DNA of 64,000 nt, taken from positions 144,355 to 208,354 of the forward strand of contig JAQTUX010000002.1 of NCBI GenBank assembly GCA_028707125.1, read 5' to 3'. The translations under genes and the position numbers were made by a program. Shown here in pieces: positions 1-64,000 of the stretch. The notes beneath the pieces were generated by a model. That model had not been told where the DNA came from, made no database searches, and saw only the letters and a list, made by a program, of their open reading frames with translations. Origin of the DNA: Candidatus Omnitrophota bacterium. GTDB taxonomy: Bacteria > Omnitrophota > Gorgyraeia > Gygaellales > JAQTUX01. The stretch's first letter is position 1; every line of letters starts with the position of its first letter.

Positions 1-1131
1 ATGCAGCCCATTGTCGCCCATATATTCCGCGTTGGGAAAATCTCCGATCTTGTGCCCGAGATGATCAAAGCCGGCGCACTGCGTGGGCATGGAAAGAAAA
101 AGATTGCGGCTGTCGATCCCGTGCTCCTCCAGATAACAGACCAGTTTATCCCTTTTAAACCCGGCGCCCTGTCTCAATATGATCGCAAAGGCGTGAGGGC
201 CTATCTGTTCATCAGGGCCCTCTTTAATAGTATAAAGCTCGGGCTCAAACTCCTTGAACCGCTTCATCATATACAGAAGATTTCCGCGCCTTTTTTTCAA
301 GATATCCTGGTATATTTCCATATTGCCTAAACCGATCGCCGCCTCCAGCTCATTCATTTTTGCCGAAAATCCAACGCGCTCGAATATGAAACGTATATCC
401 CTGTTGCCGCCCTGCTGAAAACGTTTCCGGCAATGGCCGGAGGCGGTATTCAACAGACAGCTCTCGCATTTACAGGCGCGCCCATGAGAGCGCAAAGACC
501 TCAGGATCTCCGCGAAATCATCCCTGTCGGTGGTGACCATCCCTCCCTCGGCAGTGGTGATCATATGCGCCACATAAAGGCTGAATGCCGCCATATCGCC
601 GAGCCTTCCTACCGGCTTGCCCTTATACACCGCCCCATATGCCTCAGCCGCGTCCTCAATGACAAATAATTTATGTTTTTTTGCTATGGAATTTATCGTA
701 TCCATATCAGCCGGCTTTCCCATAAGGTGAACCGGCATTATAGCCCTTGTTTTTCCGGTTATCGCGGATTCGATCTTTTCCGGTTCGATATTCAACGTAT
801 TCCTGCCGATATCAACAAATACAGGGGTAAATCCGGCCTGCAGTACCGCGTTACCCGTGGCAACAAAAGACAGCGCGGGAACTATGATCTCATCGCTTCT
901 CTTTGCCCCGAAATCGTATAAAACTGCCAACGCCAGGGCGTCCGCGTCCGTGCCGCTGCTTACCGCTACCGCTTCTTTTGTACCTATGAGCCCGGCAAAC
1001 CTCTTTTCCAATTCCCTCACATATTTGCCGCTTGAAACGCGGTTTGAATCAAGGATATCCCTTATTAGATCTTTTGATCTCCGGGTAATAGATATTGTGC
1101 CGAAGGCAACCCTCATTCTTTCTTTGATCAT
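1..1131 (-). CDS. DegT/DnrJ/EryC1/StrS-family PLP-dependent sugar aminotransferase. The C-terminus runs off the window edge, so the 3' end is partial.
   Basis: Not in the ORF track because there is no stop inside the window. The minus-strand frame starts with ATG at 1131 (MIKERMRVAFGTISITRR...). It has AAT-I-fold motifs, including ...IVPALSFVATGNAV... and DAAEAYGAVYKGKPVGRLGDMAAFSLY. It lies directly downstream of the FAD oxidoreductase on the same strand. Confidence 0.8.
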   Translation of the reverse strand, partial: MIKERMRVAFGTISITRRSKDLIRDILDSNRVSSGKYVRELEKRFAGLIGTKEAVAVSSGTDADALALAVLYDFGAKRSDEIIVPALSFVATGNAVLQAGFTPVFVDIGRNTLNIEPEKIESAITGKTRAIMPVHLMGKPADMDTINSIAKKHKLFVIEDAAEAYGAVYKGKPVGRLGDMAAFSLYVAHMITTAEGGMVTTDRDDFAEILRSLRSHGRACKCESCLLNTASGHCRKRFQQGGNRDIRFIFERVGFSAKMNELEAAIGLGNMEIYQDILKKRRGNLLYMMKRFKEFEPELYTIKEGPDEQIGPHAFAIILRQGAGFKRDKLVCYLEEHGIDSRNLFLSMPTQCAGFDHLGHKIGDFPNAEYMGDNGLH

Positions 1132-1133
1132 TT

Positions 1134-2267
1134 CTAACCTATCCTTTCAACAATATCTTCAACGTATTCAGCTATGGCAGGGGCAGCTGTCAGGCCCGGG
1201 GACTCTATGCCGATAAGATTGATAAGGCCGGGAAACCCGATCCGGCTCTCCTCCTGGATTACAAAATCACGGAATCCTTCGCCTTTACCTTGAAGTTTTG
1301 GCCGGATGCCCGCGGTGTCAGGAACTAAATCCTGCTCTTCTAAAAAAGGAAGCAACCCTGCCGCGGAATTTAAGAATTTTCCCTTCTCCGCGACATCAAC
1401 ATTGTAGTCAAACCTGTCTCTTTCAACGTAGCGGCTGTCAGGCCCTAACCGCAGGCCTCCCGCTAAATCCAATGTAGCATGGACGCCCAGTCCGCCGTTA
1501 TTCTCCGGCACAGGGTATATCAAACGATTAATTAATCCGCATTTCTGCGGGGAATTCACCCTGAAATACTGTCCCTTGCAATATTTCAATCTATAATCCC
1601 GGTCTTCTATATTGATCCCCGCCATCTTCGCTATATTATCTGATTCAAGGCCGGCGCTGTTGATCACGATCTTGGCGTGAAATTTAAAAGTATCTCCTGA
1701 AGAACCCTCTATGGCAACCTCATAACCGTCGGTTGACCTGCGCAGGCCGGCCACATTGGAATCATAAGCGATATCCCCCCTGTTATCTTTCAGCCGCTGA
1801 ACAAAATACTTCATTAAACTGTGCGAATCAATTATTCCCGTCGCAGGAGAGAATAATGCCGCCTCGGCTTTAATATTCGGCTCCATCCTCGCGATTTCGG
1901 TCTTTGTCAAGATCTTAAGCTCTCTGGCGCCGCTGGCGCCGCCTTGTTTTAAAAGCTCTTCCAACGCGCTCGTCTCTTTATCATTTACTGCTACGATCAG
2001 TTTTCCCGTCTGCCTGTAAGGGATCTTATTTTTTGCGCAGATCTCATAAAGCATTCTATTCCCCTCAACGCACGCCTTTGCCTTTAAAGAGCCGGGATCA
2101 TAATATATACCTCCGTGAATAACCTCGCTATTGCGGCTGCTTGTCTCCTGACCGAAAGACTTATGCCGTTCTAAAACGTAGACCGACCGATTTTGTTCAG
2201 AAACCTTTGCGGCTATACCTAAACCTACAACGCCCGCTCCGATAATAACTATACCTGCACGCTCCAT
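1134..2267 (-). CDS. FAD-dependent oxidoreductase of the DAO/L-2-hydroxyglutarate-oxidase type.
   Basis: 377 aa. The N-terminus has a dinucleotide-binding motif, VIIGAGVVGLGIAAK...VLER. It is tightly coupled to the neighbouring genes. Confidence 0.65.
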   Translation of the reverse strand: MERAGIVIIGAGVVGLGIAAKVSEQNRSVYVLERHKSFGQETSSRNSEVIHGGIYYDPGSLKAKACVEGNRMLYEICAKNKIPYRQTGKLIVAVNDKETSALEELLKQGGASGARELKILTKTEIARMEPNIKAEAALFSPATGIIDSHSLMKYFVQRLKDNRGDIAYDSNVAGLRRSTDGYEVAIEGSSGDTFKFHAKIVINSAGLESDNIAKMAGINIEDRDYRLKYCKGQYFRVNSPQKCGLINRLIYPVPENNGGLGVHATLDLAGGLRLGPDSRYVERDRFDYNVDVAEKGKFLNSAAGLLPFLEEQDLVPDTAGIRPKLQGKGEGFRDFVIQEESRIGFPGLINLIGIESPGLTAAPAIAEYVEDIVERIG

Positions 2268-3332
2268 CTATTCTGCCAGCTCCACCGCCGCATTCACGAC
2301 TTCCCGGACGCCGGGATAGAACTTACGCTCCAGGACGTATCCCGACGGGGTAGGGATATCAGGCGCGGCGATCCTTTTAACCGGCTTCTTTAGAAAATTC
2401 AGCCCCTTTTCAGATACCATCGCCGCGATCTCAGCTGTAACCCCTGCCGTCTTCCATCCGGTATCAACTATAATAAGCCTTCCTGTCTTCTTCAGAGAGG
2501 TCAATATAATATCCTCATCCAGAGGGTTCAACGTTCTTAAATCTATGACCTCCGCTTCAATACCCCTGGTTCTTAGCTCCTCTGCCGCGCGCAATGCTTC
2601 TATGACCATATAAGAAGCGCCTACGATCGTAACGTCGCCGCCCTCTTTTCTTATAACTCCCTTGCCGAAAGGTATGGCATATAATTTATCCGGAACGTAA
2701 CCCGTATGCTTAAACGCCCATCGGTGTTCGATGAACACTACCGGATCGTCATCAAGTACGCTTGACACCAATAGGCCCTTCGCGTCATAGGGGGTGCTGG
2801 GCATAACAAGCTTAAGCCCCGGCACATGCATAAATAATCCCTGGAGCGCCTGGGAATGCTGCGCCCCCGAGCCCCAGCCGCGGCCGATGACCGCCCATAT
2901 TACGATCGGGACATTGCTCCTGCCTCCGAACATATAACGCCACTTTGAGGCATGATTAACGATCTGATCCATCGCCAACAGAAGAAAGTCGGGCCGGTTG
3001 TGCATATAAATCGGGCGCATGCCTACAAGCGCCGCCCCTACCGCGACCCCTGTCAACGCGTCCTCTGACAAAGGCGTATCAAATATTCTCTGTGAGCCGT
3101 ATTTTTTATGCAGATTCAATGTCGCGCCGAACATGCCCGATGGGTCGTCCACCCCCTGCCCCATTATAAAAACACGGCTGTCTATGGCAAGTATCTGTTC
3201 AAGCGTCTCATAAATGGCCTGTGTATAAGGTATGTTCCTGGCCTCTGATTTACCGCTATGATCAAAGCCGGGCTCCTCTTTTTCTATACTCTTCTTGTCC
3301 CAGTCAAAACTTATTTTTGATCTATTCGCCAT
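2268..3332 (-). CDS. E1 beta-like subunit of a TPP-dependent enzyme (2-oxoacid dehydrogenase E1 beta / transketolase C-terminal family).
   Basis: It has the pyrimidine-binding and C-terminal transketolase-like domains. The ORF track extends it to 3395. I prefer the ATG at 3332 (MANRSK...) because it nearly removes the 74-nt overlap with the upstream gene, but the start is uncertain. Confidence 0.75.
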   Translation of the reverse strand: MANRSKISFDWDKKSIEKEEPGFDHSGKSEARNIPYTQAIYETLEQILAIDSRVFIMGQGVDDPSGMFGATLNLHKKYGSQRIFDTPLSEDALTGVAVGAALVGMRPIYMHNRPDFLLLAMDQIVNHASKWRYMFGGRSNVPIVIWAVIGRGWGSGAQHSQALQGLFMHVPGLKLVMPSTPYDAKGLLVSSVLDDDPVVFIEHRWAFKHTGYVPDKLYAIPFGKGVIRKEGGDVTIVGASYMVIEALRAAEELRTRGIEAEVIDLRTLNPLDEDIILTSLKKTGRLIIVDTGWKTAGVTAEIAAMVSEKGLNFLKKPVKRIAAPDIPTPSGYVLERKFYPGVREVVNAAVELAE

Positions 3333-4338
3333 CGCTATAAAGATATTTTGATACTTCCGCCTCATCGGGAAACGGGCTATTCCGGGCAAACTCAAATGCC
3401 TCGTCTATCTCTTTATCAAAGGCCTGATTAAAACAAGTGATATCTGATCCGCTTATTACCTGTCTATCCAGCAAGAAGAGCTCAAAATTTTTAAGCGGGC
3501 ACCTTTCCATCCAGGCGTCCAATTCTTCCTGTGTCCTGTACCCCAACTCTATATCGGTGCCGCCCCCCGAATGCCCGCACCATCTGTAAGTGCAAAATTC
3601 TATAAAAGAAGGCCCTTTACCGCGGCGCGCGTCCTCAACCGCCCTTCTGCCTACGCAGTAAACATCGACCACATTGTTGCCGTCCGCCTTGTAACGCGAA
3701 ATACCGAAGCCGTCAAAACGCTCATATATATCTTTGGAAGGCTGACGATTACTCCTGTGAGAGCATACCGCATAAAGATTATTCTCACAGACGTATATCA
3801 CAGGCAGTCTTTTAAGCATCGCGAAATTAATACTTTCATATAATACGCCCTCGTCAACCGCCCCATCGCCGAATAATACCATCGTCACCCGCTTATTTCC
3901 CTGCAACAAAGAACCGAGGGCGGCCCCTGTGGCAATAGGTATACCGCCGGCTACGATCGAAGAAGAACCCAGTAATCCCACTGAGTTATCGATCAAATGC
4001 ATTGAGCCGCCCCTGCCGCGGGAACAACCGGTTTCCCTGCCGTATAATTCGGCAATAAGCGATTTTAAGTCCCCGCCCTTAGCAAGATAATGGCCGTGCC
4101 CTCTGTAATTACTAAGAAGGTAATCCTCCTTATCCAGATGGGCGCACATACCGGCAGGTATTGCCTCCTGCCCCTTGCAGAGATGAACCGGCGTCTTCAT
4201 TTCGTCTTTGGGATACTCCTCTTCTATCCTGACCTGCACCTTTCTTATCCTCAACATCTGTTTATAAAGCCGGACCAAATGCTCCCGGGGGATATCCCCG
4301 ATATTCTTATCGTAATTGATCATGGGGCCTTTTTCCAT
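3322..4338 (-). CDS. E1 alpha subunit of a TPP-dependent dehydrogenase (pyruvate or acetoin dehydrogenase E1 alpha family).
   Basis: YRGHGH...GRGGSMHL and CENNLYA motifs are typical of E1 alpha. Its start overlaps the stop of the upstream B12 radical SAM gene (TAATG at 4336-4340). No E2 or E3 gene lies nearby. Confidence 0.8.
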   Translation of the reverse strand: MEKGPMINYDKNIGDIPREHLVRLYKQMLRIRKVQVRIEEEYPKDEMKTPVHLCKGQEAIPAGMCAHLDKEDYLLSNYRGHGHYLAKGGDLKSLIAELYGRETGCSRGRGGSMHLIDNSVGLLGSSSIVAGGIPIATGAALGSLLQGNKRVTMVLFGDGAVDEGVLYESINFAMLKRLPVIYVCENNLYAVCSHRSNRQPSKDIYERFDGFGISRYKADGNNVVDVYCVGRRAVEDARRGKGPSFIEFCTYRWCGHSGGGTDIELGYRTQEELDAWMERCPLKNFELFLLDRQVISGSDITCFNQAFDKEIDEAFEFARNSPFPDEAEVSKYLYSDGE

Positions 4339-5810
4339 TACGCGTATTTCCTGCGTATTGTTGTCCTTAACATATCTTTGATATGATCCACAACCTTCGA
4401 TCCGAACCTTTTCCGGATCATTTCTATATATGCCGGATCGCTGAAATATTCACGGAAGGCGCTGTCCCTGAAGCGCAGAACCTCCGCGGATGAAAGGTGC
4501 TTGGTCGCCAGCGCCAAAGTATCTTCCGCATACTGGCCATACGCATGCCATTGCCCCGGAAGCTCTCTGCCGTCTCTTACGGCATCCCTGTACAGGTCTG
4601 ACCCGGGATAGGCCATGGCTACATAAAAATTCACGTATTCAAAATTAAGCTCCTTTGACATATCCAGGGTCTTCCGCATGGATTCCAGAGTATCATCAGG
4701 CAGCCCGAATATAAAATTGCCGAGCGTATGAATACCCGCGCGCTTTGTCATATCAACGGCCTCTGATATTTTATCCTGGGATATCCTTTTTGCGACACCT
4801 TCACGGACACCGCCGCTCGCGGACTCAACGCCAAAGCAAAGCCAGTTGATCCCCGCCCGTTTCATCGCCGGCAGTATATCGCCGCTAACCGTATCAACGC
4901 GCGCGTATGCCCAGATATTGAGCCTGTACCCCCTTTGGATAATAAGCTCGCATATACGCGTAAGGCGCTCTTTCTTGATCACAAACAACTCATCAAGGAT
5001 CTTGATATTGCGCACATTATAATTTTTAACTAAAATATCTATCTCCTCTATTACCTTCTCCGGGCTGCGAAAACGAATGCCGCATTTACCATAGAAGGCA
5101 TGTATGGGACAATAGCTGCAATTAAACGGGCATCCCAAACTGGTGAAGATCACCGCATAGGGGCTTCTTTTGTCTAAATCCTCGAAGCAGTGCCAGTTAT
5201 GGGCCTTATACTTATGCATAGGTAAAAGATCCCAGGCGGCAAAAGGAAGGCGGTCAAGATCCTCGATCAAAGATGCGGGCGCGGGCGCTCTTACGCCGGT
5301 ATCATCCATATACCAAAGCCCTTCTATTCCGCAATCTTCCGGCCTTTTCCCGGATCTTAATGCCTCCAGGGTTTTAAGAAAGGTATAAAATCCCTCGCCC
5401 TGGCATACAAAATCTACCTTCTCCTCCCTGATGGTTTGTTCAGGAAGCGCGGAAGGATGAAGCCCGGAAAGGATCGTTTTCACAGCGCTACCCTTGCTAT
5501 GCAGGACGTTCAGGAGTTCGCTCACCGCGGTCATTTTAGGCGTGGAAGAAGCGGATGGATTGGTCCCCAAAACAACGATACCGGCCAAAAGCGGATTTAA
5601 CTCGGCGATCTTCTCTGCCGTGTATTCCGGGCTCCAGTTCTCCGCATCCGCGTCAATGATCCCTACAGAATATCCCTGCTCGCGGATGAACCCGGCGATC
5701 AACCCGCACCACAGAGGAGGTTCGATGCCGGCCAGAGACTCGCCTAATCTGCCGTACATCTGAGCGCGATTACCGGGGTTTACCAGCAATAGGTCTAACC
5801 GCTTATCCAC
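4338..5810 (-). CDS. Cobalamin-binding (class B) radical SAM enzyme, paralogue 1 of 7.
   Basis: 490 aa. The N-terminus is a Rossmann-like B12-binding domain (LLLVNPG...GIIDAD...IVVLGT). The radical SAM cluster motif is SLGCPFNCSYCP. Confidence 0.85.
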   Translation of the reverse strand: MDKRLDLLLVNPGNRAQMYGRLGESLAGIEPPLWCGLIAGFIREQGYSVGIIDADAENWSPEYTAEKIAELNPLLAGIVVLGTNPSASSTPKMTAVSELLNVLHSKGSAVKTILSGLHPSALPEQTIREEKVDFVCQGEGFYTFLKTLEALRSGKRPEDCGIEGLWYMDDTGVRAPAPASLIEDLDRLPFAAWDLLPMHKYKAHNWHCFEDLDKRSPYAVIFTSLGCPFNCSYCPIHAFYGKCGIRFRSPEKVIEEIDILVKNYNVRNIKILDELFVIKKERLTRICELIIQRGYRLNIWAYARVDTVSGDILPAMKRAGINWLCFGVESASGGVREGVAKRISQDKISEAVDMTKRAGIHTLGNFIFGLPDDTLESMRKTLDMSKELNFEYVNFYVAMAYPGSDLYRDAVRDGRELPGQWHAYGQYAEDTLALATKHLSSAEVLRFRDSAFREYFSDPAYIEMIRKRFGSKVVDHIKDMLRTTIRRKYA

Positions 5811-6526
5811 AAAGTCCTCCTCAGGATCTTCTCAGCCTGCTTAAGCCTTTCCGGAGTTCCGATATCTATAAAACCGCCCTCGGCCAAATACCCGTAAAAC
5901 TCCCTCTTCACCATAACCGGGAAAAAATCATTCTCCAAAGAAAAGTTCTTATCTTCCGGCATTTCAGACAATATCTCCTTGCGGAACAAATAAATGCCGC
6001 CGTTGACAAAACCATCGCCCTTAACGGATTTCTCGCTGAACGCGTTGATACGCTGCGACTCACCCAAAATTATACTGCCATAATCGCTGCTGTCTGATTC
6101 AGGCGAAACGACTATGGAACAGTACGCCTTCTTCCGGGTATGGAACTCTAAAAACTTGCCCAGATCTACGTCGCAGAAAGAATCTCCGTTCATAACCAGG
6201 AATATATCGCTTCCAATCTTTGAGGAGGCATTTTTGATACACCCCCCGGTGCCCATTAACGCCTTCTCCTCAGAGAATACAATATCATAATTGCCCTTTC
6301 CGCCCTTATAATATCGTTTAATAAATTCAGCCCCGTACCCTATACAGAGAATAAAACGCCTGAATCCAAAACGCGCGGCATAATCGATAAGAATATCCAG
6401 AAAAGGACGGCCGCCGATCTCTATCATCGGTTTAGGCAAATCCCCTGCAACCGGCCTGATGCGCCTGCCTTCTCCCCCGCAAAGTATTACCGCGTCTATA
6501 TCCTCAAATGCCGGCCTTTTGCTCAT
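5795..6526 (-). CDS. Sugar-1-phosphate nucleotidyltransferase, resembling the D-glycero-alpha-D-manno-heptose-1-P guanylyltransferase HddC.
   Basis: NTP_transferase N-terminus: AVILCGGEGRRIRPVAGDLPKPMIEIGGRPFLD. It sits next to a GHMP kinase. Confidence 0.6.
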   Translation of the reverse strand: MSKRPAFEDIDAVILCGGEGRRIRPVAGDLPKPMIEIGGRPFLDILIDYAARFGFRRFILCIGYGAEFIKRYYKGGKGNYDIVFSEEKALMGTGGCIKNASSKIGSDIFLVMNGDSFCDVDLGKFLEFHTRKKAYCSIVVSPESDSSDYGSIILGESQRINAFSEKSVKGDGFVNGGIYLFRKEILSEMPEDKNFSLENDFFPVMVKREFYGYLAEGGFIDIGTPERLKQAEKILRRTLWISG

Positions 6527-7527
6527 TATGTTGTCAATGAATCCCCCGGGCTGTAAAATATAATCTGGCTGCCTAAATTCTCAAACCTGAAAGGCACATG
6601 TAAAAGATCCTTTAAGCTCTCGCGGATCTTTGGCTGGGCATCAGGCCGGGCAAAAAACAAGATAAATCCTCCGCCGCCTGCGCCTAATACCTTTCCTCCC
6701 CGCGCGCCTGCCCTGATCGCCGCAGAGTAGATATCATCTATTAAGGGCGTGGCTATCTTGCTTGACAGGCTGCGTTTCAGCATCCAGTTTTCATGTAAAA
6801 GTTTCCCGAAATCCGATAAATCGGAGTTGCTGTTTAATATGCTCAAGGCCTTATCTACCAAGCCATACATGGCGCGCAGTTCTTTCTGCTTATGCGGCGT
6901 CTTCTCTATCTGCTCCCGGGCGATCTCTGATGCCGTGCGGGAAAACCCGGTAAAGAAAAGCATCAAATGGGACTGGAATACCCTGAGGCGCTCGACGTCT
7001 ATAGTCACAGGCCTGACCTGAATATGATCCTTGCCTCCGAATTCTATAAGGCTAAACCCCCCAAAGGCGGCTAACGCCTGATCCTGCGAACCGACGTTTT
7101 CCTTCATAACCTCCTGCTCAAGATGAATGGCATCCAATACCAGCTGCCGCTTAGTCGGCATGACGCCCTTAAGCGCGTAAAGCGCGTGAAGCAGGCCAAC
7201 GGTAAAGGCGGAACTCGACCCCATACCCGTGCGCGCGGGCAGATCGCCGTCGTGATGAACCTCCACCCCTTTATCTATGCCTATAAACTTCAGGCAGGCC
7301 CTGACGGAGGGATGCTGGATCTCATCGATCTCCTTTACGAATTCCATCCTGGAATATATTATCCTTGACTTATGTTCAAAGAAAGGAGGCAGATGCCTGC
7401 AGCTAAGATAGCAGTACTTATTTATCGTCGTAGCCAATACGGCTCCGCCGTTATCTCTATACCATACGGGATAGTCCGTACCCCCGCCAAAAAAAGAAAT
7501 GCGAAAAGGCGTTCGGCTGATAACCAT
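6526..7527 (-). CDS. GHMP-family sugar kinase, resembling the heptose 7-phosphate kinase HddA.
   Basis: The N-terminus (TPFRISFFGGGTDYP) and the GHMP motif (PARTGMGSSSAF), then GAGGGGF near the C-terminus. It shares one nucleotide with the downstream nucleotidyltransferase ORF. Confidence 0.6.
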   Translation of the reverse strand: MVISRTPFRISFFGGGTDYPVWYRDNGGAVLATTINKYCYLSCRHLPPFFEHKSRIIYSRMEFVKEIDEIQHPSVRACLKFIGIDKGVEVHHDGDLPARTGMGSSSAFTVGLLHALYALKGVMPTKRQLVLDAIHLEQEVMKENVGSQDQALAAFGGFSLIEFGGKDHIQVRPVTIDVERLRVFQSHLMLFFTGFSRTASEIAREQIEKTPHKQKELRAMYGLVDKALSILNSNSDLSDFGKLLHENWMLKRSLSSKIATPLIDDIYSAAIRAGARGGKVLGAGGGGFILFFARPDAQPKIRESLKDLLHVPFRFENLGSQIIFYSPGDSLTT

Positions 7528-7535
7528 ATCTCTCC

Positions 7536-8468
7536 TTAAACGTTGGAAAACTGATTTCTTCTTACGACCTGGTATCCTTTGATCAATTCTGAAATACCTT
7601 CTGGGAGCGAAATATCGGGTTTATATCCTGTGCCTTTGATCTTTCCGTTGCTTACGATATAATCCCTCTTGTCGGGATCCTCGCCTACCTCTGCCTCGGT
7701 AAAATAAAAATCGGGCGCCTGTTTCTTGATCTCCTCGCACAACTCCCGCTTGCTAAGGTTGGCATTGCTTAAACCCACATTATATGTTTGATTTTTCATC
7801 CGTTCAAAATTATTCAAACAGTGGATGAATGCCTTGGCAACATCCCGCACGTGAATATAGTTTCTTTTAAAATGCGCCTCAAAAATAACCAGAAACCTGT
7901 CCGTTACCGCGCGATAAGTAAAATCATTCACCAAGAGGTCCAGCCGCATGCGGGGACTGACGCCGAATGCCGTAGCCAGCCTCAAAGTGATGCTGTTGCC
8001 CGCGTCCAATATGGCCTTCTCCGCCTCAACCTTCAAATTACCGTAAAGGGAAACCGGACGTAAGGGCGTCTCTTCGGTACAGAAGATGCCCTTTTCTCCC
8101 ACCCCATATCCGCTGTTAGTGGTAGGGTAAATAACAATCTGCTCCCTGCTGCGCAAACCCAGTATTGTCTTCACCGCATCCACGATAATCGTCCTGGCCT
8201 CGATAGGGCGCATCTTACAGAGCGGGGCGCCGGTCAGGCAGGCCAGGGGAAAGACGGCATCCGCCCCCTTTAGATGACGAGATATCAAATCCCTGTCTCG
8301 CGCATCGCCCCTGATTATGGCCAGATTACCGTAATGGCAGCAATCCAACAGAGGGCTCTGATTATACATGAAATTGTCAATAACCGTCACTTCAAAATCA
8401 TTGGCCAATAATTGCGGGACCAATACAGAACCTATATAACCCGCTCCTCCAGTTACCAATATCTTCAT
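7536..8468 (-). CDS. NAD-dependent epimerase/dehydratase (extended SDR).
   Basis: MKILVTGGAGYIGS and a YxxxK motif. I moved the start to the ATG at 8468, which follows a GGGAGG RBS. The ORF track extends it to 8495. Confidence 0.75.
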   Translation of the reverse strand: MKILVTGGAGYIGSVLVPQLLANDFEVTVIDNFMYNQSPLLDCCHYGNLAIIRGDARDRDLISRHLKGADAVFPLACLTGAPLCKMRPIEARTIIVDAVKTILGLRSREQIVIYPTTNSGYGVGEKGIFCTEETPLRPVSLYGNLKVEAEKAILDAGNSITLRLATAFGVSPRMRLDLLVNDFTYRAVTDRFLVIFEAHFKRNYIHVRDVAKAFIHCLNNFERMKNQTYNVGLSNANLSKRELCEEIKKQAPDFYFTEAEVGEDPDKRDYIVSNGKIKGTGYKPDISLPEGISELIKGYQVVRRNQFSNV

Positions 8469-8481
8469 GGTCTTCCTCCCA

Positions 8482-9186
8482 TTAACGCCAAACAAATACC
8501 TCCTTTAAAACCTGAGTCAAATAAGCCGAGCCCCAGCGCACTATCTGTAATTTTCGCTTACCCCATAACCTGCGCGGCTCATCAGCAGGAATCTCGGTAA
8601 TCCTTAATTTTCTCTTTGCGGCCCTAACCGAAAGAAGAGGCATAATACATATCTTTGTATGAAACAATGCCTCCTCCCGGGAATAATTTTCATCCCTGTC
8701 AAGCTCTAAGTCGCGTATCAACTCCTTTTTAAAAGCGCGGAACATATTCATCGCGTCTGTATACTTGCCTCCGTGAAGCACGTTAATCAAAGAGGTGAAC
8801 ATCCAATTACCGAACGAAGTTATTAAACTGTCATCGTAGCTCCTGGCATCTTTTAAATATCGGGAGGCGATCACCATATCATATCCTTCCTCCATTTTCT
8901 TAACCAGCTGGGGTATGACCTCGGGTTTGCAATTACCGTCCGGACTGAATGGAATGATCACATCCCCTGTTATGCGGCCCAACGCCTCAATGTAGGCGTT
9001 CCTTATACCGGGTTTTTTCTGGACGATAACTGAATAACCGTTCTTCATGGCGTATTCAGCGGTTCCGTCGGTGGATCTTCCATCCACCACGAAAATCTCA
9101 TCCACCCATTCCCTTTTAATCTGCGGCATGATCTGCTTCATGCCGTCTATCTCATTCAAGGTCAATACAAGTAAGGTTGTCTTCAT
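8482..9186 (-). CDS. Family-2 glycosyltransferase, Dpm1/polyprenol-phosphate sugar synthase-like, soluble form.
   Basis: 234 aa. N-terminal GT-A motifs: LLVLTLNE, VVDGRSTDGT. No C-terminal transmembrane segments. Confidence 0.65.
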   Translation of the reverse strand: MKTTLLVLTLNEIDGMKQIMPQIKREWVDEIFVVDGRSTDGTAEYAMKNGYSVIVQKKPGIRNAYIEALGRITGDVIIPFSPDGNCKPEVIPQLVKKMEEGYDMVIASRYLKDARSYDDSLITSFGNWMFTSLINVLHGGKYTDAMNMFRAFKKELIRDLELDRDENYSREEALFHTKICIMPLLSVRAAKRKLRITEIPADEPRRLWGKRKLQIVRWGSAYLTQVLKEVFVWR

Positions 9187-10729
9187 TAAAACTCCTCCGG
9201 TCTGATTTATAAAAGATCTTGTTTCTCAGGTACTTAATAATCGCCAGATCGCCGAAGAACGTGTAGTATTTATTCTTCAGCCTGAATCTGTAATAACGGC
9301 TTATCGGCACATAGGCGATCTTCAACACAGCCCTTAAGAAGGCGTTCCTGATAGAATTGATGACATTAGGCACGGCATTGGCGAGGATGCTCATATAGGA
9401 TATATTTCCCAGCCGTATCCTGTCCTTACGATCAAACCAGGGATTCTTTCTGCCTTCCAGATCATAATCATCGTAAATCCAGTCGATCCACCCCTCCAGC
9501 TGCCGGGGCGCCTTGAGGCCGTTTTTAAGCGCCGACTCATACATTGGCGTCGCCGGCAGGGCCGTATAAATGGCCATGGTCTCAAACAGGGCGTTGGGAT
9601 TATCCCTTTTGAGGCGGAAAGAAAGGTCTATGGTCTTATCGATATCTTCAAATGTTTCACCGGGAAAACCGATCATTAACGCAAAGGCGGGAGTGATCCC
9701 CGCGGCCTTTGCCTTGAGATTGGCCCTGATCGTATCTTCTACCTTTATGCCCTTATTGGAAAGCTCCAGCACCCTGTCTGAACCGGACTCGGCGCCGAAT
9801 TTCAGAACATAGGCGCCGCTCTTTTTTAGAAGCGCCGTCTGCTCATCGCTGGCCTTATTAAAAACATCTACCCGGGTTCCGGATGTATACCAATGGATCT
9901 TCAGGTCATTCCGGATGATCCCTTCGCATATCCTCTGGGCCCTTTCCCGATTGATGTAGAACTCATCGTCCCTTATCCAGATGCCGCTGAGCCCGAATCT
10001 CTTCACCGTATCTACGATGATCCCGAGGCTCTTTTCAACAGACATATCGCGCCATTTCCTCTTTCGCAAACTTGCGCTGCTGCAAAAGCCGCAGTTAAAC
10101 GGGCACCCCCTGCTGGTCTGGCCTATGTCAAGGGTCCTTAAACTTTCCTTTAAATACATATCGGGATGTATGTACTTTTCCACGTCGATCAATCCCCATG
10201 GGACAGGCAATAATCCCTCAACGTCAATCAATGCCCGATCCGGGTTTCTTACGGCCCTGCCGCCGTCCTTGTAGGCAATGCCTTCTATCCCGGAAAGCGA
10301 GCCGCCTGAGGCCAGCGCCCCTACTAACTCCCGGAAGGTAACATCGCCTTCGCCAACGCAGACTATATCCACGTATTCGCTCATCAGGGTTTGCTCCGGC
10401 AGTATAGACGGATGCGGCCCGCCCCAGACTATCGGGACCTTGCCGCCCGCGGCCCTTCGCACGACCTTTGCCGCTTCAATCGCAAAGTGGATCTGCGTGC
10501 CTGTCATTGAAGAGATGCCTACGCATACGGGGCCGGACTTCAATGCCTCGGTTAAATTGCGGCCCCAATCCTTATCCACCCGCTGGTCTATTATACTGAC
10601 CTTATAACCGCCCTTCTGAAGCGGCGCGGCTATGGTTAAAAGAGAATGCGGCACGGCAACGGTTGAGCCGAAATCCATCCCTGTCTTGGGATAAACAAGG
10701 ACTACATCTGCGGCTTTATTTTCCTGCAT
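9152..10729 (-). CDS. Cobalamin-binding (class B) radical SAM enzyme, paralogue 2 of 7.
   Basis: 525 aa. B12-binding N-terminus (VVLVYPKTG...IIDQR...VWGGPHPS) and radical SAM motif TSRGCPFNCGFCS. Confidence 0.85.
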   Translation of the reverse strand: MQENKAADVVLVYPKTGMDFGSTVAVPHSLLTIAAPLQKGGYKVSIIDQRVDKDWGRNLTEALKSGPVCVGISSMTGTQIHFAIEAAKVVRRAAGGKVPIVWGGPHPSILPEQTLMSEYVDIVCVGEGDVTFRELVGALASGGSLSGIEGIAYKDGGRAVRNPDRALIDVEGLLPVPWGLIDVEKYIHPDMYLKESLRTLDIGQTSRGCPFNCGFCSSASLRKRKWRDMSVEKSLGIIVDTVKRFGLSGIWIRDDEFYINRERAQRICEGIIRNDLKIHWYTSGTRVDVFNKASDEQTALLKKSGAYVLKFGAESGSDRVLELSNKGIKVEDTIRANLKAKAAGITPAFALMIGFPGETFEDIDKTIDLSFRLKRDNPNALFETMAIYTALPATPMYESALKNGLKAPRQLEGWIDWIYDDYDLEGRKNPWFDRKDRIRLGNISYMSILANAVPNVINSIRNAFLRAVLKIAYVPISRYYRFRLKNKYYTFFGDLAIIKYLRNKIFYKSDRRSFNEDNLTCIDLE

Positions 10730-10736
10730 AGCTCTC

Positions 10737-12095
10737 CTAAAGAATAAAGGCCAGATTATTCCTGACCCAGCTCAGAATCGGGACGGCCATCACATAGAAT
10801 AAAAGGTTCAACGCCATAATAACGCCTATTATTGCCAATGACAGGTATTTATTTTTGAACTTGCCCCAGATAGTAAATATACCCAGGCTGGCGAATATTA
10901 TCAAATATGGCTCCAGAGGGTAACGATGCCTGGTGTCGCCTGAAAAGATCATAACCATAAAACTGGCATACAAAAATGATAACAGCAGTAATGCGGTGTT
11001 TACGTTCAACCCGGGCCTCACGGCTTTGATTATGCCGACTATACCGAACATAAGAATAATTGAATACCAGATATTATATATCCTCTGCATACCGTTATTA
11101 TAATGCGTCTGAAATACATCCCATAGGCACAATACTTTCTTAAGCAGCAATTTCGGCATGCGCTTATAATCAGCGGCTATAAATTTAATGGCGGTATTCT
11201 TATAGAATTTATCCTGCTCCACTTCGTTCATCCGGCTGATCTGCTTCATTTCTTCATTCGTAAATATCCGGCTGAAATCGCCGAAGGAGCTCCCCTTTGC
11301 ATAAGGGTTATTGCTGTTAAGCAGGGCGCCTCCGCCCATTGTGGAAAAAGGGACGAGCGCCCTGTGCACAAGATAATTTCTAAATGCCCATGGCGAAATA
11401 GTCAGCGTGAAAACAGCGCACATAACCAATATCCCTCTTAACGCGAGCTTAAGCGGATAACGGTATATCAACAATCCGGACAAAAATAGAGGGAAAAAGG
11501 CATTAAACGGCCTTGTTAAGGCAAGCAGGCCCAGAAAAACCCCGGATATAACCGCTCCTTTCATCTTAAGATTTACGAAGAAACCGCTTATCAGGAATAA
11601 TACAAATAAACCATACAAAATGTTGAACAGATTCTCCGAATACAGGAATCCCGGGCCGCCATAAAAGGCATAAGATATATACGGCTGATAAAAGGCAAGT
11701 ATAAGTGCCGACAATAGCCCTATGCGTTCATCAAAGATCTTCCGGCCGATATAATAGATAATAACGCACAATAAAGCGCCCATAATGCTCTGAATGACCC
11801 TTACCGCGACATAATTATGGCCAAAGGCCCGATAGATAGATGCCAGAAACAAGGGATATAAAGGGGTGCGCAAAGATGTCGGCCCCTTTTCCGGATCCAT
11901 GGAATAACCATTGCCTGACGCTAAATTGACGGCTATAGTGTCGTAATCCAGCGCATCAGCTCCCGGTTTTTGCAGGTATCGCGGCAGATTCAAAACAGCC
12001 GCTATGCGCAAAGATAAGGCGGCAACGAAAATTAACAACAAAAGCCGCTTCCTATATCTTGTCCAATTTGAGAATACTGAATTTACCATCATCAT
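10737..12095 (-). CDS. GT-C membrane glycosyltransferase, ArnT/PMT (GT39/GT83-like, PMT_2) family.
   Basis: 452 aa with about 11 predicted transmembrane segments. First-loop signature: ADALDYDTIAVNLASGNGYS...RTPLYPLFLASIY. Confidence 0.6.
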   Translation of the reverse strand: MMMVNSVFSNWTRYRKRLLLLIFVAALSLRIAAVLNLPRYLQKPGADALDYDTIAVNLASGNGYSMDPEKGPTSLRTPLYPLFLASIYRAFGHNYVAVRVIQSIMGALLCVIIYYIGRKIFDERIGLLSALILAFYQPYISYAFYGGPGFLYSENLFNILYGLFVLFLISGFFVNLKMKGAVISGVFLGLLALTRPFNAFFPLFLSGLLIYRYPLKLALRGILVMCAVFTLTISPWAFRNYLVHRALVPFSTMGGGALLNSNNPYAKGSSFGDFSRIFTNEEMKQISRMNEVEQDKFYKNTAIKFIAADYKRMPKLLLKKVLCLWDVFQTHYNNGMQRIYNIWYSIILMFGIVGIIKAVRPGLNVNTALLLLSFLYASFMVMIFSGDTRHRYPLEPYLIIFASLGIFTIWGKFKNKYLSLAIIGVIMALNLLFYVMAVPILSWVRNNLAFIL

Positions 12096-13806
12096 AAACT
12101 TCTGATATCCCTATGTTATTTCTTAAAACAGATTCTTCAACCCTGGATTTTCTTTCCTCATTTCTTACCAGGATGTGATTAAGACGGTATTTACTTAATT
12201 TATCTGCCAGATACTTTCCGTTCAGAAACAGCTTAGATTTTCCCTTGAGATAATCGATATATTCCTGATCTATGCCTCTGCCCCCATATTCTTTGATAGC
12301 GCCCATACAAACAAAATGCGCCCCGTTACCATGTCGGATAAATTCCTCGGCATCTCTGCTGTCATAACCAAACAGCGATAAAGCGATAAAATATCTGTCC
12401 TCCAGTTCTTCTTTAGATCTTATGGTCCCGATAAATAACGGTAGGAATATAAAATTATTTGTATAAAGGAGTATATCGCCTGGTGTCGGGTCTGCCTGCT
12501 TCAATTCATTGAAGGGATCAACAAGCACGACATCATCTTGGCCGGCATGCTCCTTTAGCCAGGAAAACGGCGCTGATAAGGATTGTCTCTGCGCGTATCT
12601 CGCCTTATACACATGATAATAGTGGGTCTGTTGGCTAAGCGCGGATACAGCCATAAGAACCAATATCACTCTAAATGACAATTCCTGCAATAACCTGCTG
12701 CTAACTATCCCTGCCGGCAGCCTCAGGCCGTTTAAGGATGAGAACAGCGCGATTATCAAGAATGTCTTATTGCTGTAACCGAGCCAGTGCCCGGGGAATA
12801 AAGTCATCCCGGAAATCAAATGCTGGTTCGAACAGATCAATCCTCCAGCCAGGAAAGAAACAATGAAAGCAAATCGGATGCTCCTTTTTTCTCTGTAGAA
12901 TGACATGATAAGCAATGTCGGAATTAAATAGAAAGCCGGCAATATCAGTTTGCGGGAATACACAACATCGTTAAAATATCGCAAGGCATCGTAATGAGGA
13001 TGATGCATAACCTGCCGTAAATTCAGCCAGTAAGGAATCGATATTATAAACGATACCGCGATTATCAGCATCATTCTTCGTAACAAAGCGTATTCCTTCT
13101 TTAGTGCGAGCAATATCATTAACACAAACAGGCCGGCATAAATAAACGTCCAATAATATATAAACGCGTAAAATAACGACCCTACCGCAGCTGCGGCAGC
13201 CCACGGGATGAGGCGGCCTCGTGAATAAAGCGCCTTATATACCAAAAGAAGGGATAAAATAAGCATAACATGATTAAACTGCGGGGAAACCGGCCTTAAA
13301 AACCACAATGGTTCAGCATATTTCAAGGTTAATAACTCTTTTAGTATCCATATTTTCCCCGTAAAGAAGCGATAGGCCAGCAATATACCGGCTGAACCCA
13401 GAATGCCAAGGTTCTGCGAACCGCAAAGTTCAAATATGAGACGGTAAATTAACAAAAACAGGACCGCGGGCAAAATAAAGCTCAACAAAATGTCCACCCG
13501 GACAACAGAGAGGCCCAAAACCCTGCCCACAACCCCTGAGAAGGCCTCCGGGAGAAAGCCGAATGTCCATGGCTGCCGGACGTGTTCATAGTTGTCAAAG
13601 CCGGAAAGCGTAGGATTACCTCCTTTATAAAAGGCGTTTACCCTGCCTAAATATTTGTCTTCATCAGAGGTCGTGGTTAAAGAGATACCGCGGTAATCAT
13701 CGCCCAGCTCATAACGGAACCGCATATCCGGATATATGTATATGCACCCGATCACGGCCGCAAGCGCAAGCAATAATACAATCTTCCGCAGTCCTTTACC
13801 CGGCAT
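12052..13806 (-). CDS. Integral membrane protein of unknown function, possibly a GT-C-like glycosyltransferase or a polymerase.
   Basis: 584 aa. It has an N-terminal signal or transmembrane segment, then about 10 hydrophobic helices, then a ~150-aa soluble C-terminal domain. It lies between two ArnT-like genes. Confidence 0.4.
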   Translation of the reverse strand: MPGKGLRKIVLLLALAAVIGCIYIYPDMRFRYELGDDYRGISLTTTSDEDKYLGRVNAFYKGGNPTLSGFDNYEHVRQPWTFGFLPEAFSGVVGRVLGLSVVRVDILLSFILPAVLFLLIYRLIFELCGSQNLGILGSAGILLAYRFFTGKIWILKELLTLKYAEPLWFLRPVSPQFNHVMLILSLLLVYKALYSRGRLIPWAAAAAVGSLFYAFIYYWTFIYAGLFVLMILLALKKEYALLRRMMLIIAVSFIISIPYWLNLRQVMHHPHYDALRYFNDVVYSRKLILPAFYLIPTLLIMSFYREKRSIRFAFIVSFLAGGLICSNQHLISGMTLFPGHWLGYSNKTFLIIALFSSLNGLRLPAGIVSSRLLQELSFRVILVLMAVSALSQQTHYYHVYKARYAQRQSLSAPFSWLKEHAGQDDVVLVDPFNELKQADPTPGDILLYTNNFIFLPLFIGTIRSKEELEDRYFIALSLFGYDSRDAEEFIRHGNGAHFVCMGAIKEYGGRGIDQEYIDYLKGKSKLFLNGKYLADKLSKYRLNHILVRNEERKSRVEESVLRNNIGISEVYDDGKFSILKLDKI

Positions 13807-13815
13807 ATCTATCGA

Positions 13816-15111
13816 TCACCATAAATGAATCTTTTCCATAAATGACCTTGCGAATATCTTCGCCTGATAAGAGTTAAAATATATGAAAAGATTCAGAAGA
13901 AGATACGACCCCGTCAACAGGACACCGTAAATCCTCCTGGAAAACCTTAAAACAAAATAGTAGATTCCCGCCGAAGCGATAATAATGATATACGGCTCCA
14001 CCGGCAGGCGGAACCTGGGAGAGCCGTACATGATCAATGTGATGAAAACGGCGTAGATTACAGGCAGATACACGGGCAGCAGTTCCTTGAGCCTCCTGCG
14101 CGTGATAAATATACCATAGATAAAAAACGGCATTATAAAAACGTACATAAAATTATATATCCCGTATCCGATGATCTCCCAGTCAAACGGAGACCAGAAA
14201 AATCCGAGCTTTAACAGCTCCAGCTTAAGTACCTTCAGCGGATTGCGCCTGATATATTTCAACGCCTCCCTTGCCAGAAAGTCGCTTCGTTCTGCTTCGG
14301 AATCCAACAGGTCGGCCTTTTTAGTCGTATCGTCCTTAGGGTGCAGCCCGAATAATTTACCGTTCTGCGGAACATATGAGCCGTATAGGCCCATGCCCGT
14401 CTTATTGGTGATCAATGTAAATCTATGATGCAGCTGAGAATTCCTTATTATCCAGGGCAATATCGGCAGCAGGAAAAAGGCCACAAAAATAAGTACCCCT
14501 GCCAAAATTTGCCTGATATTATACCATTTGGGGAACATCGCCCTGCCTGATAACGATAAAATAAACAGGGGGAATAAAACCAGCATATCGCGGACCATAA
14601 CAGCAAGCCCTAATACTATGCCAAGGACGACTAGATTCCTGAAAGTATGTTTCCGAAGCTGCCTTAGCAAAAGAAACATCGCTATAACGAGCAGAAAAGT
14701 AAAAAGATTTTCATTTCTCAGGTACTGCGAAATCTTGACAAACCCCGGGTTGAAACAGGCGATCAAGGCGCTTATCAGGGCAACCCTTGTATTAAAGATA
14801 TCCTTTGATATTAAGAATATTACGGCGCAGACCACTGCCCCTGATAATATCTGGATAATTATCAACGCGGAATAATTATGGTTAAATGAATAAAGCACCG
14901 AGGCGATAAAGAACGGGTAAAGCGGCGGATGGCATGAGGTTGCCTGCCCGTTGATCGAATAGCCCCGCCCATCAAGGACATTCTGCGCCAATTCCCCATA
15001 CCCCTCCACGTCGCCCGGCGTTATATGTAAAACGGGGAGAAGCAAAATCAACCTTACCAAGAACGCGCCGACGATGATCACGAATATAAGCCTTGCGTCT
15101 TTCATGGTCAT
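13816..15111 (-). CDS. GT-C membrane glycosyltransferase, ArnT/PMT_2-like; paralogue of the gene at 10737-12095.
   Basis: 431 aa, multi-pass membrane protein. Loop signature: GDVEGYGELAQNVLDGRGYS...HPPLYPFFIASVLY. Confidence 0.6.
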   Translation of the reverse strand: MTMKDARLIFVIIVGAFLVRLILLLPVLHITPGDVEGYGELAQNVLDGRGYSINGQATSCHPPLYPFFIASVLYSFNHNYSALIIIQILSGAVVCAVIFLISKDIFNTRVALISALIACFNPGFVKISQYLRNENLFTFLLVIAMFLLLRQLRKHTFRNLVVLGIVLGLAVMVRDMLVLFPLFILSLSGRAMFPKWYNIRQILAGVLIFVAFFLLPILPWIIRNSQLHHRFTLITNKTGMGLYGSYVPQNGKLFGLHPKDDTTKKADLLDSEAERSDFLAREALKYIRRNPLKVLKLELLKLGFFWSPFDWEIIGYGIYNFMYVFIMPFFIYGIFITRRRLKELLPVYLPVIYAVFITLIMYGSPRFRLPVEPYIIIIASAGIYYFVLRFSRRIYGVLLTGSYLLLNLFIYFNSYQAKIFARSFMEKIHLW

Positions 15112-16103
15112 AAGATACCTTCTAACCCCGAATATATTATCTGCGCCATCTTTTCGTTGCCTTGATCTGAGAAATGGGCGATATCGCTGAAATATTTACA
15201 GCGAGATTCATAATCCAGGGATTCAAAAAATGAAGAACAATCCAGCAGGCGGGCGTTATTTTCCCCGCAGACACCCTCGATTATATCGATAGTATCCCTG
15301 TATCTCTGCGAATCATAATCCCTGGCAGGATACTTAACTACTATGGGCATTATATTGTTTTGCCTGCATATCATTATCATCTCTCTCAGATCTCCGGCAA
15401 AGACCGGCAAAAGGTCCTTATAGACCTCATCAAATTTACCCGCCCCGGACGCGTTCTGTCTGTTGTTAAACAGGCCGCCGATGGCGTTTTTCAGTTTTAA
15501 ATAAACAATGCTGTTATCTACCAGGAAATTGTTAACCCTCGCGGAAATGGGCAATCCTTTAAAGTAGACATTTCCCGGCACCCAGCTGTATTTCGACTTC
15601 AGGCAGCCGACCAGGTTCCAACCGGTAAAGATAATCACCGCATCCGGCTCAAGCGCCAATATGTCTTTCCTCAACCTGGCAGCCAGATTGCTCGAACCAT
15701 AGCCGCAGACGCCCGCATTCAATACTTCGTAGTCCGGCGGCTGCGAGCCATTATTAAGGAGCCCTTCCAGGATCTGCGGCCAGACCTTCGCGTTGTCAAA
15801 CTGCTCCTGGCCAAAGGTAGTGGATTCTCCCAGGCAGACGATCCTGACCTTATTGCCTTTATTTATATCAAAATGGCCTTTTCTCATACCCCGATAGCAT
15901 AATCCATGCTTACCTTTATATTGAGCGCTTATCTTATAACCTAAGGCCTCATCGCCCTCATAAAGAAAGGATTCCTTATAACCGAAATGGTGTTTTTGAT
16001 AAAAATACCATCTCCCTGAAAGCTCTAATAGAAACAGGAAAAGAAATGTAAAGGCCAAAGACATTAAAAGTACCCTGATATTCTTCATTTCATTATTATC
16101 CAA
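15108..16103 (-). CDS. SGNH/GDSL-family hydrolase, a candidate sugar O-acyl esterase or transferase, with an N-terminal membrane anchor.
   Basis: GDS(L) block IVCLGESTTFG. The D..H catalytic block appears as DIAHFSDQGNEKMA. The N-terminus is a hydrophobic helix. Confidence 0.55.
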   Translation of the reverse strand: MDNNEMKNIRVLLMSLAFTFLFLFLLELSGRWYFYQKHHFGYKESFLYEGDEALGYKISAQYKGKHGLCYRGMRKGHFDINKGNKVRIVCLGESTTFGQEQFDNAKVWPQILEGLLNNGSQPPDYEVLNAGVCGYGSSNLAARLRKDILALEPDAVIIFTGWNLVGCLKSKYSWVPGNVYFKGLPISARVNNFLVDNSIVYLKLKNAIGGLFNNRQNASGAGKFDEVYKDLLPVFAGDLREMIMICRQNNIMPIVVKYPARDYDSQRYRDTIDIIEGVCGENNARLLDCSSFFESLDYESRCKYFSDIAHFSDQGNEKMAQIIYSGLEGIL

Positions 16104-17473
16104 TGAAAGAACCTCTTTAAGAGGAACCCGAAATGCCTGAAGGACTTGATCCCCAAAAGATTCTTCAATATTATGCGCGGCCTGGTATAAAACTTCAGGA
16201 ACGCCGATCGCTGTAATGACCTGAGCTGCTTATTGGATAATCCCCCATGGCTGTAAGGGGCGCTCATAAAATAAAATCTGTCCCAGTTAACCTTATTGAT
16301 CTCGCCGCTAGAAACCAGCCCGCTGTAACTTTCGGTCCCGGGAAACGGCAGATACGTGAAATAATTAGCCCGAATCAAGCCAAGGTCCAATGAGAAGCGT
16401 ATCGTCTTTTTTATATCTTCGACGGTCTCTCCGGGAAAACCGATAATAAAAAATCCTGCTATATCTATACCGAAGCGGTGTATCAACTCTATGCCTTCGC
16501 GGATCTTCTTGAGCGTTACGTTCTTTTTCATAAGGCCCAGGACCCTGTCGGAACCGGATTCTATGCCTAAAGATATTAAATAAAGCCCGCTCTCCTTCAT
16601 CAACTTCAGCAATTCTTCGTCCAGGCTGTCGATACGCACCCCGTTGGGAGTAGCCCAGCTGATATCCAGGCCCAGGTCAATAAGTTTCCTCAAGAACTCT
16701 TTGGCGTAAACCTTATCAAAAATAAAGTTATCATCGATAATATGGAACTCCCTGATCTTGTGCCTGTCATACAAATATTTTATCTGGTTAATTATAAAAT
16801 CCGGGCTATGTCTTCGTATCCGCCTCCCCGATACGATATGCCCCGCGCAAAAGGTGCAGGCAAATGGGCATCCGCGCGTAAGCATGATCGGGGCAATGGG
16901 GAATTTCTTGAAAAACGCCCCATGCTGGGACTCAGGGTATTCTTCCGGCCGGATCAGGTCCCAGGCCGGCATGCCTAAAGTATCCAGATCGTCGACAAAT
17001 TCCCGCTGGTTTATCTTAATCGTGCCGTCGTCCCTGAAGGCCAGCCCGGGAATGCCGGAGATGCCGGCCGACGAACTGCCGCTCAATTTATCAAGCAATA
17101 ACGGCAGCGCCCTTTCCGCTTCTCCCACAAAAATAAAATCCAAAGAATCGTTAAAATACTCAAAACTTTCCCTGGGAAGCGCCGAAGGATGCGGCCCTCC
17201 TATCGCCGTAATAATCCCCCTCCTGTAACTCCTGCACTCGCACAATGCCTCTCTGATAAAGTCCATGTCAAAGGTATAACATTGGAAACCCACAAAATCG
17301 GGATTATAGCTTTTAAGCGCGTTCTTAAACTGACCTATTTTTATATTCTCCTTTATACAGTCCAGTATCCTGACGTCGCCCCTGCTCCTTATGGCTCCGG
17401 CCAGATAGCCCAGGCCCAGCGACGGTTGTATATGGTCGGTTAAGTTATACGGTTTTACCAATAGCGTCTTCAT
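16085..17473 (-). CDS. Cobalamin-binding (class B) radical SAM enzyme, paralogue 3 of 7.
   Basis: 462 aa. The N-terminus is MKTLLVKPYN...ILDC...AIGGPHPS. Radical SAM motif: TRGCPFACTFCA. Confidence 0.85.
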   Translation of the reverse strand: MKTLLVKPYNLTDHIQPSLGLGYLAGAIRSRGDVRILDCIKENIKIGQFKNALKSYNPDFVGFQCYTFDMDFIREALCECRSYRRGIITAIGGPHPSALPRESFEYFNDSLDFIFVGEAERALPLLLDKLSGSSSAGISGIPGLAFRDDGTIKINQREFVDDLDTLGMPAWDLIRPEEYPESQHGAFFKKFPIAPIMLTRGCPFACTFCAGHIVSGRRIRRHSPDFIINQIKYLYDRHKIREFHIIDDNFIFDKVYAKEFLRKLIDLGLDISWATPNGVRIDSLDEELLKLMKESGLYLISLGIESGSDRVLGLMKKNVTLKKIREGIELIHRFGIDIAGFFIIGFPGETVEDIKKTIRFSLDLGLIRANYFTYLPFPGTESYSGLVSSGEINKVNWDRFYFMSAPYSHGGLSNKQLRSLQRSAFLKFYTRPRIILKNLLGIKSFRHFGFLLKRFFHWIIMK

Positions 17474-18980
17474 TGCTCTGTGATAATGCCTTATCTTGCG
17501 CGAGTGAATATATATACTGCGATCTGATAAACATGGTTATCGATTCTTTCATGCGAATATAAAGGTTCCTGCCGATAGATAAAAAGAATATGGAAACTAC
17601 CCTGGTAAAGGCATTGATGGGTATCCTTTTTATCAAAGGATGCAGGAAATCCGGCGTCTTTGTCAGTATCGGTATCAACACCTGCAGCCTTTTGGCCTCC
17701 TCTACCTCCACATTCTGCAACAGGCTGCCTTCTTTCATATTCCTAAGGTCGGTATCTTTCCTGAGGGCGCTTTCGCCGTTACAGATCCTTTCATAAATGT
17801 CCTTACGCAAAAACCCGTTTTGAAGGCAAAAATCGGTCAATTCCGTGTGGGGAAACGGGTAAAAGATGGTCATGATCGTGCCGTCGGGTTTTATCCGCCT
17901 GTTCAGATCATATGTCTGCCACATCTGTTCGCGCGTTTCAGTCGGGAAACCGACTATGTTTAACGTGCAGAACCTGATCCCGACCTCCTTCAATGTTCTG
18001 GACGTATTAACGATATCCTCGTTGCTCATATTTCTTTTAAGCAGCTTGCGCCTGAGCTCTTCATTACCCGACTCTATGCCGATATCCGTATAGATGCATC
18101 CGGCCTCCGCCAGCTGCCTCATCGTGTCTTTCTTCACGGCCTGAGGGTGCACCATTATCTTGAAGGGAAGCCGTATATCTCTTTTATAGATCTCGCAGAA
18201 TCTCCTTACCCAGTCCTCGTTTATGGTGAATATGTCATCGTAGAAGAATACCTCTTTTATCTTATACCTGTCCTTGAAGAACCTGAGCTCGCTGATAACG
18301 TTTTCCACGCTTCTGCGGCGGACGTATGGTTTGCCGCTGATATTAAATAACTTTCTGTAGTGCGAATTGAAACAGTAAGTGCACTGATGAGGGCATCCCC
18401 TGCCGCTCATCACATATAACCTGTCGGAAAAGCAACCGTATTTCCTGAAGCCGTCTTTGTCCGGGAACGGCAGCGAATCCAGGTCCTGAATAAGCGGCCG
18501 CGACGGATTACGCACGACCTCGCCGTCGCGCTTAAACCATATATTTCTTGTAGAATAGTCCACATCACCCTTCTGCATGCCGTTGACGAGTTCAAGCATC
18601 GCCTCCTCGCCTTCGCCCACGCATATCATATCAATATTGGGGTTTTTTATGACATATGCAGGCAGTATAGTCGGATGTATCCCTCCCACTATAATCGGGA
18701 CATCCATACGCTGCTTTATAAGACCTGCCATTTTGGATACCCAGGGATATAGATTGGTCAGGCAGGAAAAGGCTATTAAATCGGGGGAATACTCCTCGGC
18801 CCTTCTGACCATCTTCTCGCCGACGTCAAAGAACCTGTCCAGGACTTTAAACCTGTATTCTATGTCCCCTGAACCCGGGTCAAAAAGCAGCTCTGTCTGG
18901 TGCCCGGCATTCTTAAGGACGCTGGATAAATATTCTATGCCCAGCCACTCAGCGTTCCTGTGAAAAAATAACACCTTCAT
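17445..18980 (-). CDS. Cobalamin-binding (class B) radical SAM enzyme, paralogue 4 of 7, in tandem with paralogue 3.
   Basis: 511 aa. The N-terminus is MKVLFFHRN...IVGGIHPT. Radical SAM motif: SGRGCPHQCTYCF. Confidence 0.85.
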   Translation of the reverse strand: MKVLFFHRNAEWLGIEYLSSVLKNAGHQTELLFDPGSGDIEYRFKVLDRFFDVGEKMVRRAEEYSPDLIAFSCLTNLYPWVSKMAGLIKQRMDVPIIVGGIHPTILPAYVIKNPNIDMICVGEGEEAMLELVNGMQKGDVDYSTRNIWFKRDGEVVRNPSRPLIQDLDSLPFPDKDGFRKYGCFSDRLYVMSGRGCPHQCTYCFNSHYRKLFNISGKPYVRRRSVENVISELRFFKDRYKIKEVFFYDDIFTINEDWVRRFCEIYKRDIRLPFKIMVHPQAVKKDTMRQLAEAGCIYTDIGIESGNEELRRKLLKRNMSNEDIVNTSRTLKEVGIRFCTLNIVGFPTETREQMWQTYDLNRRIKPDGTIMTIFYPFPHTELTDFCLQNGFLRKDIYERICNGESALRKDTDLRNMKEGSLLQNVEVEEAKRLQVLIPILTKTPDFLHPLIKRIPINAFTRVVSIFFLSIGRNLYIRMKESITMFIRSQYIYSLAQDKALSQSNEDAIGKTV

Positions 18981-19682
18981 CTAACCCTCTCTCTCTAATC
19001 TATGTTTCAATATGACAAATACCGCCATAAATCCGTCTCTCCATGAGATCTTCTTGCCCTCCCTGTATCCGCGGGGACGATATGAAATCGGGACTTCATG
19101 GATCCGGAACCCTTTCTTGATCAGCTTAACGGTTATTTCCGGTTCCATCTCAAACCCCTGCGCCGTTAAATTTATTTTTTTTAACGCGTCCCTCTTGATC
19201 AATTTGTAACATGTCTCCATATCAGTGATCTTTGTGCCGAAAAGCAAATTGACCAGGAAATTGAGAAACTTATTGCCAAAAAGATGAGTAAAATGAAACA
19301 ACCGCCTGCATGACAACAAGCTATTCTTATTCAAAAACCTTGAGCCGTATACGACATCCGCGCCCTCTTCAAGGATTGGCCTTAATAACCGCGGATATTC
19401 CCGAGGGTCATATTCAAGGTCCGCGTCCTGGATGATCAGGGCATCGCCGGTTGCGTGCTTGAAGCCGGTGCTTAAGGCAGCGCCCTTTCCCCTGTTTTTA
19501 TCATGAAAGAACACCTTTATCCCGTCCTCCTTAAATCCCTGCAGCAGCTCTTTTGTGCCGTCTGCGGAGCAATCATCCACCACAATGATCTCTTTTTCTA
19601 TGCCGACGTCCCTGACCCTGCGGATGACCTCGCTTATGGTATTTACTTCGTTATAAACGGGGATGACAACCGATATCTTCAT
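18981..19682 (-). CDS. Family-2 glycosyltransferase, Dpm1-like polyprenol-phosphate sugar synthase.
   Basis: MKISVVIPVYNEVNTI...VVDDCSADGT, with DAD/DxD-like motifs. 233 aa. Confidence 0.7.
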   Translation of the reverse strand: MKISVVIPVYNEVNTISEVIRRVRDVGIEKEIIVVDDCSADGTKELLQGFKEDGIKVFFHDKNRGKGAALSTGFKHATGDALIIQDADLEYDPREYPRLLRPILEEGADVVYGSRFLNKNSLLSCRRLFHFTHLFGNKFLNFLVNLLFGTKITDMETCYKLIKRDALKKINLTAQGFEMEPEITVKLIKKGFRIHEVPISYRPRGYREGKKISWRDGFMAVFVILKHRLEREG

Positions 19683-19683
19683 T

Positions 19684-20622
19684 TCAGGCGCCCTTTGTTC
19701 CCATCATAGTTATCTCATTCTCCAGGATCTTGATCTTCCCGAACCCCGATTCCTCAAACCAGCGAAATACCTCCCAGTGGGTATGCTTTGATTGATACTT
19801 CGGGGAATACCAATCAAAGGTATCCAGGACCCTCCATCTCCAGTCCTTCCACATGGGTATGACAAACAGCATCTTGCAGATGCTGCCTAAAACCGGGATC
19901 CTGTAAAGATAATAAAGAGGCACGGCAATAAAACTCAGGTAATAAAGGATCCTTTTCGGCAGCCTGGTCGTAAAAAAACGCCAGAATGCCGAAGAGTAGA
20001 CGATCCCTTTATTATAGGAACTATAAACAAAAATAGACATTTCGCCGCGCGGCTTTACTAATCCGGCTATGTGCCTGAATGCCTTCGCCGCGTCAGGCGT
20101 GTGATGCAGCACGCCAAAACTGAAGATAAAGTCAAAGGCCTCTTCGGCAAAAGGAAGGTTAAACAGGTCGGCCTGAATAAAATGCGCGCAAGGATGCCTG
20201 CCCATGTTCTTAAATGCCACATCTACGGAAAAACTCAAGTCCACTCCCACTACCGTCGCTCCGTTCTTAAGGGCCACCTCCGAAAATCTTCCCGTGCCGC
20301 AACCCGCATCCAAAACCAGTTTTCCCTTTAACTGCGACAGAGGAAAATCAACCCTGCCCTGGAATTGGCGCGATGAAATATCATATCCGCTGAAACTGTC
20401 TACCTGCGTCCTGTTATGCACCTGCCACTCAAAACTGAAGCTCTTCACATACTTGTCTTCCGAAACGAACCGCGGGATGAAATCGACTATGTTGAACTTC
20501 TTTCCGCAGCCGCTTATAAGAAGCCCTGTTTTCACCTCTGCTTGCTCCATGACCTCATCGCGCAGCGTCAGAGGGCCTTTGCATTCCGGGCAGACCAGAT
20601 GATCAAGCAATCCCTTCTTCAT
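19684..20622 (-). CDS. Class I SAM-dependent methyltransferase with an N-terminal Trm112-like zinc-ribbon.
   Basis: HLVCPECKGPL (Trm112-like) is followed by motif I, VLDAGCGTGRF. The C-terminal ~90 aa are hydrophobic. Confidence 0.65.
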   Translation of the reverse strand: MKKGLLDHLVCPECKGPLTLRDEVMEQAEVKTGLLISGCGKKFNIVDFIPRFVSEDKYVKSFSFEWQVHNRTQVDSFSGYDISSRQFQGRVDFPLSQLKGKLVLDAGCGTGRFSEVALKNGATVVGVDLSFSVDVAFKNMGRHPCAHFIQADLFNLPFAEEAFDFIFSFGVLHHTPDAAKAFRHIAGLVKPRGEMSIFVYSSYNKGIVYSSAFWRFFTTRLPKRILYYLSFIAVPLYYLYRIPVLGSICKMLFVIPMWKDWRWRVLDTFDWYSPKYQSKHTHWEVFRWFEESGFGKIKILENEITMMGTKGA

Positions 20623-21731
20623 TGCCCCAGCAATCCTTTGTATAGAGCCACGACCCTGTTAACATAGTCAGACGGCTTAAAATTATTTAATACGTGACGG
20701 CGCGCGGCCGAACCGAGCACGCGCCTTAGATCACCATCATCAATGACCCGTTTCAAAGCGCCGGTCAGCCCCGCGATATCCCCGGGAGCGAAAAGCAGTC
20801 CCGTAACCGCATCCTCTATTACTTCCGTTATGCCTCCAGCGCGGCTGGCAACGCAGGCCAACCCCGCTGACATCGCTTCAAGCAGACATATAGGCAGCCC
20901 CTCGCTCAATGAAGGGAGCGCGAAGATATCAAAAGCATTAAGCATATCGGCTACGTCATCGCGCGGCCCGGTGAAACGCACCCTGTTGCCGACGCCGAGT
21001 TTTTGCGCGTAATTTTTCAGATCATCCTTTAACGGACCGTCTCCGGACATAACCAGGAAAAGATTATTTTTATTTAAATCCCTGACGGCGTCAATAAGGA
21101 TCTTTTGATTCTTTATCCAATATAATGAAGATATTGTCCCGATGACAACCGCATCAAAAGGTATATCCAGCCCGGATCTGACTTCTTCTTTAGGGCGCTT
21201 GATCTCATTCCTTTTATCATCTATCAAATTCTTAAGCACTATCATATTATCGCCCTTGAGGCCGTAAGTGCGCCGAACTCCCTGTTTAACATAATCGCTG
21301 CAACAAATAACCATACTGCTTCTTTGAGCCGTCTTTTGCCCCACAACGCGATAGATAAAATGCCTTATGCCCGAATGCAGGTAGTGTTCACCGTGCTCCT
21401 CGGTGATCAAAAAAGGTATTCCGGCCATTCTCGCGGCTAAGGCGCCGTGATAATTCGCGTAAAAAAGAGCGGAGTGGACGATATCAAAATGATTATTTTT
21501 TATATAATTATACAGTTTAAGTGTGGTGGAAAACCGCGATAAACCATACGGCTCATTTAATGCCTTCACTCTATAGCCCAGGCGCTCTATTTTTTCGCCG
21601 ATCTTTCCCTTACGGCCCAGGCAACATACATCCACGCCTGAGACCTTTGAGTCCAGGTGCTTTAAAAACATATAGCGTACGGACTGTACCCCGCCCAGGT
21701 CCAGAGAATTATGCACATACAATACCTTCAT
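20619..21731 (-). CDS. Family-4 (GT-B) glycosyltransferase.
   Basis: The C-terminus has the EX7E-type region (PSLSEGLPICLLEAMSAGLACVAS) after VMSGDGP...RFTG. Confidence 0.75.
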   Translation of the reverse strand: MKVLYVHNSLDLGGVQSVRYMFLKHLDSKVSGVDVCCLGRKGKIGEKIERLGYRVKALNEPYGLSRFSTTLKLYNYIKNNHFDIVHSALFYANYHGALAARMAGIPFLITEEHGEHYLHSGIRHFIYRVVGQKTAQRSSMVICCSDYVKQGVRRTYGLKGDNMIVLKNLIDDKRNEIKRPKEEVRSGLDIPFDAVVIGTISSLYWIKNQKILIDAVRDLNKNNLFLVMSGDGPLKDDLKNYAQKLGVGNRVRFTGPRDDVADMLNAFDIFALPSLSEGLPICLLEAMSAGLACVASRAGGITEVIEDAVTGLLFAPGDIAGLTGALKRVIDDGDLRRVLGSAARRHVLNNFKPSDYVNRVVALYKGLLGQ

Positions 21732-22642
21732 CCTGCCCTGCCTGACCCCAGGATCAATTTAACGCTCAATTTAACGGCGTTCATGTTAAAGGCCCTCTGC
21801 CTGAAAGAATCAAGGGCAGCCCTACGGGACTCTGCTTTATTACCGCGCTCCAAAAGCATAAGGCCCTTTTTATAAAACAGCTGCGCGTATCTGTTTCTTA
21901 ACTGCCTTTTATACCGCCTGAGTATTTCCGGATCTTTCGCTATCCAGTCATCCAATATGCGGAAACTCTCCTCTATGAATCTTTGAGATTTAGACATGAT
22001 CGTATTGCCCCCATGAATATGATAGACGGCTAAGGGCTCATCTATATAATCAAACCTATACTTACGCGCCACCTTAAGAAATATGTCAAATTCCTCATTC
22101 ACTTCGTAGTCCGGGCTAAACGGCAGAAACTCATAGAGGATGCTTCTTGGCATCATAACCGTGAATAAAGGGGCAAAGTTATCGGAAAACAGGTACTGAT
22201 AAAAGACATCCCCTCTGAAAGGCCTTCTTTCCTTAAAACAAGTGGCGATCGTCCTGCCGTATTTCTTAATGTAGGCGTCGGAGAATACCAAGCCTGTTTG
22301 CCCGCCTTTTTCAAAGAGCCCCAACTGCTTTCCAATCTTTTCCGGCAGCCATTCATCATCATGGTCTAGAAAAGCGATAAATTCGCCTTTTGCCAAAGCT
22401 GCCAGCCGGTTACGGGTATGCGATAAGCCCTTATTTGCCTGATAAAAATAACTTATCCTTGAATCACTGCTGCCTGCCTGCCTGACGATATCTGCGGTCT
22501 TATCGCTTGAACCGTCGTCTACCACTATCAATTCCAAATCCCTGAACGTCTGATTCAGAACGCTGTCAATAGTACGCTGAATAAACTTTTCAGCATTGTA
22601 AGCCGGTATCAAGACGCTGACCTTCGGGTTATCTGTGCCCAT
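21728..22642 (-). CDS. Family-2 glycosyltransferase.
   Basis: VSVLIPAYNAEKFI...VVDDGSSDKT...FLDHDDEW. Confidence 0.75.
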   Translation of the reverse strand: MGTDNPKVSVLIPAYNAEKFIQRTIDSVLNQTFRDLELIVVDDGSSDKTADIVRQAGSSDSRISYFYQANKGLSHTRNRLAALAKGEFIAFLDHDDEWLPEKIGKQLGLFEKGGQTGLVFSDAYIKKYGRTIATCFKERRPFRGDVFYQYLFSDNFAPLFTVMMPRSILYEFLPFSPDYEVNEEFDIFLKVARKYRFDYIDEPLAVYHIHGGNTIMSKSQRFIEESFRILDDWIAKDPEILRRYKRQLRNRYAQLFYKKGLMLLERGNKAESRRAALDSFRQRAFNMNAVKLSVKLILGSGRAG

Positions 22643-22647
22643 AATAC

Positions 22648-23772
22648 CTATTTAAAAAAATCCTTCACTGCGCCTACGACCTTATTGAGGTCCTCTTCGC
22701 TCATCTCGCTATATAAGGGCAGGGTGAGCATTTCCTGCCAGACCATTTCCGTCACCGGTAAAACCGACTTATAGGGCTCAAAAAACGGCTGAATATGATT
22801 TGGGATATAGTGCACCCCCGAATCAATGCCGCGTTCTTTTAAGAACTCTATCAGGCGGTCCCTTTCTCTCTTTACCCTCAAAACATAATTAAAAGGCGCG
22901 GTTTCTGCATAGTCGCGTTTAAGCAGGAGGATATCGGCGATACCCCTGAACTCGTTATCGTATCTCTGGACTATCTGTTTTTTTCTATCGATAAAACCCT
23001 CTATCTTCCTGAGTTGCACCAGGCCTATCGCGGCGTTGATATTGCTCATATGGTATCTGTAGCCCGAGGTGGTCACATTATAGAACCATTCCCTTTTATG
23101 TTTATACCTGCTCCAGGTATCCTTATCTATTCCCAGGATGCGTTTTTTATACATAACCTGCATAAGTTCTTTGTCGACGGTAACTACCGCCCCTCCCTCT
23201 CCGCAGGTGATATTCTTGATAGGGTCAAAACTGAAACAGGTCACATCGCCGAAAGAGCCGATCTTTTTCCCTTTATAAGACGAGCCGAACGCGTGCGCCG
23301 CGTCCTCTACGACCCTGATCCCCTTCTCGCGGCTGATCTCCAATATCCTGTCCATATCGCAGGCAAGCCCGCCGTAATGCACGGGCATTACCGCCCTGGT
23401 GCGCGCGCTGATGCGACGCTGCATATCGCCGACGTCCATATTAAAAGTGTCCTCTTCTATATCGCAGAAAACCGGCCTTGCGCCGGCTGCGATAATCGCC
23501 TGGGCCGAGGCGGCAAAGGTCAGCGAAGGCACGATCACTTCATCACCCTTGTTTATCCCGATGGAATCCAGGGCAAGGTGCAGCGCGGTTGTACCGGTAT
23601 TGACGGCGATGGCATTGTCTGCCCCTAAAAACCGCTTTAACTCTTCCTCAAACCTCAATGTCCACGCCCCTAGTCCTAGCCAACGAGAGACAAACACCTT
23701 TTCCACCTCGTTAATCTCCTCTCTGCCTATCGATGGCCTGGATATCGGTATTAAATCCTTATATGTTGACAT
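22648..23772 (-). CDS. DegT/DnrJ/EryC1-family sugar aminotransferase.
   Basis: 374 aa. Motifs: IPISRPSIG, DAAHAFGSSYKGKKIGSFGDVTCFSFDPIKNIT. Confidence 0.85.
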   Translation of the reverse strand: MSTYKDLIPISRPSIGREEINEVEKVFVSRWLGLGAWTLRFEEELKRFLGADNAIAVNTGTTALHLALDSIGINKGDEVIVPSLTFAASAQAIIAAGARPVFCDIEEDTFNMDVGDMQRRISARTRAVMPVHYGGLACDMDRILEISREKGIRVVEDAAHAFGSSYKGKKIGSFGDVTCFSFDPIKNITCGEGGAVVTVDKELMQVMYKKRILGIDKDTWSRYKHKREWFYNVTTSGYRYHMSNINAAIGLVQLRKIEGFIDRKKQIVQRYDNEFRGIADILLLKRDYAETAPFNYVLRVKRERDRLIEFLKERGIDSGVHYIPNHIQPFFEPYKSVLPVTEMVWQEMLTLPLYSEMSEEDLNKVVGAVKDFFK

Positions 23773-23786
23773 AGTGCCTTTCAGAA

Positions 23787-24581
23787 TTACGGATTGCCAT
23801 GCAATATAGATACATACCTATAACTTCCCGCCGATAGCTCTTTAAATATTCTCAGGCCTGCCTTTTTATAGAGTCTTCTGCATTCTCCGCGGCTCCTGAG
23901 ATAACCGCTGAACTTCCCCTTATAACTGTCTTTTTTAACCAGAGGCTTCCCCAACATCATCCTAATAAAAGAAGATTCTTTAAGAGGCCACAATAAATAT
24001 GAATTAAAAAGTTTGTCTAAACAGATTACCCCTCCTTGAAAATCCATTATTTCTTTACACCCTATTTCTTTCAATCTCTTAAACAGGAGGATAAAATTAT
24101 CGTCATCCATAACGTATGAAGAGCCTAAAAAAACTGCCAAATCAATTCCACCGGGCAGCAGTTTATCTTTAATCTCTCTCACGTCATCTTTAAAAAAGTC
24201 AAACCTGACAGGAGTTATACCGGGCAACAATTCTTTTGCCTTATCAATCAAATAAGGGTCAAAATCAGCCGCCACAACTTTGGAATTCCCAGGAAGTCCG
24301 AATCTAAGTAAATATTCCGAAATACAGTTGCCGGCGCCCAACGAAAGGATATTCGTAAATCCCTTTTTATTAATATAGTCCATTAAAAAGCCTATGTCAG
24401 AAAGCCTTTTGCCATCTCCGGACAAGGCCCAAAACAAAAGGCCCTCCCTTGATTTAAATCTATCGGCAAACTCTTTCTCCATTACATAGGCATGTTCTTC
24501 GGCACTGAATATCTCCCCTTTATTATCTACCTGCCTGAGTAGATCCAGATTATGACCTTTAGTATAATATTTTATTTTCAT
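23787..24581 (-). CDS. Probable class I SAM-dependent methyltransferase.
   Basis: NILSLGAGNCISEYLL fits motif I. VVAADFD fits the acidic motif II. It otherwise has no recognisable family. Confidence 0.4.
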   Translation of the reverse strand: MKIKYYTKGHNLDLLRQVDNKGEIFSAEEHAYVMEKEFADRFKSREGLLFWALSGDGKRLSDIGFLMDYINKKGFTNILSLGAGNCISEYLLRFGLPGNSKVVAADFDPYLIDKAKELLPGITPVRFDFFKDDVREIKDKLLPGGIDLAVFLGSSYVMDDDNFILLFKRLKEIGCKEIMDFQGGVICLDKLFNSYLLWPLKESSFIRMMLGKPLVKKDSYKGKFSGYLRSRGECRRLYKKAGLRIFKELSAGSYRYVSILHGNP

Positions 24582-26011
24582 CGGAGAATCTTCTCAATGA
24601 GTCTGTTTAATAACAATACGGGGTGTTTTCTATACAATTTTAGCCTGAGACGATTGTAACCTTGTTTAAAAACTCTCCTGATATCCTCTCCATCCCAAGC
24701 ATCCGTAGAAATACTGCAACTTGTAATATATAGATCGTCCAAAAAATCATTACTGATATAACCCTTCTTCAAACAAATAGTATAAAGTTCTGAACCTGGA
24801 TAGGGAGCAGCCACGGAAACAAAGGGATCGTAAATACCTAAATCTTCTGCAAAGCGATAACTTTCTTTCATCTGCTGAATCGTTTCCCCCGGCATGCCGA
24901 TTATGAGAAAGATATTAACATCAAGATCTATGCTCTTTGCATATTTGATTAACGACTTAACCTTTTTTAAATCTACCGGCTTTTTTAGGATGTTCTTAAG
25001 GACATCCTCGCTTCCCGACTCAACCGCGATATTCAACTTATAGCAGCCCGCCGCCTGCATCTTATCGATCGTGGGCTCATCCAGAGAAAAGGCAGCGACC
25101 CCGTTTGGGGTATCCCACTTAAAACCCATCTTCTCCTTTATCATCAGGTCAAATATCTCATTGCTGCGTTTGACGTCCAAAGTAACATTGTCATCTTCGA
25201 ACAGGAGCTCCTCGATGCCGTATTTATTCTTCAGTTCCGCCATTTCGTCAATGACGTTCCTCGGGCTTCTTTTGCGGAACATCTTTCCCCATACCCTGTG
25301 GGCGCTGCAGAATGTGCAGCCTATGGGGCAGCCGCGGGAGGTAATGATGGGAGAGAACCTTTCACAGCGCCTCATTCCGTGCGAGGACTTCAAGCCAAAA
25401 TATTTCTCCATGGCCAGCAAGTGGCGCGCGGGAAAAGGCAACGCATCTAAATCCTGTATAAATCTTGTTTTTGGTATAAGTTTTACGCTGCCGTTATCTC
25501 TATATGCTATTCCGTCAAGGCCCGAGACCTCTTTCTCGCCTTCTATGGCCCTGATCAATTCAAGGAACGTCTGTTCACCCTCGCCGATCACCACAAAATC
25601 GACATTCTTGTCGGATAAGACCGCCTCCGGCATAACAGTAGGGTGCGCGCCGCCGGCAACGGTAATAATGCCCCCGCTTATTTTCTTGGCTAATTTGTAA
25701 ATGGCATGCCCGTTTTCCCTCTGCCTTGTGAATAGATTATTCACCCCTACTATATCAGGCGAAAAATCTTTGATAAACCCGGCGATCTCATCAAAGCCCA
25801 AACCAACCCTTATGATGTTATCTTTTATTTCTGCCCTGTTATCCCATCCCTCCATTAAACAATCTACGATCTTCACCTTTATGTTCTCATTTTCCAGGAC
25901 CGCGGCAAGATATGCCAGCCCTAACGGAGGAAGCGGATTGATATCCGGATCATCCTTAAAGGTAAACGCCGGAGGAACAAATAAAAGTACCTTTTTAATT
26001 TGTCTTTTCAT
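24578..26011 (-). CDS. Cobalamin-binding (class B) radical SAM enzyme, paralogue 5 of 7.
   Basis: B12-binding N-terminus, radical SAM motif TSRGCPIGCTFCS. I moved the start to the ATG at 26011 (MKRQIKKVLLFVPP). A GGTGA RBS precedes it, and the change removes the overlap with the cyclase gene. The ORF track extends it to 26047. Confidence 0.8.
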   Translation of the reverse strand: MKRQIKKVLLFVPPAFTFKDDPDINPLPPLGLAYLAAVLENENIKVKIVDCLMEGWDNRAEIKDNIIRVGLGFDEIAGFIKDFSPDIVGVNNLFTRQRENGHAIYKLAKKISGGIITVAGGAHPTVMPEAVLSDKNVDFVVIGEGEQTFLELIRAIEGEKEVSGLDGIAYRDNGSVKLIPKTRFIQDLDALPFPARHLLAMEKYFGLKSSHGMRRCERFSPIITSRGCPIGCTFCSAHRVWGKMFRKRSPRNVIDEMAELKNKYGIEELLFEDDNVTLDVKRSNEIFDLMIKEKMGFKWDTPNGVAAFSLDEPTIDKMQAAGCYKLNIAVESGSEDVLKNILKKPVDLKKVKSLIKYAKSIDLDVNIFLIIGMPGETIQQMKESYRFAEDLGIYDPFVSVAAPYPGSELYTICLKKGYISNDFLDDLYITSCSISTDAWDGEDIRRVFKQGYNRLRLKLYRKHPVLLLNRLIEKILR

Positions 26012-26675
26012 AAAATTCACCGAAAACAGTGCAGGGGGCGCTGTCAACGCCCTTTATAAATAATGGGACCGCGTATACAGCCCTCAGATCATCAAACCTG
26101 CCTTCAAGATTCAAGCCCTCTATTAAAAACAATGGGCCGCCGGGGAAACCATCTTCCTTTAACAATATCCCGTGGGCCTGCCTTCCGGCCTCGCGGTTTT
26201 GGAAGGCGGAAAATGAGATCGCGTCTATGCCGGCCGCCTTGAGAAAGGGATATTCCGATCTAAGCAGCCTTGCCGCTTCAGCGGATATGCCGGGATTATG
26301 CTTCATATATTTCTCATCCTTCCTGTATTTATAAAACCCCGTCCTGAATAGAACCAGGTCGCATCCATCTGGTATCCCGCGCACATCATCCTCGGATATC
26401 AACTCGTCCTTATCCTTCGGGCGATCTATGATATGCGGACGGCTGAAAATAAAATCGGTTATTGGAAATTCCGCTATCGGCCTGCCCGTATCATAAAAAT
26501 GCCTGGGCGCGTCAATATGAGTGCCGGCATGGTTTGAAAGACCGACCTCAAATGTGTTGCAGGAGTCATTTCTCTTTATCTGTTTGTCCGGTTTTATTTC
26601 AAATAACCCGGCTCCGCCGTAGAAGGGCATGCCCTCTTCTAATGGATACGATAGCAATCTATACTTTCCGGCCAT
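25995..26675 (-). CDS. Cyclase-family protein (putative metal-dependent hydrolase, kynurenine-formamidase-like).
   Basis: The HxGTHxDxPxH motif is present as SNHAGTHIDAPRHF. 226 aa. Confidence 0.6.
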   Translation of the reverse strand: MAGKYRLLSYPLEEGMPFYGGAGLFEIKPDKQIKRNDSCNTFEVGLSNHAGTHIDAPRHFYDTGRPIAEFPITDFIFSRPHIIDRPKDKDELISEDDVRGIPDGCDLVLFRTGFYKYRKDEKYMKHNPGISAEAARLLRSEYPFLKAAGIDAISFSAFQNREAGRQAHGILLKEDGFPGGPLFLIEGLNLEGRFDDLRAVYAVPLFIKGVDSAPCTVFGEFYEKTN

Positions 26676-27303
26676 TGATCAATTTTTCCAGATCAAACAT
26701 ATCATTAATAAGCGAATCTGCCTCTAATCCTGAAAAACGTTGTCCCTCCCGTACCCGGCCGATAAACCTGATGCCCGCCTTTTGCGCCGCCTCATGATCA
26801 TCTATGGAATCGCCTACAAAAACCGCCTCTCGCGCAGCTAAGCCGTATTTCTCAAGGACCCCAGAAATCAGGTTCTGCTTTTTAGCGGGCGAACCAAAGA
26901 CCTCGCAAAAAAATTTCTCCAATCCGCGCTCCTTTACAATAAAGGCGATCTCTTCCTGCGGAGTGCCCGAAACAACAAACAGCGATATCTTTTTATAATA
27001 CTTGGCTAAAAATTCCTGAGCGCCTTTAACAAAGGGGCATCTTATTACCTCCTGGCACACATAGTCCTTGAATTTAATGCCAAGTTCCTCGCTCAACCCT
27101 TCAGAAAAAGGCAGGCGGAGGATATTCTTGTAAATATGCTCAAACTTTTCAAAGCGCGATATGCCGCCGTGAAGCAAGTGCCACTCAACGATAGCGTCTA
27201 TGTGCCGGGGATAATCCTTGAATAAATGAGCGAACGCCCTCGTCTTTATATCCACCGACTCCACGATGACGCCGTCAAAGTCAAAAATAACCGCCTTAAT
27301 CAT
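26659..27303 (-). CDS. HAD-superfamily hydrolase or phosphatase (beta-phosphoglucomutase-like subfamily).
   Basis: The DxDGV motif appears as VIFDFDGVIVES. The C-terminus has VFVGDSIDDHEAAQKAG. Confidence 0.75.
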   Translation of the reverse strand: MIKAVIFDFDGVIVESVDIKTRAFAHLFKDYPRHIDAIVEWHLLHGGISRFEKFEHIYKNILRLPFSEGLSEELGIKFKDYVCQEVIRCPFVKGAQEFLAKYYKKISLFVVSGTPQEEIAFIVKERGLEKFFCEVFGSPAKKQNLISGVLEKYGLAAREAVFVGDSIDDHEAAQKAGIRFIGRVREGQRFSGLEADSLINDMFDLEKLINGRKV

Positions 27304-28184
27304 GCCACCTTCTCGCCGACGTCTTTTGATATCTCCTCAATGCACTCAAGCAGGCCGGCTCCGAGGTCGATGAACTGGTCGCTGACCAGCTTCCTCCCCG
27401 GCTCAGGCTTCTTATAGTTATAGTTTGTGAGCTTGTAATGGGTCTCGTTGTCTTTGCGGGTATATACTACCTCTATTTTGTTGCCCAGCATCTCGTTTAT
27501 CATATCCAGGATATCCCTGTAGCGCATGGGATAATTGCCCGTTAACATGATATTCTTATTCTCATATTCCGGGGCGAGCACCTTAACGCTCAGCGCCGCG
27601 GCGTCTCTGGCATGTATATATTCTCTTACCTCATCACCGCTCCCATGATAGGTTATCTTCCCGGTTGAGACCGCCTCCTTCAGGATCTTGTAGATACTAT
27701 TGCCGGCGTTGGCCCTGTCTCCGTAAAGCGAACCGTATCTCAAAATAGTATAGGGCAGGCCGTATTTTTCGTGATAGCTGTGTATAAATAACTCACAGGC
27801 CTGCTTGCTGCTCTTGTAAAAAGAACCGTAGTTGCTGTATACATAGCTAGAGCTGGCGAAAAGGTACCTTCTGATCTTCGCTGATTTGGCCGCTTCTAAG
27901 ATCACGGAATTACCCATGACGTTATATCTTGCCACCTCCAGCGGCTTTACCGCGCATTCGTCTATATCGGATATGGCGGCGAAATTATAGGCGATCTCGC
28001 AGCCATCCAGGGCCTTATTGACCAGCGCCTCATCCAGGATGTCTCCGACTACCATTTGCTGCTTTTTATTCAAATACCTGGATTTCTTCAGGTCGTATAT
28101 CGTGACCTCATGCCCCTTTTCGCTAAGCATATCCGCGACATGGCTGCCTAAGAAACCCGAACCGCCGAATACCACGATCTTCAT
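27300..28184 (-). CDS. NAD-dependent nucleotide-sugar epimerase/dehydratase or reductase (extended SDR).
   Basis: MKIVVFGGSGFLGSHV and a YxxxK motif (YKSSKQACE). 294 aa. Confidence 0.75.
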   Translation of the reverse strand: MKIVVFGGSGFLGSHVADMLSEKGHEVTIYDLKKSRYLNKKQQMVVGDILDEALVNKALDGCEIAYNFAAISDIDECAVKPLEVARYNVMGNSVILEAAKSAKIRRYLFASSSYVYSNYGSFYKSSKQACELFIHSYHEKYGLPYTILRYGSLYGDRANAGNSIYKILKEAVSTGKITYHGSGDEVREYIHARDAAALSVKVLAPEYENKNIMLTGNYPMRYRDILDMINEMLGNKIEVVYTRKDNETHYKLTNYNYKKPEPGRKLVSDQFIDLGAGLLECIEEISKDVGEKVA

Positions 28185-28185
28185 T

Positions 28186-29094
28186 TTATTCCTCCTCCAA
28201 ACCTTTTATAAGATTCTTAACGGCCTGTAACTCCATATCAATCCTTGCCTCCCGCGCGTAGGAACCGGCGTGAGGCGTAAGAATAACGTTATCAAGATCC
28301 CTTAACTGGCCGGTATACGGCTCCTGCTCAAAGACGTCGATAGCCGCCCCTGATAAATATCCCGACTTGAGCGCCTGGTAAAGGGCGTCGTGATCCACCG
28401 CCCCACCCCGGGACAGATTCAACAGGTATGAGCCCTTCTTCATGGTCCGGATCTCCGCCTGGCCGATAATCTGCCCGGCAAAAGAGGCGTGGACGGACAC
28501 GATATCAGCCCATGCGAGCAGTTCATCCAATGCCGCCCTCTTAAAACCGCGTATGCCGTCGTCCTTCTGCGGATCGGTATATCTTATCTCGCAGCCAAAG
28601 CCATTCAATAGCTGCGCCACCCTGCTCCCGATACTCCCGAACCCCACTATCCCCACTTTTTTTCCGCAAAGCAGATTGCCTGTTATCTTTTTCCAGCCGC
28701 CGCTTCTTATCGCGCTGTCCATGGGAACTATCCGTCTTAAAAGGGCGATGGCCAGGCCAACCGTCAATTCGGCGACCGCCAGAGCCGGCGCATCGGGCGT
28801 GTTGTATATCTTGATCTTAAGCCGTTGTGCGGCGCGCGTGTCTATATTGTCCAGGCCCGCTCCGCAGCGGGAAATGACCTTAAGGCCGGGTAAGCCCTTA
28901 AGGACCTCCTCGTCAAACATCTCGGTTCCGGCTATAATACCGCAGGCGCCTTTACAGATACCGCCGATCTCTTCCTTCTTTAATTTCCTCCCCAAAGAAT
29001 TCATCGTTATCTGAAAACCCCCGCCCCTGAGCAGGATGACCGGCTCTTCGCTGCCCTGCCCAAAGGTCGTGGTGGTAATGGCCACTTTTTTCAT
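28186..29094 (-). CDS. D-isomer-specific 2-hydroxyacid dehydrogenase-family NAD-dependent oxidoreductase.
   Basis: GIVGFGSIGSRVAQLL NAD-binding motif with an overall PGDH-like layout. 302 aa. Confidence 0.7.
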   Translation of the reverse strand: MKKVAITTTTFGQGSEEPVILLRGGGFQITMNSLGRKLKKEEIGGICKGACGIIAGTEMFDEEVLKGLPGLKVISRCGAGLDNIDTRAAQRLKIKIYNTPDAPALAVAELTVGLAIALLRRIVPMDSAIRSGGWKKITGNLLCGKKVGIVGFGSIGSRVAQLLNGFGCEIRYTDPQKDDGIRGFKRAALDELLAWADIVSVHASFAGQIIGQAEIRTMKKGSYLLNLSRGGAVDHDALYQALKSGYLSGAAIDVFEQEPYTGQLRDLDNVILTPHAGSYAREARIDMELQAVKNLIKGLEEE

Positions 29095-29106
29095 GCCGCG
29101 CCTTTC

Positions 29107-30843
29107 TCAGAGAAAGCTTGCCAGTCTTTCATCGGTGATCTCCGAAAAATAATCACTAATATAACCCCTGTTGTAATCCTCTGTTTCTTTGGTTTCCGCG
29201 GCGCTTTTTGCCGGATCCCGATTATAATATATATTCAAATAATCTTTGAATCCCTCCACTGAGCTGACCACTATTTTATTCCGCTTATAACCGAATAAAC
29301 GGTCTGTATTATACATCTGCCCGTTAAGCGCGAAATATCCCACAGTGATATTGTGTTTCAGCGCCTCAATGCACAGGGTATTATCGTCATAAAGCAATAT
29401 GTCTATCTCTTTGAATATGTCCTGCCAGGGGATGCCCCTGGCATCAATAAAGTTTTCAGGCAGCATATGCCCGAAATCTATATTGTGGACAAAATCCGGA
29501 TGAAATTTAAGATAGACGGTATATTCACTGCTGTCAAAGATCCGCATAAGATGAAATAAAATCGTCTCATAATTTTTAAAATCGAAAGAGAAGGCGTAGG
29601 CGACCTTTTTAGCCGAGCCCATCCTGCCGGTAAACGGCTGCCCGCGGAAAAGATGCTGGTAACGCAGGCCGCAGCCCTCCTCCACGATACCGGGGGCAAA
29701 ATGCCCCCTGGCCTCCATCGTGTCTTTCAATATCCTGCCCCCCGTAAATATCTTGTCCGGCATAAAGGCGGCCCCCTTTTCATGCCTGCCGGGAAAATAC
29801 TGCAGGAGCTTGTAAGATACGCTTGAATGTTGAAAAGCGGTCAATTTTACAGGCGAAGACATCTCATTCCTGGCTGATATAAATGCCTTTTCCCAGGGAT
29901 GATTCTCAAAAGGATAGAATATCCTGCCTATTGAAAACCTGCTTAAGATATCTTTGGCAAAAAAGTAATCCAGATACGCCTTGATCCAGCCCAGGCCGTA
30001 AAAATCTTCCCTTAAGGACAGCCGCGCCAGAGCGGATATATCATACCCCTTGAACAGCATCCCGCCTGCGATCTTCGGCCTTTTAGAAATTCCGTACACC
30101 AAAGATAAAAATAAATCTTTAAATGTCAAATACCTGTAATTCACGGTATTCCTGTAAGGGGTACGGGTTCTGGATATGTCAAAATAATGCCGTAAAATGA
30201 CATTTATCTTGTTGTGGTGCATGATCTGATTGAATACCATAATACGCTTGCCTTTTGCGGCCAGCCATTTCAGGAGCGGGTCAAAATATTCATCCCTGTG
30301 CCCGCCCTCCTGATAAGAGCGGTAATCGCAAAATGAATAAAACGCGCAGTCAAATGCCGCCTCATGCGGTATCTTAAAGAAAAACCTTGAACTGACGATG
30401 GCAAAGGTATTGACTATAATGACCTTGACGGCGTCGCGGATAAACTTCATGCCCGCGGCCAGGCCGAATAACTTCAAACGGTATGGATTATAGCCGACCT
30501 CGATGCCCCTGCCCGCGGCATAGGCGATCAAGGCCCTGATAACTTTATAGTCAAGATTATTAAAGACGATGTTCTCCCCTGTTTTATCAATGAGTTCAAG
30601 GCAATAGATGAACCTGCAGACCTTGTCATAAAACAAAGTCATCCCCTCTATCCTGGTAAGAGTAGGCGATACCAGATATTCTATGGCGCTGCTATTCCTG
30701 CCAACGACCTCAGAGAATAAATCATTGTATTCCCATATATCGTCCTCTTTTATGCAGGGGATATCGGAAACCCTGATCTTGCCGATATCCACGGCCCTAT
30801 AGCGCTTATCCTGACTGTCTTTTAATATCTTCAGCGTAAACAT
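29107..30843 (-). CDS. Hypothetical soluble protein, possibly a GT-B ulosonic-acid (sialyl/Kdo-type) transferase-like enzyme.
   Basis: 578 aa. I recognise no family. It contains a KFHPDF HP motif of the kind found in bacterial sialyl- and Kdo-transferases. The call is speculative. Confidence 0.3.
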   Translation of the reverse strand: MFTLKILKDSQDKRYRAVDIGKIRVSDIPCIKEDDIWEYNDLFSEVVGRNSSAIEYLVSPTLTRIEGMTLFYDKVCRFIYCLELIDKTGENIVFNNLDYKVIRALIAYAAGRGIEVGYNPYRLKLFGLAAGMKFIRDAVKVIIVNTFAIVSSRFFFKIPHEAAFDCAFYSFCDYRSYQEGGHRDEYFDPLLKWLAAKGKRIMVFNQIMHHNKINVILRHYFDISRTRTPYRNTVNYRYLTFKDLFLSLVYGISKRPKIAGGMLFKGYDISALARLSLREDFYGLGWIKAYLDYFFAKDILSRFSIGRIFYPFENHPWEKAFISARNEMSSPVKLTAFQHSSVSYKLLQYFPGRHEKGAAFMPDKIFTGGRILKDTMEARGHFAPGIVEEGCGLRYQHLFRGQPFTGRMGSAKKVAYAFSFDFKNYETILFHLMRIFDSSEYTVYLKFHPDFVHNIDFGHMLPENFIDARGIPWQDIFKEIDILLYDDNTLCIEALKHNITVGYFALNGQMYNTDRLFGYKRNKIVVSSVEGFKDYLNIYYNRDPAKSAAETKETEDYNRGYISDYFSEITDERLASFL

Positions 30844-31775
30844 TTTTCTTTCTGTTTGGCGATACCCACCGGTTGATACCTGGGCTCATAGATCCCAAAA
30901 GGCAGACCGCTATCGGCTGTGCCGAGATAATACCTGGAGACCCTCTTTTTTATCTCGTTGGAATCCTTTAATTTTTTAAACAGGTTGTCATAATCGACAA
31001 AATTTGCCGGACAGCCGTCTAAGGCGAATATCTTCCTTATGGAATCCTCGCAAAAACACCAGCCCCGCGCAGGATGAAAATACCAGTCCTTGTCCTTTGC
31101 CGCGCTGACGGTTAAAAACATATACGCCGACTTCTTCAAGATACGGTTAAATTCCCCCGCTGCCTTGCTGATATCCGCGTGGTCGGCATGTTCAAGCGCG
31201 GAAACGGAGATAATACAATCCAGCTCCCCATCCGCAAACTCCTTCAGATTCGTAAAGTCCCCCAGGACACGCACTATCTTTCCGTAGGCGTTGCTGCCGA
31301 ACCTGGACTTGAATGCCTCCTTCCACATATTCAGGTTAATATAGGTGGGCGCGAATTCATAAACGAGATATTTTATAATACCCTTAACACCCCAATCCGG
31401 CTTCTTTTTCTTATGGCTTATAAATTTTCTATAACGGTGTTCAAAATTATCCAGACCGTGCCTGCGCTGTTCCACATTGAAGATCATGCCTGCCGCGGGC
31501 GGCAGGTCCCTTTCCGCGAAATCCAGACTAATGACGTTGTATCCGCGCGCCGCCAGAATAAACTGCAGCACGCCGTTACCTGCCCCGGCATCCATTATCC
31601 ATGAACCCCTGGGCAGTTTGATCTTTTCTAAATGATCCAATATCCATATAAAATCCAGCCAATAATGCCAGCCCATCGGATAATGGGTCACGCCTGCCCA
31701 GTATTCGACCAGCTTAAGTTTATCCGGGTGATCTTTCATAAGGTCAGCGCTAAGTATCTCTATCTTATCCTGCAT
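30831..31775 (-). CDS. Class I SAM-dependent methyltransferase.
   Basis: Motif I is WIMDAGAGNGVLQFILAARGYNVISLDF. 314 aa. Confidence 0.7.
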   Translation of the reverse strand: MQDKIEILSADLMKDHPDKLKLVEYWAGVTHYPMGWHYWLDFIWILDHLEKIKLPRGSWIMDAGAGNGVLQFILAARGYNVISLDFAERDLPPAAGMIFNVEQRRHGLDNFEHRYRKFISHKKKKPDWGVKGIIKYLVYEFAPTYINLNMWKEAFKSRFGSNAYGKIVRVLGDFTNLKEFADGELDCIISVSALEHADHADISKAAGEFNRILKKSAYMFLTVSAAKDKDWYFHPARGWCFCEDSIRKIFALDGCPANFVDYDNLFKKLKDSNEIKKRVSRYYLGTADSGLPFGIYEPRYQPVGIAKQKEKCLR

Positions 31776-31781
31776 GATCTT

Positions 31782-33308
31782 TTACTCCGTAGGTACGGGC
31801 GCCTTCAAACGCGTAAGCCGCTGCATAAATAGGTAAGATGACGCCAGAAGCCGCGTAAATACCCTGCGCCTCCCTATAAAGACCACTAACCTGTTTGTAA
31901 AGAACCTGTAGAACGCATTATGAAAGCGCCTTAACGAATGCGACCTCTTCATAAAGTAGATGATCATGGAGCAGACCGTGTAATAATCAGCGCGGTGTAT
32001 CTCTTCCAACTGGTTTAATCCGGCTCCAGCCAGATAGCGAAGATATGTGTCTTCCTTTATCAGTCCTGCCTTCCTGGCCATTTCATAGAGGGCAGTGCCT
32101 GGGAAATGGACCAGAGGGAAAAACCTGATATTGAAAAACGGGTCTATCCTGTGAACAAAATCCAGTGTTTCGCGCGTGCTGCTTGCCGGCTCCATTTCAT
32201 TACAGACGATCAAATGCACAAAACAGGACCTTACCTTATCCTTATAGGACCTGATGACCTCCAGCACCTCATAGACCTTTTCGATCTTCATATGCCGCTG
32301 ATACATATCCCTGTTTGTTCGGTCGCAAGCGGTCTGGACCCCTATCAGGCATTCCACGGCTCCGGCATCCACCAATAATTTGAACTTATCCTCATTAAAC
32401 GCCGAAGGGGTAAACTCTATTTTAAAAGGCAGGTTGATCCTTGACTTGTATAAGCCGGCAAATTGCTTGATGAAATCCAGCGGTTGGGCAAAAAGGTCCT
32501 CATCGCTTAAAAAGATATAATTAATGAAGGGATGCCTTTTCAATACCGCCTCGATCTCCCTGATAACATTCTCCGCGCTTTTTCTCCTGGAACTTATCCC
32601 GCCGTAGAGCTGCTGCAGGCCGTTATTACAGCAGTAGGCACAGCGATAAGGGCATCCTCGCGACGTTGCCACGTAATAATCAATGCGGCCTCCCCAGGTA
32701 TTGCCGCTGGTCATATATTTCTTCATCAATTCCGGCGTTATCCGCTTTAACGCCCCTTCTTCCACTATCAGATGCGACTGAAAATCATTATCAGGATAGG
32801 GCAGGCTGTCCAGGTCTTTCAGCAATGGACGCAGGGGGTTCTCCTTGATGGCCTCATTTCCGTTACCATCGTGTGTGCGGACCCAAAGGTTCTTGATATC
32901 GGAGTAATCCTCTCCTCTGGAAACACGCTCCATTAACTCCAGCAGGGCCTCCTCTGATTCGCCGCGGGAAATGATATCCGCTTCTTTGATACAGCCCTCC
33001 GGGAATAAGCTGGGGTGCACGCCGCCCCAGACAATGGGTTTACCCAATTTCCTGATCTTCTTTGTGGCCTTTGCCGCCTCTAAATGATAGTTTGAGGTCA
33101 CCGACAGGCCGATCAGATCGGAATCACTGCAGGCATCCATTACCTGTTCATACACGCTGTCGGGGAAGATATCGAGAAAACGGTCATAAGGAGAAAGCAT
33201 ATAAATGATCTGCGCCTGGTGGCCCCTGGCCTTCAAGTAGGCGCTGAGGCTGGTAATGCCGACCGTATTGAGCTGATAGGTATAAAAGATCAAACTGACT
33301 TTAGCCAT
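31782..33308 (-). CDS. Cobalamin-binding (class B) radical SAM enzyme, paralogue 6 of 7.
   Basis: 508 aa. The N-terminal B12-binding domain includes KVSLIFYTY...IVWGGVHPS. Radical SAM motif: TSRGCPYRCAYCC. Confidence 0.85.
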   Translation of the reverse strand: MAKVSLIFYTYQLNTVGITSLSAYLKARGHQAQIIYMLSPYDRFLDIFPDSVYEQVMDACSDSDLIGLSVTSNYHLEAAKATKKIRKLGKPIVWGGVHPSLFPEGCIKEADIISRGESEEALLELMERVSRGEDYSDIKNLWVRTHDGNGNEAIKENPLRPLLKDLDSLPYPDNDFQSHLIVEEGALKRITPELMKKYMTSGNTWGGRIDYYVATSRGCPYRCAYCCNNGLQQLYGGISSRRKSAENVIREIEAVLKRHPFINYIFLSDEDLFAQPLDFIKQFAGLYKSRINLPFKIEFTPSAFNEDKFKLLVDAGAVECLIGVQTACDRTNRDMYQRHMKIEKVYEVLEVIRSYKDKVRSCFVHLIVCNEMEPASSTRETLDFVHRIDPFFNIRFFPLVHFPGTALYEMARKAGLIKEDTYLRYLAGAGLNQLEEIHRADYYTVCSMIIYFMKRSHSLRRFHNAFYRFFTNRLVVFIGRRRVFTRLLASSYLFMQRLTRLKAPVPTE

Positions 33309-34002
33309 TTTTTACCCTCGCTTGCCGTTTAAGCACCCCCGACTTGAAGATCGATTCCGCCATCCGGAAATCCTCTTCTTCGTCAATATCTATCGCCTCG
33401 ATCCTGTTCATTTTATACAGATACGGTTTCAAGCCGATCCTGCGGCCCTTATTTTCAAAACTGCTTCTGGAAAAAATGTAAAAGTTTGAATTCTCTTCAT
33501 ATACGGGAGAAAGATCCTGGGTGCGTATAAGCCTGCGGGGATCATGATTAAGAGGATGGAAATCATCATCATAGAACCTCGCCCTGTGCTCTGTCACGGA
33601 AAACAATGAATCATATCCGTCTTTTAAAGAGGCAAAGTATGTTTTCACAGCATCCTCTATTGTGGCCGGCATTAAAAGCGGGTTTGTGCTATGTGTCTGC
33701 AGGAAGTGCTCTCCCTCCAACAGCGAAATATCGTGGCCGATGATCTTATTCATGGAAACATGGTCGCCGCTAAGGCGGACAGGCCTGTCTATGAGCAGGA
33801 CTGAAGGATAGCCGCTTTTAATGAGCTGTTTGATCTTCCCGCTGTCTGTATCCACTACTATCGCCTCAACGCAGTTTACCTTCAACAGCGCGTCAAATAT
33901 CCTGTGGAACAGCGGCCTTCCGCAGAAATCGCGTATATTCTTATTCGGCACCCTCTCGCTGTGTCCCCTCATCGGGACCAACACCTTAATCTTCACAGCC
34001 AT
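33301..34002 (-). CDS. CMP-ulosonic-acid cytidylyltransferase, of the acylneuraminate cytidylyltransferase (NeuA/KdsB/CTP_transf_3) family. This is the second such gene in the locus.
   Basis: VLVPMRGHSERVPNKNIRDFCGRPL is the typical N-terminal motif of this family. 233 aa. Confidence 0.7.
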   Translation of the reverse strand: MAVKIKVLVPMRGHSERVPNKNIRDFCGRPLFHRIFDALLKVNCVEAIVVDTDSGKIKQLIKSGYPSVLLIDRPVRLSGDHVSMNKIIGHDISLLEGEHFLQTHSTNPLLMPATIEDAVKTYFASLKDGYDSLFSVTEHRARFYDDDFHPLNHDPRRLIRTQDLSPVYEENSNFYIFSRSSFENKGRRIGLKPYLYKMNRIEAIDIDEEEDFRMAESIFKSGVLKRQARVKNG

Positions 34003-35059
34003 GGAATCCCCTTTTCAATAATTTAAGGAGCCCGCTCTTTATTCTGGAGGCGGACCTTATCAGCCTGCCTGCCCTGCTTTTGTTCATGCTCAGGCGTTTT
34101 TCTTCCAACTGTTTCAGCGTACTTATGATAGTAAAATAATTATTTGAAAGATCGAGGCCGCAGACATGAGACGGCTGGCACCGGAACAGGCTGCGCACGT
34201 ATTCGTCACCCGCGATGAATTTAAAACCCAACGGCTCTATGACGGAACGCAGGGAAAGAAGGTTAAAATTATAATTATGGACAAAGGCCGAATAAACTAT
34301 ATAGTTATAATCGTAGTCCTTTAAGTAACAGACGCCGGGGACCTCGACATATAAATACCCGCCCTCTTTGACAAGGGGCTTGATCTTGTTAAACTCGCTT
34401 TTTATATCGCCGAAATGCTCAACCACATGGCTCAAGATCACGATATCCGCCTTTTTCCCGGCTAATGACTCTGCCAGCCCCTTATAAACATCAATGCCTC
34501 TGCTACGGGCCATCTGCGAGGCATCTTCCGAAGGTTCGCAACCGCATACATCTACAGCGATCCCGTCTTTTTCCAGCAGGTTCCTGACCTTGTCCAATAA
34601 AGCTCCCCTGCCGCAGCCGATCTCTATGATCTCAAGGCGCCTGCCCGCCTCTTTACGCGTAACGTATCTGTCCAGATATTCGTATATCTTTTCGGCAGAA
34701 TCGGGTTTGACCGTCATCAGGTCCCTTATTGACTCGCCCAATATCAGGTCATAGTAAACCTTCTCATAGAATTCCGGCAGGTCATTGAAAGAAAGCCGGG
34801 GTGATACCTGGATCAGGCCGCATTGCCTGCAGATCTTTGTCCCGAATGGCAGTACGAACCTGTCCTGCACGCTCAAGACCTCAAGGTCATCAGAGCCGCA
34901 GAGGCATTTCTTAACGTGCTCCAGGCGGTATTTACCGTCAAAGATATACTTCAACAATGTAAAATAGGCCCTGCGCCTTTTCGGGTCCAGCTTAAAGCCG
35001 TAATAAAAAGGAAATTCAACCGCTGCCTGTCCGGACGTTTTGTCTTTCATTGCCATCAT
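33986..35059 (-). CDS. Class I SAM-dependent methyltransferase with an N-terminal C4 zinc-ribbon.
   Basis: CLCGSDDL...CRQCGL, then motif I RRLEIIEIGCGRGALLD. I trimmed the start to the ATG at 35059, which forms an ATGA overlap with the TGA stop of the upstream gene. The ORF track extends it to 35119. Confidence 0.7.
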   Translation of the reverse strand: MMAMKDKTSGQAAVEFPFYYGFKLDPKRRRAYFTLLKYIFDGKYRLEHVKKCLCGSDDLEVLSVQDRFVLPFGTKICRQCGLIQVSPRLSFNDLPEFYEKVYYDLILGESIRDLMTVKPDSAEKIYEYLDRYVTRKEAGRRLEIIEIGCGRGALLDKVRNLLEKDGIAVDVCGCEPSEDASQMARSRGIDVYKGLAESLAGKKADIVILSHVVEHFGDIKSEFNKIKPLVKEGGYLYVEVPGVCYLKDYDYNYIVYSAFVHNYNFNLLSLRSVIEPLGFKFIAGDEYVRSLFRCQPSHVCGLDLSNNYFTIISTLKQLEEKRLSMNKSRAGRLIRSASRIKSGLLKLLKRGFHGCED

Positions 35060-36237
35060 ACCTGTTTCAGGCGATTTGCCAGTATCTGCCAAAGGGGCAG
35101 ATTTTCCGACCAATCGCACTTAAGAAATTGCTGCCGGTAATGCCGATAATGCGGCTGGCTGACCTTCAATTCGTTTTCCCAGTCGATCTTCGATTCCTTA
35201 TCTATATACACCGCCCTTTTACCGTGCAACTGGGCCAACACTTCAATAAACTTGCTGTCCTGCATGCCGTCGTACGCGAGAAAGACAACCGGCTTTAGAA
35301 AAAGATTTGCCAGGCTGACAGCGGTGCTGGATTGGGTCAACACCAATTTCGCTTCCCTTATCAGCTCTGCGGTCTTGCCCTTGATACACTTGCGCCCTTT
35401 ATAATAATCCGGCAGTTCATCGTAACGGGAACGCGGATGGGCCGCGATAACAACCTCGAGTTTCAAGTCCCTCTCTACCGCGCCAAAAAAATCGTCGAGA
35501 AGCCCGTAATACCTGTCTATATCATAATTGCTCTTCACGCCTTCATAAAAATAATTCCAGTCCAGCGCCGGACAGATGTCCAGAAATACCGCGATATCGC
35601 GCTCCCGCGATGTCTTTTTTGACTCCTCAAGATAAACGTCGTAATCAAGGTTGTGTCCCCAGACCAATTCCGTATTTTTACCCAGCGGCAGCCGATGCTT
35701 GTTGACCGAGCCTTCGCCGCCGGCCATAAAAAACCGCGCCGGTTTTACGCCGAACAATCCAAGCGGCAGCAGGGGCAGTATCAATCTCTTATAAAGCCCT
35801 GAAGGAGTATGCCGCGACAATGACTTTAATTTTCTCATAATGACGGAAGCGCGCCTATGCCCGTTGAGCCGGTCAATGTCCCTCACGTCCGGCATGGCGT
35901 TGAGCAGCGCCACGATATATTCCGCCTTTGCCCTGCTTATTACCCTGTATAGATCGAGCAGCTTGAATTGAAAGGTTATGGCGTCAAAGATCACGCTATC
36001 CTGATCCAGATCCAATAATTGGCCATATAATGTCTTCGCGTCGTAAAAGAACTTCGTCCCCTTAAAGTCAACGTAATCCGAGGCCTTGTATTGCTTAAAG
36101 AGCTCCGGATGCAAGAAAGGTGTAATATCCCAATACTCCACCTTAAAACCGTTATCTTCCAGCGTCTTTATGCCGTAACGCCGGAAATTCCATTCGTTCA
36201 GGTTCTGCCTGGCCAATATTATTATATTTTTTATCAT
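35056..36237 (-). CDS. Hypothetical protein, possibly a GT-B ulosonic-acid (sialyl/Kdo-type) transferase-like enzyme.
   Basis: 393 aa. It has an HP motif (AAHPRSRYDELPDYY) followed about 33 aa later by TQSSTA. This spacing resembles the HP and S motifs of bacterial sialyltransferase and KpsS-like enzymes. It has no strong family match otherwise. Confidence 0.35.
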   Translation of the reverse strand: MIKNIIILARQNLNEWNFRRYGIKTLEDNGFKVEYWDITPFLHPELFKQYKASDYVDFKGTKFFYDAKTLYGQLLDLDQDSVIFDAITFQFKLLDLYRVISRAKAEYIVALLNAMPDVRDIDRLNGHRRASVIMRKLKSLSRHTPSGLYKRLILPLLPLGLFGVKPARFFMAGGEGSVNKHRLPLGKNTELVWGHNLDYDVYLEESKKTSRERDIAVFLDICPALDWNYFYEGVKSNYDIDRYYGLLDDFFGAVERDLKLEVVIAAHPRSRYDELPDYYKGRKCIKGKTAELIREAKLVLTQSSTAVSLANLFLKPVVFLAYDGMQDSKFIEVLAQLHGKRAVYIDKESKIDWENELKVSQPHYRHYRQQFLKCDWSENLPLWQILANRLKQV

Positions 36238-36998
36238 TTAATCTTTTTTATCTTCTTGATCAGTTCTCTGCAGGTATGTCCCAGGAATAACGTATCAAGG
36301 CTGAATGCCAGGAACCTGTATCCTTCATCGATCTTCTCTGTAAGCAGCTCCGCCTGCGGAGGTATCAGGTGGAATCCGGCTGTCTTTTTCATATCCCTGG
36401 CGACCTTCATAATGCGCGCCAGGGCGGCCTTAACCCGCGGATGCTCAAACTCTCCAGGCCTGCCGATAGAACCTGAAAGGTCATAGGGTCCGACGATAAA
36501 CCCGTCCACGCCTTCAACCTTCAGTATTTCCTCCAGATTATCCACCGCCTTGATGTGCTCTATCTGCGCGATCACCACGCTGCCCTTATTAACCCAATTC
36601 TTATACTTCTCAAATCCCATCCCATACCCCTGAGCCCTGGCAAGGCCCACCCCTCTTCTTCCTTCCGGAGGGTATCTGACGGCGCTTACCGCCGCAACCG
36701 CGTCCTCTTTGCTGTTTACCATAGGGACGATCACGCCGTGAGAACCGGCATCCATAACTCGCTTGATAAGGACCGGGTTGTTTTCGCCCACCCTTACCAG
36801 AGGCAGGCAGCCGGACAATTCGATTATCTGGATAAGCGCCTGGGCCTGATCAAGTGTTATCGCGCTGTGCTCCATATCTACTGTCAACCAGTCAAAGCCC
36901 GCCCTGGCCATGATCTCCGCGATTGAAGCATGGCCCACGGTGATCCAGGAACCCACGGTAAGAAGCCCTTTTCTTAATCTCTCTTTTAGGTCTATCAT
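36234..36998 (-). CDS. HpcH/HpaI-family class II (metal-dependent) pyruvate aldolase.
   Basis: 254 aa with a TIM-barrel aldolase layout: LRVGENNPVLIKRVMDAGSHGVIVPMV...PEGRRGVG...VIAQIE. Confidence 0.75.
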   Translation of the reverse strand: MIDLKERLRKGLLTVGSWITVGHASIAEIMARAGFDWLTVDMEHSAITLDQAQALIQIIELSGCLPLVRVGENNPVLIKRVMDAGSHGVIVPMVNSKEDAVAAVSAVRYPPEGRRGVGLARAQGYGMGFEKYKNWVNKGSVVIAQIEHIKAVDNLEEILKVEGVDGFIVGPYDLSGSIGRPGEFEHPRVKAALARIMKVARDMKKTAGFHLIPPQAELLTEKIDEGYRFLAFSLDTLFLGHTCRELIKKIKKIK

Positions 36999-37015
36999 CT
37001 CTGATCTCCTGATTT

Positions 37016-38569
37016 TTAATACCCCAGCTTGCTGCTCACGGCCTTAGTGGCCCTTGATATTAAAATCCGCACATCCTGTTTATTCATGCCAAAAATAAGG
37101 GGAAAATAATAAATAACGGCTAAAACTATCAGAGAATATAGAAAACCGGCGGATAAAAACCTGAGAATAACGGCTTCGCTGCCCTTCAACAATATTTTGT
37201 CTATACAGGCAGTCGCCAATACAGCGGCCAGAACAAATAACACGATACTCGCTATCTGATGCTCCAGATATTTCCAAAAATTTATCTTGATGAGTTTCAT
37301 ATTAAAGAACAGATAGGTATTGACTGTGATCAACTGTATCAATAATGTCTTAACGGCCAGGCCTGTGGCGCCGGCATCAACACCCCAGAGATGCCTGGGG
37401 GCGATCAAAAGATATGTGATCGGCAATCCGATCAACATGAATATTACGTCTATATTCCTGTGCAATTTAGTCCTTCCTGCCGCGAGGATGACAGAACTGC
37501 TTATCTGTCCGTAGGTCTGGTGTATGGGGGCAAAGGCCATGACCGTTACCGGGATCAACGCCTGGTAATATTTATCCCCCCCGATTATATATATTACTTT
37601 GGCCGCCTGTATGGCCAGGAAACAGGAAAAAAACGCGGTGATAGAATACATTAAGGGCACATACTTCCTGAAAAGCGAAGATATCTGCCCTAAATCTTTA
37701 TTTTCAAATCCGATGGCGAACTCCCTCATAAGCAGCGGCGTCATCGCCCCGACAAAAAGGAAACAGAGCGTGCCTATCTGATAGGCGAAGCCATAGAAAC
37801 CCTGTTGTATGCTGCCCCCGAAAACCTGCAATAACCATCTGTCTAATATGCCCACGGCTAAACCGACTATGGAAGTCATAAAAAGCGGATGACTGTAATG
37901 ATAAAACTCTTTTGAGTACTGTTTTAGTTTTAATGATCCGATCCTCCAGCCCTGCCTGAAAGAGTATCCGTTCGACCCCATGATCCAGATAAATACAGCG
38001 CCTATAAATATCAAGGTAAAATACTGATAATAAAAATAACTGCTCAAAGACAATTTGCCGGAAATATACAGAAGTATCAATAAAATAGCCCCTAAGAATT
38101 TCTGCACGATCCTCGCCTTCTCCGCGGGAACGGTCAGGCCGTAGGCATCCGTCATCTTATTGAATAAATTGACGGCCCAATTACAGATGCCCCATCCAGC
38201 GGCCAGATAGATATAGAATATTTTCTGCCCGGGCCAGAGATTAATATGCAGCGAAGTCAAATGGGCAAAGGCCACAAAAGCCAATGTGATCAAAGTGACG
38301 CATGCCATAAAATACCTGTAAAAGGCGGCCAGGCTGTGATCCTTCGGCCTTTGTGACAGCTTATTATAAAAACACATGGATGTGCCCATATCGAGAAAGC
38401 CGGTGATCTGGGAGAAAAAATTAGTCAAAAAGCTGAAGTTACCGTATAGTTTAGGGCCCAGGCCTCTCGGCGCAATAGCGGCGGTGACAAAACTCAAAAT
38501 AAATCCCGCGATATTGGTTGAAAGTTTATAAAAATATCTCTTATTTAATGAATCCATCTTTAAAATCAA
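37016..38569 (-). CDS. Wzx-like oligosaccharide/polysaccharide flippase (MOP superfamily, Polysacc_synt).
   Basis: 517 aa with about 12-14 predicted transmembrane helices. The N-terminus (KLSTNIAGFILSFVTAAIAPRGLGPKLYGNFSF) is typical of Wzx/RfbX. Confidence 0.7.
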   Translation of the reverse strand: MILKMDSLNKRYFYKLSTNIAGFILSFVTAAIAPRGLGPKLYGNFSFLTNFFSQITGFLDMGTSMCFYNKLSQRPKDHSLAAFYRYFMACVTLITLAFVAFAHLTSLHINLWPGQKIFYIYLAAGWGICNWAVNLFNKMTDAYGLTVPAEKARIVQKFLGAILLILLYISGKLSLSSYFYYQYFTLIFIGAVFIWIMGSNGYSFRQGWRIGSLKLKQYSKEFYHYSHPLFMTSIVGLAVGILDRWLLQVFGGSIQQGFYGFAYQIGTLCFLFVGAMTPLLMREFAIGFENKDLGQISSLFRKYVPLMYSITAFFSCFLAIQAAKVIYIIGGDKYYQALIPVTVMAFAPIHQTYGQISSSVILAAGRTKLHRNIDVIFMLIGLPITYLLIAPRHLWGVDAGATGLAVKTLLIQLITVNTYLFFNMKLIKINFWKYLEHQIASIVLFVLAAVLATACIDKILLKGSEAVILRFLSAGFLYSLIVLAVIYYFPLIFGMNKQDVRILISRATKAVSSKLGY

Positions 38570-39438
38570 AATTTAAAATGCGCCAACTTATCTTCCTCCG
38601 TAAGTTTATACGCTTCTAATCCTATGGTCGCCTCGCCCGGGCGAGGCAAAACATAAGCGACTACTTTATCAAGAAATCCCATACGCACTCCGGCGCGAAA
38701 CATTCGGTCCTGCAAGTCGGTATCGTTAACGCGATTCCAGTTTTTTCTCCAACAGTTAATATTGTATCTGAAAAACCTCAAATAAGAACGATATAGCCAC
38801 GTCTGGGTCCCGCCGATCCTTGGGTTCTCATTAGCGGCGTTATTGACCATCCTGTTGCCGCGGCGCTCTTCCACATAAGCGGCCGACACGAATTCATAAT
38901 CTCCTTCTCGGGCAAAACGCAGTAAGGCATCGAGGTGGTCGGCCGTCCACGTATCGTCATCATCTATACGGGCGATCCACCTGCCCCTGACGGACTCCAG
39001 CGCCTTATTGGCCGGCACAACAGGGCCGGCAAGCCAATGATTCTCGGCCGTAGGCGGGTATCTATACCGCCTTCGGGATAAATTATAGAACCGTATCCTG
39101 GGATCGTTGATCCTGGAAACCAGCTCTTCGGTATTATCCGTGCAACAGTCCCCGACAATTATGAATTCGAAATTCTTATATGTCTGGCTCAACACCGAAG
39201 ATACGGCCCTTTCCATAAGCAGGGAGCCGCGATTATAAGTGGGGACATAGACAGAAATAAGCGGATCCTCCTTAATAGATGCGTACAGGTTTCCGTACCG
39301 TATGCGGTCGATCCTCAGCCTTATCGGCTCGGCGAAGCCATAATACAGCGAATCCCTCATGCTGATCAACCTGTCTTCAACGCCCCGTTTGCGCTTAACA
39401 GGCCTTATACCGGAATTATTTTTCTCTCTTACGATCAT
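38566..39438 (-). CDS. Family-2 glycosyltransferase.
   Basis: ISVYVPTYNRGSLL...IIVGDCCTDNT...ARIDDDD. Confidence 0.75.
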   Translation of the reverse strand: MIVREKNNSGIRPVKRKRGVEDRLISMRDSLYYGFAEPIRLRIDRIRYGNLYASIKEDPLISVYVPTYNRGSLLMERAVSSVLSQTYKNFEFIIVGDCCTDNTEELVSRINDPRIRFYNLSRRRYRYPPTAENHWLAGPVVPANKALESVRGRWIARIDDDDTWTADHLDALLRFAREGDYEFVSAAYVEERRGNRMVNNAANENPRIGGTQTWLYRSYLRFFRYNINCWRKNWNRVNDTDLQDRMFRAGVRMGFLDKVVAYVLPRPGEATIGLEAYKLTEEDKLAHFKF

Positions 39439-40315
39439 TTATGTTAACCAGTTGGTTATTCTCGTCTAAACACAGCTCCGGAGTGCACTGCTTGAAATCC
39501 CTATGGCTCCACGGGGTCCAGCCTTTTTTAACGGCCTTTTGGATATCCTCTTCGGTGATCTTTTTGTCAAAGATATTAACCTTACCTTGCAGATATTTTG
39601 GCGCCTTGGCCTTTTCCATCCTTAAGGCGTTGCTTTTCGATACCATATCGGATGCCGCGCCGCTGCTCGGCCGGGGCATGGGGATGGCAGCGCCGCACAT
39701 CGGGCAATGCCGTTTAACCTGATCTACGAATTCTTCCGGATTCTTATCCCACCACCTCTTCTCAACAGGATAGCCCCCAGGGCCGTCAAACAGATGATCC
39801 ATTGCCGCGGCTACTTCGCAGAAGAACCCTCCCTTGGGGGTAATGGAAGCGGACCACCTGTATTGGATCCAGCAGCTTCCGATAAGCCTCCACATAAGCG
39901 CCTTATCTTCTATTATATCATCCGCGGCTATCAACAGCGGCTGATGCGCCCCTGCCGGGCTGCTGTGGTCGTTATATACTATGTTCTCCGGACAAAATGT
40001 ATCGTAAATCTTGTCTTCATACTCTTTCCACTTGTATCCATTGCTCCAAAGCTGCCTGTGTCCTTTATCCGGTATCATTTCCTTAAAAATATCGCATATT
40101 TCGGGAAATTTCGGATGCAGGGTGGGCTCGCCGCCCATCAGCCCTATATTGCCCTCATATCCCTCAAGCGAATCTATCGCCTTTCTGACCATGTCCAGAT
40201 CCATGAAAAATGGTTTGCTATGGTGGCCTACGAACCTGGTGCAATTCGCGCACTGCATATTACAGGCATTTGTTACTTCAATTTGTATGGTTTTAACTCT
40301 GTAAATAGGAATCAT
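39416..40315 (-). CDS. Radical SAM enzyme without a B12 domain, with an extra C-terminal cysteine cluster.
   Basis: CNMQCANC (CxxxCxxC) near the N-terminus, GGEPTLHP glycine-rich SAM motif, and a C-terminal CPMCG. 299 aa. Confidence 0.7.
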   Translation of the reverse strand: MIPIYRVKTIQIEVTNACNMQCANCTRFVGHHSKPFFMDLDMVRKAIDSLEGYEGNIGLMGGEPTLHPKFPEICDIFKEMIPDKGHRQLWSNGYKWKEYEDKIYDTFCPENIVYNDHSSPAGAHQPLLIAADDIIEDKALMWRLIGSCWIQYRWSASITPKGGFFCEVAAAMDHLFDGPGGYPVEKRWWDKNPEEFVDQVKRHCPMCGAAIPMPRPSSGAASDMVSKSNALRMEKAKAPKYLQGKVNIFDKKITEEDIQKAVKKGWTPWSHRDFKQCTPELCLDENNQLVNINDRKREK

Positions 40316-40347
40316 GCCCGCCCCTTTTTGGTTGTGCCGCCATCATC

Positions 40348-41559
40348 TCAATCGTCTACGCCGCCGCCCCAGACCGTATGCCTTAGCCCCCACTCATTGT
40401 TGACCTTGGTCCATACATGAGGCGATAACGACCTGTAAAAATCGACTACTTCGTGAAATTCTTCTTCGGTTATACCGAGATATCTCAAAAACCATTGAAA
40501 ATACTTCTTCGGGAAAGCCCCGTCGTAACGCTTGACAAGGGCAACCCCTTCCTCGCGGGTAATATGGCCGTCCCTGATCTCATGCGCGGCATCCGAGGTG
40601 GCCCTGGCGATACCGAACTTCATGTAAGCAAGATAAAAATGGAAACCGTCCTGCTTATCATCCAGGCTGGCATACTTGGAATAGGTCCCTTCTGAATGTT
40701 CGGGGTTAGGCTTAAATCCGGTATTCTCTACACAATAATAATAATTTTCCTGCGGGACCCATTTCTTGTAAAAGGAAAACCAATGCATCTGCGCCCCTAT
40801 CTTGCTCAACTCTTCCAGTTCCGGCGGCCTATACAAGCGGAATGAATCAGCGTTTATCTCCTCCTTCTTGAAGACCCCCGCCTCTAAGCCATGCCGGATC
40901 AGATCGTCTATGCCGGAACCCTTATAATAAAGTTCTTGCCAGTCCTCAGGCCTCTCATAGGCATTCTTGATATTTTTGCTGGACCCGCCGTATTCGATCT
41001 CTCCGCTTTCGCCATAAAACATCAAAGGGATCTTAAACCTTACCGCCATCTGAAACGCATATGCCTTTTGCCCATAGGCAAAGGGCTCCCACGCGTCACC
41101 CAGAAGCTCGAAGGACAATCTGGATAATTTTCTATGTAAAACACCATCGGGAAAGCATAATAAATTATCAAAACCGGAATCTTTAAAACTCAAATAATTC
41201 TGCCAACCGATATCCGTGTACTCAAAAGGGGCCCAGGTCACGGTCAAAGGATGCATGCCGTATTTATATTTCAGTTGGTGCGCGACGTAACCGGAATCCT
41301 TGCCTCCGCTGCCGGGGACAATACAATCATAGCTCCCGTCCTTTGAACGGTACCTGTTCAGCAGATCAACGAGCATCTTCTCTCTTTCTTTCCAATCTAT
41401 CGTGTTATGTTTCAAGTACGCATAACGACAGGCGCTGCAAACGCCATTCTCGTCAAAAGTGATCCTCGGCCTCTGATTCGAAACAACGCAGCTTTTGCAG
41501 AATCTGGTCTCTTTTGGAAGTCTGCCCAGCTGTTTATCTAACGTTTTTCTGAATAACAT
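40348..41559 (-). CDS. N-acetyl-sugar amidotransferase (PP-loop ATPase, WbuX/PseA-like) that makes an acetimidoyl (acetamidino) group.
   Basis: N-terminal zinc-ribbon (CKSC...CSAC) and PP-loop SGGKDS. The next two genes downstream are a HisH/HisF-like pair, as in the wbuXYZ arrangement. Confidence 0.7.
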   Translation of the reverse strand: MLFRKTLDKQLGRLPKETRFCKSCVVSNQRPRITFDENGVCSACRYAYLKHNTIDWKEREKMLVDLLNRYRSKDGSYDCIVPGSGGKDSGYVAHQLKYKYGMHPLTVTWAPFEYTDIGWQNYLSFKDSGFDNLLCFPDGVLHRKLSRLSFELLGDAWEPFAYGQKAYAFQMAVRFKIPLMFYGESGEIEYGGSSKNIKNAYERPEDWQELYYKGSGIDDLIRHGLEAGVFKKEEINADSFRLYRPPELEELSKIGAQMHWFSFYKKWVPQENYYYCVENTGFKPNPEHSEGTYSKYASLDDKQDGFHFYLAYMKFGIARATSDAAHEIRDGHITREEGVALVKRYDGAFPKKYFQWFLRYLGITEEEFHEVVDFYRSLSPHVWTKVNNEWGLRHTVWGGGVDD

Positions 41560-41589
41560 GCCCTGCCTCCAATGTGCCGGATAAAAAAA

Positions 41590-42234
41590 CTACATCTTAA
41601 GGAAATTCTCAAATATTTTTAAACCGCCTCTGGCGCTCTTTTCCGGATGGAACTGGCATCCCCATATATTATCTTTGCAAAGTACGCTGCAGAATCTATC
41701 CTTGCCATATTCCGACTCCGCTATTATGTTGTTATCTTCATTCGGCGAACAGATAAAAGAATGCACGAAATAGAAATGGCTCCCGTCGGCAACATCCCTT
41801 AAAATAGACCTGCCCGGATTCAAAGCGCCCTCCTTAAAATAAATTTCTCTCCAGCCAACGTGAGGGATCTTAAACGAATTATCCTTTTCCGGTTTCTCCA
41901 GGATCCGGACTCTTCCCTTTATTAAATTCAGGCCGTTGCAAAGACCGAATTCATCGCTTTCGCTCATAAGCAGCTGCATACCTAAACAGATACCCAATAA
42001 TGGCCTGCCGCTTCCAGAAAATTCACAGATCGCATCGCTTAAGGACCTGTCTTTTAACTCGCGCATCCCCTCACGAAAGGCGCCCACTCCCGGCAATATC
42101 AATCTTTGCGCGGAGCGGACTTTCACAGGGTCGCCGGTGATCTCGGTTTCGCCTCCGATATAGGCCATCGCCCTTTCAATACTGAAGAGATTGCCCATTC
42201 CATAATCAACTATGGTGGCCTTATTATTGTTCAT
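41590..42234 (-). CDS. hisH: Imidazole-glycerol-phosphate-synthase HisH-like glutamine amidotransferase subunit (WbuY-like).
   Basis: Class I glutaminase triad region LLGICLGMQLL...HVGW...CQFHPEKS. 214 aa. Confidence 0.8.
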   Translation of the reverse strand: MNNNKATIVDYGMGNLFSIERAMAYIGGETEITGDPVKVRSAQRLILPGVGAFREGMRELKDRSLSDAICEFSGSGRPLLGICLGMQLLMSESDEFGLCNGLNLIKGRVRILEKPEKDNSFKIPHVGWREIYFKEGALNPGRSILRDVADGSHFYFVHSFICSPNEDNNIIAESEYGKDRFCSVLCKDNIWGCQFHPEKSARGGLKIFENFLKM

Positions 42235-43118
42235 TATGGATTAACCGCTCCCTGCAGCATGCACCTGCAACTGACCCCTGCTTCGCTCAGTCTCTTTTTC
42301 ACTTCTGCTATAGAATCGGGCTTGATCCTGTTAGGCATAAAATTCAAACTGCCTCTGCTCCTCTTTATAAACTCTATATTGCCTTCTTCTTTAAAATCAA
42401 CGGGGTCGATATCCCGCTCCATATATTGATAGTGGAAAATAGACGCCGCGCTTACAGCATCGGCATGCCCATGCCTTATGGCCTCCAGGATATGCTCAAA
42501 TTTACCGCATCCTCCGCAGGCAATGACCGGTATGGGCGACTCTTTCGCTATCGGGCTTACCAGACCTAAATCATACCCTAAGCCGGTGCCTTCATTATCA
42601 AGGGAAGTCAAAAGGATCTCTCCCGCGCCCAAGGCGACTACTTCCTTTGCCCAATTAAACACCTCTTTGCCGCTCGCCTCTCTTCCGTTGTCGGTCATGG
42701 CTATATATGCATTATTGATCAGTTTTGCCTGAATAGATACCACGATACACTGAGAACCGAACGTCTCGGCCGCTTCCCGGATAAAATCCGGGTTATGGAT
42801 GGCCGCCGTATTGATAGCGACTTTATCGGCTCCGGAGCGCAATATCCTCTTGATATCCTCAATCGACCTTATGCCGCCGCCTACTGTCAGAGGAATAAAG
42901 ATATTTTTTGCGGTCTTCTCTACGATCTCTAAAAGATTATTCCTTCCGTAAAGGCTGGCAACCGCGTCTATGTAGATCAACTCATCCGCTCCGTCCAGAT
43001 AATACTTACAGGCGAAATCCCACGGCTTTCCCAAAACGCGCAGGCCTTCCAGATGAATGCCCTTGACTAAGTTAGGGCCCTTGATATCCAGTCTCGGTAT
43101 AATCCTCACATTAGCCAT
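42234..43118 (-). CDS. hisF: HisF-like cyclase subunit (WbuZ-like) with a C-terminal extension.
   Basis: (beta/alpha)8 HisF motifs: RIIPRLDIKGPNLVKG...TVGGGIRS...GADKV...GAGEILLTS. Its stop shares one nucleotide with the hisH-like start. Confidence 0.8.
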   Translation of the reverse strand: MANVRIIPRLDIKGPNLVKGIHLEGLRVLGKPWDFACKYYLDGADELIYIDAVASLYGRNNLLEIVEKTAKNIFIPLTVGGGIRSIEDIKRILRSGADKVAINTAAIHNPDFIREAAETFGSQCIVVSIQAKLINNAYIAMTDNGREASGKEVFNWAKEVVALGAGEILLTSLDNEGTGLGYDLGLVSPIAKESPIPVIACGGCGKFEHILEAIRHGHADAVSAASIFHYQYMERDIDPVDFKEEGNIEFIKRSRGSLNFMPNRIKPDSIAEVKKRLSEAGVSCRCMLQGAVNP

Positions 43119-43119
43119 A

Positions 43120-43860
43120 TCAGACCGCGGTCCACCCTCCGTCTACGACAAGGTTGTGCCCCGTTACATAGCCCGACGCGTCGGATGCCAGGTATATTGC
43201 CGCTCCCGCTATATCAACCGCCTTTGCCATCCTTCCCAGAGGGGTCTTGTCTGAATATCTTTTCACAAAGGCATCCGCCTGCCTGTCGCGCACACCGCCC
43301 GGAGAAATACAATTAACCCTGACCCCATGCCCGCCGTAGTAGGAAGCGAGGTATCTCGTGAAAGCGATTATTCCGCCCTTAATAGCGGAATAGGCTCCGG
43401 GGCAGGTCATTTTGGTATTCTTATAAATAGAGAAATCCGGCCCGACCATGCCATAAATAGAAGCAAGGTTAATAATGGACCCGCCTCCCTTCTTTTTCAT
43501 ATACTCGGCGGCATTCCGGCAGCAGATAAAATACCCGTTAAGGTGCGTATCGATATTCTTTCTCCAGGACGATACCGGCACATCCTCAAACTTCAAGGCC
43601 CAATCGCCGGTCCTGGGATAAGCGCTGTTGACCCATATATCCATACGGCCATATTTCTTATCCACAAACTTGATCAAAGAAGAGACCGACCGCTCATTGG
43701 CGATATCCACATGCCGGCCGGCGTTTTTATTGATATCGGCGGCCACAACAGAGGCGCCAAATGCCGACAGGCCGCGCGCTATTTCCTTTCCAATCAACCC
43801 CGCGCCCCCCGCTACAACCGCTACCTTGCCTTTCAGGCAGAAAAGATCATCGTATTTCAT
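43120..43860 (-). CDS. Short-chain dehydrogenase/reductase (classical SDR), possibly a PtmA-like accessory enzyme of the nonulosonic acid module.
   Basis: KVAVVAGGAGLIGKEIA glycine-rich motif and YSAIK (YxxxK). Confidence 0.75.
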   Translation of the reverse strand: MKYDDLFCLKGKVAVVAGGAGLIGKEIARGLSAFGASVVAADINKNAGRHVDIANERSVSSLIKFVDKKYGRMDIWVNSAYPRTGDWALKFEDVPVSSWRKNIDTHLNGYFICCRNAAEYMKKKGGGSIINLASIYGMVGPDFSIYKNTKMTCPGAYSAIKGGIIAFTRYLASYYGGHGVRVNCISPGGVRDRQADAFVKRYSDKTPLGRMAKAVDIAGAAIYLASDASGYVTGHNLVVDGGWTAV

Positions 43861-44581
43861 TTTTCCACAGTCCTTCCTTGATCAGGAACTCAATAAATTT
43901 AAAATCCATCTCGCTGTCTATGTCGTATCGTGACAACGCGCCCATAATATAGATCTCCGTCCTGCCGGCAAAAGGCATGGAATGCCTGGTATCAAGCAGA
44001 AAATCCCTGGAGTAAAAATATATCGAGGCATTCATATCAAATACCTCAGGAGCCGCCTGCCTGCCGGAAACCTTCCTGGACAGGGCCTTACAACGCCTGA
44101 CCGATCCGTCCCCTTTCCTTTCAACCATATTAAAATACGGATTCCTGTGCGCCCTGACCACGCTGAAAAGTATCGCGGGCTTACTTCTAAGAAATAACTT
44201 CAGGCATTCATCCAGGTCTTTGATCCTCCTGATCGGAGACGTAACATCCAGATCCACGACAATATCGTATCGTTCCTTGAATATCTTTTCGCTCTGGACA
44301 AGCGCGTGCCTTATGCTCAAAAGCTTGGGGGCGCTATCCGCGGCCAACTTATCCGGCCGCATAAAAGGCACCTGCGCCCCAAAATCCTTCGCGATATCAG
44401 ATATCTTTTCTGAGTCGGTAGACACGACAACCCGCCCAGCCCCGCCCCATCTCAATGCCTGCTCTATCGTATAGGCGATCAGCGGTTTACCCATTAAAGG
44501 GCGGATATTCTTATCCTTGAGCCCTTTGGACCCGCCTCGCGCGCAAATCGTGCATAATATATTGGGCCTGCCTGCCGCCAT
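43847..44581 (-). CDS. legF: CMP-nonulosonic acid synthetase (acylneuraminate cytidylyltransferase family, NeuA/LegF-like).
   Basis: ILCTICARGGSKGLKDKNIRPLMGKPLIAYTI. I moved the start to the ATG at 44581 (MAAGRPN...), which sits just downstream of the upstream gene's stop at 44584 and follows a GGAG/AGGGG RBS. The ORF track extends it to 44632. Confidence 0.75.
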   Translation of the reverse strand: MAAGRPNILCTICARGGSKGLKDKNIRPLMGKPLIAYTIEQALRWGGAGRVVVSTDSEKISDIAKDFGAQVPFMRPDKLAADSAPKLLSIRHALVQSEKIFKERYDIVVDLDVTSPIRRIKDLDECLKLFLRSKPAILFSVVRAHRNPYFNMVERKGDGSVRRCKALSRKVSGRQAAPEVFDMNASIYFYSRDFLLDTRHSMPFAGRTEIYIMGALSRYDIDSEMDFKFIEFLIKEGLWKNEIR

Positions 44582-44583
44582 AT

Positions 44584-45507
44584 CTACACCCCTAAAACTC
44601 CTAACACATCCAACGCCTGATCCAGAGAGCACAGCCTGGGCTTCAACCGGCGGTCAAGGCCCAGGAATACCCTGAGCATACTGATGTAGGATCCATCAAT
44701 CGCATCATTCCTCAGGACTGTCTTTCCCGATATCTCCAGCCGGCCGGTGATAAGGTCATAATAAAGATTCCTGGAGTTATCGCAGATTATCTTTAAATAC
44801 CTCTCAGCCGGCTTTCTTATATAATCCAGAGTTATATCCACAATAAATTCACGGTAATCTAAGATCAATTTAAAGGTATCCGGCGCGTGGATATCCAGGC
44901 CGCTGATCTTAGCCCTGTATAAAAACCTTTTCTTGAAGGCGCTGCCAAATAGCCATAACGCGTAGTCGATCTCGTGGGAAAGGTCCAGATCAACGCCTCC
45001 CCCCAGGCGCCTGTGCGCGCTGTAAGAATCCCCTGTTTCCCTTCCCGGCCGCCATTCCCTCAAGTCCTGCCCGGCCGCTATTTCAACGATCTTGATGCTA
45101 CGCCTTTGCCCTGCTATAAAATCGGCGATCATGTCAAATGCCCTGAGAAACCTCAGATTGTAAGCGACAAATACCCCGACGCCTGAGCCGGCTGCCAGCC
45201 TTTTTATCTCTCTGCCTTTTAAGGCCGAGGATTCAACCGGCTTCTCAATGAGCACGCCCTTCAGCCGCTTCAAATTACGCAGGCAACTTTTAAAATCAGC
45301 CAAATGCCTGGACGTGACGGAAGAAATAACGCAATATTTGATATCTCTGGATGTGAGGCCCTTGATGCTGTCAACAAACCTGGCGCCTGATCCATCGGGA
45401 TGCCTCGTCAGCACGTAAGGATTGATCCCCAGCGACATTAGATTCCCGACATGACGCTTCCCTGCAGAGCCGTAACCGGCCACTAAAACTTCAACGCGCC
45501 TATTCAC
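44584..45507 (-). CDS. Gfo/Idh/MocA-family NAD(P)-dependent oxidoreductase (PtmF/WbpB-like accessory sugar oxidoreductase).
   Basis: N-terminal Rossmann VLVAGYGSAGKRHV...EKP. 307 aa. Confidence 0.7.
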   Translation of the reverse strand: MNRRVEVLVAGYGSAGKRHVGNLMSLGINPYVLTRHPDGSGARFVDSIKGLTSRDIKYCVISSVTSRHLADFKSCLRNLKRLKGVLIEKPVESSALKGREIKRLAAGSGVGVFVAYNLRFLRAFDMIADFIAGQRRSIKIVEIAAGQDLREWRPGRETGDSYSAHRRLGGGVDLDLSHEIDYALWLFGSAFKKRFLYRAKISGLDIHAPDTFKLILDYREFIVDITLDYIRKPAERYLKIICDNSRNLYYDLITGRLEISGKTVLRNDAIDGSYISMLRVFLGLDRRLKPRLCSLDQALDVLGVLGV

Positions 45508-46495
45508 AAATATCCTCTTTCAACAATTCCCTTATTTCCCCGGCCGCCATGACCTTGCCTTCATTGGATCTATATACGATACGGCTGCCTTTATCGCTGT
45601 GTTTGCCGTGATTTAGCGTGGAAAGAATGTACATATCATCCAGTTCGTTCACTATCGCCGCCTCATCGTCATTCATCAACTCCTCATGCATCTTCTCCCC
45701 GTCTCTCCTGCCGATGAAATCAATCTTGACCTCTTCCTTACCGCGCCCGTATTTAGGGGCGAATTCCTCAATGACCGCTTTAGCCAGGTCCTGAATAAGC
45801 AGGGCGGGCATTTTCAGTATGAATGTCTCTCCCCCTTTTGAGATGTGCGCTGCCTTAAGCACCAGCTCGGTGGCCTTATCAATGCTCATCACGAATCTGG
45901 TCATTGACCCGTCGGTAACAGTGACCGGGCCTCCTTTCTTTACCTGCTCCTTGAACAAAGGCAGGACAGACCCCCGGGAATTCAAGACGTTGCCGAATCT
46001 CACGCAGGAAAAAACCGTCCGCCTTTCCCCCTTGTATAAATTAGCCGATACTGTTAACCTTTCAGCAAGCAATTTAGACGCGCCCAGGACGTTGATCGGG
46101 TTTACCGCCTTATCCGTGCTGATAGTGATGAATCTATCGATCTTTTCATCCATAGCGGCTTCTATCAGATTCTTGGTCCCTAAGACATTTGTCTGAACCG
46201 CCTCAAAGGGGTTAAGTTCGCATAACGGCACGTGCTTGAGCGCTGCAGAGTGGAATACTATATCTATGCCTTCAACAGCCCTTCTCAGCCGCTCCTTATC
46301 CCTGATGTCCCCTATCAGAAGCCGTATCTTATCGCGTGGCAGCTTACGCCCAAGGTGGAACAGCTCTGTCTCATCCGTATCCATGATCCTTACGGTATTT
46401 GGGTTGTACTCCAGCAGCTTCTTGACAAGCGCGCTGCCTATGGAGCCGGCTCCGCCGGTCACAAGGATCATCTTATTTTCATAAAAATTCTTCAT
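45500..46495 (-). CDS. legB: NDP-N-acetylhexosamine 4,6-dehydratase (PseB/LegB/CapD short-form family).
   Basis: MILVTGGAGSIGSALV...DKAVNPINVLGASKLLAERL. 331 aa. It begins the nonulosonic acid module. Confidence 0.75.
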   Translation of the reverse strand: MKNFYENKMILVTGGAGSIGSALVKKLLEYNPNTVRIMDTDETELFHLGRKLPRDKIRLLIGDIRDKERLRRAVEGIDIVFHSAALKHVPLCELNPFEAVQTNVLGTKNLIEAAMDEKIDRFITISTDKAVNPINVLGASKLLAERLTVSANLYKGERRTVFSCVRFGNVLNSRGSVLPLFKEQVKKGGPVTVTDGSMTRFVMSIDKATELVLKAAHISKGGETFILKMPALLIQDLAKAVIEEFAPKYGRGKEEVKIDFIGRRDGEKMHEELMNDDEAAIVNELDDMYILSTLNHGKHSDKGSRIVYRSNEGKVMAAGEIRELLKEDICE

Positions 46496-47622
46496 TTATT
46501 CCTCCTGAAAAATGTCTTTATTGTTTTTACAATATGATCCATTTCCTCGCAGGATAATCCCGGATGTATGGGCAGCGACAAGACCTGCCTTGATATCCTC
46601 TCGGTAACCGGCAGCCGGGCCGCCTGTTTTGAACGGCCCGCGTAAAAGCGGCTACGGTGCACAGGATCAAAATATACCTTTGTGGCGATACCTTTTGAAG
46701 CAAGGTATTCCCTCAGCTGCTCCCTGCGCCTTTTGACTATCACGGAGTACAGTTGATATACGTTAAAATGGCCCTTCGGCGGCTCAAAGACAGCGATCTC
46801 CTCGATCTGTCCTAATCCGCCGGACATATACTCGGCCTTCTGCCGCCTCAGCGCGATAATCTTAGCGGCCCTTCTCAACTGGGACATGCCGACTGCCGCC
46901 GCGATGCTTGACATCCTGAAATTATAACCCAGGGAAACGTAGTCAAACGACTCTGAAGAAGCAAAATAATTGCCCGCCCCGGACCTGCCGTGCGACCTTA
47001 TAAGTTTCAATTTCTCATATATCCTAGGAGAATCTGTCAGAGCCGCGCCGCCTTCGCCCGTGGTGATTATTTTATTCTGGCAGAAACTAAGCATGGCGCA
47101 ATCGCCGAAGGCGCCGGCCATTTTACCGCCTGCCATCGCGCCGAATGATTCGGCGGCGTCCTCTATAAGGAACAGGCCGCGCCTCTTTGATATCTTTTTT
47201 AATTCCTCTATGCCGCAAGGGCAGCCGCCATAATGAACGGGGATTATCGCCCTGGTCCTGGGAGTGATCCTCTTCTTGACATCCTCCGGATCCAGGCCAA
47301 AGGTTTCCTCTTCTATATCCGCGAATACCGGCCTGGCCCCGACAAAAAGCGGGGCGTTGGCTGTAGCAATGAATGTAAAAGAAGGGACGATAACCTCATC
47401 ACCCTCCCCGATCCCATAAGCCAATAAAGCGGCGTGCAGAGCTGAAGTGCCGGAATTGAAGGCCAGGCAATACTTAACGCCGATGTACCGGGCCAGCTCA
47501 TTCTCAAACGCCCTTATAGCCGGCCCCTCTGCCCAGTACATCCCTGACCTGATAACAGAGGCAGCAGCCCTTACATCGTCTTCATTCCAATCTATCTTAA
47601 ATAAAGGCACCTTCTGCTTCAT
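46492..47622 (-). CDS. legC: DegT-family aminotransferase of the nonulosonic acid pathway (LegC/PseC-like).
   Basis: DegT motifs IVPSFTFIATANA and DAAESFGA. It is adjacent to the dehydratase and the NeuB/NeuC homologues. Confidence 0.8.
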   Translation of the reverse strand: MKQKVPLFKIDWNEDDVRAAASVIRSGMYWAEGPAIRAFENELARYIGVKYCLAFNSGTSALHAALLAYGIGEGDEVIVPSFTFIATANAPLFVGARPVFADIEEETFGLDPEDVKKRITPRTRAIIPVHYGGCPCGIEELKKISKRRGLFLIEDAAESFGAMAGGKMAGAFGDCAMLSFCQNKIITTGEGGAALTDSPRIYEKLKLIRSHGRSGAGNYFASSESFDYVSLGYNFRMSSIAAAVGMSQLRRAAKIIALRRQKAEYMSGGLGQIEEIAVFEPPKGHFNVYQLYSVIVKRRREQLREYLASKGIATKVYFDPVHRSRFYAGRSKQAARLPVTERISRQVLSLPIHPGLSCEEMDHIVKTIKTFFRRNK

Positions 47623-47626
47623 ATCC

Positions 47627-48067
47627 CTACCTTGAAAATGTTTCTATTTCTTTCCTGGTCAATTTCCTCGCTACCTTTGCCGGAACCCCGTAGGCCAGCA
47701 CATTGGCCGGTATATCTTTATTTACAAAACTGAAGGCGCCGATGACCGAATTCTCACCGATCTTTACCGCCGGCATTATCACGCTGTGGCTGCCGATCCT
47801 GCAATTCCTGCTCAAGGTAACCGGCCCCTGTTTATTGTCAATAGTAGAAACGGAGTATACGGAGCAATGAGACCCTATCTGGACATAATCCTCTATGGCC
47901 ACGCCCTTCTTGGCGTTAATATACGTATAGGCCCCTATATCGGTCTTGTAACCCAACTTAAAATTGCCCTTATGCTGAACCAACCAGTTGAATTTCGTAG
48001 GCCTGCCTTCTTCTATTTTCGGGTATTTCCAATCCTTGAATCTTGCGCCCATGTCGCTCCTCATCAA
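47627..48067 (-). CDS. Hexapeptide-repeat (left-handed beta-helix) acyl/acetyltransferase.
   Basis: 146 aa with isoleucine-patch repeats (VQIGSHCSVYSV...CRIGSHSVIMPAVKIGENSVIGAFSFV). Confidence 0.7.
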   Translation of the reverse strand: MMRSDMGARFKDWKYPKIEEGRPTKFNWLVQHKGNFKLGYKTDIGAYTYINAKKGVAIEDYVQIGSHCSVYSVSTIDNKQGPVTLSRNCRIGSHSVIMPAVKIGENSVIGAFSFVNKDIPANVLAYGVPAKVARKLTRKEIETFSR

Positions 48068-49209
48068 TAAGAAATCCTTTTGTTTAATAACCTGCTGTTT
48101 ATCCTGAGCCCTTTCAAGATCTTTGTTATTCTTTCAGACGCCCTGCCGTCGCCGTATGGATTCCTATCCTTCATAAGCCGCCTTCTAAAATTCATATCAA
48201 AAATCGCCTTCTTAATCGCGGACTTGATCTCGTTCTTATCATACCCCGTATCTATCACGTTAGCCGCCCTTTCCCTGCCTTGCTGCCTTGCGCCTACATT
48301 AACTGCCGGCAGATGAAATGACGGGGCCTCAATGATCCCAGAACTGGAATTCCCGACCAGGGCGCCTGCCAGACCCATAAGCCCCAGGTAATCTCCATAA
48401 GGGATACTCCTGAATATCCGTATAAAGGGATACCTTCTATATTTTTCAATAATGCCTATAATGTCCCTGCTGCCGGCATCCGCGTTAGGGTAAATTACGA
48501 TCGTCTGATGCCCCAATTCTTTGAGGGCCTCCATTGTCTGTTTCATTTGACGCCCGGCATTATCAACATCCATAGTAACCGGATGTTGGATCGCCAAAAT
48601 AACCGGCTTAGAGAGGTCCAGATCATACCTGCGCGGCAGGCCCTCCCTGGAAGTCGCGAACCTGCCGTTGACGATATTATCCAGGCCAGGCGCGCCCACA
48701 ACATTTATGCGCCAGGCATCCTCCCCCATCCTTTTTATCCTCCCGGCTGCCTGGCGGGTAGCCGCCAAATGAAAATGAGAAAGTTTAGTTATCGCGTGCC
48801 GGACGGTCTCGTCAACCGTGGAAGTAACCTCTCCTCCGTGAATATGGACCACGGGTATTGACATATAGGAGCCTGTAATCGCCGCCCCCAGCATCTCCGC
48901 TCTGTCTCCCAATATAAGAATAATGTCGGGGGCGATCCTGCCGATACCCCTGGCAAACTTTGAGGTAAAATCGCCTATAAATCCGGCCATGGACCGCTTA
49001 TCATTGCCCTTGTATACCGCCCTGATTATGTGGACGGGAATATTATCCTTTCTTATCTCGTTAACCGTCTTGCCGAATTCCGGCATCAGATGCATGCCCG
49101 TGGCAACGATATCCAGCTTAAGGCCGGGATGCCCCTTAATGGCAGACAATGTATTCCTCATCAGTCCATACTCAGCCCGCGTACCGGAAACATACAGGAT
49201 ATTTCTCAT
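48064..49209 (-). CDS. legG: Hydrolysing NDP-N-acetylhexosamine 2-epimerase (NeuC/LegG family).
   Basis: MRNILYVSGTRAEYGLM...HIHGGEVT...GNSSSGIIEAP matches NeuC-type epimerase_2 motifs. 381 aa. Confidence 0.8.
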   Translation of the reverse strand: MRNILYVSGTRAEYGLMRNTLSAIKGHPGLKLDIVATGMHLMPEFGKTVNEIRKDNIPVHIIRAVYKGNDKRSMAGFIGDFTSKFARGIGRIAPDIILILGDRAEMLGAAITGSYMSIPVVHIHGGEVTSTVDETVRHAITKLSHFHLAATRQAAGRIKRMGEDAWRINVVGAPGLDNIVNGRFATSREGLPRRYDLDLSKPVILAIQHPVTMDVDNAGRQMKQTMEALKELGHQTIVIYPNADAGSRDIIGIIEKYRRYPFIRIFRSIPYGDYLGLMGLAGALVGNSSSGIIEAPSFHLPAVNVGARQQGRERAANVIDTGYDKNEIKSAIKKAIFDMNFRRRLMKDRNPYGDGRASERITKILKGLRINSRLLNKRISY

Positions 49210-50222
49210 ATTAAATCATGAAACCTTATCAAGGAATCCTTCTTAAGGCCCCTTCTGGCTTCTCTGCCTATTATTCTATCTAAGTATTTTGGGGCGACTC
49301 CGATGCCCGGCCTTTTAATATCGATCGCGTCATTCGTTATCTTGGCGCCCTTGGGTATATCTATTTTCGCCACTATGCTTTTCCTGACATGTCTTTTGAT
49401 CCTTTTCTCATCCCTGGTGGGCGCCTTGACCCCGTTACCGATGGCCTTCTCGGTATTCCGTATCCCATCCACCAAGCTCTTTAACTGGTCCGGCTCAAGG
49501 CTCATCATGTGGTCCGGCCCTTTCATATTCCTGTCTAAGGTAAAATGTTTCTCTATTACTGTGGCGCCCAGGGCAACTGCCGCGATAGAGATCTCGATGC
49601 CTTCCGTATGGTCGGAATATCCCACGTTGACACCCAGGGCGTCTCTTATGGTAAGCATGGCCAGAAGATTGACATCCCTATAGGCAGCCGGATAAGCCGT
49701 TGTGCAGTGCAAAAAGGTTATATTGTTTTTAGAAACACCTGAACGCACCAGAATATTTAACGCCTGTCTGGCCTCGTCCAGGTCTGCCATGCCGGTAGAG
49801 ACAATGACCCTTTTCCCTATACCTCCTATCTTTCTTAGATAGGGAATATTCGTTATTTCTCCCGAAGGTATCTTGAATATCCTCAGCCCCAGCCCGTTAA
49901 GCAGGTCTATGCTCTCCAAATCGAACGGGCTTGATAAAAACGCTATCCGTTTCTGCCGGCAATGACGGATAAGTTCTCTGTGGGCATCCAGGCCAAGCTC
50001 CAGCTTTTCTAACATCTGAAGCTGCGATTCATTTCTGGCTGTGGCCCGGAGCTGATACCCTGCCTTCAGAGCGAGTCTGCTGGCCAGCCGGCGCGCCCGG
50101 AATGTCTGAAATTTGACCGCGTCGGCTCCGGCATAAGAAGCGGCGTCTATCAGCCGTTTGGCCAATTTAACGCTTCCGTTGTGGTTAACCCCTGCCTCTG
50201 CTATTATAAAAACCTTACTCAT
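49206..50222 (-). CDS. legI: Nonulosonic acid synthase (NeuB family; N-acetylneuraminate/legionaminate synthase).
   Basis: [26 protein letters not shown]...KFQTF...SSPFD motifs. 338 aa. Confidence 0.85.
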   Translation of the reverse strand: MSKVFIIAEAGVNHNGSVKLAKRLIDAASYAGADAVKFQTFRARRLASRLALKAGYQLRATARNESQLQMLEKLELGLDAHRELIRHCRQKRIAFLSSPFDLESIDLLNGLGLRIFKIPSGEITNIPYLRKIGGIGKRVIVSTGMADLDEARQALNILVRSGVSKNNITFLHCTTAYPAAYRDVNLLAMLTIRDALGVNVGYSDHTEGIEISIAAVALGATVIEKHFTLDRNMKGPDHMMSLEPDQLKSLVDGIRNTEKAIGNGVKAPTRDEKRIKRHVRKSIVAKIDIPKGAKITNDAIDIKRPGIGVAPKYLDRIIGREARRGLKKDSLIRFHDLI

Positions 50223-51931
50223 AAGCGGCCTTCAAATTTATGCCTCAAGGGATAAAAAGAAACAGCCGGCAATTCAGGCAAACCTTTATCAAGCCATCTA
50301 CGATAGGGGACGTCGGGATATTTTAAAAGGATCTCCCGATTTACCAATAACTCCCCTTCCCTGTAATGTATGAATATCAACTTCCTGAAATCAAAGGCAT
50401 CCTCTCCCCAATGCGAAAGCCGCCTCAATCTGCCGTCATCCGGGCCGCCGGGCAATCTTCTCTTTTTAAGTTCGGCGGCAGTGCATACCTTGTATCTCCG
50501 GAATGACTCCGGCTGCCCTGATGCCGCATACAACAGGTTCAGGGGAAACTCAAAATCATAATAATTATTCAGGTCGGCATAAAAATAGCCGTTCTCCATA
50601 TTAAAAAACGGTATGGCGGCCTGGGCGTCCGCAAAGAACATCGCCTCCGGCGGAAGGGCGGGAAAACGCTCCCTAAACGCCTGAAAAAATCTGCTTTCTT
50701 CCTGCCATCCCCTGAAATACAAGTCAAGGTTAACATTGTTGAAAAAGACGCCCAACCCGAAAAAAGACGCCAGAAAAACACGATACAGCCTCGCCCTGAT
50801 ATTTGAGCCGGCAGACGCCCTGAATATCAAGTATAAAAAGGCGGCGGCTAAAACAGACCAGCCAAACTGCAGTATTATGCCATGCCTTGAGCTTGAGCCA
50901 GGGGCACCGGCATTGCCGACATATAAATACATAATCATCGGAAAGACCAGCAATACAGAGCCAAACAACATAGAAAACCCGAACCAACCACCGTCATCCT
51001 TGCGCTGCTCTGCAATAATTATCCGCCTCAAAGCATAAAAGCTCAAAATTCCGGCAGTTACCCCCAATAGCACCGACCAGCCGTTTACAGACGGAAAATG
51101 CCTTGCGAAAATATACCAACTCTGGAATAAAAGATATTTTAACGCCTGCGGATATTTGGCTAAATTAAGCATCCCCGAAAAATTCCCCGCGTATGCCCCT
51201 TCGTAGATACCGTAGGGGCTGAATTTTAATTTATATACGACCAAGGGTGCGCACAACAACAGAAATGGCGACCAGGCGGTCATCGCCTTCTTCAGTGACC
51301 TTCTCCAGCTCCCTGTATCCAGGGCAAGCAGGCGGCATATCAAAATAAACCTTGCCGGTTCCAAAGCCACTGTCCCCTCCATAAGCAGATAGGCAACCGC
51401 TGAAATCCCCAGTGCCGCGGACAAAAACCGCAGCCGCCCGCTGCCTGTAAATGCCCTGTATGTCAAATAAAAGGAAATGACGCTCAAGCATACACCCAGG
51501 CGATAATAAAGATTGGCGTAAACAGGCATTGAGCTATCCAAAGGGGATGCCAGAAAACAACCGGCAGCCAAAAAGGCCAAAAGGCGGCTTTTCCCGGACA
51601 GACCCCTGATAAAAATATAAATAAAGGCCGCTGACACGACCTCTATGAATATGGCGGCGGAATGCCATATCATATAAGCATGGTCCGATACCTTATGAAG
51701 ATTAAAAAGATAATACAGGAATGCGCCTTGCGGTATCCTTCTCATCTGCGCAAAACCCATATTGATAAATTCACCCGGGCTGCCGCTTGAATATGCCGAT
51801 ATAAGCCAGCAATTATCGTCCCAGGCGGCGTTATGGAACAAATATAACCTGCCGTAGCTTAACAGCGCCAGAAATACAATAAATACCGGAGTATAAAAAT
51901 CGCCTCTTTTAGACATCATAACCGGCAGCAA
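50219..51931 (-). CDS. Multi-pass integral membrane protein, probably a GT-C-like glycosyltransferase. Function unknown.
   Basis: 570 aa. It has about 11 hydrophobic helices and a ~130-aa soluble C-terminus. The first loop ([21 protein letters not shown]) resembles the ArnT/PMT-like paralogues. Confidence 0.4.
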
Positions 51932-53031
51932 AACTCCTTCACCGCTTCCGCAACCGCAGTAATTTCCTCCTTAGTGATCTCCGGATACAAAGGCAGAGAA
52001 ATAACCTCCTCTGCCGCTAATTCCGCGTTAGGCAGATCGCCCTTTTTGTAAGACAGCTCCTTATATATCTCCTGGAGGTGCAAAGGCAGGGGATAATGAA
52101 CCGCGCCGATAATATCTTTCGCCTTTAAGAACTTGAGGAGCTCGTCCCTCTGTTTAAGCCGGATAACGTAAAGGTGAAAAACATGCCTGCCTTCTCTGAT
52201 CGTCCCGGGAATGGCCAGCTCCTCAGACAGGCCGGACTTTTTGAAAAGCTCATTGTATACCTCGGCCTTCTCTATCCTCTGCTCATTCCATTTATTCAGA
52301 TATCTTAATTTCACGCGTAAGATCGCCGCCTGCAATTCATCCAGGCGGCTGTTGCGGCCGCGGGTAACACAGTAATACCTCTCCCTGCAGCCATGGACAC
52401 GCAGCACGCGCAGCCTGTCGGCGATATCTTGATTGTCTGTGACCGCTACTCCGCCGTCTCCGTAAGCGCCAAGGTTCTTGCTGGGGTAAAAACTGAAACA
52501 GCCGCAGTCGCCGAAAGAGCCGACTTTTCTGCCCTTATATTCGGCCCCTATTGCCTGGGCGCAGTCCTCAATGATCATCAAATTATGATCCCTGGCGATC
52601 TTGATCAGCTCATCCATCCGGCAGGGCTGGCCGTAAAGATGCACGGGGATTATGGCTTTTGTCTTTTTGGTGACTTTCCTCCTTACTTCCTCAGGGTCAA
52701 TATTATATGTATCAAGGTCTATATCGGCAAAGACCGGGCGCGCGCCCACCGAACAAACTGCCTCGGAGGTGGCAAGAAAGGTAAAAGGCGTAGTAATGAC
52801 TTCGTCATTCTCACCGATATTTAAAGCCCTGAGGGCCAATTCCAACGCGTCTGTGCCGGATGCGACCCCTACCGCGAACTTAACGCCCAGAAAAGAGGCC
52901 ACCTCCTCTTCCAGGCGCCGCACATTTTCCCCTAAAATGAATGAGCCGCTATCCAGCACCCTCTGGATAGCCCCGTCTATCTCCCCTTTAATGCTCTGGT
53001 ATTGCAGTCTTAAATCCAGCGGCGGAATCAT
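51916..53031 (-). CDS. DegT/DnrJ/EryC1-family sugar aminotransferase.
   Basis: 371 aa. Motifs: [42 protein letters not shown]. Confidence 0.85.
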
Positions 53032-53080
53032 TATCGCTAACCTCTCCTTTCTCTAAAGCACATTCTCCGGCGTCAATATT

Positions 53081-53704
53081 TTACGCCATTGAATAAAAAC
53101 TGATCCCTGACAACTCCTTGTCGTTATTGAGCCTGTGTAAGATCTCGTCATTATATCTTATTGACGTAACCAATACCGCGTCCGGCCTTAATTCCTTTAT
53201 GATCCGCGGGGGCTGCACAATAAATCCGAACATCTTATTGTTATGCTTATTTTCATCATCATCTGTTATGCCTAAAACCGAAAACTCAAAACCAGAGCCA
53301 TTTATAATAATAAACACCACTTCTAAGACCTCGCCCGCCCCATAGCATACTATGCGCTTATGCCCCGCGGTAGAAAGCGTGTTAAGGCTGGCAGTTACCT
53401 TATCTCTTAAGGCGGAATAATAGCTGACGGTGTGTTGAAGAAAATGATAGGCCAGTCTGGCTTTTTCGCTGAAACCTTTAGGGGTAAGATAGTAACCTAT
53501 CCGCTTGTGATTAATGCCTTGGGCCTTTACCAGCCCTTTGCTGACCATCTTTTTCAGGCAGGCATTGGTCACACCCAGGGCTACGCCTAAACGCTGGGAA
53601 AGTTTGCGCTGTGAAACAGTGGAGTCCTTAGCTATCTCCTCCAATAACTGAAGATTGCGTAAGTTTTCGGTAGGTTTTAAAAACTTGTCTTGCAATTCCG
53701 GCAT
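53081..53704 (-). CDS. Putative transcriptional regulator with an N-terminal winged-helix and a C-terminal Rossmann-like domain (a Rex-like layout).
   Basis: The N-terminus reads as a helix-turn-helix (TVSQRKLSQRLGVALGVTNACLKKMVSKGLV). The C-terminus (KRIVCYGAGEVLEVV...GFIVQPP...DAVLVTS) resembles a CoA/NAD-binding Rossmann domain. It is the first gene after the only large intergenic gap. Confidence 0.45.
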   Translation of the reverse strand: MPELQDKFLKPTENLRNLQLLEEIAKDSTVSQRKLSQRLGVALGVTNACLKKMVSKGLVKAQGINHKRIGYYLTPKGFSEKARLAYHFLQHTVSYYSALRDKVTASLNTLSTAGHKRIVCYGAGEVLEVVFIIINGSGFEFSVLGITDDDENKHNNKMFGFIVQPPRIIKELRPDAVLVTSIRYNDEILHRLNNDKELSGISFYSMA

Positions 53705-53900
53705 GTAATTTTGGCCTGTTGCCCTGAAAAACCCGAGTTTTCCGGGGGGTGGCGTTCTAAAAATGAACGATTACCATTTTACGGCTTTTGCCCTGCTTTG
53801 TCAAGTGACTTCTGCGTTCAAATCAGCCGGAAAAAGCCGCTATCTTAAGCTCGTATCTTCTTCAAATGCAATTGGTTTTGCTCCTGTAGAAAAGGCGGGA
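53705..53900 (-). promoter_or_regulatory. Largest intergenic region in the window; candidate promoter/operator or attenuator for the regulator gene and the downstream nonulosonic-acid genes.
   Basis: It is a 196 bp non-coding gap in an otherwise gap-free locus. It contains a weak stem followed by a T-run (CCCGGAAAACTCGGGTTTTT on the transcribed strand) about 30 nt upstream of the regulator start. Confidence 0.3.
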
Positions 53901-55439
53901 TTAAGCGCGCTGCATAAGGCGGTTGAGGATCTTGATCTTTCTGAATTTGGACAAAATAAACCTTTCCGTTTTTAGTTCCTGCCTGCCTGACAGGACATTC
54001 AATACCACGCGGCCGGTTTTAACCGGATGGAAGGCCGCCTTGACTCCATGGAACAAAAGGTAACCGGAGATCTGGTAGACCTTTAATTCCCAATCAGCGA
54101 TATCCTCTGACCAGGACCTGGCCTTACCGATGTCGCCCATTGATATCAATGAGGCGAAGAATGCCTCGTCTACCTTTATTTTTCCTGCTTTGCGGAGTTT
54201 ATCAAACAATTTTGCTCCCGGCAAAGGGGCAAACAGCCCTGCCACACATTCATCAACGCCGTTCTTCGCCAGCCGCATCATCAAGCCTAATGTCTTAAAA
54301 ATATCGCCTTTTTTCTCTCCGGGGAACCCCATAATGAAGTATACCGACGTCTTGATCTTGGCCCTATTCGCGATCCTGGCGACCTTGATGATCTCCTCCA
54401 GATCCAGGGACTTGCCGATGATCTCATCAAGCACCCTTTTTGAGCCGGATTCCGGAGCCAGGATAATATTGGTGCATCCTGCCTCAACCATCCTGGAGAT
54501 GATCTCCGCGTTCATCCTATGCGGCCTTATTCCGTTTGCCGGCTGCCAGTTGATCTTAACCCCCTGCCTGATAAGCTCATCGCAAAATGCCAGCAATCTG
54601 CCCGGCTCAGTATTCATGTTCTCATCTTCAAAGTGGACCTCTTCGATCCCGTACTTCTTTTGCAGGAATATTATTTCCTCAACCACCTTTTTAGGGTCCC
54701 GTGGGCGCCATTTCCTTCTCCAGATCCCGGGGGTGGTGCAAAATGAACAATCATAGGGGCAGCCCCTTGAAAATAACATGACTGTCCACTTGTCAGACCT
54801 CGTGCAGCCGTGCGGCTCCCTGAACCTGAAATAATTATTCATGGGAACGGCATCCCAATCCGGATAAGGCAGGGAATCCACATCCTGCAATAACTCAATA
54901 TCCTTATTGATAATAAGCCCGGAACCATGCTTAAAACATAACCCGGGGATATCCTTCAAATCAGAAAGATCGACTTCCCATTGATTTCCAGCCAATGCCC
55001 GGCATAGCTTAAGGAAGGTGATCTCCGCCTCTCCCACGCAAACAAAATCAACGCATCCGGACATCAGCATGTATTCGGGCAGGGCCGATGCATGCGCCCC
55101 TCCCAGGACCAGGACCGCCTTAGGCAGCCTCTCTTTGATCGATCTGCATAGGTCCATTACAAACGCGTGCGCTATTGAGAATAAACAGGAGATCCCTATG
55201 ACCCTGGTTGCAGGATGGATCTTTTCTATAAGTTCCGAAGGCCGCAAGCCCCTATAGGCGCTGCCTTTATATTTATAATACTGGCCGGGATTCTCGCCAA
55301 GGCCGTCGATCAGATGCACTCTAAAATTATTTTTTTTAAGAATCGATGAGATGTACAGCAGGCCAAGCGGAGGTGTGACCCCGTCGGTAACCTGCGTAGG
55401 GGAAGAAAATTGCGCGGGATTGATAAGCGTTATGTCCAT
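53901..55439 (-). CDS. Cobalamin-binding (class B) radical SAM enzyme, paralogue 7 of 7.
   Basis: 512 aa. The N-terminus is MDITLINPAQF...LIDG...LGGAHAS. Radical SAM motif: FSRGCPYDCSFCT. Confidence 0.85.
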   Translation of the reverse strand: MDITLINPAQFSSPTQVTDGVTPPLGLLYISSILKKNNFRVHLIDGLGENPGQYYKYKGSAYRGLRPSELIEKIHPATRVIGISCLFSIAHAFVMDLCRSIKERLPKAVLVLGGAHASALPEYMLMSGCVDFVCVGEAEITFLKLCRALAGNQWEVDLSDLKDIPGLCFKHGSGLIINKDIELLQDVDSLPYPDWDAVPMNNYFRFREPHGCTRSDKWTVMLFSRGCPYDCSFCTTPGIWRRKWRPRDPKKVVEEIIFLQKKYGIEEVHFEDENMNTEPGRLLAFCDELIRQGVKINWQPANGIRPHRMNAEIISRMVEAGCTNIILAPESGSKRVLDEIIGKSLDLEEIIKVARIANRAKIKTSVYFIMGFPGEKKGDIFKTLGLMMRLAKNGVDECVAGLFAPLPGAKLFDKLRKAGKIKVDEAFFASLISMGDIGKARSWSEDIADWELKVYQISGYLLFHGVKAAFHPVKTGRVVLNVLSGRQELKTERFILSKFRKIKILNRLMQRA

Positions 55440-55463
55440 AAGCGCTGCGGCCCCGTTTATATT

Positions 55464-56393
55464 CTAGAAATTGACCTTTTTCTCTATTATATACTCAGGA
55501 CGGCCCTTTACTTCATCAAAGATACTTCCAATATACGACCCCAATATGCCTACGGTCAAAAGCTGGATCCCGCCGAAGAAAATGATTATGACCAAAGTAG
55601 AGGCCCAGCCGGAGGTCCTTCTGAAATCAGATAAAAATACATAAGCGACCAGGCAAAAAGACAAGATTATGCTGGCAAACCCCATTCCCATGGCCAGCTG
55701 CAGGGGTTTCTTGGTAAAATAAAATATGCCTGTCCCCGCGAACTTCACCATCCTGCGGAACGGATACTTTGTCCTGCCTGCGGCGCGCAGATCACGCTGG
55801 TAATAGATCGGGGCCTGTTTAAACCCCACCCAGCTTATTAAACCGCGGATATATTTATTCTTTTCCCGTAAATTCTTGAATTCTTCGATCACCTTTCTAT
55901 CGATCAACCTGAAATCGCCGGTATCTAAGGGCAGCCTTACCTCAGACAGGCTGTTAAGTATCCTGTAAAAGAACTTTGCCGTAAATTTCTTAAAAAAACC
56001 CTCCCCCTTCCTGCTTGTCCTTACCCCGTATACCACATTGCATTTCTCTTCATCATGTTTTTTTATCATCTCAGGGATAAGCTCAGGAGGGTCCTGCAGG
56101 TCCGCGTCTATAATGACGGCTATGTCGCCGCTGCAATTCTTAATGCCGGACGATACCGCGGCCTGATGCCCGAAATTCCTGGAAAAACTGATCACCTTTA
56201 CGCCCTTGTCCTGCGCCGCTATCTGTTCTAAAATACCCGGCGTGCCGTCTTTACTCCCATCGTCGATAAATATGATCTCGCGGCTGTTGTAACCGTTGGC
56301 GTCCAGGACCCCCTTGACCCTTACGTAGGTTTCCCGGATCACCGGCTCTTCATTATAACAAGGTATCAGGATAGAAATCTTATGTTCAGGCAT
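55464..56393 (-). CDS. Family-2 polyprenol-phosphate glycosyltransferase (ArnC/GtrB/DPM-synthase-like) with two C-terminal transmembrane helices.
   Basis: ISILIPCYNEEPVI...FIDDGSKDGT...IDADLQDPPE, plus a hydrophobic C-terminal pair. This layout is typical of ArnC/GtrB. Confidence 0.75.
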   Translation of the reverse strand: MPEHKISILIPCYNEEPVIRETYVRVKGVLDANGYNSREIIFIDDGSKDGTPGILEQIAAQDKGVKVISFSRNFGHQAAVSSGIKNCSGDIAVIIDADLQDPPELIPEMIKKHDEEKCNVVYGVRTSRKGEGFFKKFTAKFFYRILNSLSEVRLPLDTGDFRLIDRKVIEEFKNLREKNKYIRGLISWVGFKQAPIYYQRDLRAAGRTKYPFRRMVKFAGTGIFYFTKKPLQLAMGMGFASIILSFCLVAYVFLSDFRRTSGWASTLVIIIFFGGIQLLTVGILGSYIGSIFDEVKGRPEYIIEKKVNF

Positions 56394-56395
56394 TC

Positions 56396-58105
56396 TTAAT
56401 CTCCTCCGAGTTTAACCAGCGTTCCCAGGCCCGGTATTTCATATACGCCGGCCCCCTGCTTCTGTAATAGTTTGACATAGGGCTTTATGTAATTCCGGTA
56501 GCGTATACCGAAATTCGTCGCGCATCCTGAATTTTCGGCCAGATTACGGGATACAAGAACACAGTCAACGCGCTCAGGCCGCAGCCCATTATAATGCGGA
56601 GTTTCCAGAGAACCGAAGGGCGGGATCTCCCATATATCGTATACCCTGTCTAAAGGCAGCTCCATAAATGCGCCGATGAATGTGTGCTCAAGCGACATTA
56701 TCCCCCTGCAATCCCTTACCAGAGGGCCAAGCATTTCAAAAGAGGCCTTCATCGGATAAGCGGAGTTCTGCATCAGGCGAAGATCGCCTTGACGGACGTC
56801 CTTAACAAGATCCTTTATCAGGTTTATCCTCAGGCGTGAATAACCGTCCGCGTTAGAAAAGAAAAAAAGCATTATGGGCACGGCTAAACACCCCAGAGAC
56901 GCGGCCATTTTATTCTTCGAGAAGGCGTTACGCAAATTAGCGCCATACCAGGAGGCGCCGATGATAAACACGGGGATAACGGGCACCATATATCTTGTCT
57001 TTGGCATAGAGATAACCGTGCTGGCAACGAGCAAAATACTGCCGAGTAAAAACAGCAGCATCGGCCTGCTGCCCCCTACCGCGCGAAACGCGCCATACAG
57101 GACCAGCGCAACCATAAATAAAGAGCAAAGCCAGCTGACAACCCTCAAGAAAATACCCGCGCGCGCGGTCCGGGGAAATTCCGTCATGCCGGCTATTATG
57201 GGAACAAGATATTTGATATTCCTTATGACCTGCCCCGCTACAAATGACGGATTGGCGCGGATGGCCCCGGTAATGGTCGCGGCCCCGCCAAAGATCTCCC
57301 GATTTGTAAAATAAATGTCCTTATCAGCGCATGTTCCGTATTTGAGCCGGATGAATTCCTCGTTATAGTTTTGAATAAAGGCGCCGTCTGAGAGCCTCTT
57401 GTTGTCTCCGGGAAACCACGTCCCGGTAAACAATGATGTATTGTTCCAACGGTGCGTTGACTGCATACCTATAAAATATGCCGACAACGCCATTACTAGA
57501 ATGACCGGCCAATCGGAATGCCGGGGAATCAATTGCGCGAATAAATTCTTCGCGCCTTTTTGTCTTAAAAAATTAAAGGTATCCCATATTACAAATATAA
57601 AGATAAAAATTATGTACGTGCAGCGGAACATATACGCCAGGCCAAACAAGGCATATGAACTTGCCAGCCGGAACCTGCCTGCCTGTTCCCTTCTGGCTGC
57701 GATAGCCAGGCAGCTAAATGCCAGAGCCAATTTTTGCACAGGGGGTTCCGCGCTCTGCAGGAAAGGGATCCACAGCAGGACTGCAAAGGCAGATAAATAA
57801 GGCCCCAGATATGGCCTGAATAATACAATCAGGGCTATGGCTGTAATTAATGTGGTTATAAAGTATTCGCTTGTTACCGAAAGCGGATATCCCAGCCAGC
57901 TGAAAAGGTTCAGGTATAGCGCGTAAAGCGGGCTTCTGTCAAGAACGACAAACCTGCCTGACTCAGCGAACATCCTGGCAGACAACCAGTATCCCCATCC
58001 TTCCCCGCTTATTTCCCAATGGCTGAGAAGGCTTAGCGCAAGCGCGCCCAGGACTATCAGTATAACTACGGCGGTCTTAAACGGGGTAACGGTTGAATGC
58101 TCCAT
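56396..58105 (-). CDS. GT-C-like multi-pass membrane glycosyltransferase (ArnT/PMT-like), the likely partner of the adjacent ArnC-like GT2.
   Basis: 569 aa. It has about 11 transmembrane helices followed by a C-terminal soluble domain of ~100 aa. Loop signature: GEGWGYWLSARMFAESGRF...DRSPLYALYLNLF. Confidence 0.5.
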   Translation of the reverse strand: MEHSTVTPFKTAVVILIVLGALALSLLSHWEISGEGWGYWLSARMFAESGRFVVLDRSPLYALYLNLFSWLGYPLSVTSEYFITTLITAIALIVLFRPYLGPYLSAFAVLLWIPFLQSAEPPVQKLALAFSCLAIAARREQAGRFRLASSYALFGLAYMFRCTYIIFIFIFVIWDTFNFLRQKGAKNLFAQLIPRHSDWPVILVMALSAYFIGMQSTHRWNNTSLFTGTWFPGDNKRLSDGAFIQNYNEEFIRLKYGTCADKDIYFTNREIFGGAATITGAIRANPSFVAGQVIRNIKYLVPIIAGMTEFPRTARAGIFLRVVSWLCSLFMVALVLYGAFRAVGGSRPMLLFLLGSILLVASTVISMPKTRYMVPVIPVFIIGASWYGANLRNAFSKNKMAASLGCLAVPIMLFFFSNADGYSRLRINLIKDLVKDVRQGDLRLMQNSAYPMKASFEMLGPLVRDCRGIMSLEHTFIGAFMELPLDRVYDIWEIPPFGSLETPHYNGLRPERVDCVLVSRNLAENSGCATNFGIRYRNYIKPYVKLLQKQGAGVYEIPGLGTLVKLGGD

Positions 58106-58116
58106 ATCCGGAGGCC

Positions 58117-59406
58117 TTAGATTCTGGATAACTTCTTATCGGTAAGATTATTGTAGATATTCCTGCAGTCGAATATCCTCTTCGCATGTCGCAGGACATA
58201 ACCGTAATCTATCCGCGAATGATCAGTCGCTATAACTACCATATCCTGCGATCTTAATAATCCGGCGGTCAATCTTTTTGCCTTTAAATTGATGCCGTTT
58301 ATTTTCAGGAAAGGGATGAGGGGATCGTAATAGGCAACCTTTGCGCCTGCCTTCTGGAAATATTCGATCGCGTCAAGCGAAGGGGACTTACGCAAATCCC
58401 TGACATCTTTTTTATACGTCACACCGATAATCAAAATATTTTTATCTTTTAAATCTCCGACGGCCTCCCGAGTCCTTTCAACCACGTACCTGGGCATATA
58501 TGTTATTATGTCTGACGCCAATTTTATGAATTTTGACTTGAATCCGTATTTCTTCGCCTTCCAATAAAGATACAGGGGGTCTTTTGGGATACAGTGGCCG
58601 CCTACGCCGGGGCCGGGATAAAACGGCATAAAACCGAACGGCTTGGTCCTGGCGGCATCAATGACCTCCCAGATATTAATGGACATCTTGTGCGCCATCA
58701 TCGCAAGCTCATCTATAAGCCCGATATTCACCAACCGGAAGGTATTTTCCAGCAGCTTCACCATCTCGGCAACCCGCGCCGAGGATACCGGCACTGTCCT
58801 GGCAAGGGCGCTGCCGTAAAATAACCGGGTCATGCGGGTGGCCTCAATAGTAGTGCCGCCGATAACCTTTGGTATCTTATTTACGTGGAATTTTTTATTG
58901 CCCGGGTCGATACGCTCGGGAGAAAATGCCAGCAGAAAATCCTTGCCGCAAACAAGCCCCTTGCTTTCAAGTATGGGCTGTATCACCTCTTCGGTGGTCC
59001 CGGGATACGTGGTGCTCTCCAGGATCACCAGGCTCCCGCTCTTCTGGTATCCGGCTATCTGCCGCACCGCCTTCAAAATATAAGATATATCCGGGTGGTA
59101 TTTTCTTTTAAGGGGGGTAGGAACGCATATGAGCATCACGTCAAGCTTCCCTATCTGCCTGAAATCCTGCGTAGCGTGAAACATGCCTGCCTTTACCACG
59201 GCCTTGAGGTCGGCGTCTTTTACGTCGGAGATATAGTTTACCCGCGCGTTGATGTTATCAACTCTGCCCCTGTCGGTATCTATACCGAGCACCTTAAAGC
59301 CCTTTTTCGCGAACGTCACGGCAAGGGGCAGGCCCACATATCCCAACCCCACCACCCCCACAAGCGCGCTCTTATTCCCTATCTTCTTCTCTAATTCACG
59401 TAGCAT
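58117..59406 (-). CDS. Nucleotide-sugar 6-dehydrogenase (UDP-ManNAc/UDP-GlcNAc dehydrogenase WecC/WbpA/Cap5O-like).
   Basis: VGVVGLGYVGLPLA N-terminus and the catalytic motif GPGVGGHCIPKD. Confidence 0.75.
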   Translation of the reverse strand: MLRELEKKIGNKSALVGVVGLGYVGLPLAVTFAKKGFKVLGIDTDRGRVDNINARVNYISDVKDADLKAVVKAGMFHATQDFRQIGKLDVMLICVPTPLKRKYHPDISYILKAVRQIAGYQKSGSLVILESTTYPGTTEEVIQPILESKGLVCGKDFLLAFSPERIDPGNKKFHVNKIPKVIGGTTIEATRMTRLFYGSALARTVPVSSARVAEMVKLLENTFRLVNIGLIDELAMMAHKMSINIWEVIDAARTKPFGFMPFYPGPGVGGHCIPKDPLYLYWKAKKYGFKSKFIKLASDIITYMPRYVVERTREAVGDLKDKNILIIGVTYKKDVRDLRKSPSLDAIEYFQKAGAKVAYYDPLIPFLKINGINLKAKRLTAGLLRSQDMVVIATDHSRIDYGYVLRHAKRIFDCRNIYNNLTDKKLSRI

Positions 59407-60281
59407 TTCTCAATATACTCCTTTAGCGCTTCCTGCCACGGCCTCAGCCTGTAACCCGCCGCCCGCGCGAATCTCTTATTTTCCAACACCGTGCATCTGG
59501 GCCTCTTCGCGGCAAAGCCGTATTCATCCAGCCTGGTTGAAGAAATATTCACGCCGTTATGCCCGTAGAATTCCTTTATCTTCAAGGCGAATTCATACCA
59601 GGAGCACTTGCCTGAATTCGTGATATGATAAATCCCCCGCGGATCACCGCCGCGCCCTCCGCGAAGCATCCCTATGAGGCCGGCGATAGCGCCGCTCAAA
59701 TCAACGCTATACGTCGGAATGCTGTATTTATCGCCTATTATATTAAAATCCGCGCCCTGCCTTATCTTCTTTATCACGGTATCTACAAAGTCCTTGTGCC
59801 GCGCGCCGAAAAGCCAGCTTGTCCTGATGATCAAATACTCCTTGAGCGTCATCGCGCATATTTTTTCCGCTTCAAATTTTGACTGCGCGTATACATTTAT
59901 GGGCTTCGGCTCATCATCCTCTGTATAGGCAGACAGCTTGGTACCGTCAAAAACATAATCCGTGCTTATGAATATAAGTACGGTCCCTGATCCCGCGCAG
60001 GCCTGAGCTATGTTACGCGTCCCCTCCGCGTTGATATTGAACGCTGATCGCGGGTCTTTTTCGCAAGCATCAACGTCTGTCAGCGCTGCCGCGTGGATCA
60101 CGACCCGCGGGGACTCGCGGATAAATACCTCTTGTACCTTTTTGGCATCCGTGATATCGCAGTCAGAGCGCCCGATACCCTTTACTATATATTTATCTGA
60201 AAGCGCGCTGGTAAGGCAGCTGCCCAGAAGGCCGCCGGCCCCGGTAACCAGTATCTTTATATTATTCTTTTTTTCCACCAA
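59391..60281 (-). CDS. rfbD: dTDP-4-dehydrorhamnose reductase (RmlD family) or a related 4-ketoreductase.
   Basis: ILVTGAGGLLGS...YAQSKFEAE (YxxxK). It sits in the RmlABD gene block. Confidence 0.75.
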   Translation of the reverse strand: MVEKKNNIKILVTGAGGLLGSCLTSALSDKYIVKGIGRSDCDITDAKKVQEVFIRESPRVVIHAAALTDVDACEKDPRSAFNINAEGTRNIAQACAGSGTVLIFISTDYVFDGTKLSAYTEDDEPKPINVYAQSKFEAEKICAMTLKEYLIIRTSWLFGARHKDFVDTVIKKIRQGADFNIIGDKYSIPTYSVDLSGAIAGLIGMLRGGRGGDPRGIYHITNSGKCSWYEFALKIKEFYGHNGVNISSTRLDEYGFAAKRPRCTVLENKRFARAAGYRLRPWQEALKEYIEKCYVN

Positions 60282-61213
60282 TCAAAATTTCCGGAATACC
60301 AGCCTATAGTCAGATTTAACGCGTCATTAAAATTATATTCTGGCCGCCAGCCCAAGGTCCGGATTTTATGCGTGTCAAGGCTGTATCTAAAATCGTGGCC
60401 GAGGCGATCTTTCACGCGCCTTATCATATTATGGCCCTTATTCATTTTCTTCAATATGAGTTTTGTGAGATTCAAATTGGTAATCTCGGAATTGCTGGCA
60501 ATATTGTAAACCCCTTCTTTCCTGCCCTTACGGATAACCGTATCTATTGCGGCGCAGTTATCGTACACATAAATCCAGTCCCTGATATTCTCCCCCCGGC
60601 TGTAAAGCGGGACCTTCTTGTTCCTAAGTAAATTGGTGATAAAAAGCGGGATTACCTTCTCAGGATATTGATACGGCCCGAAATTATTGCCGCTCCTGGT
60701 GATTATAACGGGAAGTCCGTAGGTGTTGGCGTAAGACATGCAGAGCAGGTCCGCTCCTGCCTTGCTTGCTGAATAGGGATTGCCCGGAGCAAGAGGAGAA
60801 TCTTCACGGAACCTGCCCCTTTTTATGCTCCCGTAGACTTCGTCGGTAGATATCTGAACGAATAGCCCGGCGCCGCTTCCCTTGCATGCCTCAAGCAGAT
60901 TGCGCACACCCGCTATGTTGGTGTCAATAAAACAGCTTGAATCATTAATGGAACGGTCAACGTGCGTCTCGGCCGCGAAATTAACTATAACATCCGCCTT
61001 CCCGGCCAATCCCGTAACCAGGCGCCTGTCGCGTATATCCCCTTTTACAAACCTGTGCCTCTTATCGGCCTTAAGCGAGGCAATATTATCTATGTTGCCG
61101 GCATATGTAAGCTTATCCAGATTGATTACCTCTGCCGCCTTGTATTTATTCAATATGAATTTAACAAAATTGGAGCCGATGAATCCGGCTCCGCCCGTGA
61201 TCAGATATCTCAT
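60257..61213 (-). CDS. rfbB: dTDP-glucose 4,6-dehydratase (RmlB).
   Basis: MRYLITGGAGFIGSNFV...STDEVYG...YSASKAGADLL. 318 aa. Confidence 0.85.
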   Translation of the reverse strand: MRYLITGGAGFIGSNFVKFILNKYKAAEVINLDKLTYAGNIDNIASLKADKRHRFVKGDIRDRRLVTGLAGKADVIVNFAAETHVDRSINDSSCFIDTNIAGVRNLLEACKGSGAGLFVQISTDEVYGSIKRGRFREDSPLAPGNPYSASKAGADLLCMSYANTYGLPVIITRSGNNFGPYQYPEKVIPLFITNLLRNKKVPLYSRGENIRDWIYVYDNCAAIDTVIRKGRKEGVYNIASNSEITNLNLTKLILKKMNKGHNMIRRVKDRLGHDFRYSLDTHKIRTLGWRPEYNFNDALNLTIGWYSGNFDWWKKRII

Positions 61214-61932
61214 TTCCGCTCTTTTCTCGCGATAAGATTATTGGCCCTGAGAAGCGATTCGTGCGTCCCGCAGTCAGTCCACCATCCGCTTAATATATCA
61301 AAAAACATCTCCTGTCTCTCTATATAGGCATTATTTACATCCGTTATCTCCAGCTCGCCCCGCTTAGACGGCTTGAGAGTGCGTATAATATCAAAGACCC
61401 GTGGATCATACATATATATGCCGGTGACTATATAATCGGACTTGGGATTCCTGGGCTTCTCCTGGATTGAAACTATCCGCCTGCCCCTTAATTCCACCAC
61501 TCCGAAACGTTCAGGGTCCGGCGCCTTCTTTATCAATATCCTCGCCCCTCTTCTCTGCCGCCTGAATTTTTCAACATAACGCTTTATGGATTTCTCCACG
61601 ACATTATCTCCCAGGATAACCGCTATTTTGTCTCCGTCGGCAAAATGCTCCGTAAGGGCCAGCGCCGCGGCGATCCCGCCCTCGCCTTGCTGATAAGTAT
61701 AGTTAATATGTTTTAAGCCGAAATCCGAACCGTTTCCCAGAAGCCGCAGGAAATCTCCGGCGTTATTGCCGCCCGTAACGATCATGATATCCGTAATGCC
61801 TGCCTCAACAAGGGCCATGATAGGGTAATACACCATCGGCCGGCAATAGACAGGTAGAAGGTGCTTGTTTGTGATGCGGGTCAACGGCTCTAAACGCTTA
61901 CCCAACCCGCCTGCCAAAATTACGCCTTTCAT
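61210..61932 (-). CDS. rfbA: Glucose-1-phosphate thymidylyltransferase-like nucleotidyltransferase (short-form RmlA).
   Basis: MKGVILAGGLGKRLEPLT...KHLLPV. 240 aa. It is adjacent to rmlB and rmlD. Confidence 0.6.
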   Translation of the reverse strand: MKGVILAGGLGKRLEPLTRITNKHLLPVYCRPMVYYPIMALVEAGITDIMIVTGGNNAGDFLRLLGNGSDFGLKHINYTYQQGEGGIAAALALTEHFADGDKIAVILGDNVVEKSIKRYVEKFRRQRRGARILIKKAPDPERFGVVELRGRRIVSIQEKPRNPKSDYIVTGIYMYDPRVFDIIRTLKPSKRGELEITDVNNAYIERQEMFFDILSGWWTDCGTHESLLRANNLIARKERK

Positions 61933-61945
61933 ATTATCACGCGTC

Positions 61946-62006
61946 CATTTTCCTCTACAGGCTTACGCCTGTAGAATCCTCATTCCCCACACGTAAGTGT
62001 GGGGTC
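61946..62006 (-). repeat. Copy A of a ~60 bp double-hairpin intergenic element, between the rmlC-like and rmlA genes.
   Basis: On the transcribed strand it reads GACCCCACACTTACGTGTGGGG-n10-CTACAGGCGTAAGCCTGTAG-AGGAAAATG. That is two perfect 8 bp stems with 4 nt loops. It is about 90% identical to copy B at 62465-62524. Confidence 0.8.
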
Positions 62007-62459
62007 CGGATGTAACGGCCTCAAATTATCCCAGTCGTAATATTCATTCTTTATGCGGAATTCATCCGGTTTGTTTCTATCGTACTCGGGATCAATGCAG
62101 TTTATTATAAATGCCTCTCCCGCTAAACTCTTAAATGCGTGGAGCACGCCTTTGGGGATACCTACAAGGCAAAAGTTTCCCTCGCCGATCTCGAATTCGT
62201 TGAGCTCGTTCTTTGTCCTGCTGTTATCGCGTATATCGACTAAAACGAGCTTTATCTTTCCTTTGATGCAGCAGAAGAAATCGGCCTGATCTTTATGCAG
62301 ATGGAACTTGTCCTTGTCCTTCGTGACCCCTTCAAATGCCGTTGTCAGATATACCTGCCGCGGCTGGATACCTGTTTCCGATACCCGGAATATCTCCATA
62401 AGCCGCCCGCGCTCGTCGGAGATCACCTTAAGCTTCTTAATCCTGACGCCTTCTATCAT
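61980..62459 (-). CDS. RmlC-like cupin: a dTDP-4-keto-6-deoxyhexose 3,5-epimerase, or more likely an FdtA/QdtA-type 3,4-ketoisomerase.
   Basis: 159 aa. It has DERGRLMEI, FHLHKDQADFFCCIKGKIKLVLVD (the HxH(K) pattern of FdtA-type isomerases, against RGLHFQ in RmlC) and GIPKGVLHAF. The last ~10 codons overlap repeat copy A. Confidence 0.55.
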   Translation of the reverse strand: MIEGVRIKKLKVISDERGRLMEIFRVSETGIQPRQVYLTTAFEGVTKDKDKFHLHKDQADFFCCIKGKIKLVLVDIRDNSRTKNELNEFEIGEGNFCLVGIPKGVLHAFKSLAGEAFIINCIDPEYDRNKPDEFRIKNEYYDWDNLRPLHPDPTLTCGE

Positions 62460-62464
62460 ACGCT

Positions 62465-62524
62465 CATTTCCTCTACAGGCTTACGCCTGTAGTATCATCA
62501 TGCCCCACACGTAAGTGTGGGGTC
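62465..62524 (-). repeat. Copy B of the double-hairpin element, between ugd and the rmlC-like gene.
   Basis: It has the same two stems and the same AGGAAATG tail. It begins immediately after the ugd TAG stop and ends at the mini-ORF and the rmlC-like start. Confidence 0.8.
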
Positions 62525-63816
62525 TATCTCCTGCCGATCCCGCAATAATGGAACCCCATCTTCTTCATTTTATCGGGTTCGTAAATATTCCTCCCGTCTA
62601 CAATTATGGGGTGCCTCATAAGTTTCTTTATCCTGGCGAGATCCAGCTCTTTAAACTGCGGCCATTCCGTAATAAATACCGCGCAATCGCAGGAACGGAA
62701 ACAACCGTAGAGGTCGCGGGAAAATTCCACGCCCGCGATCATATCCTTTGCCTTGCGCATGGCATGCGGGTCGTACGCCTTGATCTTTGCCCCTTCGCTC
62801 TGAAGGCGCCTTATTATGTCAATGGAAGGCGCGTTGCGCAGGTCATCGGTGTCCGGCTTAAAGGCCAGGCCCAATACCGCGATGGTCTTCCCCCTTACGA
62901 TCCAGAGCATACTTTCGATCTTTTTCATGATATTTATCTTCTGTTCCTCGTTCACCCGTTCCACCGCCTTTAATAATTCAAAGTCATACCCTATTTTCTG
63001 CGCGATATTGATAAATGCCTGAACGTCTTTGGGAAAACAACTGCCTCCGTATCCTGCTCCGGCGTCAAGAAAGGAGCGCCCTATCCTCCTGTCCAGCCCC
63101 ATTCCCTCCGCGACCTTGACCACGTCCGCCCCTACCCTGTCGCAAACCTGCGATACGGCATTTATAAAAGATATCTTCGCGGCCAGGAAAGAATTACTGG
63201 CATGCTTTATTATCTCGGCGGACTTGATATCGGTTACTATGATCGGGCAATCAAGCGGCTCATAAAGATCCCTTAATATCCTCTCCGCGCGTTTTGATTC
63301 TACGCCGATAACGACCCTGTCCGGATGCATAAAGTCGGATATCGCCTGGCCTTCCCGCAGGAATTCCGGATTGGATGCGATGTCAAACTTGACCTTTCTT
63401 TTATTATTCAGCCCCACTGTATGCTCTACCCATTTGCCTGTCTCAACCGGGACCGTGGACTTCTCCACTATGAGCCGATAGGAACGCATATATTTGGCGA
63501 TATTACGCGCGACCTTTTCCACGCCGCTTAAATCCGCCTCTCCACTTTCCCGCGAGGGAGTACCTACCGTTATAAATATTACCTGCGAGCTATCTACCGC
63601 CTCCTTGATGCTGGAAGAAAAAAACAGGCGCCTGCCGCGCGCGTTATCCCTGACCATCTCTTCTAAGCCGGGTTCATATATGGGGATATCCATCCTTTTC
63701 AGGCGCTTGATCTTCTTTTCATCGTTGTCCACGCATATGACACGGTTACCCAATTGAGCAAAGCAGGCGCCCGTAACCAGGCCCACATAACCCGTCCCGA
63801 CGATCGCGATATCCAT
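62524..63816 (-). CDS. ugd: UDP-glucose 6-dehydrogenase.
   Basis: MDIAIVGTGYVGLVTGACFA and the catalytic motif GAGYGGSCFPKD. An AAGGAGAG RBS lies 5 nt upstream. 430 aa. Confidence 0.85.
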   Translation of the reverse strand: MDIAIVGTGYVGLVTGACFAQLGNRVICVDNDEKKIKRLKRMDIPIYEPGLEEMVRDNARGRRLFFSSSIKEAVDSSQVIFITVGTPSRESGEADLSGVEKVARNIAKYMRSYRLIVEKSTVPVETGKWVEHTVGLNNKRKVKFDIASNPEFLREGQAISDFMHPDRVVIGVESKRAERILRDLYEPLDCPIIVTDIKSAEIIKHASNSFLAAKISFINAVSQVCDRVGADVVKVAEGMGLDRRIGRSFLDAGAGYGGSCFPKDVQAFINIAQKIGYDFELLKAVERVNEEQKINIMKKIESMLWIVRGKTIAVLGLAFKPDTDDLRNAPSIDIIRRLQSEGAKIKAYDPHAMRKAKDMIAGVEFSRDLYGCFRSCDCAVFITEWPQFKELDLARIKKLMRHPIIVDGRNIYEPDKMKKMGFHYCGIGRR

Positions 63817-63833
63817 GACTCTCCTTATTAAAA

Positions 63834-64000
63834 CTAACTCCCCGGCTTCGGCTGATGGTACTCTTTATTGTATTCAAATTCCATTTCCGGGAACGCCTTT
63901 AACCTGTAAATGAACCACAATGCCTCTCCCTTATTCCTGGTCACATTATAGGTAATGTCCAATTCCCCGCAGTGCAGATCGCGCGTGAGCACATATTCCT
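63834..64000 (-). CDS. 3' end of an upstream gene of unknown function; the 5' part lies outside the window.
   Basis: The open minus-strand frame ends ...EYVLTRDLHCGELDITYNVTRNKGEALWFIYRLKAFPEMEFEYNKEYHQPKPGS, with a stop at 63834-63836. I recognise no family. Confidence 0.4.
   Translation of the reverse strand, partial: EYVLTRDLHCGELDITYNVTRNKGEALWFIYRLKAFPEMEFEYNKEYHQPKPGS

Follow-up and report, generated by a model that had tools for sequence, protein, structure and literature searches.

A pyruvate dehydrogenase E1-like enzyme pair, without E2 or E3 nearby, as a likely sugar-branching carboligase in a GDP-heptose cassette of Omnitrophota

Two-subunit E1 alpha/beta enzymes of the "aKADH2" type are known from antibiotic pathways, namely AviB1/AviB2 (avilamycin), Pau11/Pau12 (paulomycin), the aldgamycin PDH alpha/beta enzymes and KbDH-alpha/beta (kibdelomycin), C2 branching by the last having been shown in vitro (PMC4753412; PMC12247030). 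Found without E2 or E3 among the nucleotide-sugar genes of secondary-metabolite clusters, they are proposed to add a pyruvate-derived C2 unit to the ring ketone of a dTDP-deoxyhexose, yielding a tertiary alcohol that is later reduced or methylated. In the yersiniose A pathway, the E1 dehydrase AscC/DdhC and its E3 reductase are followed by YerE and then by YerF. YerE, which is not an E1 alpha/beta enzyme but a single-chain flavoprotein of the acetohydroxyacid-synthase/decarboxylase superfamily, adds the C2 unit of pyruvate to CDP-3,6-dideoxy-4-keto-glucose after the dehydrase step (PMC9306805). Split transketolases have been proposed as a third ThDP class for sugar branching (PMC12247030). The capsular GDP-heptose system of C. 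jejuni (HddA, HddC, Cj1427, Cj1428 and the HS:5 C3-dehydratase) contains neither a ThDP enzyme nor a B12 radical SAM enzyme; its Cj1427 is a GDP-heptose C4-dehydrogenase that converts alpha-ketoglutarate to L-2-hydroxyglutarate, and Cj1427 and the C3-dehydratase together yield GDP-3-deoxy-4-keto-heptose in vitro (PMC10680097).

The locus described here lies in 64 kb of Omnitrophota DNA, hereafter the window. A previous sequence-only reading had likened its E1 alpha/beta pair to AviB1/AviB2 and YerE, and both precedents are correct and documented (PMC4753412; PMC9306805; PMC12247030). The genes considered are the following.

1-1131, minus strand: PMP-dependent Fe-S-type NDP-4-keto-sugar 3-dehydrase of the E1/RfbH/AscC/DdhC type (full-length alignment, His and Cys motifs)
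1134-2267, minus strand: DAO-family FAD oxidoreductase, L-2-hydroxyglutarate dehydrogenase/oxidase-like (Pfam DAO, 5.8e-63)
2268-3332, minus strand: E1 beta-like subunit of 354 aa, starting with the 3332 ATG (Pfam Transket_pyr and Transketolase_C)
3322-4338, minus strand: E1 alpha-like ThDP subunit, 338 aa (Pfam E1_dh, 1.5e-64)
4338-5810, minus strand: B12-binding radical SAM enzyme #1, 490 aa (Pfam B12-binding and Radical_SAM; CxxxCxxC motif as GCPFNCSYC)
5795-6526, minus strand: HddC-like sugar-1-phosphate nucleotidyltransferase, GDP-heptose forming (NCBIfam HddC, 1.2e-43)
6526-7527, minus strand: HddA-like GHMP kinase, heptose-7-phosphate 1-kinase (NCBIfam HddA, 1.8e-37)
7536-8468, minus strand: Cj1427-like SDR, making a 4-keto sugar (PDB 6VO6/6VO8 matched over its full length at 414 bits, with 58% identity)
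8482-9186, minus strand: GT2 polyprenyl-phosphate glycosyltransferase-like protein (Pfam Glycos_transf_2; NCBIfam AglJ, Dol-P-hexose transferase-like)
9152-10729, minus strand: B12-binding radical SAM enzyme #2, a second tailoring enzyme, 525 aa (Pfam domains)
10737-15111, minus strand: two PMT_2 (GT-C) membrane glycosyltransferases around a Pfam-less protein of about 9 TM segments (Pfam PMT_2 and PMT; TM count estimated)

As judged from alignments, the E1 alpha/beta pair is catalytically intact. E1 alpha, in which the YRGHGH and GGSMH motifs reported earlier are both present, matches human PDH E1 alpha (1NI4; E-value 2e-53) at the GDG...ENN ThDP/Mg motif, the PVHLC histidine and the HGHS-loop histidine, and E1 beta keeps Glu59-beta (DTPLSE) and His128-beta (AQHS) relative to 1W85/3DUF (1.7e-74 to 3DUF). 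The TPP-binding residues are thus not degenerate, which the sequence-only reading had named as a point that would speak against it. The pair resembles the E1 of PDH and acetoin complexes (human 1NI4, B. stearothermophilus 1W85/3DUF, AcoA/AcoB) in fold, domain order, ThDP/Mg motif and catalytic Glu and His, but differs from it in the lack of a cognate E2/E3 nearby, in scores under the family cutoffs (319 bits for E1 alpha against NCBIfam PDH_E1_alph_y, cutoff 394; 318.7 bits for E1 beta against PRK09212, cutoff 321) and in forming a separate clade. The histidines thought to serve reductive acylation of lipoyl groups in true E1s are aligned and retained, and only two clade-signature columns, both weak, are seen in E1 alpha; the sequence by itself is compatible with lipoyl chemistry.

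The maximal E1 beta ORF spans 2268-3395, with alternative starts at 3365 and 3395, and the ATG at 3332, from which E1 beta overlaps E1 alpha by 11 nt, is favoured because homologues open with M(A)KISFDWD. Whichever of the three starts is used, at least 30 residues come before the point at which residue 5/6 of B. stearothermophilus 1W85_B/3DUF_B aligns, so that the unusual N-terminal extension pointed out earlier is real. It is about 30 aa long, carries the motif KISFDWDKKSIEKEE, and is found only in the closest subclade (L001-L005, L007, L088 and L089); such a clade-specific extension sets this E1 beta apart from the aKADH2 systems.

The pair had been described as lacking E2 and E3 genes nearby, and this holds over a wider region. 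The Biotin_lipoyl, 2-oxoacid_dh, E3_binding and Pyr_redox_dim domains are absent from all large ORFs of the window (Pfam) and from the 10 kb beyond its start, where a cognate E2/E3 just outside the window might have been encountered, and verified E2 and E3 sequences, run against local sequences with jackhmmer, gave no match at the E1 alpha/beta locus. When the same test was applied to about 40 control loci, a lipoyl-E2 gene was present within 10 kb of the pair, mostly just downstream of E1 beta. In a neighbour-joining tree of 26 sugar-linked and 40 E2-linked E1 alpha sequences, the two groups were completely separated in every one of 100 bootstraps. These results support the assignment of the pair to a sugar-locus clade, distinct from conventional 2-oxoacid dehydrogenases; its likeness to the aKADH2 systems lies in subunit make-up, gene setting and proposed reaction.

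The five genes from radical SAM #1 to the DegT-family gene had been taken, from their overlapping or abutting ends, as one translationally coupled sub-pathway. The tight packing is confirmed, with a TAATG junction (1-nt overlap) between radical SAM #1 and E1 alpha, no gap between the TAG of E1 beta and the ATG of the FAD enzyme, and a 2-nt gap before the DegT-family gene. The five-gene unit does not stand: the whole locus is packed alike (genes overlap at 33 of its 58 junctions within the window, the median being -4 nt), so that overlaps cannot delimit it. The real module is set by conservation, and extends upstream to the HddC-, HddA- and Cj1427-like genes (5795-8468) and downstream to an Fcl/Cj1428-like reductase located just outside the window. 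The conserved cassette consists of E1 alpha, E1 beta, the Cj1427-like SDR, the HddA-like kinase (orthologues at 208-605 bits), the Fcl-like SDR and, in most cases, a DegT protein of the His type. It is found in other Omnitrophota loci (L004, L087, L088, L089) and also in Chloroflexota (L005), Gammaproteobacteria (L024), Deltaproteobacteria (L058) and Lentisphaerales of the Lentisphaerae (L027). In L093, a split transketolase takes the position of the pair in an otherwise equivalent cassette, and L002 and L003 hold both enzymes.

Several features link the cassette to heptose. The SDR shares 58% identity with Cj1427 (the 6VO6/6VO8 sequence, of C. jejuni origin and located in the HS:2 heptose cluster), the HddA-like gene has GmhA as a neighbour in L024 and a gene resembling GmhB in L058, and GmhB is fused to E1 alpha in the protein P0045; in the window, no GmhA or GmhB gene lies beside the cassette. 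Identity to the C. jejuni proteins is 35% for the HddC-like, 27% for the HddA-like and 37.5% for the Cj1428/Fcl-like protein. The C. jejuni 3-dehydratase works, as is predicted here, on a 4-keto heptose (PMC10680097), but is a PLP/glutamate enzyme of the ColD type without Fe-S cysteines, and no counterpart of the C. jejuni cupin C3/C5 epimerase was found at the Omnitrophota locus.

The DegT-family protein, first labelled an aminotransferase, is instead a 3-dehydrase. The first 377 of its 404 aa lie inside the window, the gene running past the edge, and the full length was read on the source contig. It aligns over its full length only with the Y. pseudotuberculosis E1 dehydrase (3BCX/3BB8) and ColD (2GMS), aminotransferase alignments failing at an insert. 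Its His189 (window 567-565) aligns both with E1 dehydrase His220 and with the lysine that is catalytic in perosamine synthetase, and its Cys220, Cys222 and Cys235 align with Cys251, Cys253 and Cys261, with a C-x-C-x12-C spacing here as against C-x-C-x7-C in Yersinia. The His-for-Lys replacement, the Fe-S cysteines and the full-length alignment rule out an aminotransferase, and the motifs are kept in L002-L004, L089 and L093. Of the branched, or branched and aminated, sugar suggested earlier, the branching therefore fits and the amination is contradicted: the predicted sugar is branched and 3-deoxygenated. Cassette L088 is without a His-type dehydrase, so that 3-deoxygenation is not obligatory. 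The locus thus shares with the yersiniose A pathway a predicted series of 4-keto sugar formation, His-for-Lys Fe-S PMP 3-deoxygenation, ThDP-dependent C2 addition from pyruvate at C4 and reduction (PMC9306805), but Yersinia uses CDP and a 6-deoxyhexose, and no E3/AscD-type reductase was found here in the window or in the 10 kb beyond its start.

The FAD oxidoreductase scores 242 bits against NCBIfam LhgO (cutoff 299) and matches PDB entries 3DME (259 bits), 8W75 (167 bits; listed as FI05204p, which we take to be Drosophila L2HGDH) and GlpO (103 bits). We propose that it recycles L-2-hydroxyglutarate to alpha-ketoglutarate. It adjoins the Fe-S dehydrase again in L093/L094, but is absent from the other E1 alpha/beta cassettes read on both sides (L002-L005, L024, L058, L088, L089), and close homologues also occur in unrelated contexts. 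It is thus an optional accessory, not a conserved cassette member, and drops out of the sub-pathway in which it had been placed.

Radical SAM #1, whose best NCBIfam matches (BchE, HpnJ) are far under their cutoffs, has orthologues of 741-796 bits in L004 and L005, and radical SAM genes of 469-490 aa hold its position in L087, L088, L089 and L093. It is conserved in the cassette as a putative tailoring enzyme, with C-methylation or C-C bond formation as candidate reactions. Radical SAM #2 has orthologues of 671-770 bits in L002, L004 and L008. The GT2 gene is kept beside the cassette in L004, L024 and L087, and probably encodes the exit step onto a lipid carrier; the PMT_2 genes, which adjoin the cassette in L004 and L087, probably encode enzymes transferring the lipid-linked sugar in the periplasm. 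Paralogy was noted within the PMT_2 group.

In the following scheme, donor and acceptor, the succession of the steps and all products are inferred from this context. We consider, with moderate confidence, that the pair is an E2-independent ThDP carboligase of a GDP-heptose tailoring cassette, placing a pyruvate-derived C2 branch on GDP-4-keto-3-deoxy-heptose, with E1 alpha proposed as the donor-activating half. The Cj1427 orthologue would oxidise C4 while converting alpha-ketoglutarate to L-2-hydroxyglutarate, which the L2HGDH-like FAD enzyme may re-oxidise in this genome, and the Fe-S/PMP 3-dehydrase would take off the 3-OH to give GDP-3-deoxy-4-keto-heptose, an acceptor that is chemically plausible since Cj1427 and the C3-dehydratase make such a sugar in vitro (PMC10680097). 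The pair would decarboxylate pyruvate to hydroxyethylidene-ThDP and add it to the C4 ketone, giving a 4-C-acetyl tertiary alcohol. The Fcl/Cj1428-like reductase and one or both B12 radical SAM enzymes could then tailor the product, for instance by reducing the ketone to a 1-hydroxyethyl group or through C-methylation, and the GT2 and PMT_2 enzymes could deliver the sugar to a glycan of the cell surface by way of a polyprenyl-phosphate carrier. C2 branching is supported by the neighbouring genes, which furnish the keto-sugar acceptor type used by AviB1/B2- and YerE-like enzymes, and by the replacement of the pair in L093 by a split transketolase, another C2-transferring enzyme.

That the pair is simply the E1 of an ordinary 2-oxoacid dehydrogenase (for pyruvate, acetoin or branched-chain substrates), with E2/E3 elsewhere in the genome and placed in a glycan locus by chance, appears highly improbable. 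Among protein families it does match PDH E1 alpha and beta best, it has retained every catalytic residue, the lipoyl-acylation histidines among them, and the E2/E3 search spanned 74 kb of a 510-kb contig. However, both subunits fall under the NCBIfam cutoffs, those 74 kb contain no E2/E3, the bootstraps consistently separate the pair from all E2-linked relatives, the same sugar cassette surrounds it in several phyla, and a GmhB-E1 alpha fusion exists.

Other roles in a sugar pathway have also to be weighed. The ThDP enzyme could act earlier, at the sugar-phosphate stage, joining a C2 unit from pyruvate or hydroxypyruvate to an aldose phosphate in a DXS/transketolase-like manner, the resulting unusual heptulose or octulose phosphate then undergoing HddA/HddC-like activation. 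The exchange with, or presence beside, split transketolase, the GmhB fusion, and the HddA-like kinase as most constant neighbour of the pair would all fit, and a 2-oxoacid could come from the FAD enzyme and from a D-2-hydroxyacid dehydrogenase encoded at a distance. Such a role is nevertheless unlikely: pyruvate as donor would give a 1-deoxy-ketose, allowing neither GmhA-type ketose-aldose isomerisation nor anomeric phosphorylation; every cassette has a Cj1427 orthologue making a 4-keto nucleotide sugar, and usually a 3-dehydrase, which points to the known acceptor type of ThDP branching; and all characterised E2-less E1 alpha/beta enzymes act on keto-sugars (PMC12247030). Quite unlikely, too, is a different chemistry, either a longer branch from alpha-ketoglutarate or an aldolase-derived 4-hydroxy-2-oxoacid, or the plain decarboxylation of a 2-oxo-sugar acid. 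The Cj1427-type enzyme next to the pair already uses alpha-ketoglutarate as a co-substrate, an HpcH/HpaI aldolase (36234-36998) and the D-2-hydroxyacid dehydrogenase are both encoded in the window, and the YerE-like ErwE and MygE take such longer donors (PMC9306805); but the aldolase is 31 kb off, outside the conserved cassette, and known branching enzymes of the E1 alpha/beta type appear limited to pyruvate-derived C2 units (PMC12247030).

The carboligase proposed here differs from the aKADH2 systems in its setting, as it belongs to surface-glycan loci of uncultivated Gram-negative-type phyla, in its scaffold, predicted to be a GDP-heptose, and in the enzymes with which it is coupled, namely a dehydrogenase of the Cj1427 type, a 3-dehydrase with Fe-S cysteines and B12 radical SAM enzymes. 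The E1 alpha/beta pair most likely puts a two-carbon branch on a cell-surface sugar, a reaction that has so far been described only in antibiotic-producing actinomycetes.

The minus strand carries every large ORF of the window, and the five genes singled out near its start by the sequence-only reading (positions 1-5810) all match Pfam families, with E-values ranging from 1e-16 to 1e-93. These genes are:

1-1131, minus strand: DegT-family gene, predicted 3-dehydrase, truncated by the window edge, 404 aa in full (Pfam, structure alignments)
1134-2267, minus strand: FAD oxidoreductase of the DAO family (Pfam)
2268-3332, minus strand: E1 beta (Pfam Transket_pyr and Transketolase_C)
3322-4338, minus strand: E1 alpha (Pfam E1_dh)
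4338-5810, minus strand: B12-binding radical SAM enzyme #1 (B12 domain and CxxxCxxC motif)

The E1 alpha/beta pair (E1ab) has an intact ThDP site, which might have proved degenerate. E1 alpha aligns with human PDH E1 alpha (1NI4) at 2e-53 and retains the GDG...ENN ThDP/Mg motif (FGDGAVDEG...VCENNLY), the PVHLC histidine and the HGHS-loop histidine. E1 beta aligns with that of B. stearothermophilus (3DUF/1W85) at 1.7e-74 and retains His128 and Glu59 (DTPLSE), the residue that activates ThDP. Neither subunit reaches the score of a curated NCBIfam family (319 against a cutoff of 394 for E1 alpha, and 318.7 against 321 for E1 beta). When clade-signature columns were sought in E1 alpha as marks of a lost E2 interaction, just two weak ones came out with an 80% threshold, namely residue 105 (Cys/Tyr) and residue 115 (Leu/Ile). 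The unusual N-terminal extension already noticed in E1 beta is real, as about 30 residues precede the start of canonical E1 beta chains. The favoured start is the ATG at 3332, since homologues begin with M(A)KISFDWDKKSIEKEEPGFEH. This motif is kept in the Omnitrophota loci L002, L004, L088 and L089, and is weaker in the Chloroflexota-type loci L005 and L007; the remaining sugar-linked E1 betas compared lack it, as do the canonical ones.

The E1 of a 2-oxoacid dehydrogenase works with a lipoyl-bearing E2 and an E3, which are normally encoded directly downstream. The window pair resembles such an alpha2-beta2 E1 in its domains (E1_dh, Transket_pyr and Transketolase_C), its ThDP-Mg motif and its catalytic Glu and His, but it differs by its genetic surroundings and its phylogeny. 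No lipoyl, 2-oxoacid_dh, E3_binding or Pyr_redox_dim domain was found by Pfam within 74 kb, in the large ORFs of the window and of the 10 kb past its start, the latter covered through locus L001 (Logan contig). As a positive control, Pfam-verified E2/E3 proteins of Virgibacillus, Paenibacillus and Streptomyces loci were searched against 86 loci. An E2 gene was thus detected within 10 kb of the pair in about 40 control loci, mostly directly downstream of E1 beta, whereas the same search gave no E2 match in the window or in L001-L025. The initial claim of an E1 pair with neither E2 nor E3 nearby is therefore borne out. Moreover, a neighbour-joining tree of 84 E1 alphas places the E2-linked sequences on one side of a branch and those linked to sugar genes, without E2, on the other. 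This bipartition (40 E2-linked versus 26 sugar-linked E1 alphas) was recovered in 100/100 bootstrap replicates, which indicates that the E2-less state is a property of a clade and not an accident of the locus. The sole Streptomyces locus obtained from the genome scan (L077) contains a canonical, E2-linked E1 adjoining sorbitol PTS genes. In four E2-less E1ab loci (L009, L022, L032 and L057), what comes after the pair is no His-type dehydrase but one or two DegT aminotransferases of the ordinary type, which contain the Lys. This suggests that further, different sugar chemistries exist within the E2-less clade, possibly leading, by analogy with kibdelomycin, to aminated branches.

The DegT-family protein of the window had been labelled an aminotransferase, and this label has to be abandoned in favour of a predicted E1-type (RfbH/AscC/DdhC), PMP-dependent 3-dehydrase. 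Its alignment with solved aminotransferases stops at residue ~218, and its alignment with the Yersinia E1 dehydrase (3BCX/3BB8) and with ColD (2GMS) extends from end to end. His189 (VAHMITT) aligns with His220 of the E1 dehydrase (PAHHIT) and with the Schiff-base Lys of perosamine synthetase (GNKIITT). Likewise, Cys220, Cys222 and Cys235 (GRACKCESCLLNTASGHCRKRF) align with the cysteines that bind the Fe-S cluster in the E1 dehydrase, Cys251, Cys253 and Cys261 (GRDCYCAPGCDNTCKKRF), with a 4-residue insertion. From the His in the Lys position, the Fe-S cysteines and the full-length alignment, the enzyme would be expected to remove the 3-OH of a 4-keto nucleotide sugar without amination. It scores 247 bits with the RfbH model (cutoff 423) and so does not reach the equivalog level. 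The three other DegT genes of the window retain the Lys, and His replaces it in all the DegT genes adjoining E1ab in the cassette loci. The Fe-S cysteines are kept in the dehydrases of L002-L004, L089 and L093, and are missing in L005, L024, L027 and L058, where the enzyme is ColD-like. The window enzyme thus resembles E1-type 3-dehydrases by its His and its [2Fe-2S] Cys ligands, but differs from them by its lack of an AscD-type E3 reductase partner, no FNR or Fer2-type gene being present within 74 kb.

E1 alpha homologues with 58-84% identity are abundant in metagenomes, several of them being annotated as Omnitrophota or Chloroflexota. The recurring neighbours of E1ab are a 310-aa SDR predicted to be a C4-dehydrogenase (SDR1; 7536-8468 in the window), a GHMP kinase, an Fcl-like reductase (SDR2), at least one B12 radical SAM gene, a small GT2 and PMT_2 glycosyltransferases; an NTP transferase is often present, and a DegT-like gene usually. 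The order GHMP kinase, SDR2, E1 alpha, E1 beta, DegT, with SDR1 further on, is found in a gammaproteobacterium (L024) and a deltaproteobacterium (L058), and a shorter form of it in a Lentisphaerales MAG (L027), these three loci having been retrieved by a scan of species-representative genomes combined with local profile searches.

Several of these genes point to a heptose. SDR1 matches PDB 6VO6/6VO8 over its full length, with 414 bits and 58% identity. A protein database search with the 6VO6/6VO8 sequence identified it as a Campylobacter jejuni protein, whose gene lies between a Cj1428-type reductase gene and the HddA, GmhA and HddC genes, beside kpsC. We take this entry to be Cj1427, because the C. 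jejuni gene belongs to the HS:2 heptose cluster, in accordance with the PDB title and code; a text search for 6VO6 and 6VO8 gave nothing relevant. In the window, the NTP transferase is HddC-like and the GHMP kinase HddA-like. SDR2, encoded just outside the window, has the fold of GDP-fucose synthase (295 bits to 1E6U) and is 37.5% identical to the Cj1428-type reductase. L024 additionally holds GmhA, and L058 a GmhB-like phosphatase. In a metagenomic protein (P0045, from a 1.8-kb contig), a GmhB-like heptose-1,7-bisphosphate phosphatase domain is joined to an E1 alpha sharing 62% identity with that of the window, a domain fusion that ties the ThDP enzyme to the heptose pathway. The scaffold on which the cassette acts is thus predicted, from its gene content, to be a GDP-heptose. 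Cj1427 works by a ping-pong mechanism, in which its tightly bound NADH is re-oxidised by alpha-ketoglutarate to give L-2-hydroxyglutarate, and together with a C3-dehydratase it yields GDP-D-glycero-3-deoxy-4-keto-heptose (m/z 616.08) (PMC10680097). By analogy, SDR1 would presumably use alpha-ketoglutarate in the same ping-pong manner and produce L-2-hydroxyglutarate.

The cassette delimited in this way extends to SDR1, the GHMP kinase, the NTP transferase and SDR2, so that its boundaries differ from those of the five-gene module proposed at first. The close packing of the five genes is as described: the stop codon of the radical SAM gene has one base in common with the start codon of E1 alpha (TAATG), the overlap between E1 alpha and E1 beta is 11 nt, the FAD gene follows E1 beta without a gap, and 2 nt separate the FAD gene from the DegT gene. 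Yet it does not, as was supposed, mark out a translationally coupled sub-pathway, since tight packing is general in the window: 33 of its 58 junctions overlap and 16 further ones measure at most 15 nt, the median being -4 nt and the coding share 99%.

The FAD oxidoreductase does not keep its place as a tightly coupled, core partner of E1ab either, as none of the other E1ab cassettes with flanks that were read contains it. Close homologues occur among housekeeping genes in L096-L098 and in other glycan settings in L091 and L099. Its best NCBIfam model is LhgO (242 bits against a cutoff of 299), and its best matches among solved structures are 3DME, of unknown function, then 8W75 (167 bits), which we take to be Drosophila L2HGDH, and then GlpO (103 bits). 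Since a Cj1427-type step produces L-2-hydroxyglutarate, the simplest role of this enzyme could be to recycle this compound to alpha-ketoglutarate. A minor possibility is that the Fe-S dehydrase, which it adjoins in the window and, as the only repeats of this arrangement, in L093/L094, uses it as an E3-type reductase. However, it is of the wrong fold class, being a DAO-family enzyme and not an FNR-like Fe-S flavoprotein of the AscD type, and it is absent from the Fe-S-dehydrase loci L002-L004 and L089. In L091/L092 (7001-8143), a 63% identical homologue has YfhO/PMT_2 (GT-C) genes on one side and a GT2 gene on the other, while neither E1ab nor a Cj1427-like gene is present within 7 kb, which links the family recurrently to lipid-linked glycan machinery in Omnitrophota.

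The cassette can be compared with known sugar-branching systems. YerE transfers a pyruvate-derived C2 unit onto CDP-3,6-dideoxy-4-keto-glucose, the product of the E1 dehydrase (PMC9306805). E1ab-type "aKADH2" enzymes are held responsible for the C2 branches of avilamycin, paulomycin, aldgamycin, kosinostatin and kibdelomycin, and one of them, KbDH-a/b, couples pyruvate to ketones in vitro (PMC4753412, PMC12247030). The window pair resembles these enzymes (AviB1/B2, Pau11/12, KbDH-a/b), as described, in being an E1ab without E2/E3 among genes for nucleotide sugars bearing a ring ketone. A Cj1427 orthologue, close to its counterpart over its full length and in a GDP-heptose gene context, flanks E1ab together with the 3-dehydrase and the Fcl-like reductase, and this arrangement is kept across phyla.

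Further comparison is provided by L093 and L094, in which a split transketolase stands in for E1ab in an otherwise equivalent cassette, composed of SDR2, SDR1, a 490-aa B12 radical SAM enzyme, the GHMP kinase, the NTP transferase, the FAD enzyme and an Fe-S dehydrase 73% identical to that of the window. In L002 and L003, a split transketolase is present in addition to E1ab. The two halves are as follows:

L093:1974-3769 and L002:1-1582: split transketolase, N-terminal half of 276-286 aa, C-terminal half of 303-313 aa

Transketolases, too, act by moving a C2 unit onto a carbonyl, and a sugar-branching function has been proposed for the split ones (PMC12247030). The same review assigns YerE-like enzymes to LPS, and aKADH2 and transketolases to secondary metabolites or actinomycete antibiotics. 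The cassette brings the E1ab and transketolase types into surface-glycan loci on a GDP-heptose scaffold, beyond these settings. A C2-branched sugar is the best reading of the locus, and a reasonably probable one: E1ab would act as an E2-independent carboligase that puts a pyruvate-derived C2 branch on GDP-4-keto-3-deoxy-heptose. Of the C-branched, or branched and aminated, sugar initially proposed, the branch thus stands; the amination does not, the 3-dehydrase pointing to a deoxygenated sugar instead.

A B12-binding radical SAM gene adjoins E1ab in the window, and orthologues of this enzyme (#1) are found at the corresponding place in most cassettes of Omnitrophota and Chloroflexota. Its nearest named families are BchE and HpnJ, with scores far under the cutoffs. 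The window contains seven B12-binding radical SAM genes (4338-5810, 9152-10729, 16085-17473, 17445-18980, 24578-26047, 31782-33308 and 53901-55439) and one plain radical SAM gene (39416-40315), a density of B12 enzymes that is unusual for a polysaccharide locus.

As BchE and HpnJ are ring-forming enzymes, one could imagine that the branch is subsequently closed into a ring and that the cassette makes a carbocyclic nonose resembling caryose, although we consider this very improbable. Caryose is a 4,8-cyclo-3,9-dideoxy-nonose, whose biosynthesis is stated to be unknown (PMC9092360). In such a route, E1ab would set an acetyl group on C4 of GDP-3-deoxy-4-keto-D-glycero-heptose, and the adjacent B12 radical SAM enzyme would abstract a hydrogen at C7 and, by forming a C7-C8 bond to the branch carbonyl, close the ring. 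This would give a cyclopentane fused to the sugar and thereby a nonose of the 4,8-cyclo-3,9-dideoxy type. The seven carbons of the heptose and two from pyruvate would make nine; the 3-deoxy position would come from the 3-dehydrase and the 9-deoxy position from the methyl group of pyruvate, and the 6-OH would be retained because a C4-dehydrogenase is used and not a 4,6-dehydratase.

The uncyclised, C2-branched heptose remains our preferred reading of the cassette, which lies within a wider locus, the whole window being a single, same-strand glycan super-locus of about 60 genes. An HTH_24 winged-helix regulator gene (53081-53704) lies between the two longest true intergenic spacers of the window (49 nt and 196 nt), and may with them mark an operon boundary inside the super-locus. 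A D-2-hydroxyacid dehydrogenase gene (28186-29094) and an HpcH/HpaI aldolase gene (36234-36998) are located 25-31 kb from E1ab, outside the conserved cassette; aldolases of the latter kind make the longer 4-hydroxy-2-oxoacid donors used by the YerE-like enzyme ErwE (PMC9306805). A gene set for a nonulosonic acid of the pseudaminic or legionaminic type is also present (41590-50222):

41590-43118, minus strand: HisH/HisF-like pair
43847-44632, minus strand: CMP-transferase-like gene
45500-46495, minus strand: PseB-like dehydratase
46492-47622, minus strand: DegT gene with Lys
~47640-48050: small ORF, putative hexapeptide-repeat acetyltransferase (read by eye)
48064-49209, minus strand: UDP-GlcNAc 2-epimerase
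49206-50222, minus strand: NeuB

The small ORF fills the 442-nt gap at 47623-48063, which is thus not non-coding; a search of the window with Rfam gave no match. No Pfam family matches four proteins of 569-584 aa (12052-13806, 29107-30843, 50219-51931 and 56396-58105), which also show no mutual similarity detectable by blastp. About 6-9 TM helices are predicted in three of them. The four may be polymerases or GT-C-like transferases that are not recognised as such.

Our results suggest that E2-less E1ab pairs form a distinct and widespread clade embedded in surface-glycan loci, spanning Omnitrophota, Chloroflexota, Proteobacteria, Lentisphaerae and other phyla, and that at least one subgroup of this clade is connected with the GDP-heptose pathway described in Campylobacter. 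They also suggest a possible reason for the presence of an L-2-hydroxyglutarate dehydrogenase-like gene within a glycan locus. If our reading is true, an E1ab pair found with a Cj1427-like SDR, an HddA-like kinase and a His-type DegT protein should be annotated as a sugar-branching cassette and not as a pyruvate dehydrogenase, a rule by which many automatically assigned labels ("pyruvate/acetoin dehydrogenase E1", "aminotransferase") would be put right. The same reading would also provide biocatalysis with new carboligases acting on nucleotide-sugar acceptors, and uncultivated bacteria would carry a new class of nine-carbon, C-branched, heptose-derived sugars, possibly further methylated or cyclised.

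Follow-up and report, generated by a model that had tools for sequence, protein, structure and literature searches.

Does a chain of some 60 glycan genes on one strand constitute a single super-operon, as the original prediction for this stretch held, or is it split into several transcription units? The window, that is, the whole 64,000-nt stretch analyzed here, comes from the metagenome-assembled genome (MAG) of an uncultured Omnitrophota bacterium. Open reading frame (ORF) listing combined with Pfam searches revealed an unbroken chain of 59 complete minus-strand genes, from 1134 to 63816, plus two genes cut at the edges, namely, a DegT aminotransferase gene (1-1131) and lptD, of which the 55 3'-terminal codons are present (63834-64000). 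Every plus-strand ORF sits inside a minus-strand gene with a strong domain match and the six longest gave no Pfam match, confirming that the roughly 60 genes share one strand, that the plus strand carries no credible gene and that both edges truncate a gene. All features below lie on the minus strand.

We then examined the 60 junctions, using the independent gene calls of the public assembly. Thirty-one overlapped (13 by 4 nt, of the ATGA type, 3 by 1 nt and 15 by 8 to 44 nt), the others being gaps of 0 to 10 nt (15 junctions), 11 to 30 nt (9 junctions), 30 to 64 nt (4 junctions) and, once, 196 nt. The statement that most junctions overlap is thus borderline (52% by these calls, 60% by longest ORFs), while the four junctions quoted in its support were all correct on the minus strand (TAATG at 4336-4340, ATGA at 35056-35059 and one-base overlaps at 6526 and 42234). 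Noncoding DNA amounted to 593 nt (0.9%), and the description "gap-free" holds with one real exception, at 53705-53900 (196 nt). When an identical crude gene caller was applied to the window and to 43 related Omnitrophota loci, 61% of junctions overlapped in the window versus 36% in the relatives (binomial p = 1.4e-4), and gaps of more than 100 nt represented 2% versus 17% (p = 2.6e-4), showing that the tight packing exceeds the lineage baseline. Shine-Dalgarno sequences were found at 9 of 31 overlapped starts versus 15 of 29 others, a depletion that is only a trend (p = 0.11).

The shared strand itself turned out to be largely a lineage or regional trait. In the 43 Omnitrophota loci, 96.7% of neighboring gene pairs are codirectional, compared to 77.5% in other phyla, and the upstream nonglycan genes (DUF1015, AccD-like, ABC ATPase, GGDEF, ROK and LptD) lie on the locus strand too. 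Since unrelated genes and nearly all pairs in these Omnitrophota loci share a strand, codirectionality is no evidence for an operon here.

We next determined the extent of the locus. Its start lies inside the window, at the UDP-glucose 6-dehydrogenase (UGDH) gene (63816) directly following lptD. Beyond position 1, walking along public contigs to which the window is 100% identical, we found at least 29.5 kb more of the locus with 28 further same-strand glycan genes, without reaching its end. The locus, which is devoted to surface-glycan biosynthesis, thus spans at least 93 kb with 87 or more genes, and the window covers its first ~64 kb, about two-thirds; the expectation of a larger locus was right for the downstream side, while the upstream boundary falls within the window. 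The order GGDEF-GGDEF-ROK-(transaldolase)-LptD-UGDH was found again in about 30 genomes and the LptD-UGDH adjacency is kept in 34 loci, mostly with spacers of less than 90 nt (17 nt in the window). The locus is thus anchored at a phylum-conserved chromosomal site directly 3' of lptD. The closest UGDH relatives (60 to 68% identity) are almost all from Omnitrophota, in line with the source organism.

GC3 was homogeneous (0.568 ± 0.042), the single outlier being the gene at 23787-24581 (GC3 0.39, GC 0.38). As predicted, the window contained no tRNAs and no transposase or integrase domains. Such domains were absent from about 35 kb of flanks too, and no Rfam family was matched in the window. Because of this uniform codon usage and the lack of mobile-element genes, the locus can be called native in position, but not in stable gene content, which differs strongly between species (hypervariable), with modules being shuffled.

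A first transcription unit would start at a promoter 5' of the ROK gene and run through lptD, UGDH, rmlCABD and the second dehydrogenase gene to the radical SAM gene whose 3' end is at 53901. lptD (LPS-assembly protein; full gene in L001, PF04453) is the last nonglycan gene, and the first glycan gene encodes UGDH (62524-63816; three UDPG_MGDP_dh domains, E 6.5e-68). It is followed by genes for an RmlC-like cupin of the dTDP-4-dehydrorhamnose 3,5-epimerase family (61980-62459; PF00908, E 2.7e-15), whose presence varies across relatives, an RmlA-type nucleotidyltransferase (61210-61932; PF00483, E 3.6e-56), an RmlB-type 4,6-dehydratase (60257-61213; PF16363, E 8.9e-71) and an RmlD-type reductase (59391-60278, start from the independent gene call; PF04321, E 2.6e-83). 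The second NDP-sugar dehydrogenase, of the UDP-ManNAc/GlcNAc dehydrogenase type (58117-59406; UDPG_MGDP_dh domains), adjoins UGDH in relatives, an arrangement that is conserved. Then come a 569-aa membrane protein with ~6 hydrophobic segments (56396-58105), which had no Pfam, NCBIfam or PDB match and is a candidate polymerase, ligase or GT-C enzyme, a GT2 glycosyltransferase (55464-56393; PF00535, E 2.6e-38) and, as the last gene of predicted unit 1, the first B12-binding radical SAM enzyme (53901-55439; PF02310 and PF04055), which reached no NCBIfam equivalog cutoff. The RmlC-like gene is bracketed by two copies of a 58-nt double-hairpin repeat. Copy 1 (62467-62524) reads CCCCACAC-TTAC-GTGTGGGG, then CTACAGGC-GTAA-GCCTGTAG, then AGGAAA, and no T-tract follows it; copy 2 (family D1, 61949-62006) is 95% identical to copy 1 and overlaps the 3' end of the gene. 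Short public contigs end exactly at copy 1.

The sole large intergenic gap (53705-53900) holds a predicted promoter, P2, consisting of a -35 TTGACA (53799-53804), 17 nt and a -10 TAAAAT (53776-53781). This was the only 11/12 match between 44 and 64 kb to the sigma-70 consensus, which may not be Omnitrophota's own. The gap also contains, 3' of the -10 element, an inverted repeat, ATCGTTCA-N4-TAGAAC (53754-53771), and a small hairpin with a T-run (53732-53746). The next gene encodes a two-domain, MarR_EPS-like winged-helix regulator (53081-53704; PF13412, E 9.5e-10), which matched TIGR04176 with an E value of 1.9e-20 and 72.8 bits, below the cutoff of 88. Of its 44 relatives, 43 aligned over 128 or more query residues, and in 33 the match covered 190 or more of the 207. 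In the relatives, the regulator gene stands between a conserved head and variable glycan genes, with median gaps of 173 nt upstream and 11 nt downstream.

We then asked whether these elements are conserved. In 13 aligned distinct sequences, the window and 12 loci whose regulators are 50 to 70% identical to that of the window, TTGACA-N17-TAAAAT/GATAAT and the inverted repeat were invariant. The repeat occurs once in the window and once in each of 18 other metagenomic loci, always just 5' of the regulator homologue; it was absent from the remaining loci, except for two records from public assemblies that duplicate the window region. Judging from these data, the repeat most likely serves the MarR_EPS-like repressor as its operator, and it would cover the expected transcription start of unit 2. 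It could instead act as a hairpin, in the transcript or in the nontemplate strand, rather than as a protein operator. In 11 of the 18 related operator-bearing loci, a NusG/RfaH-family gene lies directly 3' of the regulator gene, an arrangement known for long polysaccharide operons (PMC7819879). The window and about 35 kb of its flanks yielded no NusG paralogue, and ops-like elements were not enriched.

P2 was not the only conserved promoter. The best match of the upstream flank, P1, lies in the GGDEF-ROK spacer, and its pattern, TTGCAA/TTGACA/TTGAAA-N17-TAxxAT, was found at this position in 11 or more relatives. P3 lies in a 68-nt gap about 15 kb to the left of the window; it matches the consensus at 11 of 12 positions, has an extended -10 and is followed by TTAGAAC-A-TTCTAA and then by the gene for a wHTH regulator similar to MJ223 (PDB 1ku9, E 3e-17), which we take to be of the GbsR type. 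A second genome, which differs in GC content, carries the same promoter/palindrome/regulator arrangement. Overall, the coding strand carried 27 matches of 10/12 or better, 3 of which fell into spacers of at least 40 nt, which make up 0.6% of the sequence (expected, 0.17; Poisson p ~7e-4). The other ~24 lie inside coding sequence at the density expected from shuffling; some of them may therefore be further internal promoters, which would make unit 2 shorter than predicted. In the downstream flank, a spacer of 145 nt without promoter match might mark another unit boundary.

Predicted unit 2 would begin at P2 (53804-53776), with the regulator gene first, and within the window it contains no spacer longer than 49 nt. 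The regulator gene is followed by genes for a DegT-family aminotransferase (51916-53031; PF01041, E 1.3e-128) and a 566-aa membrane protein (50219-51919). The latter had no Pfam match and belongs to a rare family (131 representatives among 1.84e9 proteins) with a conserved WDD motif; its similarity to the PMT_2 proteins of the locus (hhalign probability, 93%; E 3e-7) and the best fold matches of its AF2 model (pLDDT 91.4), PglB, ArnT, STT3, EmbB and DPY19, point to a divergent GT-C-fold glycosyltransferase. A run of genes that includes the nonulosonate module follows, encoding a NeuB-type synthase (49206-50222; TIGR03569, 468 bits, above the cutoff of 400), a NeuC-type hydrolyzing UDP-sugar 2-epimerase (48064-49209; TIGR03568, 419 bits, above the cutoff of 236), a hexapeptide acetyltransferase (47627-48052; PF00132; NeuD/PglB family, 61 bits), a PseC/LegC-like aminotransferase (46492-47622; PF01041, E 3e-114; TIGR03588, 297 bits, and TIGR04181, 254 bits, both below cutoff), a PseB/LegB-like UDP-GlcNAc 4,6-dehydratase (45500-46495; PF02719, E 2e-105; TIGR03589, 319 bits, below the cutoff of 408), a weakly matching GFO/IDH/MocA-like oxidoreductase (44584-45507; PF01408, E 1e-4), a first, CMP-nonulosonate synthetase-like cytidylyltransferase (43847-44581; PF02348; PseF model, 120 bits, below cutoff) and a short-chain dehydrogenase (43120-43860; PF13561, E 1.7e-46). 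The acetamidino-sugar trio consists of a HisF-like cyclase subunit (42234-43118; PF00977, E 1.7e-63), a HisH-like glutamine amidotransferase subunit (41590-42234; PF00117) and a WbuX-type N-acetyl-sugar amidotransferase (40348-41559; TIGR03573, 346 bits, above the cutoff of 203). Downstream are a radical SAM enzyme without B12 domain (39416-40315; PF04055; generic radical SAM NCBIfam matches only), a GT2 glycosyltransferase (38566-39438; PF00535), a Wzx-type flippase with ~9 hydrophobic segments (37016-38557; PF01943, E 9.3e-10), an HpcH/HpaI-family aldolase (36234-36998; PF03328, E 2e-36; HpaI-like, 192 bits), a 393-aa protein without match in domain and family searches (35056-36237), whose homologues adjoin a methyltransferase in L091 and L092, a SAM methyltransferase (33986-35059; PF13489), whose start at 35059 creates the ATGA overlap, and a second cytidylyltransferase (33301-34002; PF02348).

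The remainder of the window includes the genes for B12-binding radical SAM enzymes 2 (31782-33308), 3 (24578-26011; best NCBIfam relative, the Sden_1168 P-methyltransferase family, 318/575 bits), 4 (17445-18980; homologues with 36 to 40% identity in locus L075 of a second genome), 5 (16085-17473), 6 (9152-10729) and 7 (4338-5810). Between enzymes 2 and 3 lie a SAM methyltransferase (30831-31775), a 578-aa protein (29107-30843) that had no PDB match and only weakly resembles the Leptospira LIC13510 surface-carbohydrate family (TIGR04326, E 1.2e-8, far below cutoff), a D-2-hydroxyacid dehydrogenase (28186-29094; PF02826), an NAD-dependent epimerase/dehydratase (27300-28184; PF01370), a HAD phosphatase (26659-27303; PF13419) and a cyclase-family protein (25995-26675; PF04199). 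Enzymes 3 and 4 are separated by the compositional outlier, a 264-aa weakly methyltransferase-like protein (23787-24581; PF13649, E 5e-4), a DegT aminotransferase (22648-23772), GT2 (21728-22642) and GT4 (20619-21731) glycosyltransferases, a SAM methyltransferase (19684-20622) and a small GT2 (18981-19682; PF00535, E 4e-40), whose size and GT-C neighbors suggest a polyprenyl-phosphate-sugar synthase. A GDSL-family esterase/acyltransferase (15108-16088; PF13472) precedes two PMT_2 GT-C glycosyltransferases (13816-15111, PF13231, E 1.7e-17; 10737-12095, PF13231, E 4e-10), which flank a 584-aa polytopic membrane protein (12052-13806; ~8 hydrophobic segments) without match in domain and family searches. 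Following enzyme 6 are another small GT2 (8482-9186), an NAD-dependent epimerase/dehydratase 70% identical to the L035 and L056 genes (7536-8468), a GHMP sugar kinase (6526-7527; PF00288 and PF08544) and a sugar-1-phosphate nucleotidyltransferase (5795-6526; PF00483). The heptose pathway of the original prediction is weakly supported, since the kinase reached only 130/600 bits with the HddA model and the nucleotidyltransferase 149/300 bits with the HddC model. The window closes with thiamine-diphosphate E1 alpha-like (3322-4338; PF00676, E 1.5e-64) and beta-like (2268-3365; PF02779 and PF02780) subunits, a DAO-family FAD-dependent oxidoreductase (1134-2267; PF01266, E 5.8e-63) and the edge-cut DegT aminotransferase (full length, 404 aa).

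Domain and family matches thus bore out the dTDP-sugar, uronic-acid, Leg-type nonulosonate, GT-C and radical SAM modules of the original prediction. The locus encodes pathways for a dTDP-6-deoxyhexose, two uronic acids, a legionaminic-acid-type nonulosonate and an acetamidino group (WbuX/HisH/HisF), as well as for a further kinase/nucleotidyltransferase-activated sugar, for which E1 alpha/beta, an aminotransferase and radical SAM enzymes serve as tailoring enzymes. Cobalamin-type radical SAM enzymes number seven in the window, with an eighth downstream. Transfer and export genes include many GT2/GT4 enzymes, one Wzx flippase and, in the window, three or more periplasmic transferases of the GT-C type. 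Across about 100 kb, domains of an initiating phosphoglycosyltransferase, Wzy, WaaL or Wzz were not recognized. The product is likely a heavily decorated heteropolysaccharide, LPS linked or otherwise attached to the envelope; its acceptor may be lipid A-core, a protein or another molecule.

A single 64-kb super-operon was rejected, given P2 with its operator and own regulator at 53.8 kb, the P3 unit ~15 kb past the left edge, and P1; these conserved promoters split the chain. Taken together, the data are probably best described by a train of at least three codirectional transcription units. Unit 2 would continue ~15 kb past the window, with a predicted total of about 69 kb and 64 genes, and unit 3 would begin at the second promoter/palindrome/wHTH-regulator cassette, ~15 kb to the left of position 1. 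The idea of long polycistronic transcription with translational coupling remains plausible for these units, though not as a single one, in line with the NusG-family gene heading the equivalent block in 11 related loci. At many ATGA and TAATG junctions, ribosomes probably pass from gene to gene, and we propose that this handover would keep the mRNA covered and thereby limit Rho-dependent polarity.

The ORF listing placed all 61 genes of the window on the minus strand, 59 of them complete and 2 present as edge fragments, in an unbroken chain, which bears out the original prediction of about 60 genes on one strand and none on the other. Of the 59 complete genes, 51 had Pfam or NCBIfam matches at E ≤ 1e-5, as did both edge fragments; two complete genes had weak matches only, and six had no match. 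The six longest plus-strand ORFs were without a Pfam match, and every plus-strand ORF lies within a domain-supported minus-strand gene. Two plus-strand "genes" reported by a crude gene caller (3571-3843 and 4090-4386) proved to be shadows of the E1-alpha gene, which that caller had dropped because of a 74-nt overlap. Junctions were then counted on the independent gene calls attached to the public assembly (n = 60). Neighboring genes overlap by 4 nt at 13 junctions, by 1 nt at 3, and by 8 to 44 nt at 15, while the others are separated by gaps of 0 to 10 nt (15 junctions), 11 to 30 nt (9 junctions), 30 to 64 nt (4 junctions), and 196 nt (1 junction). The spacing is therefore at most 64 nt at 59/60 junctions, and genes overlap at 31/60. 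The four junctions that had been quoted as examples were exactly as described, and the claim of pervasive overlaps stood, but the chain is not gap-free, since it contains the single 196-nt gap. Noncoding DNA amounts to 593 nt (0.9%) of the window. A Shine-Dalgarno motif preceded 9 of the 31 overlapped starts versus 15 of the 29 spaced starts, which is a trend only (P = 0.11). No tRNA was detected in the window, no Rfam family reached its gathering threshold anywhere in it, and nothing was found at E ≤ 1 over the leader at 53.6 to 54.0 kb, that is, no riboswitch, cobalamin riboswitch included.

Contigs of sequencing run SRR22315508 were 100% identical to the window, and run SRR22315506 contained a near-identical strain (0.07 to 0.5% different); between these two samples, SNP density in the glycan genes was not above that of the lptD flank. 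The literature searched gave no mention of the run accessions. The upstream neighbors, in the same orientation, are an ABC ATPase fragment, two GGDEF genes, a ROK kinase gene, and lptD. Since lptD ends 17 nt before the UGDH gene, the glycan genes begin inside the window, at 63816. Downstream, to the left of position 1, three walking steps added 28 glycan genes on the same strand over 29.5 kb, including three AsnB-type amidotransferases, two more PMT_2 GT-C enzymes, a third cytidylyltransferase, a second NeuB-like gene, and an eighth B12-radical SAM gene. The window had been thought to sit inside a larger locus, and this holds downstream, where at least 29.5 kb more belongs to it, but not upstream, where the glycan boundary falls within the window. 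The locus thus comprises at least 87 glycan genes over at least 93 kb, within a co-directional run of at least 92 genes over at least 99 kb, both sizes being lower bounds because walking did not reach the downstream end. The downstream flank (L074) also carries, at its positions 7585-10717 and within the glycan locus, genes for an FkbH-like loader, an acyl carrier protein, a MaoC dehydratase, and an SDR, a module that suggests an ACP-bound hydroxyacyl or glyceryl decoration. Public short-read contigs of both samples stop at shared points (42896-42924, 52347, 53546, and 61979-62467), located within the HisF-like gene, the DegT gene, and the regulator gene and at 58-nt repeats, which suggests assembly-graph branches arising from paralogous k-mers or from strain variants at module joints.

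We considered whether co-directionality distinguishes this locus from others of its lineage. A genome scan with lptD as the probe gave no confirmed relative; UGDH was used instead, and its best relatives (60 to 68% identity) were almost all from Omnitrophota. In 43 Omnitrophota loci fetched via UGDH, which are samples of about 20 kb all surrounding the same region, 503 of 520 neighboring pairs (96.7%) were on the same strand versus 77.5% in other phyla. The genes upstream follow the order DUF1015, AccD-like, MalK-type ATPase, GGDEF, GGDEF, ROK, (transaldolase), LptD, UGDH on one strand (L001 and L004-L061), and judging from these loci this order is conserved across the phylum. These conserved neighbors extend over about 10 kb, are functionally unrelated, and change strand in 3 of 112 pairs; lptD and the first glycan genes appear to share a transcript. 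At the Omnitrophota baseline, 92 genes in a row would share a strand with a probability of about 0.05, rising to about 0.4 if the true baseline is 0.99, versus 8e-11 at the baseline of other phyla. By this comparison, co-directionality would largely not be special to the locus, and same-strand gene runs in Omnitrophota cannot be read as operons.

These figures bear on an alternative in which orientation and packing mainly reflect the architecture of a streamlined genome with extreme strand bias, probably toward the leading strand, with promoters lying inside coding sequence and expression divided among many short units, an arrangement known from many O-antigen and capsule clusters. We regard this as possible but rather doubtful. 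Besides the baseline itself and the fact that a 92-gene run is not improbable under it, the short spacing of the unrelated upstream genes (-8, 43, 16, and 17 nt) speaks in its favor, as does published precedent: one study describes gene-strand bias of up to about 85% in some phyla and a conserved high-strand-bias region in Gemmatimonadota which, like this one, is a long stretch with nearly all genes on one strand whatever their function (PMC11237797). In contrast to that region, the Omnitrophota figure derives from samples of about 20 kb around one region and so describes that region rather than a genome-wide bias. Our literature search found no paper on gene-strand bias in Omnitrophota. Moreover, the window is significantly more tightly packed than the lineage baseline, with 61% versus 36% overlapping junctions and 2% versus 17% gaps of more than 100 nt (P of about 1e-4 for both).

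The distribution of promoter-like sequences can be read both ways. Matches within genes occurred at shuffle-level density, in line with promoters scattered through coding sequence. However, the strongest matches clustered in the rare spacers and not in genes: 27 matches on the coding strand scored 10/12 or better, and 3 of them fell in spacers of at least 40 nt, which represent 0.6% of the sequence, where 0.17 was expected. The 196-nt gap contains the sole 11/12 sigma-70 match in the interval from 44 to 64 kb, TTGACA-17-TAAAAT at 53804-53776, here called P2. When 13 distinct sequences, from the window plus 12 other loci, were aligned, the TTGACA box, the 17-nt spacing, and TAAAAT/GATAAT were all kept, while the rest of the gap was unconserved in both sequence and length. 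Three to five bases past the -10 box follows an invariant ATCGTTCA-N4-TAGAAC, which includes the inverted repeat CGTTC-N7-GAACG. This putative operator occurs once in the window (53754-53771) and once upstream of the regulator gene in 18 other loci; the remaining loci compared were without it, except for two copies of the window region in the public assembly. Conservation of this phylogenetic footprint provides strong evidence, of a comparative kind, that P2 is a genuine, regulated internal promoter.

The gene directly after P2 (53081-53704, minus strand) encodes a 207-aa winged-helix protein matching TIGR04176 (MarR_EPS) with 72.8 bits (E = 1.9e-20) over model positions 6 to 97 of 105. Because the score lies below the curated cut-off of 88 bits and the protein has an extra C-terminal domain of about 100 aa, we call this regulator MarR_EPS-like; the homology is clear. 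A metagenome scan returned 44 relatives at 36 to 87% identity, 33 of which matched at least 190 of the 207 query residues. In the window as in the related loci with context, the regulator gene sits in a polysaccharide locus, after the head (the first glycan genes following lptD, namely, UGDH, rmlCABD, and a second NDP-sugar dehydrogenase) and ahead of variable genes that include DegT, NeuB/NeuC, cytidylyltransferase, and HisF/HisH/WbuX, with a median gap of 173 nt upstream and 11 nt downstream in the loci with context. Residues ~100 to 207 (53081-53400) gave weak Pfam hints (Methyltransf_14 C-terminal, E = 2e-4; PglD_N, E = 0.12), both pointing to nucleotide-sugar-binding Rossmann-like domains, and the regulator may sense a pathway intermediate. 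A single-sequence structural model of the protein had a pLDDT of 38.

Two further candidate promoters were found outside the window. P1, the best promoter match of the upstream flank, lies in the spacer between GGDEF and ROK, and TTGCAA/TTGACA/TTGAAA-17-TAxxAT is present at its position in at least 11 relatives. P3, part of a cassette located about 15.0 to 15.7 kb left of position 1 (L074 6227-6868), is an 11/12 match with an extended -10 (TTGACA-17-TATATT) in a 68-nt spacer, followed by the palindrome TTAGAAC-A-TTCTAA and then by the gene of a 196-aa winged-helix regulator similar to MJ223 (PDB 1ku9, E = 3e-17), which is presumably of the GbsR type. The same arrangement is repeated in a second Omnitrophota-type genome of 37% GC (L075 16317-16948), where the gene before it lies on the other strand and a promoter must therefore exist at the P3 equivalent. 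The half-sites at P3, TAGAAC/GTTCTA, are similar to those found in the operator at 53.76 kb, and the two cassettes may share regulation.

On this basis, we propose at least three transcription units. Unit 1 would begin at ROK and end with the radical SAM gene at 53901, spanning about 13 kb and 11 genes; unit 2 would extend from the MarR-like gene to the second cassette at P3 (about 69 kb, 64 genes), and unit 3 from the MJ223-like regulator onward. The spacers of unit 2 do not exceed 49 nt inside the window, and one of 145 nt lies outside it. No convincing intrinsic terminator was found between the radical SAM stop at 53901 and the -35 box of P2, and some read-through between units is therefore likely. 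Terminator-like matches exceeded those of shuffled sequences in some segments (32 versus 21.8 and 30 versus 17.5); these consist of weak 5-bp stems and fall within genes on either strand.

The missing terminator, together with the orientation of all genes and their near-continuous spacing, would also suit one true super-operon of about 60 genes and beyond, with its only promoter located upstream of the window. In that case, the element at 53.8 kb would be no promoter but might be a pause, processing, or factor-loading site, and it does include a conserved inverted repeat in the transcribed leader; the leaders of known systems carry loading sites for NusG paralogues (ops and the LoaP leader hairpin). 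Nevertheless, we consider this reading improbable. A perfect -35 box, 17-nt spacing, and TAAAAT were retained in 13 sequences despite unconserved surroundings, the L075 counterpart of P3 follows an opposite-strand gene and so requires a promoter, and each cassette is followed by its own regulator gene. The interpretation given in the original prediction is partly supported, but its reading as one super-operon is not: a conserved promoter/operator/regulator cassette at 53804-53081 and a second one about 15 kb downstream of the window argue against a single promoter, and the comparative data favor a locus organized as a train of regulated units.

How transcription would be sustained over units of this length may differ between relatives. 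In 11 related loci (L080 and L083-L092; e.g., L085 10621-11130), a 169-aa NusG/RfaH-family gene directly follows the regulator gene, and its product matched NusG (E = 5.6e-15) and RfaH (E = 2.7e-8) in the PDB over its full length. Using the relatives' 169-aa protein in tblastn, we found no such paralogue in the window or its flanks, and it is likewise absent from the three closest relatives (L077-L079). The RfaH ops motif GGCGGTAG occurred at chance level in the window, neither match being in the 53.8-kb leader. The predicted unit 2 is several times larger than polysaccharide operons controlled by UpxY or RfaH. Specialized NusG paralogues located beside long polysaccharide or antibiotic operons secure read-through, and the Bacteroides fragilis UpxY capsule operons and the RfaH, LoaP, and TaA operons resemble these loci in being long and co-directional with an adjacent NusG-family gene (PMC7819879). 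In the 11 relatives, promoter, regulator, and NusG paralogue occupy just this position at the head, whereas the locus in the window differs from UpxY and RfaH systems in lacking the paralogue and in having as the first gene a MarR-type regulator with a palindromic site. Since 11 relatives carry a NusG paralogue after the regulator, long transcription in this family of loci is plausible by analogy, and a dedicated paralogue implying long units is a further point against the many short units of the genome-architecture alternative. Here, dense translational coupling is the obvious candidate for sustaining it. Relatives with the paralogue and this lineage without it offer a natural comparison on how very long operons avoid premature termination.

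In its fullest form, the train-of-units reading would make unit 2 a single messenger of about 69 kb and about 64 genes, driven by a single MarR-gated promoter at 53.8 kb, with no locus-encoded NusG paralogue, with processivity maintained by near-continuous translational coupling, and with a product tailored by at least eight cobalamin-dependent radical SAM enzymes. We advance this combination tentatively and think it unlikely to hold in every part. If true, unit 2 would be, to our knowledge, among the longest bacterial operons by gene count, and its product would represent sugar chemistry that is hardly explored.

We next asked whether the locus is native. Its GC3 (0.568 ± 0.042) was the same as that of the conserved flank genes. 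Dips in GC coincided with membrane-protein genes of mostly near-normal GC3, the exception being an unassigned membrane protein (12052-13806; GC3 of 0.49), and the strong GC skew arose chiefly at codon positions 1 and 2, the GC3 skew being only about +0.07. The expectation that no GC discontinuity would be seen was therefore borne out by a codon-usage check, save for one gene: 23787-24581, weakly methyltransferase-like, was the sole compositional deviant (GC of 0.38; GC3 of 0.39 versus 0.57 for the locus) and may be a recent single-gene acquisition. The RmlC-like gene is enclosed by a 58-nt direct repeat, whose two minus-strand copies (61949-62006 and 62467-62524) are 95% identical. Each copy contains two perfect 8-bp hairpins, CCCCACAC-TTAC-GTGTGGGG and CTACAGGC-GTAA-GCCTGTAG, and ends in AGGAAA with no T-tract; short public contigs break exactly there. 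No further copy was found in about 100 kb or in related loci. The repeat could be a cassette-insertion scar or an intercistronic element that stabilizes or processes mRNA.

The deviant gene and the repeat, as well as gene content that differs greatly between species past the head and preprints reporting hypervariable polysaccharide cassettes and glycosyltransferase cargo in Omnitrophota (10.64898/2026.05.20.726742; 10.64898/2026.06.07.730766), are what a recently acquired genomic island or mobile-element cargo beside lptD would lead one to expect. We nonetheless hold such an origin to be very improbable. No integrase, transposase, tRNA, or att-like border was found in about 100 kb, codon usage matched that of the flanking genes, and three components of the locus recur in other Omnitrophota at 35 to 70% identity: the head (UGDH and the second dehydrogenase), the E1/GHMP module, and a core block. 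The E1/GHMP module (1-8468; kinase/nucleotidyltransferase/epimerase/E1-alpha-beta/DAO/DegT) shares E1-alpha/beta, epimerase, B12-radical SAM, GHMP kinase, nucleotidyltransferase, and DegT with L035 and L056; it lies 50 kb from the head here but directly after the head in those two loci, in another order and at 38 to 70% identity. The core block, GT4, GT1, AsnB-type amidotransferase, and transglutaminase-like, stands between variable glycan genes in three genomes (L071, L074, L075, and L076), and its GT1 has more than 100 relatives among cluster representatives at 60 to 73% identity. Paralogues within the locus are old, all being at most 39% identical, and recent tandem duplication was accordingly rejected as the source of its size. 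Conserved position, uniform composition, and the lack of mobile genes thus argue against a recent island; the locus is native in position, as proposed, but its content is mosaic between species.

Both nucleotide-sugar pathways and glycosyltransferases are encoded in the window. It contains dTDP-6-deoxyhexose synthesis genes (rmlABCD), two NDP-sugar dehydrogenases, a WbuX/HisH/HisF acetamidino trio, eight GT2/GT4 genes, five or six methyltransferases, and two PMT_2 GT-C enzymes. A nonulosonate block (43847-50222) encodes a NeuB-type synthase, a NeuC-type 2-epimerase, a PseB/LegB-like dehydratase, a PseC/LegC-like aminotransferase, an acetyltransferase, and a CMP-transferase. The legionaminic-type module that had been proposed was upheld in that the NeuB-type synthase (TIGR03569, 468 versus a cut-off of 400) and the NeuC-type hydrolyzing 2-epimerase (TIGR03568, 419 versus 236) pass curated cut-offs. 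The LegB, LegC, LegH, and LegF equivalogs all scored below theirs and were nearer to Pse than to Leg models; because these four of the six enzymes are below equivalog cut-offs, the scores do not fix the exact nonulosonate, and we call it legionaminic-type. The block resembles the legionaminic/pseudaminic pathways of Campylobacter and Legionella in these enzyme types but differs from them in the GT-C-fold protein of a rare family embedded in it, and, unlike in those systems, no Maf-type transferase was found here. The suggested heptose pathway, sought as GDP-heptose synthesis by HddA and HddC with GmhA and GmhB, was not supported, with HddA at 130 of 600 bits, HddC at 149 of 300 bits, and no SIS-domain isomerase. 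A Wzx flippase gene lies at 37016-38557 (PF01943, E = 9.3e-10, a modest score). No Pfam family of Wzy, chain-length regulator (Wzz), or WaaL was found in about 100 kb, nor any Bac_transf or Glycos_transf_4 domain of an initiating phosphoglycosyltransferase in the window or listed flanks. Two polytopic proteins (56396-58105 and 12052-13806) have no family assignment, and PDB sequence searches with five unassigned proteins returned nothing. The adjacency of lptD and its probable co-transcription suggest an LPS-linked product.

The embedded protein (566 aa; 50219-51919), whose gene is flanked by a DegT gene and NeuB, is a member of a rare family (u570) with 131 representatives among 1.84e9 proteins, and none of 44 members scanned gave a Pfam match. 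Its AF2 model had a pLDDT of 91.4, and the top 10 PDB fold hits, among them PglB, ArnT, STT3, EmbB, and DPY19, were all GT-C (probability of 1.00, TM of 0.30 to 0.40); hhalign against PMT_2 gave a probability of 93%. D34 and D35, in a WDD motif, are nearly invariant and form an acidic motif in the first periplasmic loop. From the model and these profile comparisons, the protein is confidently predicted to be a GT-C-fold enzyme. Seven B12-radical SAM genes are present in the window (4338-5810, 9152-10729, 16085-17473, 17445-18980, 24578-26011, 31782-33308, and 53901-55439), and the eighth is at L074 20501-20717. The seven proteins are mutually 23 to 32% identical, as expected of old paralogues, and none scored high enough for a functional NCBIfam assignment. 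A P-methyltransferase family is the nearest match of one, and the solved structures closest to another include the diol-dehydratase AprD4. Three more B12-radical SAM genes occur in L075, and the enrichment therefore recurs in the lineage.

Taken together, the observation itself is confirmed: this is a very large, long co-directional surface-glycan locus. Enterobacterial O-antigen (rfb) clusters, of about 10 to 20 kb and 10 to 20 genes, share with it a fixed chromosomal anchor with variable cargo, one-strand nucleotide-sugar, glycosyltransferase, and Wzx genes, and rmlABCD at the head, but here the anchor is lptD and no Wzy, Wzz, or WaaL was recognized. Nearest in scale is the Leptospira rfb locus. 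Its genes are co-directional, although we found no paper stating this. Like the locus described here, it is very large and hypervariable between lineages and contains Wzx, many glycosyltransferase, DegT, and rml genes, and one protein here weakly matches the Leptospira LIC13510 family. The Leptospira LPS O-antigen locus ranges from about 4 kb to >100 kb (PMC13111663) and is conventionally delimited from a MarR regulatory gene (PMC12457778). In contrast, the MarR-type gene here is internal, 10 kb past the first glycan gene, and has a second C-terminal domain; eight B12-radical SAM and several GT-C genes are present; and the two loci belong to different phyla with no close sequence relationship.

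The main interest of the locus lies in its size, its conserved promoter/operator cassette, the NusG contrast with its relatives, and its radical-SAM-rich and GT-C-rich enzymology, whose unexplored enzymes include a rare new GT-C family as well as eight radical SAM proteins of class B. The conserved promoter/operator/MarR cassette is predicted to gate the variable part of these loci and offers a testable handle. A preprint mentions a 2.1-Mb Omnitrophota chromosome (10.64898/2026.06.07.730766); if the genome is of about 2 Mb, a locus of about 100 kb would probably represent several percent of it. In one lineage, about 100 kb is given over to one highly decorated glycan. The cells of Omnitrophota, which are widespread and uncultured, are often very small and are thought to depend on hosts or prey, and the surface is therefore likely central to their lifestyle.

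Follow-up and report, generated by a model that had tools for sequence, protein, structure and literature searches.

The stretch of DNA analysed here, referred to as the window, comprises 64,000 nucleotides from a metagenome-assembled genome of an uncultivated Omnitrophota bacterium (GCA_028707125.1, JAQTUX010000002.1:144355-208354). It contains most of a surface-glycan locus of more than 73 kb, of which 63 kb lie inside the window; past the window's start, glycan genes continue for at least another 10 kb. The array consists of 59 co-directional genes on a single strand, in which 35 junctions overlap and 16 gaps measure 0-20 nt. The gene directly upstream of the array, on the same strand, is lptD. 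According to Pfam and NCBIfam annotation, the surrounding genes are overwhelmingly glycan genes, which bears out the glycan-locus context proposed in an earlier note on this DNA. The locus is O-antigen-like and Wzx-dependent; neither an initiating phosphoglycosyltransferase nor a recognisable Wzy was found within the window. Three proteins of the nonulosonic-acid region scored above their family cut-offs, namely NeuB (TIGR03569, 468 bits; cut-off 399.65), NeuC (TIGR03568, 419 bits; cut-off 235.9) and WbuX (TIGR03573, 345.6 bits; cut-off 203.2). The features are compiled in Table 1.

Table 1 Features of the surface-glycan locus in the window. Bit scores are given in the order PF02310, PF04055; genes within modules are listed with their coordinates where available.
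Feature	Coordinates	Strand	Content
Module M1	1134-8495	-	SDR epimerase (7536-8495), GHMP sugar kinase (6526-7527), nucleotidyltransferase (5795-6526), R1, TPP pair, FAD oxidoreductase (Pfam)
FAD oxidoreductase (M1)	1134-2267	-	
PDH-E1-like TPP alpha/beta pair (M1)	3322-4338, 2268-3395	-	
R1, B12-binding + radical SAM	4338-5810	-	490 aa, GTG start, CPFNCSYC; 60.4, 65 bits
Module M2b	8482-12095	-	PMT_2 GT-C (10737-12095), R2, small GT2 (8482-9186, 234 aa) (Pfam)
R2, B12-binding + radical SAM	9152-10729	-	525 aa, CPFNCGFC; 64.5, 86.9 bits
Module M2a	13816-20622	-	class I methyltransferase (19684-20622), small GT2 (18981-19682, 233 aa), R4, R3, GDSL/SGNH (15108-16103), PMT_2 GT-C (13816-15111) (Pfam)
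R3, B12-binding + radical SAM	16085-17473	-	462 aa, CPFACTFC; 60.4, 94.6 bits
R4, B12-binding + radical SAM	17445-18980	-	511 aa, CPHQCTYC; 74.1, 98.2 bits
R5, B12-binding + radical SAM	24578-26011	-	477 aa, CPIGCTFC; 81.2, 85 bits
Module M3	26659-36998	-	HpcH/HpaI aldolase (36234-36998), unknown protein (393 aa), methyltransferase, CMP-transferase (33301-34002), R6, methyltransferase, then the genes of the next row (Pfam, NCBIfam)
M3, after the second methyltransferase	within 26659-36998	-	unknown protein (578 aa, weak TIGR04326), 2-hydroxyacid dehydrogenase, SDR, HAD phosphatase
R6, B12-binding + radical SAM	31782-33308	-	508 aa, CPYRCAYC; 46.8, 59.9 bits
R8, radical SAM, no B12 domain	39416-40315	-	299 aa, CNMQCANC; PF04055 34.4 bits (N-terminal part), Fer4_12
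Nonulosonic-acid pathway and acetamidino module	40348-50222	-	NeuB, NeuC-like, hexapeptide acetyltransferase, DegT, PseB-like dehydratase, GFO, CMP-transferase, SDR, HisF/HisH-like pair, WbuX
R7, B12-binding + radical SAM	53901-55439	-	512 aa, CPYDCSFC; 60.7, 77 bits
Head of locus	59391-63816	-	UDP-glucose dehydrogenase, then RmlC-like, RmlA, RmlB, RmlD (Pfam)

The seven radical SAM open reading frames listed in the earlier note, here named R1 to R7, all exist on the minus strand at the coordinates and with the cluster motifs it had given, and all are full length with these motifs intact. For R5, the longest open reading frame begins at 26047 (TTG), but the ATG at 26011, used in the earlier note, agrees with the 477-aa gene call of an independent assembly and of NCBI. 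The proposed B12-binding domain followed by a radical SAM core was confirmed for every protein by Pfam profile searches. PF02310 matched within the N-terminal ~140 residues at 46.8-81.2 bits (gathering cut-off 32.1), and PF04055 matched at 59.9-98.2 bits (cut-off 29.5) with the profile covered nearly end to end. Any two of them share 23-32% identity over 340-500 aligned residues (E-values of 1e-16 to 1e-73), R6 being the most divergent. The homology thus spans the whole length and not the core motifs alone, but the proteins are clearly old paralogues, as the earlier note had stated. Orthologues of R1, R3, R4 and R6 occur in other organisms at 52-88% identity. R1-R7 are genuine radical SAM enzymes of class B architecture that represent seven old, separate lineages. 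Signal peptides and strong transmembrane segments are absent from all seven, which indicates a cytoplasmic location where they would meet precursors and not the exported glycan. No cobalamin riboswitch, transporter or biosynthesis gene was found within the window.

None of the seven reached the cut-off of a curated subfamily among the NCBIfam profiles for BchE, HpnJ, HpnR, PhpK/SD_1168, the MCR methylase, TsrM and AprD4. Membership in the BchE, HemN-like, hopanoid methylase or any other curated families was not found, since all NCBIfam scores lie far below threshold; the outcomes that the earlier note had named as speaking against its reading, among them a grouping with BchE, HemN-like enzymes or lipid methylases, thus did not appear. 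Consequently, the chemistry of R1-R7 is not transferable by homology. The closest curated family to R5 is the B12-binding radical SAM P-methyltransferase SD_1168 (Sden_1168), with a nearly full-length match of 318 bits against a cut-off of 575; this family is also among the top matches for R3 and R7. As Pfam and NCBIfam annotation revealed neither a PEP mutase nor another phosphonate gene in the window, P-methylation is unlikely.

Among solved structures, AprD4 is the top sequence match for R1, R4, R5 and R7, and OxsB is the best match for R2 (7e-16). The AF2 model of R4 (pLDDT 90, pTM 0.88) resembles the folds of MgmA (9ccb, E 1e-21), TsrM (6wte, 5e-21), AprD4, CysS, OxsB and TokK, with the cobalamin-dependent methylases MgmA and TsrM ranking above AprD4. 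R4 is similar to MgmA/QCMT and TsrM in its minimal size, with a B12 domain, a radical SAM core and a short helical part at the C-terminus. However, identity to R4 is 16-17%, the NCBIfam thresholds of TIGR04014 and TIGR04428 are far from reached, and the substrates of both enzymes are protein or amino acid, MgmA being the glutamine C-methylase of methyl-coenzyme M reductase. The model of R1 (pLDDT 80.6) best matches AprD4 and TsrM, with AprD4 (6fd2) at the top (E 1e-20, TM 0.69-0.75, 21-22% identity).

R1 is encoded within module M1, which extends beyond the window with a DegT aminotransferase gene and a 4,6-dehydratase-like SDR. The TPP motif of the module is intact, and its kinase and nucleotidyltransferase are most similar to HddA and HddC, respectively, both below threshold. 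Conservation of the R1 family is high, with over 120 cluster representatives at 63-88% identity and 99-100% coverage. M1 is kept in Methanoperedens and Chloroflexi at 43-73% identity and, judged by Pfam content, in two further loci. R1 is co-conserved with DegT and with the adjacent SDR, the latter at 73% identity across domains. In two of four related loci M1 sits together with GmhA-like and GmhB-like genes, and Wzm/Wzt are usual companions. This gene content and its conservation point to a nucleotide-sugar pathway. R1 may act together with the GHMP kinase, the nucleotidyltransferase, the SDRs, DegT and the TPP two-carbon-transfer pair to yield a nucleotide-activated sugar in modified form, which might be a heptose or a higher sugar.

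Modules M2a and M2b place R3/R4 and R2, respectively, beside a small GT2 and a PMT_2 GT-C. R2 overlaps the downstream GT2 and is preceded by the PMT_2 gene. The GT2 of M2b resembles polyprenyl-phosphate sugar synthases, its best NCBIfam matches being AglJ, dolichyl-phosphate hexose transferase and ArnC, all below threshold. One related locus (L008) retains the gene order of M2a with GT2 (60%), R4 (70%), R3 (70%) and PMT_2 (47%), and the R3 orthologue adjoins that of R4 both there and in L009. The combination of GT2, B12-type radical SAM enzyme and GT-C was found again in Scalindua and in another locus (L064). In ArnC/ArnT-, GtrB/GtrC- and DprE1/E2-type systems, a sugar is loaded onto polyprenyl phosphate, sometimes modified, and then transferred by a GT-C. 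Precedents for modification on the lipid carrier are ArnD and DprE1/E2. M2 resembles these systems in its polyprenyl-phosphate-sugar-synthase-like GT2s (matched below threshold) and in the PMT_2 GT-C enzymes flanking R2 and R3/R4. We know of, and found, no radical SAM enzyme in any of them. In M2, the small GT2 that works with R3 and R4, and in the parallel arrangement with R2, would attach a sugar to polyprenyl phosphate, and the GT-C would later transfer this sugar to the glycan on the periplasmic side. Given this order, R2, R3 and R4 would modify a lipid-linked monosaccharide.

Module M3 surrounds R6, the orthogroup of which is small (six cluster representatives besides the protein of the window, 52-78% identity). 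Nine of the M3 genes are kept in one related locus (29-70% identity) and six in another. A cyclase-family gene (25995-26675) and R5 are located just downstream, outside the module. R6, and probably its neighbour R5, would act on an ulosonic-acid-type sugar together with the second CMP-transferase, the pyruvate aldolase and class I methyltransferases. Upstream of R7 are the genes for a GT2 (55464-56393) and for a polytopic membrane protein of 569 aa.

The earlier note knew of no glycan pathway with so many enzymes of this kind. This uniqueness was overstated, as four to five of them are found beside GT2 and GT-C genes in loci of another Omnitrophota genome and of Scalindua japonica, and on one metagenome contig. 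A neighbourhood survey that was seeded with R4-like sequences and run without a random-window control covered 41 loci with R4-like genes and a length of 8 kb or more; two or more glycan-type genes were present in 22 of them, and two or more B12-type radical SAM genes in 16. We found no description in the literature of class B radical SAM enzymes encoded in loci for O-antigen, polysaccharide or nonulosonic acid, and the terms sugar, glycan and polysaccharide are absent from a 2026 review of the family. The placement of such enzymes in separately conserved cassettes is new here. At least four of the seven lie in recurring sugar-precursor cassettes, one of which is also archaeal, and this points to an unstudied route of surface-sugar tailoring.

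Taken as a whole, it appears probable that R1-R7 tailor sugars and are arranged in at least three sub-cassettes of the surface-glycan locus, each conserved independently of the others, and that C-methylation is part of their function. Of the substrates considered in the earlier note, the conserved gene neighbourhoods favour activated precursors and disfavour the assembled glycan. They suggest that R1 acts on an NDP-sugar, R2, R3 and R4 on a polyprenyl-phosphate sugar, and R6 on a CMP-ulosonic acid. The [4Fe-4S] cluster would cleave SAM to a 5'-deoxyadenosyl radical, which would abstract hydrogen at a sugar carbon that is not activated. Most likely, methylcobalamin would then provide a methyl group, resulting in C-methyl or branched sugars. 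According to the 2026 review, C-methyltransferases are present in every functionally characterised group of the family, and GenK/GenD1, Fms7 and MoeK5 are among the Csp3 methyltransferases. The latter offer the closest functional parallel to the C-methylation proposed here, because they combine B12-binding and radical SAM domains with sugar substrates. The comparison with them covers architecture, substrates and gene context. In contrast to R1-R7, with their nucleotide-, CMP- and polyprenyl-phosphate-sugar neighbours in a surface-glycan locus, they act on aminoglycoside (gentamicin for GenK/GenD1) or phosphoglycolipid antibiotics and number one to three per cluster. We infer the extensive C-methylation suggested in the earlier note only with caution, because non-methylating members are indistinguishable from methylases by sequence and AprD4 is the best or near-best solved relative.

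C-methylation is most likely the prevailing chemistry, and the real rival, particularly for R1, is radical dehydration as in AprD4. Some or all of the seven might dehydrate a sugar 1,2-diol independently of cobalamin to a keto-deoxy sugar, which an SDR would reduce or DegT would transaminate to a deoxy or amino-deoxy instead of a C-methyl sugar. We regard this as possible but distinctly less likely. It suits R1 best: in the apramycin pathway AprD4 and AprD3 form a dehydratase-reductase pair, which the tight co-conservation of R1 with the adjacent SDR and DegT parallels, and AprD4 leads the solved matches of R1 in both sequence and fold. However, the AprD4 NCBIfam model scores only 30-100 bits for all seven against a cut-off of 500, identity is about 13-22%, and for the fold of R4 two methylases outrank it. 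Sequence alignments to AprD4 lie mainly over the radical SAM core and start no earlier than query residue 133, whereas those to the cobalamin binders MgmA, TokK, CysS, TsrM and OxsB start well inside the first ~135 residues in all proteins but R6, which has a single, weak match of this kind. The 2026 review describes AprD4 as lacking cobalamin despite a Rossmann-like domain and places it, together with ArsL, in the same network without cobalamin binding; R1-R7, on the other hand, all pass the Pfam B12-binding cut-off.

According to the review, class B enzymes that do not methylate have no distinguishing features, and members of this kind are listed in the largest, unexplored group. Their presence there would fit the idea that the enzymes act not on the precursor carbon skeleton but on nonulosonic-acid substituents (N-acyl, acetamidino, glyceroyl) or the finished glycan or glycoprotein, or catalyse radical reactions of another kind, for example epimerisation or an HpnJ-like ring contraction. 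For most of the seven, the highest NCBIfam matches below threshold include BchE and HpnJ, and many genes around R5 and R6 belong to substituent chemistry (2-hydroxyacid dehydrogenase, HAD, cyclase family, methyltransferases, with WbuXYZ nearby). HpnJ itself rearranges a sugar moiety. Nevertheless, we consider this idea improbable, as the cytoplasmic location argues against the finished glycan, and the tightly conserved association with genes for kinases, nucleotidyltransferases, CMP-transferases and polyprenyl-phosphate sugar synthases argues for activated monosaccharides. Least of all do we expect the genes to be unrelated to the glycan, as an interleaved RiPP, lipid or cofactor pathway or as decaying paralogues. 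Sub-threshold likeness to the RiPP methylases ApyD and rSAM_ocin_1 and to a ladderane-lipid family would agree with such an origin, which is already disfavoured: the array contains no precursor-peptide, lipid-synthesis or cofactor genes, the radical SAM genes overlap glycan neighbours in one operon-like array, all seven are intact, and three cassettes in which they accompany sugar enzymes are kept in distant taxa.

At least four class I methyltransferases are also encoded in the locus and could explain methylation instead. An eighth radical SAM protein, R8, had been overlooked in the earlier note and shows only weak NCBIfam matches.

All seven open reading frames that the earlier note had described as carrying a CxxxCxxC motif and an N-terminal B12-binding domain (R1–R7) were found where it had placed them and with the motifs it had quoted, and their coordinates, including the ATG start of R5 at 26011, match the genes called at NCBI and in a separate Logan assembly. 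The identical NCBI proteins (MDD4910420-MDD4910462, on a 510-kb contig of an Omnitrophica/Omnitrophota MAG) are labelled 'radical SAM protein' or 'cobalamin-dependent protein'. Both predicted domains exceeded the Pfam cut-offs in every case, with the B12-binding domain (PF02310, 46.8–81.2 bits; cut-off 32.1) located N-terminally to the radical SAM domain (PF04055, 59.9–98.2 bits; cut-off 29.5). [quoted passage not shown]

Features of the window. Scores are in bits, and cells are empty where no value is given.
Feature	Position	Strand	Details
R1	4338-5810		B12-binding radical SAM protein
R2	9152-10729		B12-binding radical SAM protein
R3	16085-17473		B12-binding radical SAM protein
R4	17445-18980		B12-binding radical SAM protein
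R5	24578-26011		B12-binding radical SAM protein
R6	31782-33308		B12-binding radical SAM protein
R7	53901-55439		B12-binding radical SAM protein
R8	39416-40315	minus	Radical SAM protein, 299 aa, CNMQCANC at residue 18, no B12 domain, between GT2 and WbuX
rmlABCD-like genes and two sugar-nucleotide dehydrogenases
Glycosyltransferases			Six GT2/GT4 and two PMT_2 GT-C
DegT aminotransferases			Three
Class I methyltransferase-like genes			Four, one a weak match
GDSL protein and MarR-type EPS regulator
Wzx flippase			PF01943, 38.8 (cut-off 28.2)
NeuB-type synthase			TIGR03569, 468.2 (cut-off 399.65)
Hydrolysing NeuC-type 2-epimerase			TIGR03568, 418.9 (cut-off 235.9)
Acetamidino module (WbuX, HisH-like, HisF-like)	40348-43118	minus	WbuX 345.6 (cut-off 203.2)
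Four proteins of 569-584 aa	29107-30843, 50219-51931, 56396-58105, 12052-13806	minus	No Pfam match
PDH-E1-like TPP alpha/beta pair	2268-4338	minus	GDG...NN motif intact; counterpart in Chloroflexi locus L092 at 3765-5841
Intergenic gap	53705-53900		196 nt, the only long one; 11/12 sigma-70-like promoter match at 53804-53776
Gene after the 196-nt gap	53081-53900 region	minus	207 aa; MarR/EPS-regulator N-terminus, 72.8 (cut-off 88)

Known class B enzymes were compared by means of NCBIfam cut-offs and PDB structures in place of a phylogeny with GenK, Fom3 and HpnP. By sequence, all matches to solved structures are remote (best E about 1e-19), with AprD4 and the MCR glutamine methylase MgmA (9ccb) usually on top, followed by TokK, CysS, TsrM and OxsB. 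The matches to AprD4 start at query residue 133 or later and mainly cover the radical SAM core, whereas those to cobalamin-binding enzymes start well inside the first ~135 residues for all proteins except R6. An AlphaFold model of R4 (36 homologues as input, pLDDT 90, pTM 0.88) was closest to MgmA and TsrM, then to AprD4, CysS, OxsB and TokK, with E ≤ 1e-15 for each of MgmA, TsrM, CysS, OxsB and TokK. For the R1 model (pLDDT 80.6), AprD4 ranked first with TsrM almost equal, and TsrM, MgmA, OxsB, CysS and TokK were matched at E ≤ 1e-13. R1–R7 have the class B architecture on every feature testable in silico, with the fold assessed on the models of R1 and R4. Cobamide binding is predicted from this domain architecture; the N-terminal domains of AprD4 and ArsL are related yet carry no cobalamin, and both enzymes belong to the same similarity network (2026 review of the family).

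None of the seven proteins reached a curated NCBIfam cut-off for BchE, HpnJ, HpnR, PhpK/SD_1168, the MCR Gln methylase, TsrM, BzaD, KedN5, the ladderane radical SAM enzyme or ApyD, so that they did not fall among BchE, HemN-like enzymes or lipid methylases, an outcome that the earlier note had said would speak against its reading. The best case was R5 against the SD_1168 P-methyltransferase (318 bits; cut-off 575), and all other scores on named subfamilies were at most 175 bits against cut-offs of 251–775 (BchE, HpnJ and ApyD: 55–175 bits against 481–750). P-methylation of a phosphonate by R5 was considered and rejected, because the window contains no PEP mutase or other phosphonate gene. A search for literature on the GHMP-kinase/heptose context or on Sden_1168 returned nothing relevant.

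The seven proteins had also been regarded as old paralogues that share little beyond the core motifs. Their age is supported by the finding that every enzyme that could be tested has much closer relatives outside the window than inside it, but the pairwise identity of 23–32% extends over most of the length. When R4 was used as query against contigs of representative genomes, only one relative (33% identity) was found. A phmmer survey covered 41 loci of at least 8 kb with R4-like genes, searched with the window's own proteins and reduced to 39 independent loci by two duplicate pairs (L006/L007 and L008/L009). Two or more B12-binding radical SAM genes were present in 16 of the 41 loci and two or more glycan-type genes in 22, counts that are descriptive, lack a random control and undercount remote homologues. 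Seven, the count in the earlier note, was the highest number met in one locus, but four or five per locus are not rare. What makes the finding interesting is thus not so much this single locus as the cassettes that recur across phyla and domains.

The placement of the seven genes in one glycan biosynthesis locus was borne out, since rml-like, nonulosonic acid, Wzx and glycosyltransferase genes occur in the window. Its 59 minus-strand genes form one almost unbroken array, in which 35 junctions overlap, 16 have gaps of 0–20 nt and a single gap is longer than 100 nt. The gene lptD lies directly upstream of the last gene on the same strand, and past the window start the run of glycan genes extends over at least another 10 kb (DegT, SDR, GT2, a methyltransferase, and two genes each of the AsnB-like and GT4 kinds). 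With NeuB and NeuC, the locus encodes a Neu/Leg-type nonulosonic acid pathway; the corresponding dehydratase, aminotransferase and CMP-transferase scored below threshold on the PseB/PseC/PseF and Leg models. The acetamidino module follows directly downstream of these genes, which suggests an N-acetimidoyl nonulosonic acid like that of Legionella-type O-antigens. The locus is best read as one for an O-antigen-like, Wzx-dependent glycan, but Wzy_C, Bac_transf and Glycos_transf_4 had no match in the window, and neither a recognisable Wzy nor an initiating transferase was found there. Three of the four Pfam-less proteins are polytopic (at least 6 transmembrane-like segments) and are candidates for the missing polymerase, ligase, initiating transferase or GT-C enzymes. 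The fourth is soluble, weakly matches TIGR04326 (LIC13510 surface carbohydrate) and is kept beside R6 orthologues.

The surroundings of R1 are highly conserved. The R1 family comprises more than 120 cluster representatives with 63–88% identity at 99–100% coverage, from Omnitrophota, Chloroflexota, Methanoperedens and other Euryarchaeota, and in an alignment of 40 bacterial and archaeal sequences the mean column identity was 78%, which is unusually high for class B enzymes. An invariant H-N-W-H-C about 20 residues before the cluster motif is, judged from this alignment, a candidate substrate or metal site. Loci in Methanoperedens (L091) and Chloroflexi (L092) share with the window an SDR (73%), a GHMP kinase (67–68%), R1 (65–66%) and a DegT aminotransferase (43–45%). 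The nucleotidyltransferase (48%) is found only in the Methanoperedens locus, and the PDH-E1-like pair (60% and 64%) and a second SDR (50%) only in the Chloroflexi locus. In two further loci, L095 and L096, R1 is again accompanied by a GHMP kinase, SDRs and a split TPP pair of the transketolase type; of these two, only L096 also has DegT. All four loci encode Wzm/Wzt transporters, GmhA-like SIS and GmhB-like HAD genes are present in L091 and L096, and L096 adjoins an STT3/AglB oligosaccharyltransferase. The best NCBIfam matches of the window's kinase and nucleotidyltransferase, both below threshold, are HddA and HddC. Taken together, the conserved neighbours and the likeness to HddA and HddC indicate that R1 is part of a mobile, cross-domain cassette for a nucleotide-activated sugar, which, as these similarities suggest, is plausibly heptose-derived. 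The TPP pair of the cassette scored 319 versus 394 and 318.7 versus 321 on NCBIfam models. Its place is taken by split transketolase-type pairs in L091, L095 and L096, an apparent non-orthologous replacement, and the pair suggests that two carbons are transferred at one step of the sugar pathway.

A different arrangement surrounds R2, R3 and R4. In the metagenome contigs L008/L009, orthologues of R3 and R4 (70%) lie side by side, preceded by a small GT2 (60%) and followed by a PMT_2 GT-C (47%), and R2 is part of the same kind of sandwich (GT-C, R2, small GT2). The small GT2 proteins resemble AglJ, dolichyl-phosphate hexose transferase, ArnC and PpgS, i.e. polyprenyl-phosphate sugar synthases. 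The combination recurs in Scalindua japonica with four B12-binding and two SPASM radical SAM genes, a 238-aa GT2, a PMT and a GDSL gene, and another Omnitrophota genome has four B12-binding radical SAM genes around a small GT2, beside Wzy, Wzx and GDSL genes. In L064, the order is GT2, radical SAM, GT2, radical SAM, PMT_2, radical SAM (split by a frameshift), radical SAM; its four full-length B12-binding enzymes, including the split one, become five with a truncated contig-end ORF seen only by phmmer. The Scalindua locus (L010; BAOS01000001, 167403-188887) also encodes a GH26 glycosidase and adjoins the gene of a very large FG-GAP repeat protein, which may sit at the cell surface and receive the glycan.

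The R6 orthogroup is small, with six cluster representatives (52–78% identity) besides the window's own. The genes around R6 are preserved in L094 and for the most part in L093, including a dedicated CMP-transferase (41–53%), R6 (52–60%), an HpcH aldolase (63%) and an SDR (70%), as well as a 393-aa protein of unknown function, a methyltransferase, the ~570-aa protein with the weak TIGR04326 match, a 2-hydroxyacid dehydrogenase and a HAD protein. Next to them lies a nonulosonic acid pathway with NeuB, GFO, SDR and CMP-transferase genes. The neighbours of R7 are a GT2 gene and one for a polytopic membrane protein.

The conserved partner genes indicate that R1–R7 would act in the cytoplasm on activated monosaccharides. 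According to context, R1 may use an NDP-sugar or its phosphate precursor, R2, R3 and R4 a polyprenyl-phosphate sugar, and R6, perhaps also R5, a CMP-activated or free ulosonic acid; these substrate classes are probably new. In the most probable chemistry, judged by prior and by analogy to GenK and GenD1, a 5'-deoxyadenosyl radical would take a hydrogen, and methylcobalamin would then give a methyl group to an unactivated sugar carbon. C-methyltransferases are present in every group having a characterised member, and methylases are indistinguishable by sequence from non-methylating members (2026 review of the family). A serious alternative for R1 is an AprD4-type radical 1,2-diol dehydration. 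The SDR conserved together with R1 would then reduce the keto product, or the likewise conserved DegT would transaminate it. The high fold similarity of the R1 model to AprD4 makes such a mechanism possible. In contrast to AprD4, which binds no cobalamin, R1–R7 pass the PF02310 cut-off, and on the AprD4-type model NF033070 (cut-off 500) they reached only 29.9–100.2 bits.

To our knowledge, all characterised sugar-acting class B radical SAM enzymes come from antibiotic pathways. These are GenK, GenD1, Fms7 and MoeK5, all of them listed in the 2026 review of the family, from which the words sugar, glycan and polysaccharide are absent. We found no published link of class B radical SAM enzymes to O-antigen, lipopolysaccharide, polysaccharide, capsule, S-layer glycan or nonulosonic acid loci, and in a preprint on complete Omnitrophota genomes radical SAM appears solely as one of the Pfam domains of giant proteins. 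The novelty thus concerns unclassified lineages of known architecture in a new biological setting. We tentatively propose, with slightly less than even confidence in the whole, that class B radical SAM proteins form a widespread and not yet recognised group of enzymes that tailor the cell-surface sugars of anaerobic, uncultivated bacteria and archaea, acting on nucleotide-, CMP- and polyprenyl-phosphate-linked monosaccharides. In this proposal, the R1 cassette, with three core genes at 65–73% identity between Omnitrophota, Chloroflexi and Methanoperedens, would encode a new pathway, mobile by horizontal transfer, to a heptose-like sugar that is C-methylated, branched or deoxygenated by a radical reaction, and the R2, R3 and R4 modules would represent the first case of a sugar being modified by radical chemistry on its lipid carrier, ahead of transfer by a GT-C enzyme. 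A considerable share of the class B family that is still uncharacterised would thereby gain a biological role, and the envelopes of Omnitrophota, anammox bacteria, Chloroflexi and archaea would be expected to bear new C-methyl, branched or deoxy sugars. The diversity of surface glycans in anoxic habitats would also be tied to the availability of cobamides. The S-layer O-glycan of Kuenenia carries up to five methyl groups, the positions of which were inferred from mass alone, and its connection to the Scalindua locus is circumstantial. The compact, highly conserved R1 cassette offers an experimental entry by gene synthesis despite the uncultivated host.

An Rfam scan of the whole 64-kb window yielded no family at the gathering threshold and hence no cobalamin riboswitch. 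The only long intergenic gap and the adjacent 207-aa MarR-like gene, the C-terminal stretch of which is weakly similar to PF08484 (C-methyltransferase C-terminal domain), may constitute an internal promoter and regulator. Family matches of R8, the eighth radical SAM protein, were weak and confined to the N-terminus, and R8-like ORFs adjoin R4/R5-like genes in two related loci (L021 and L055).
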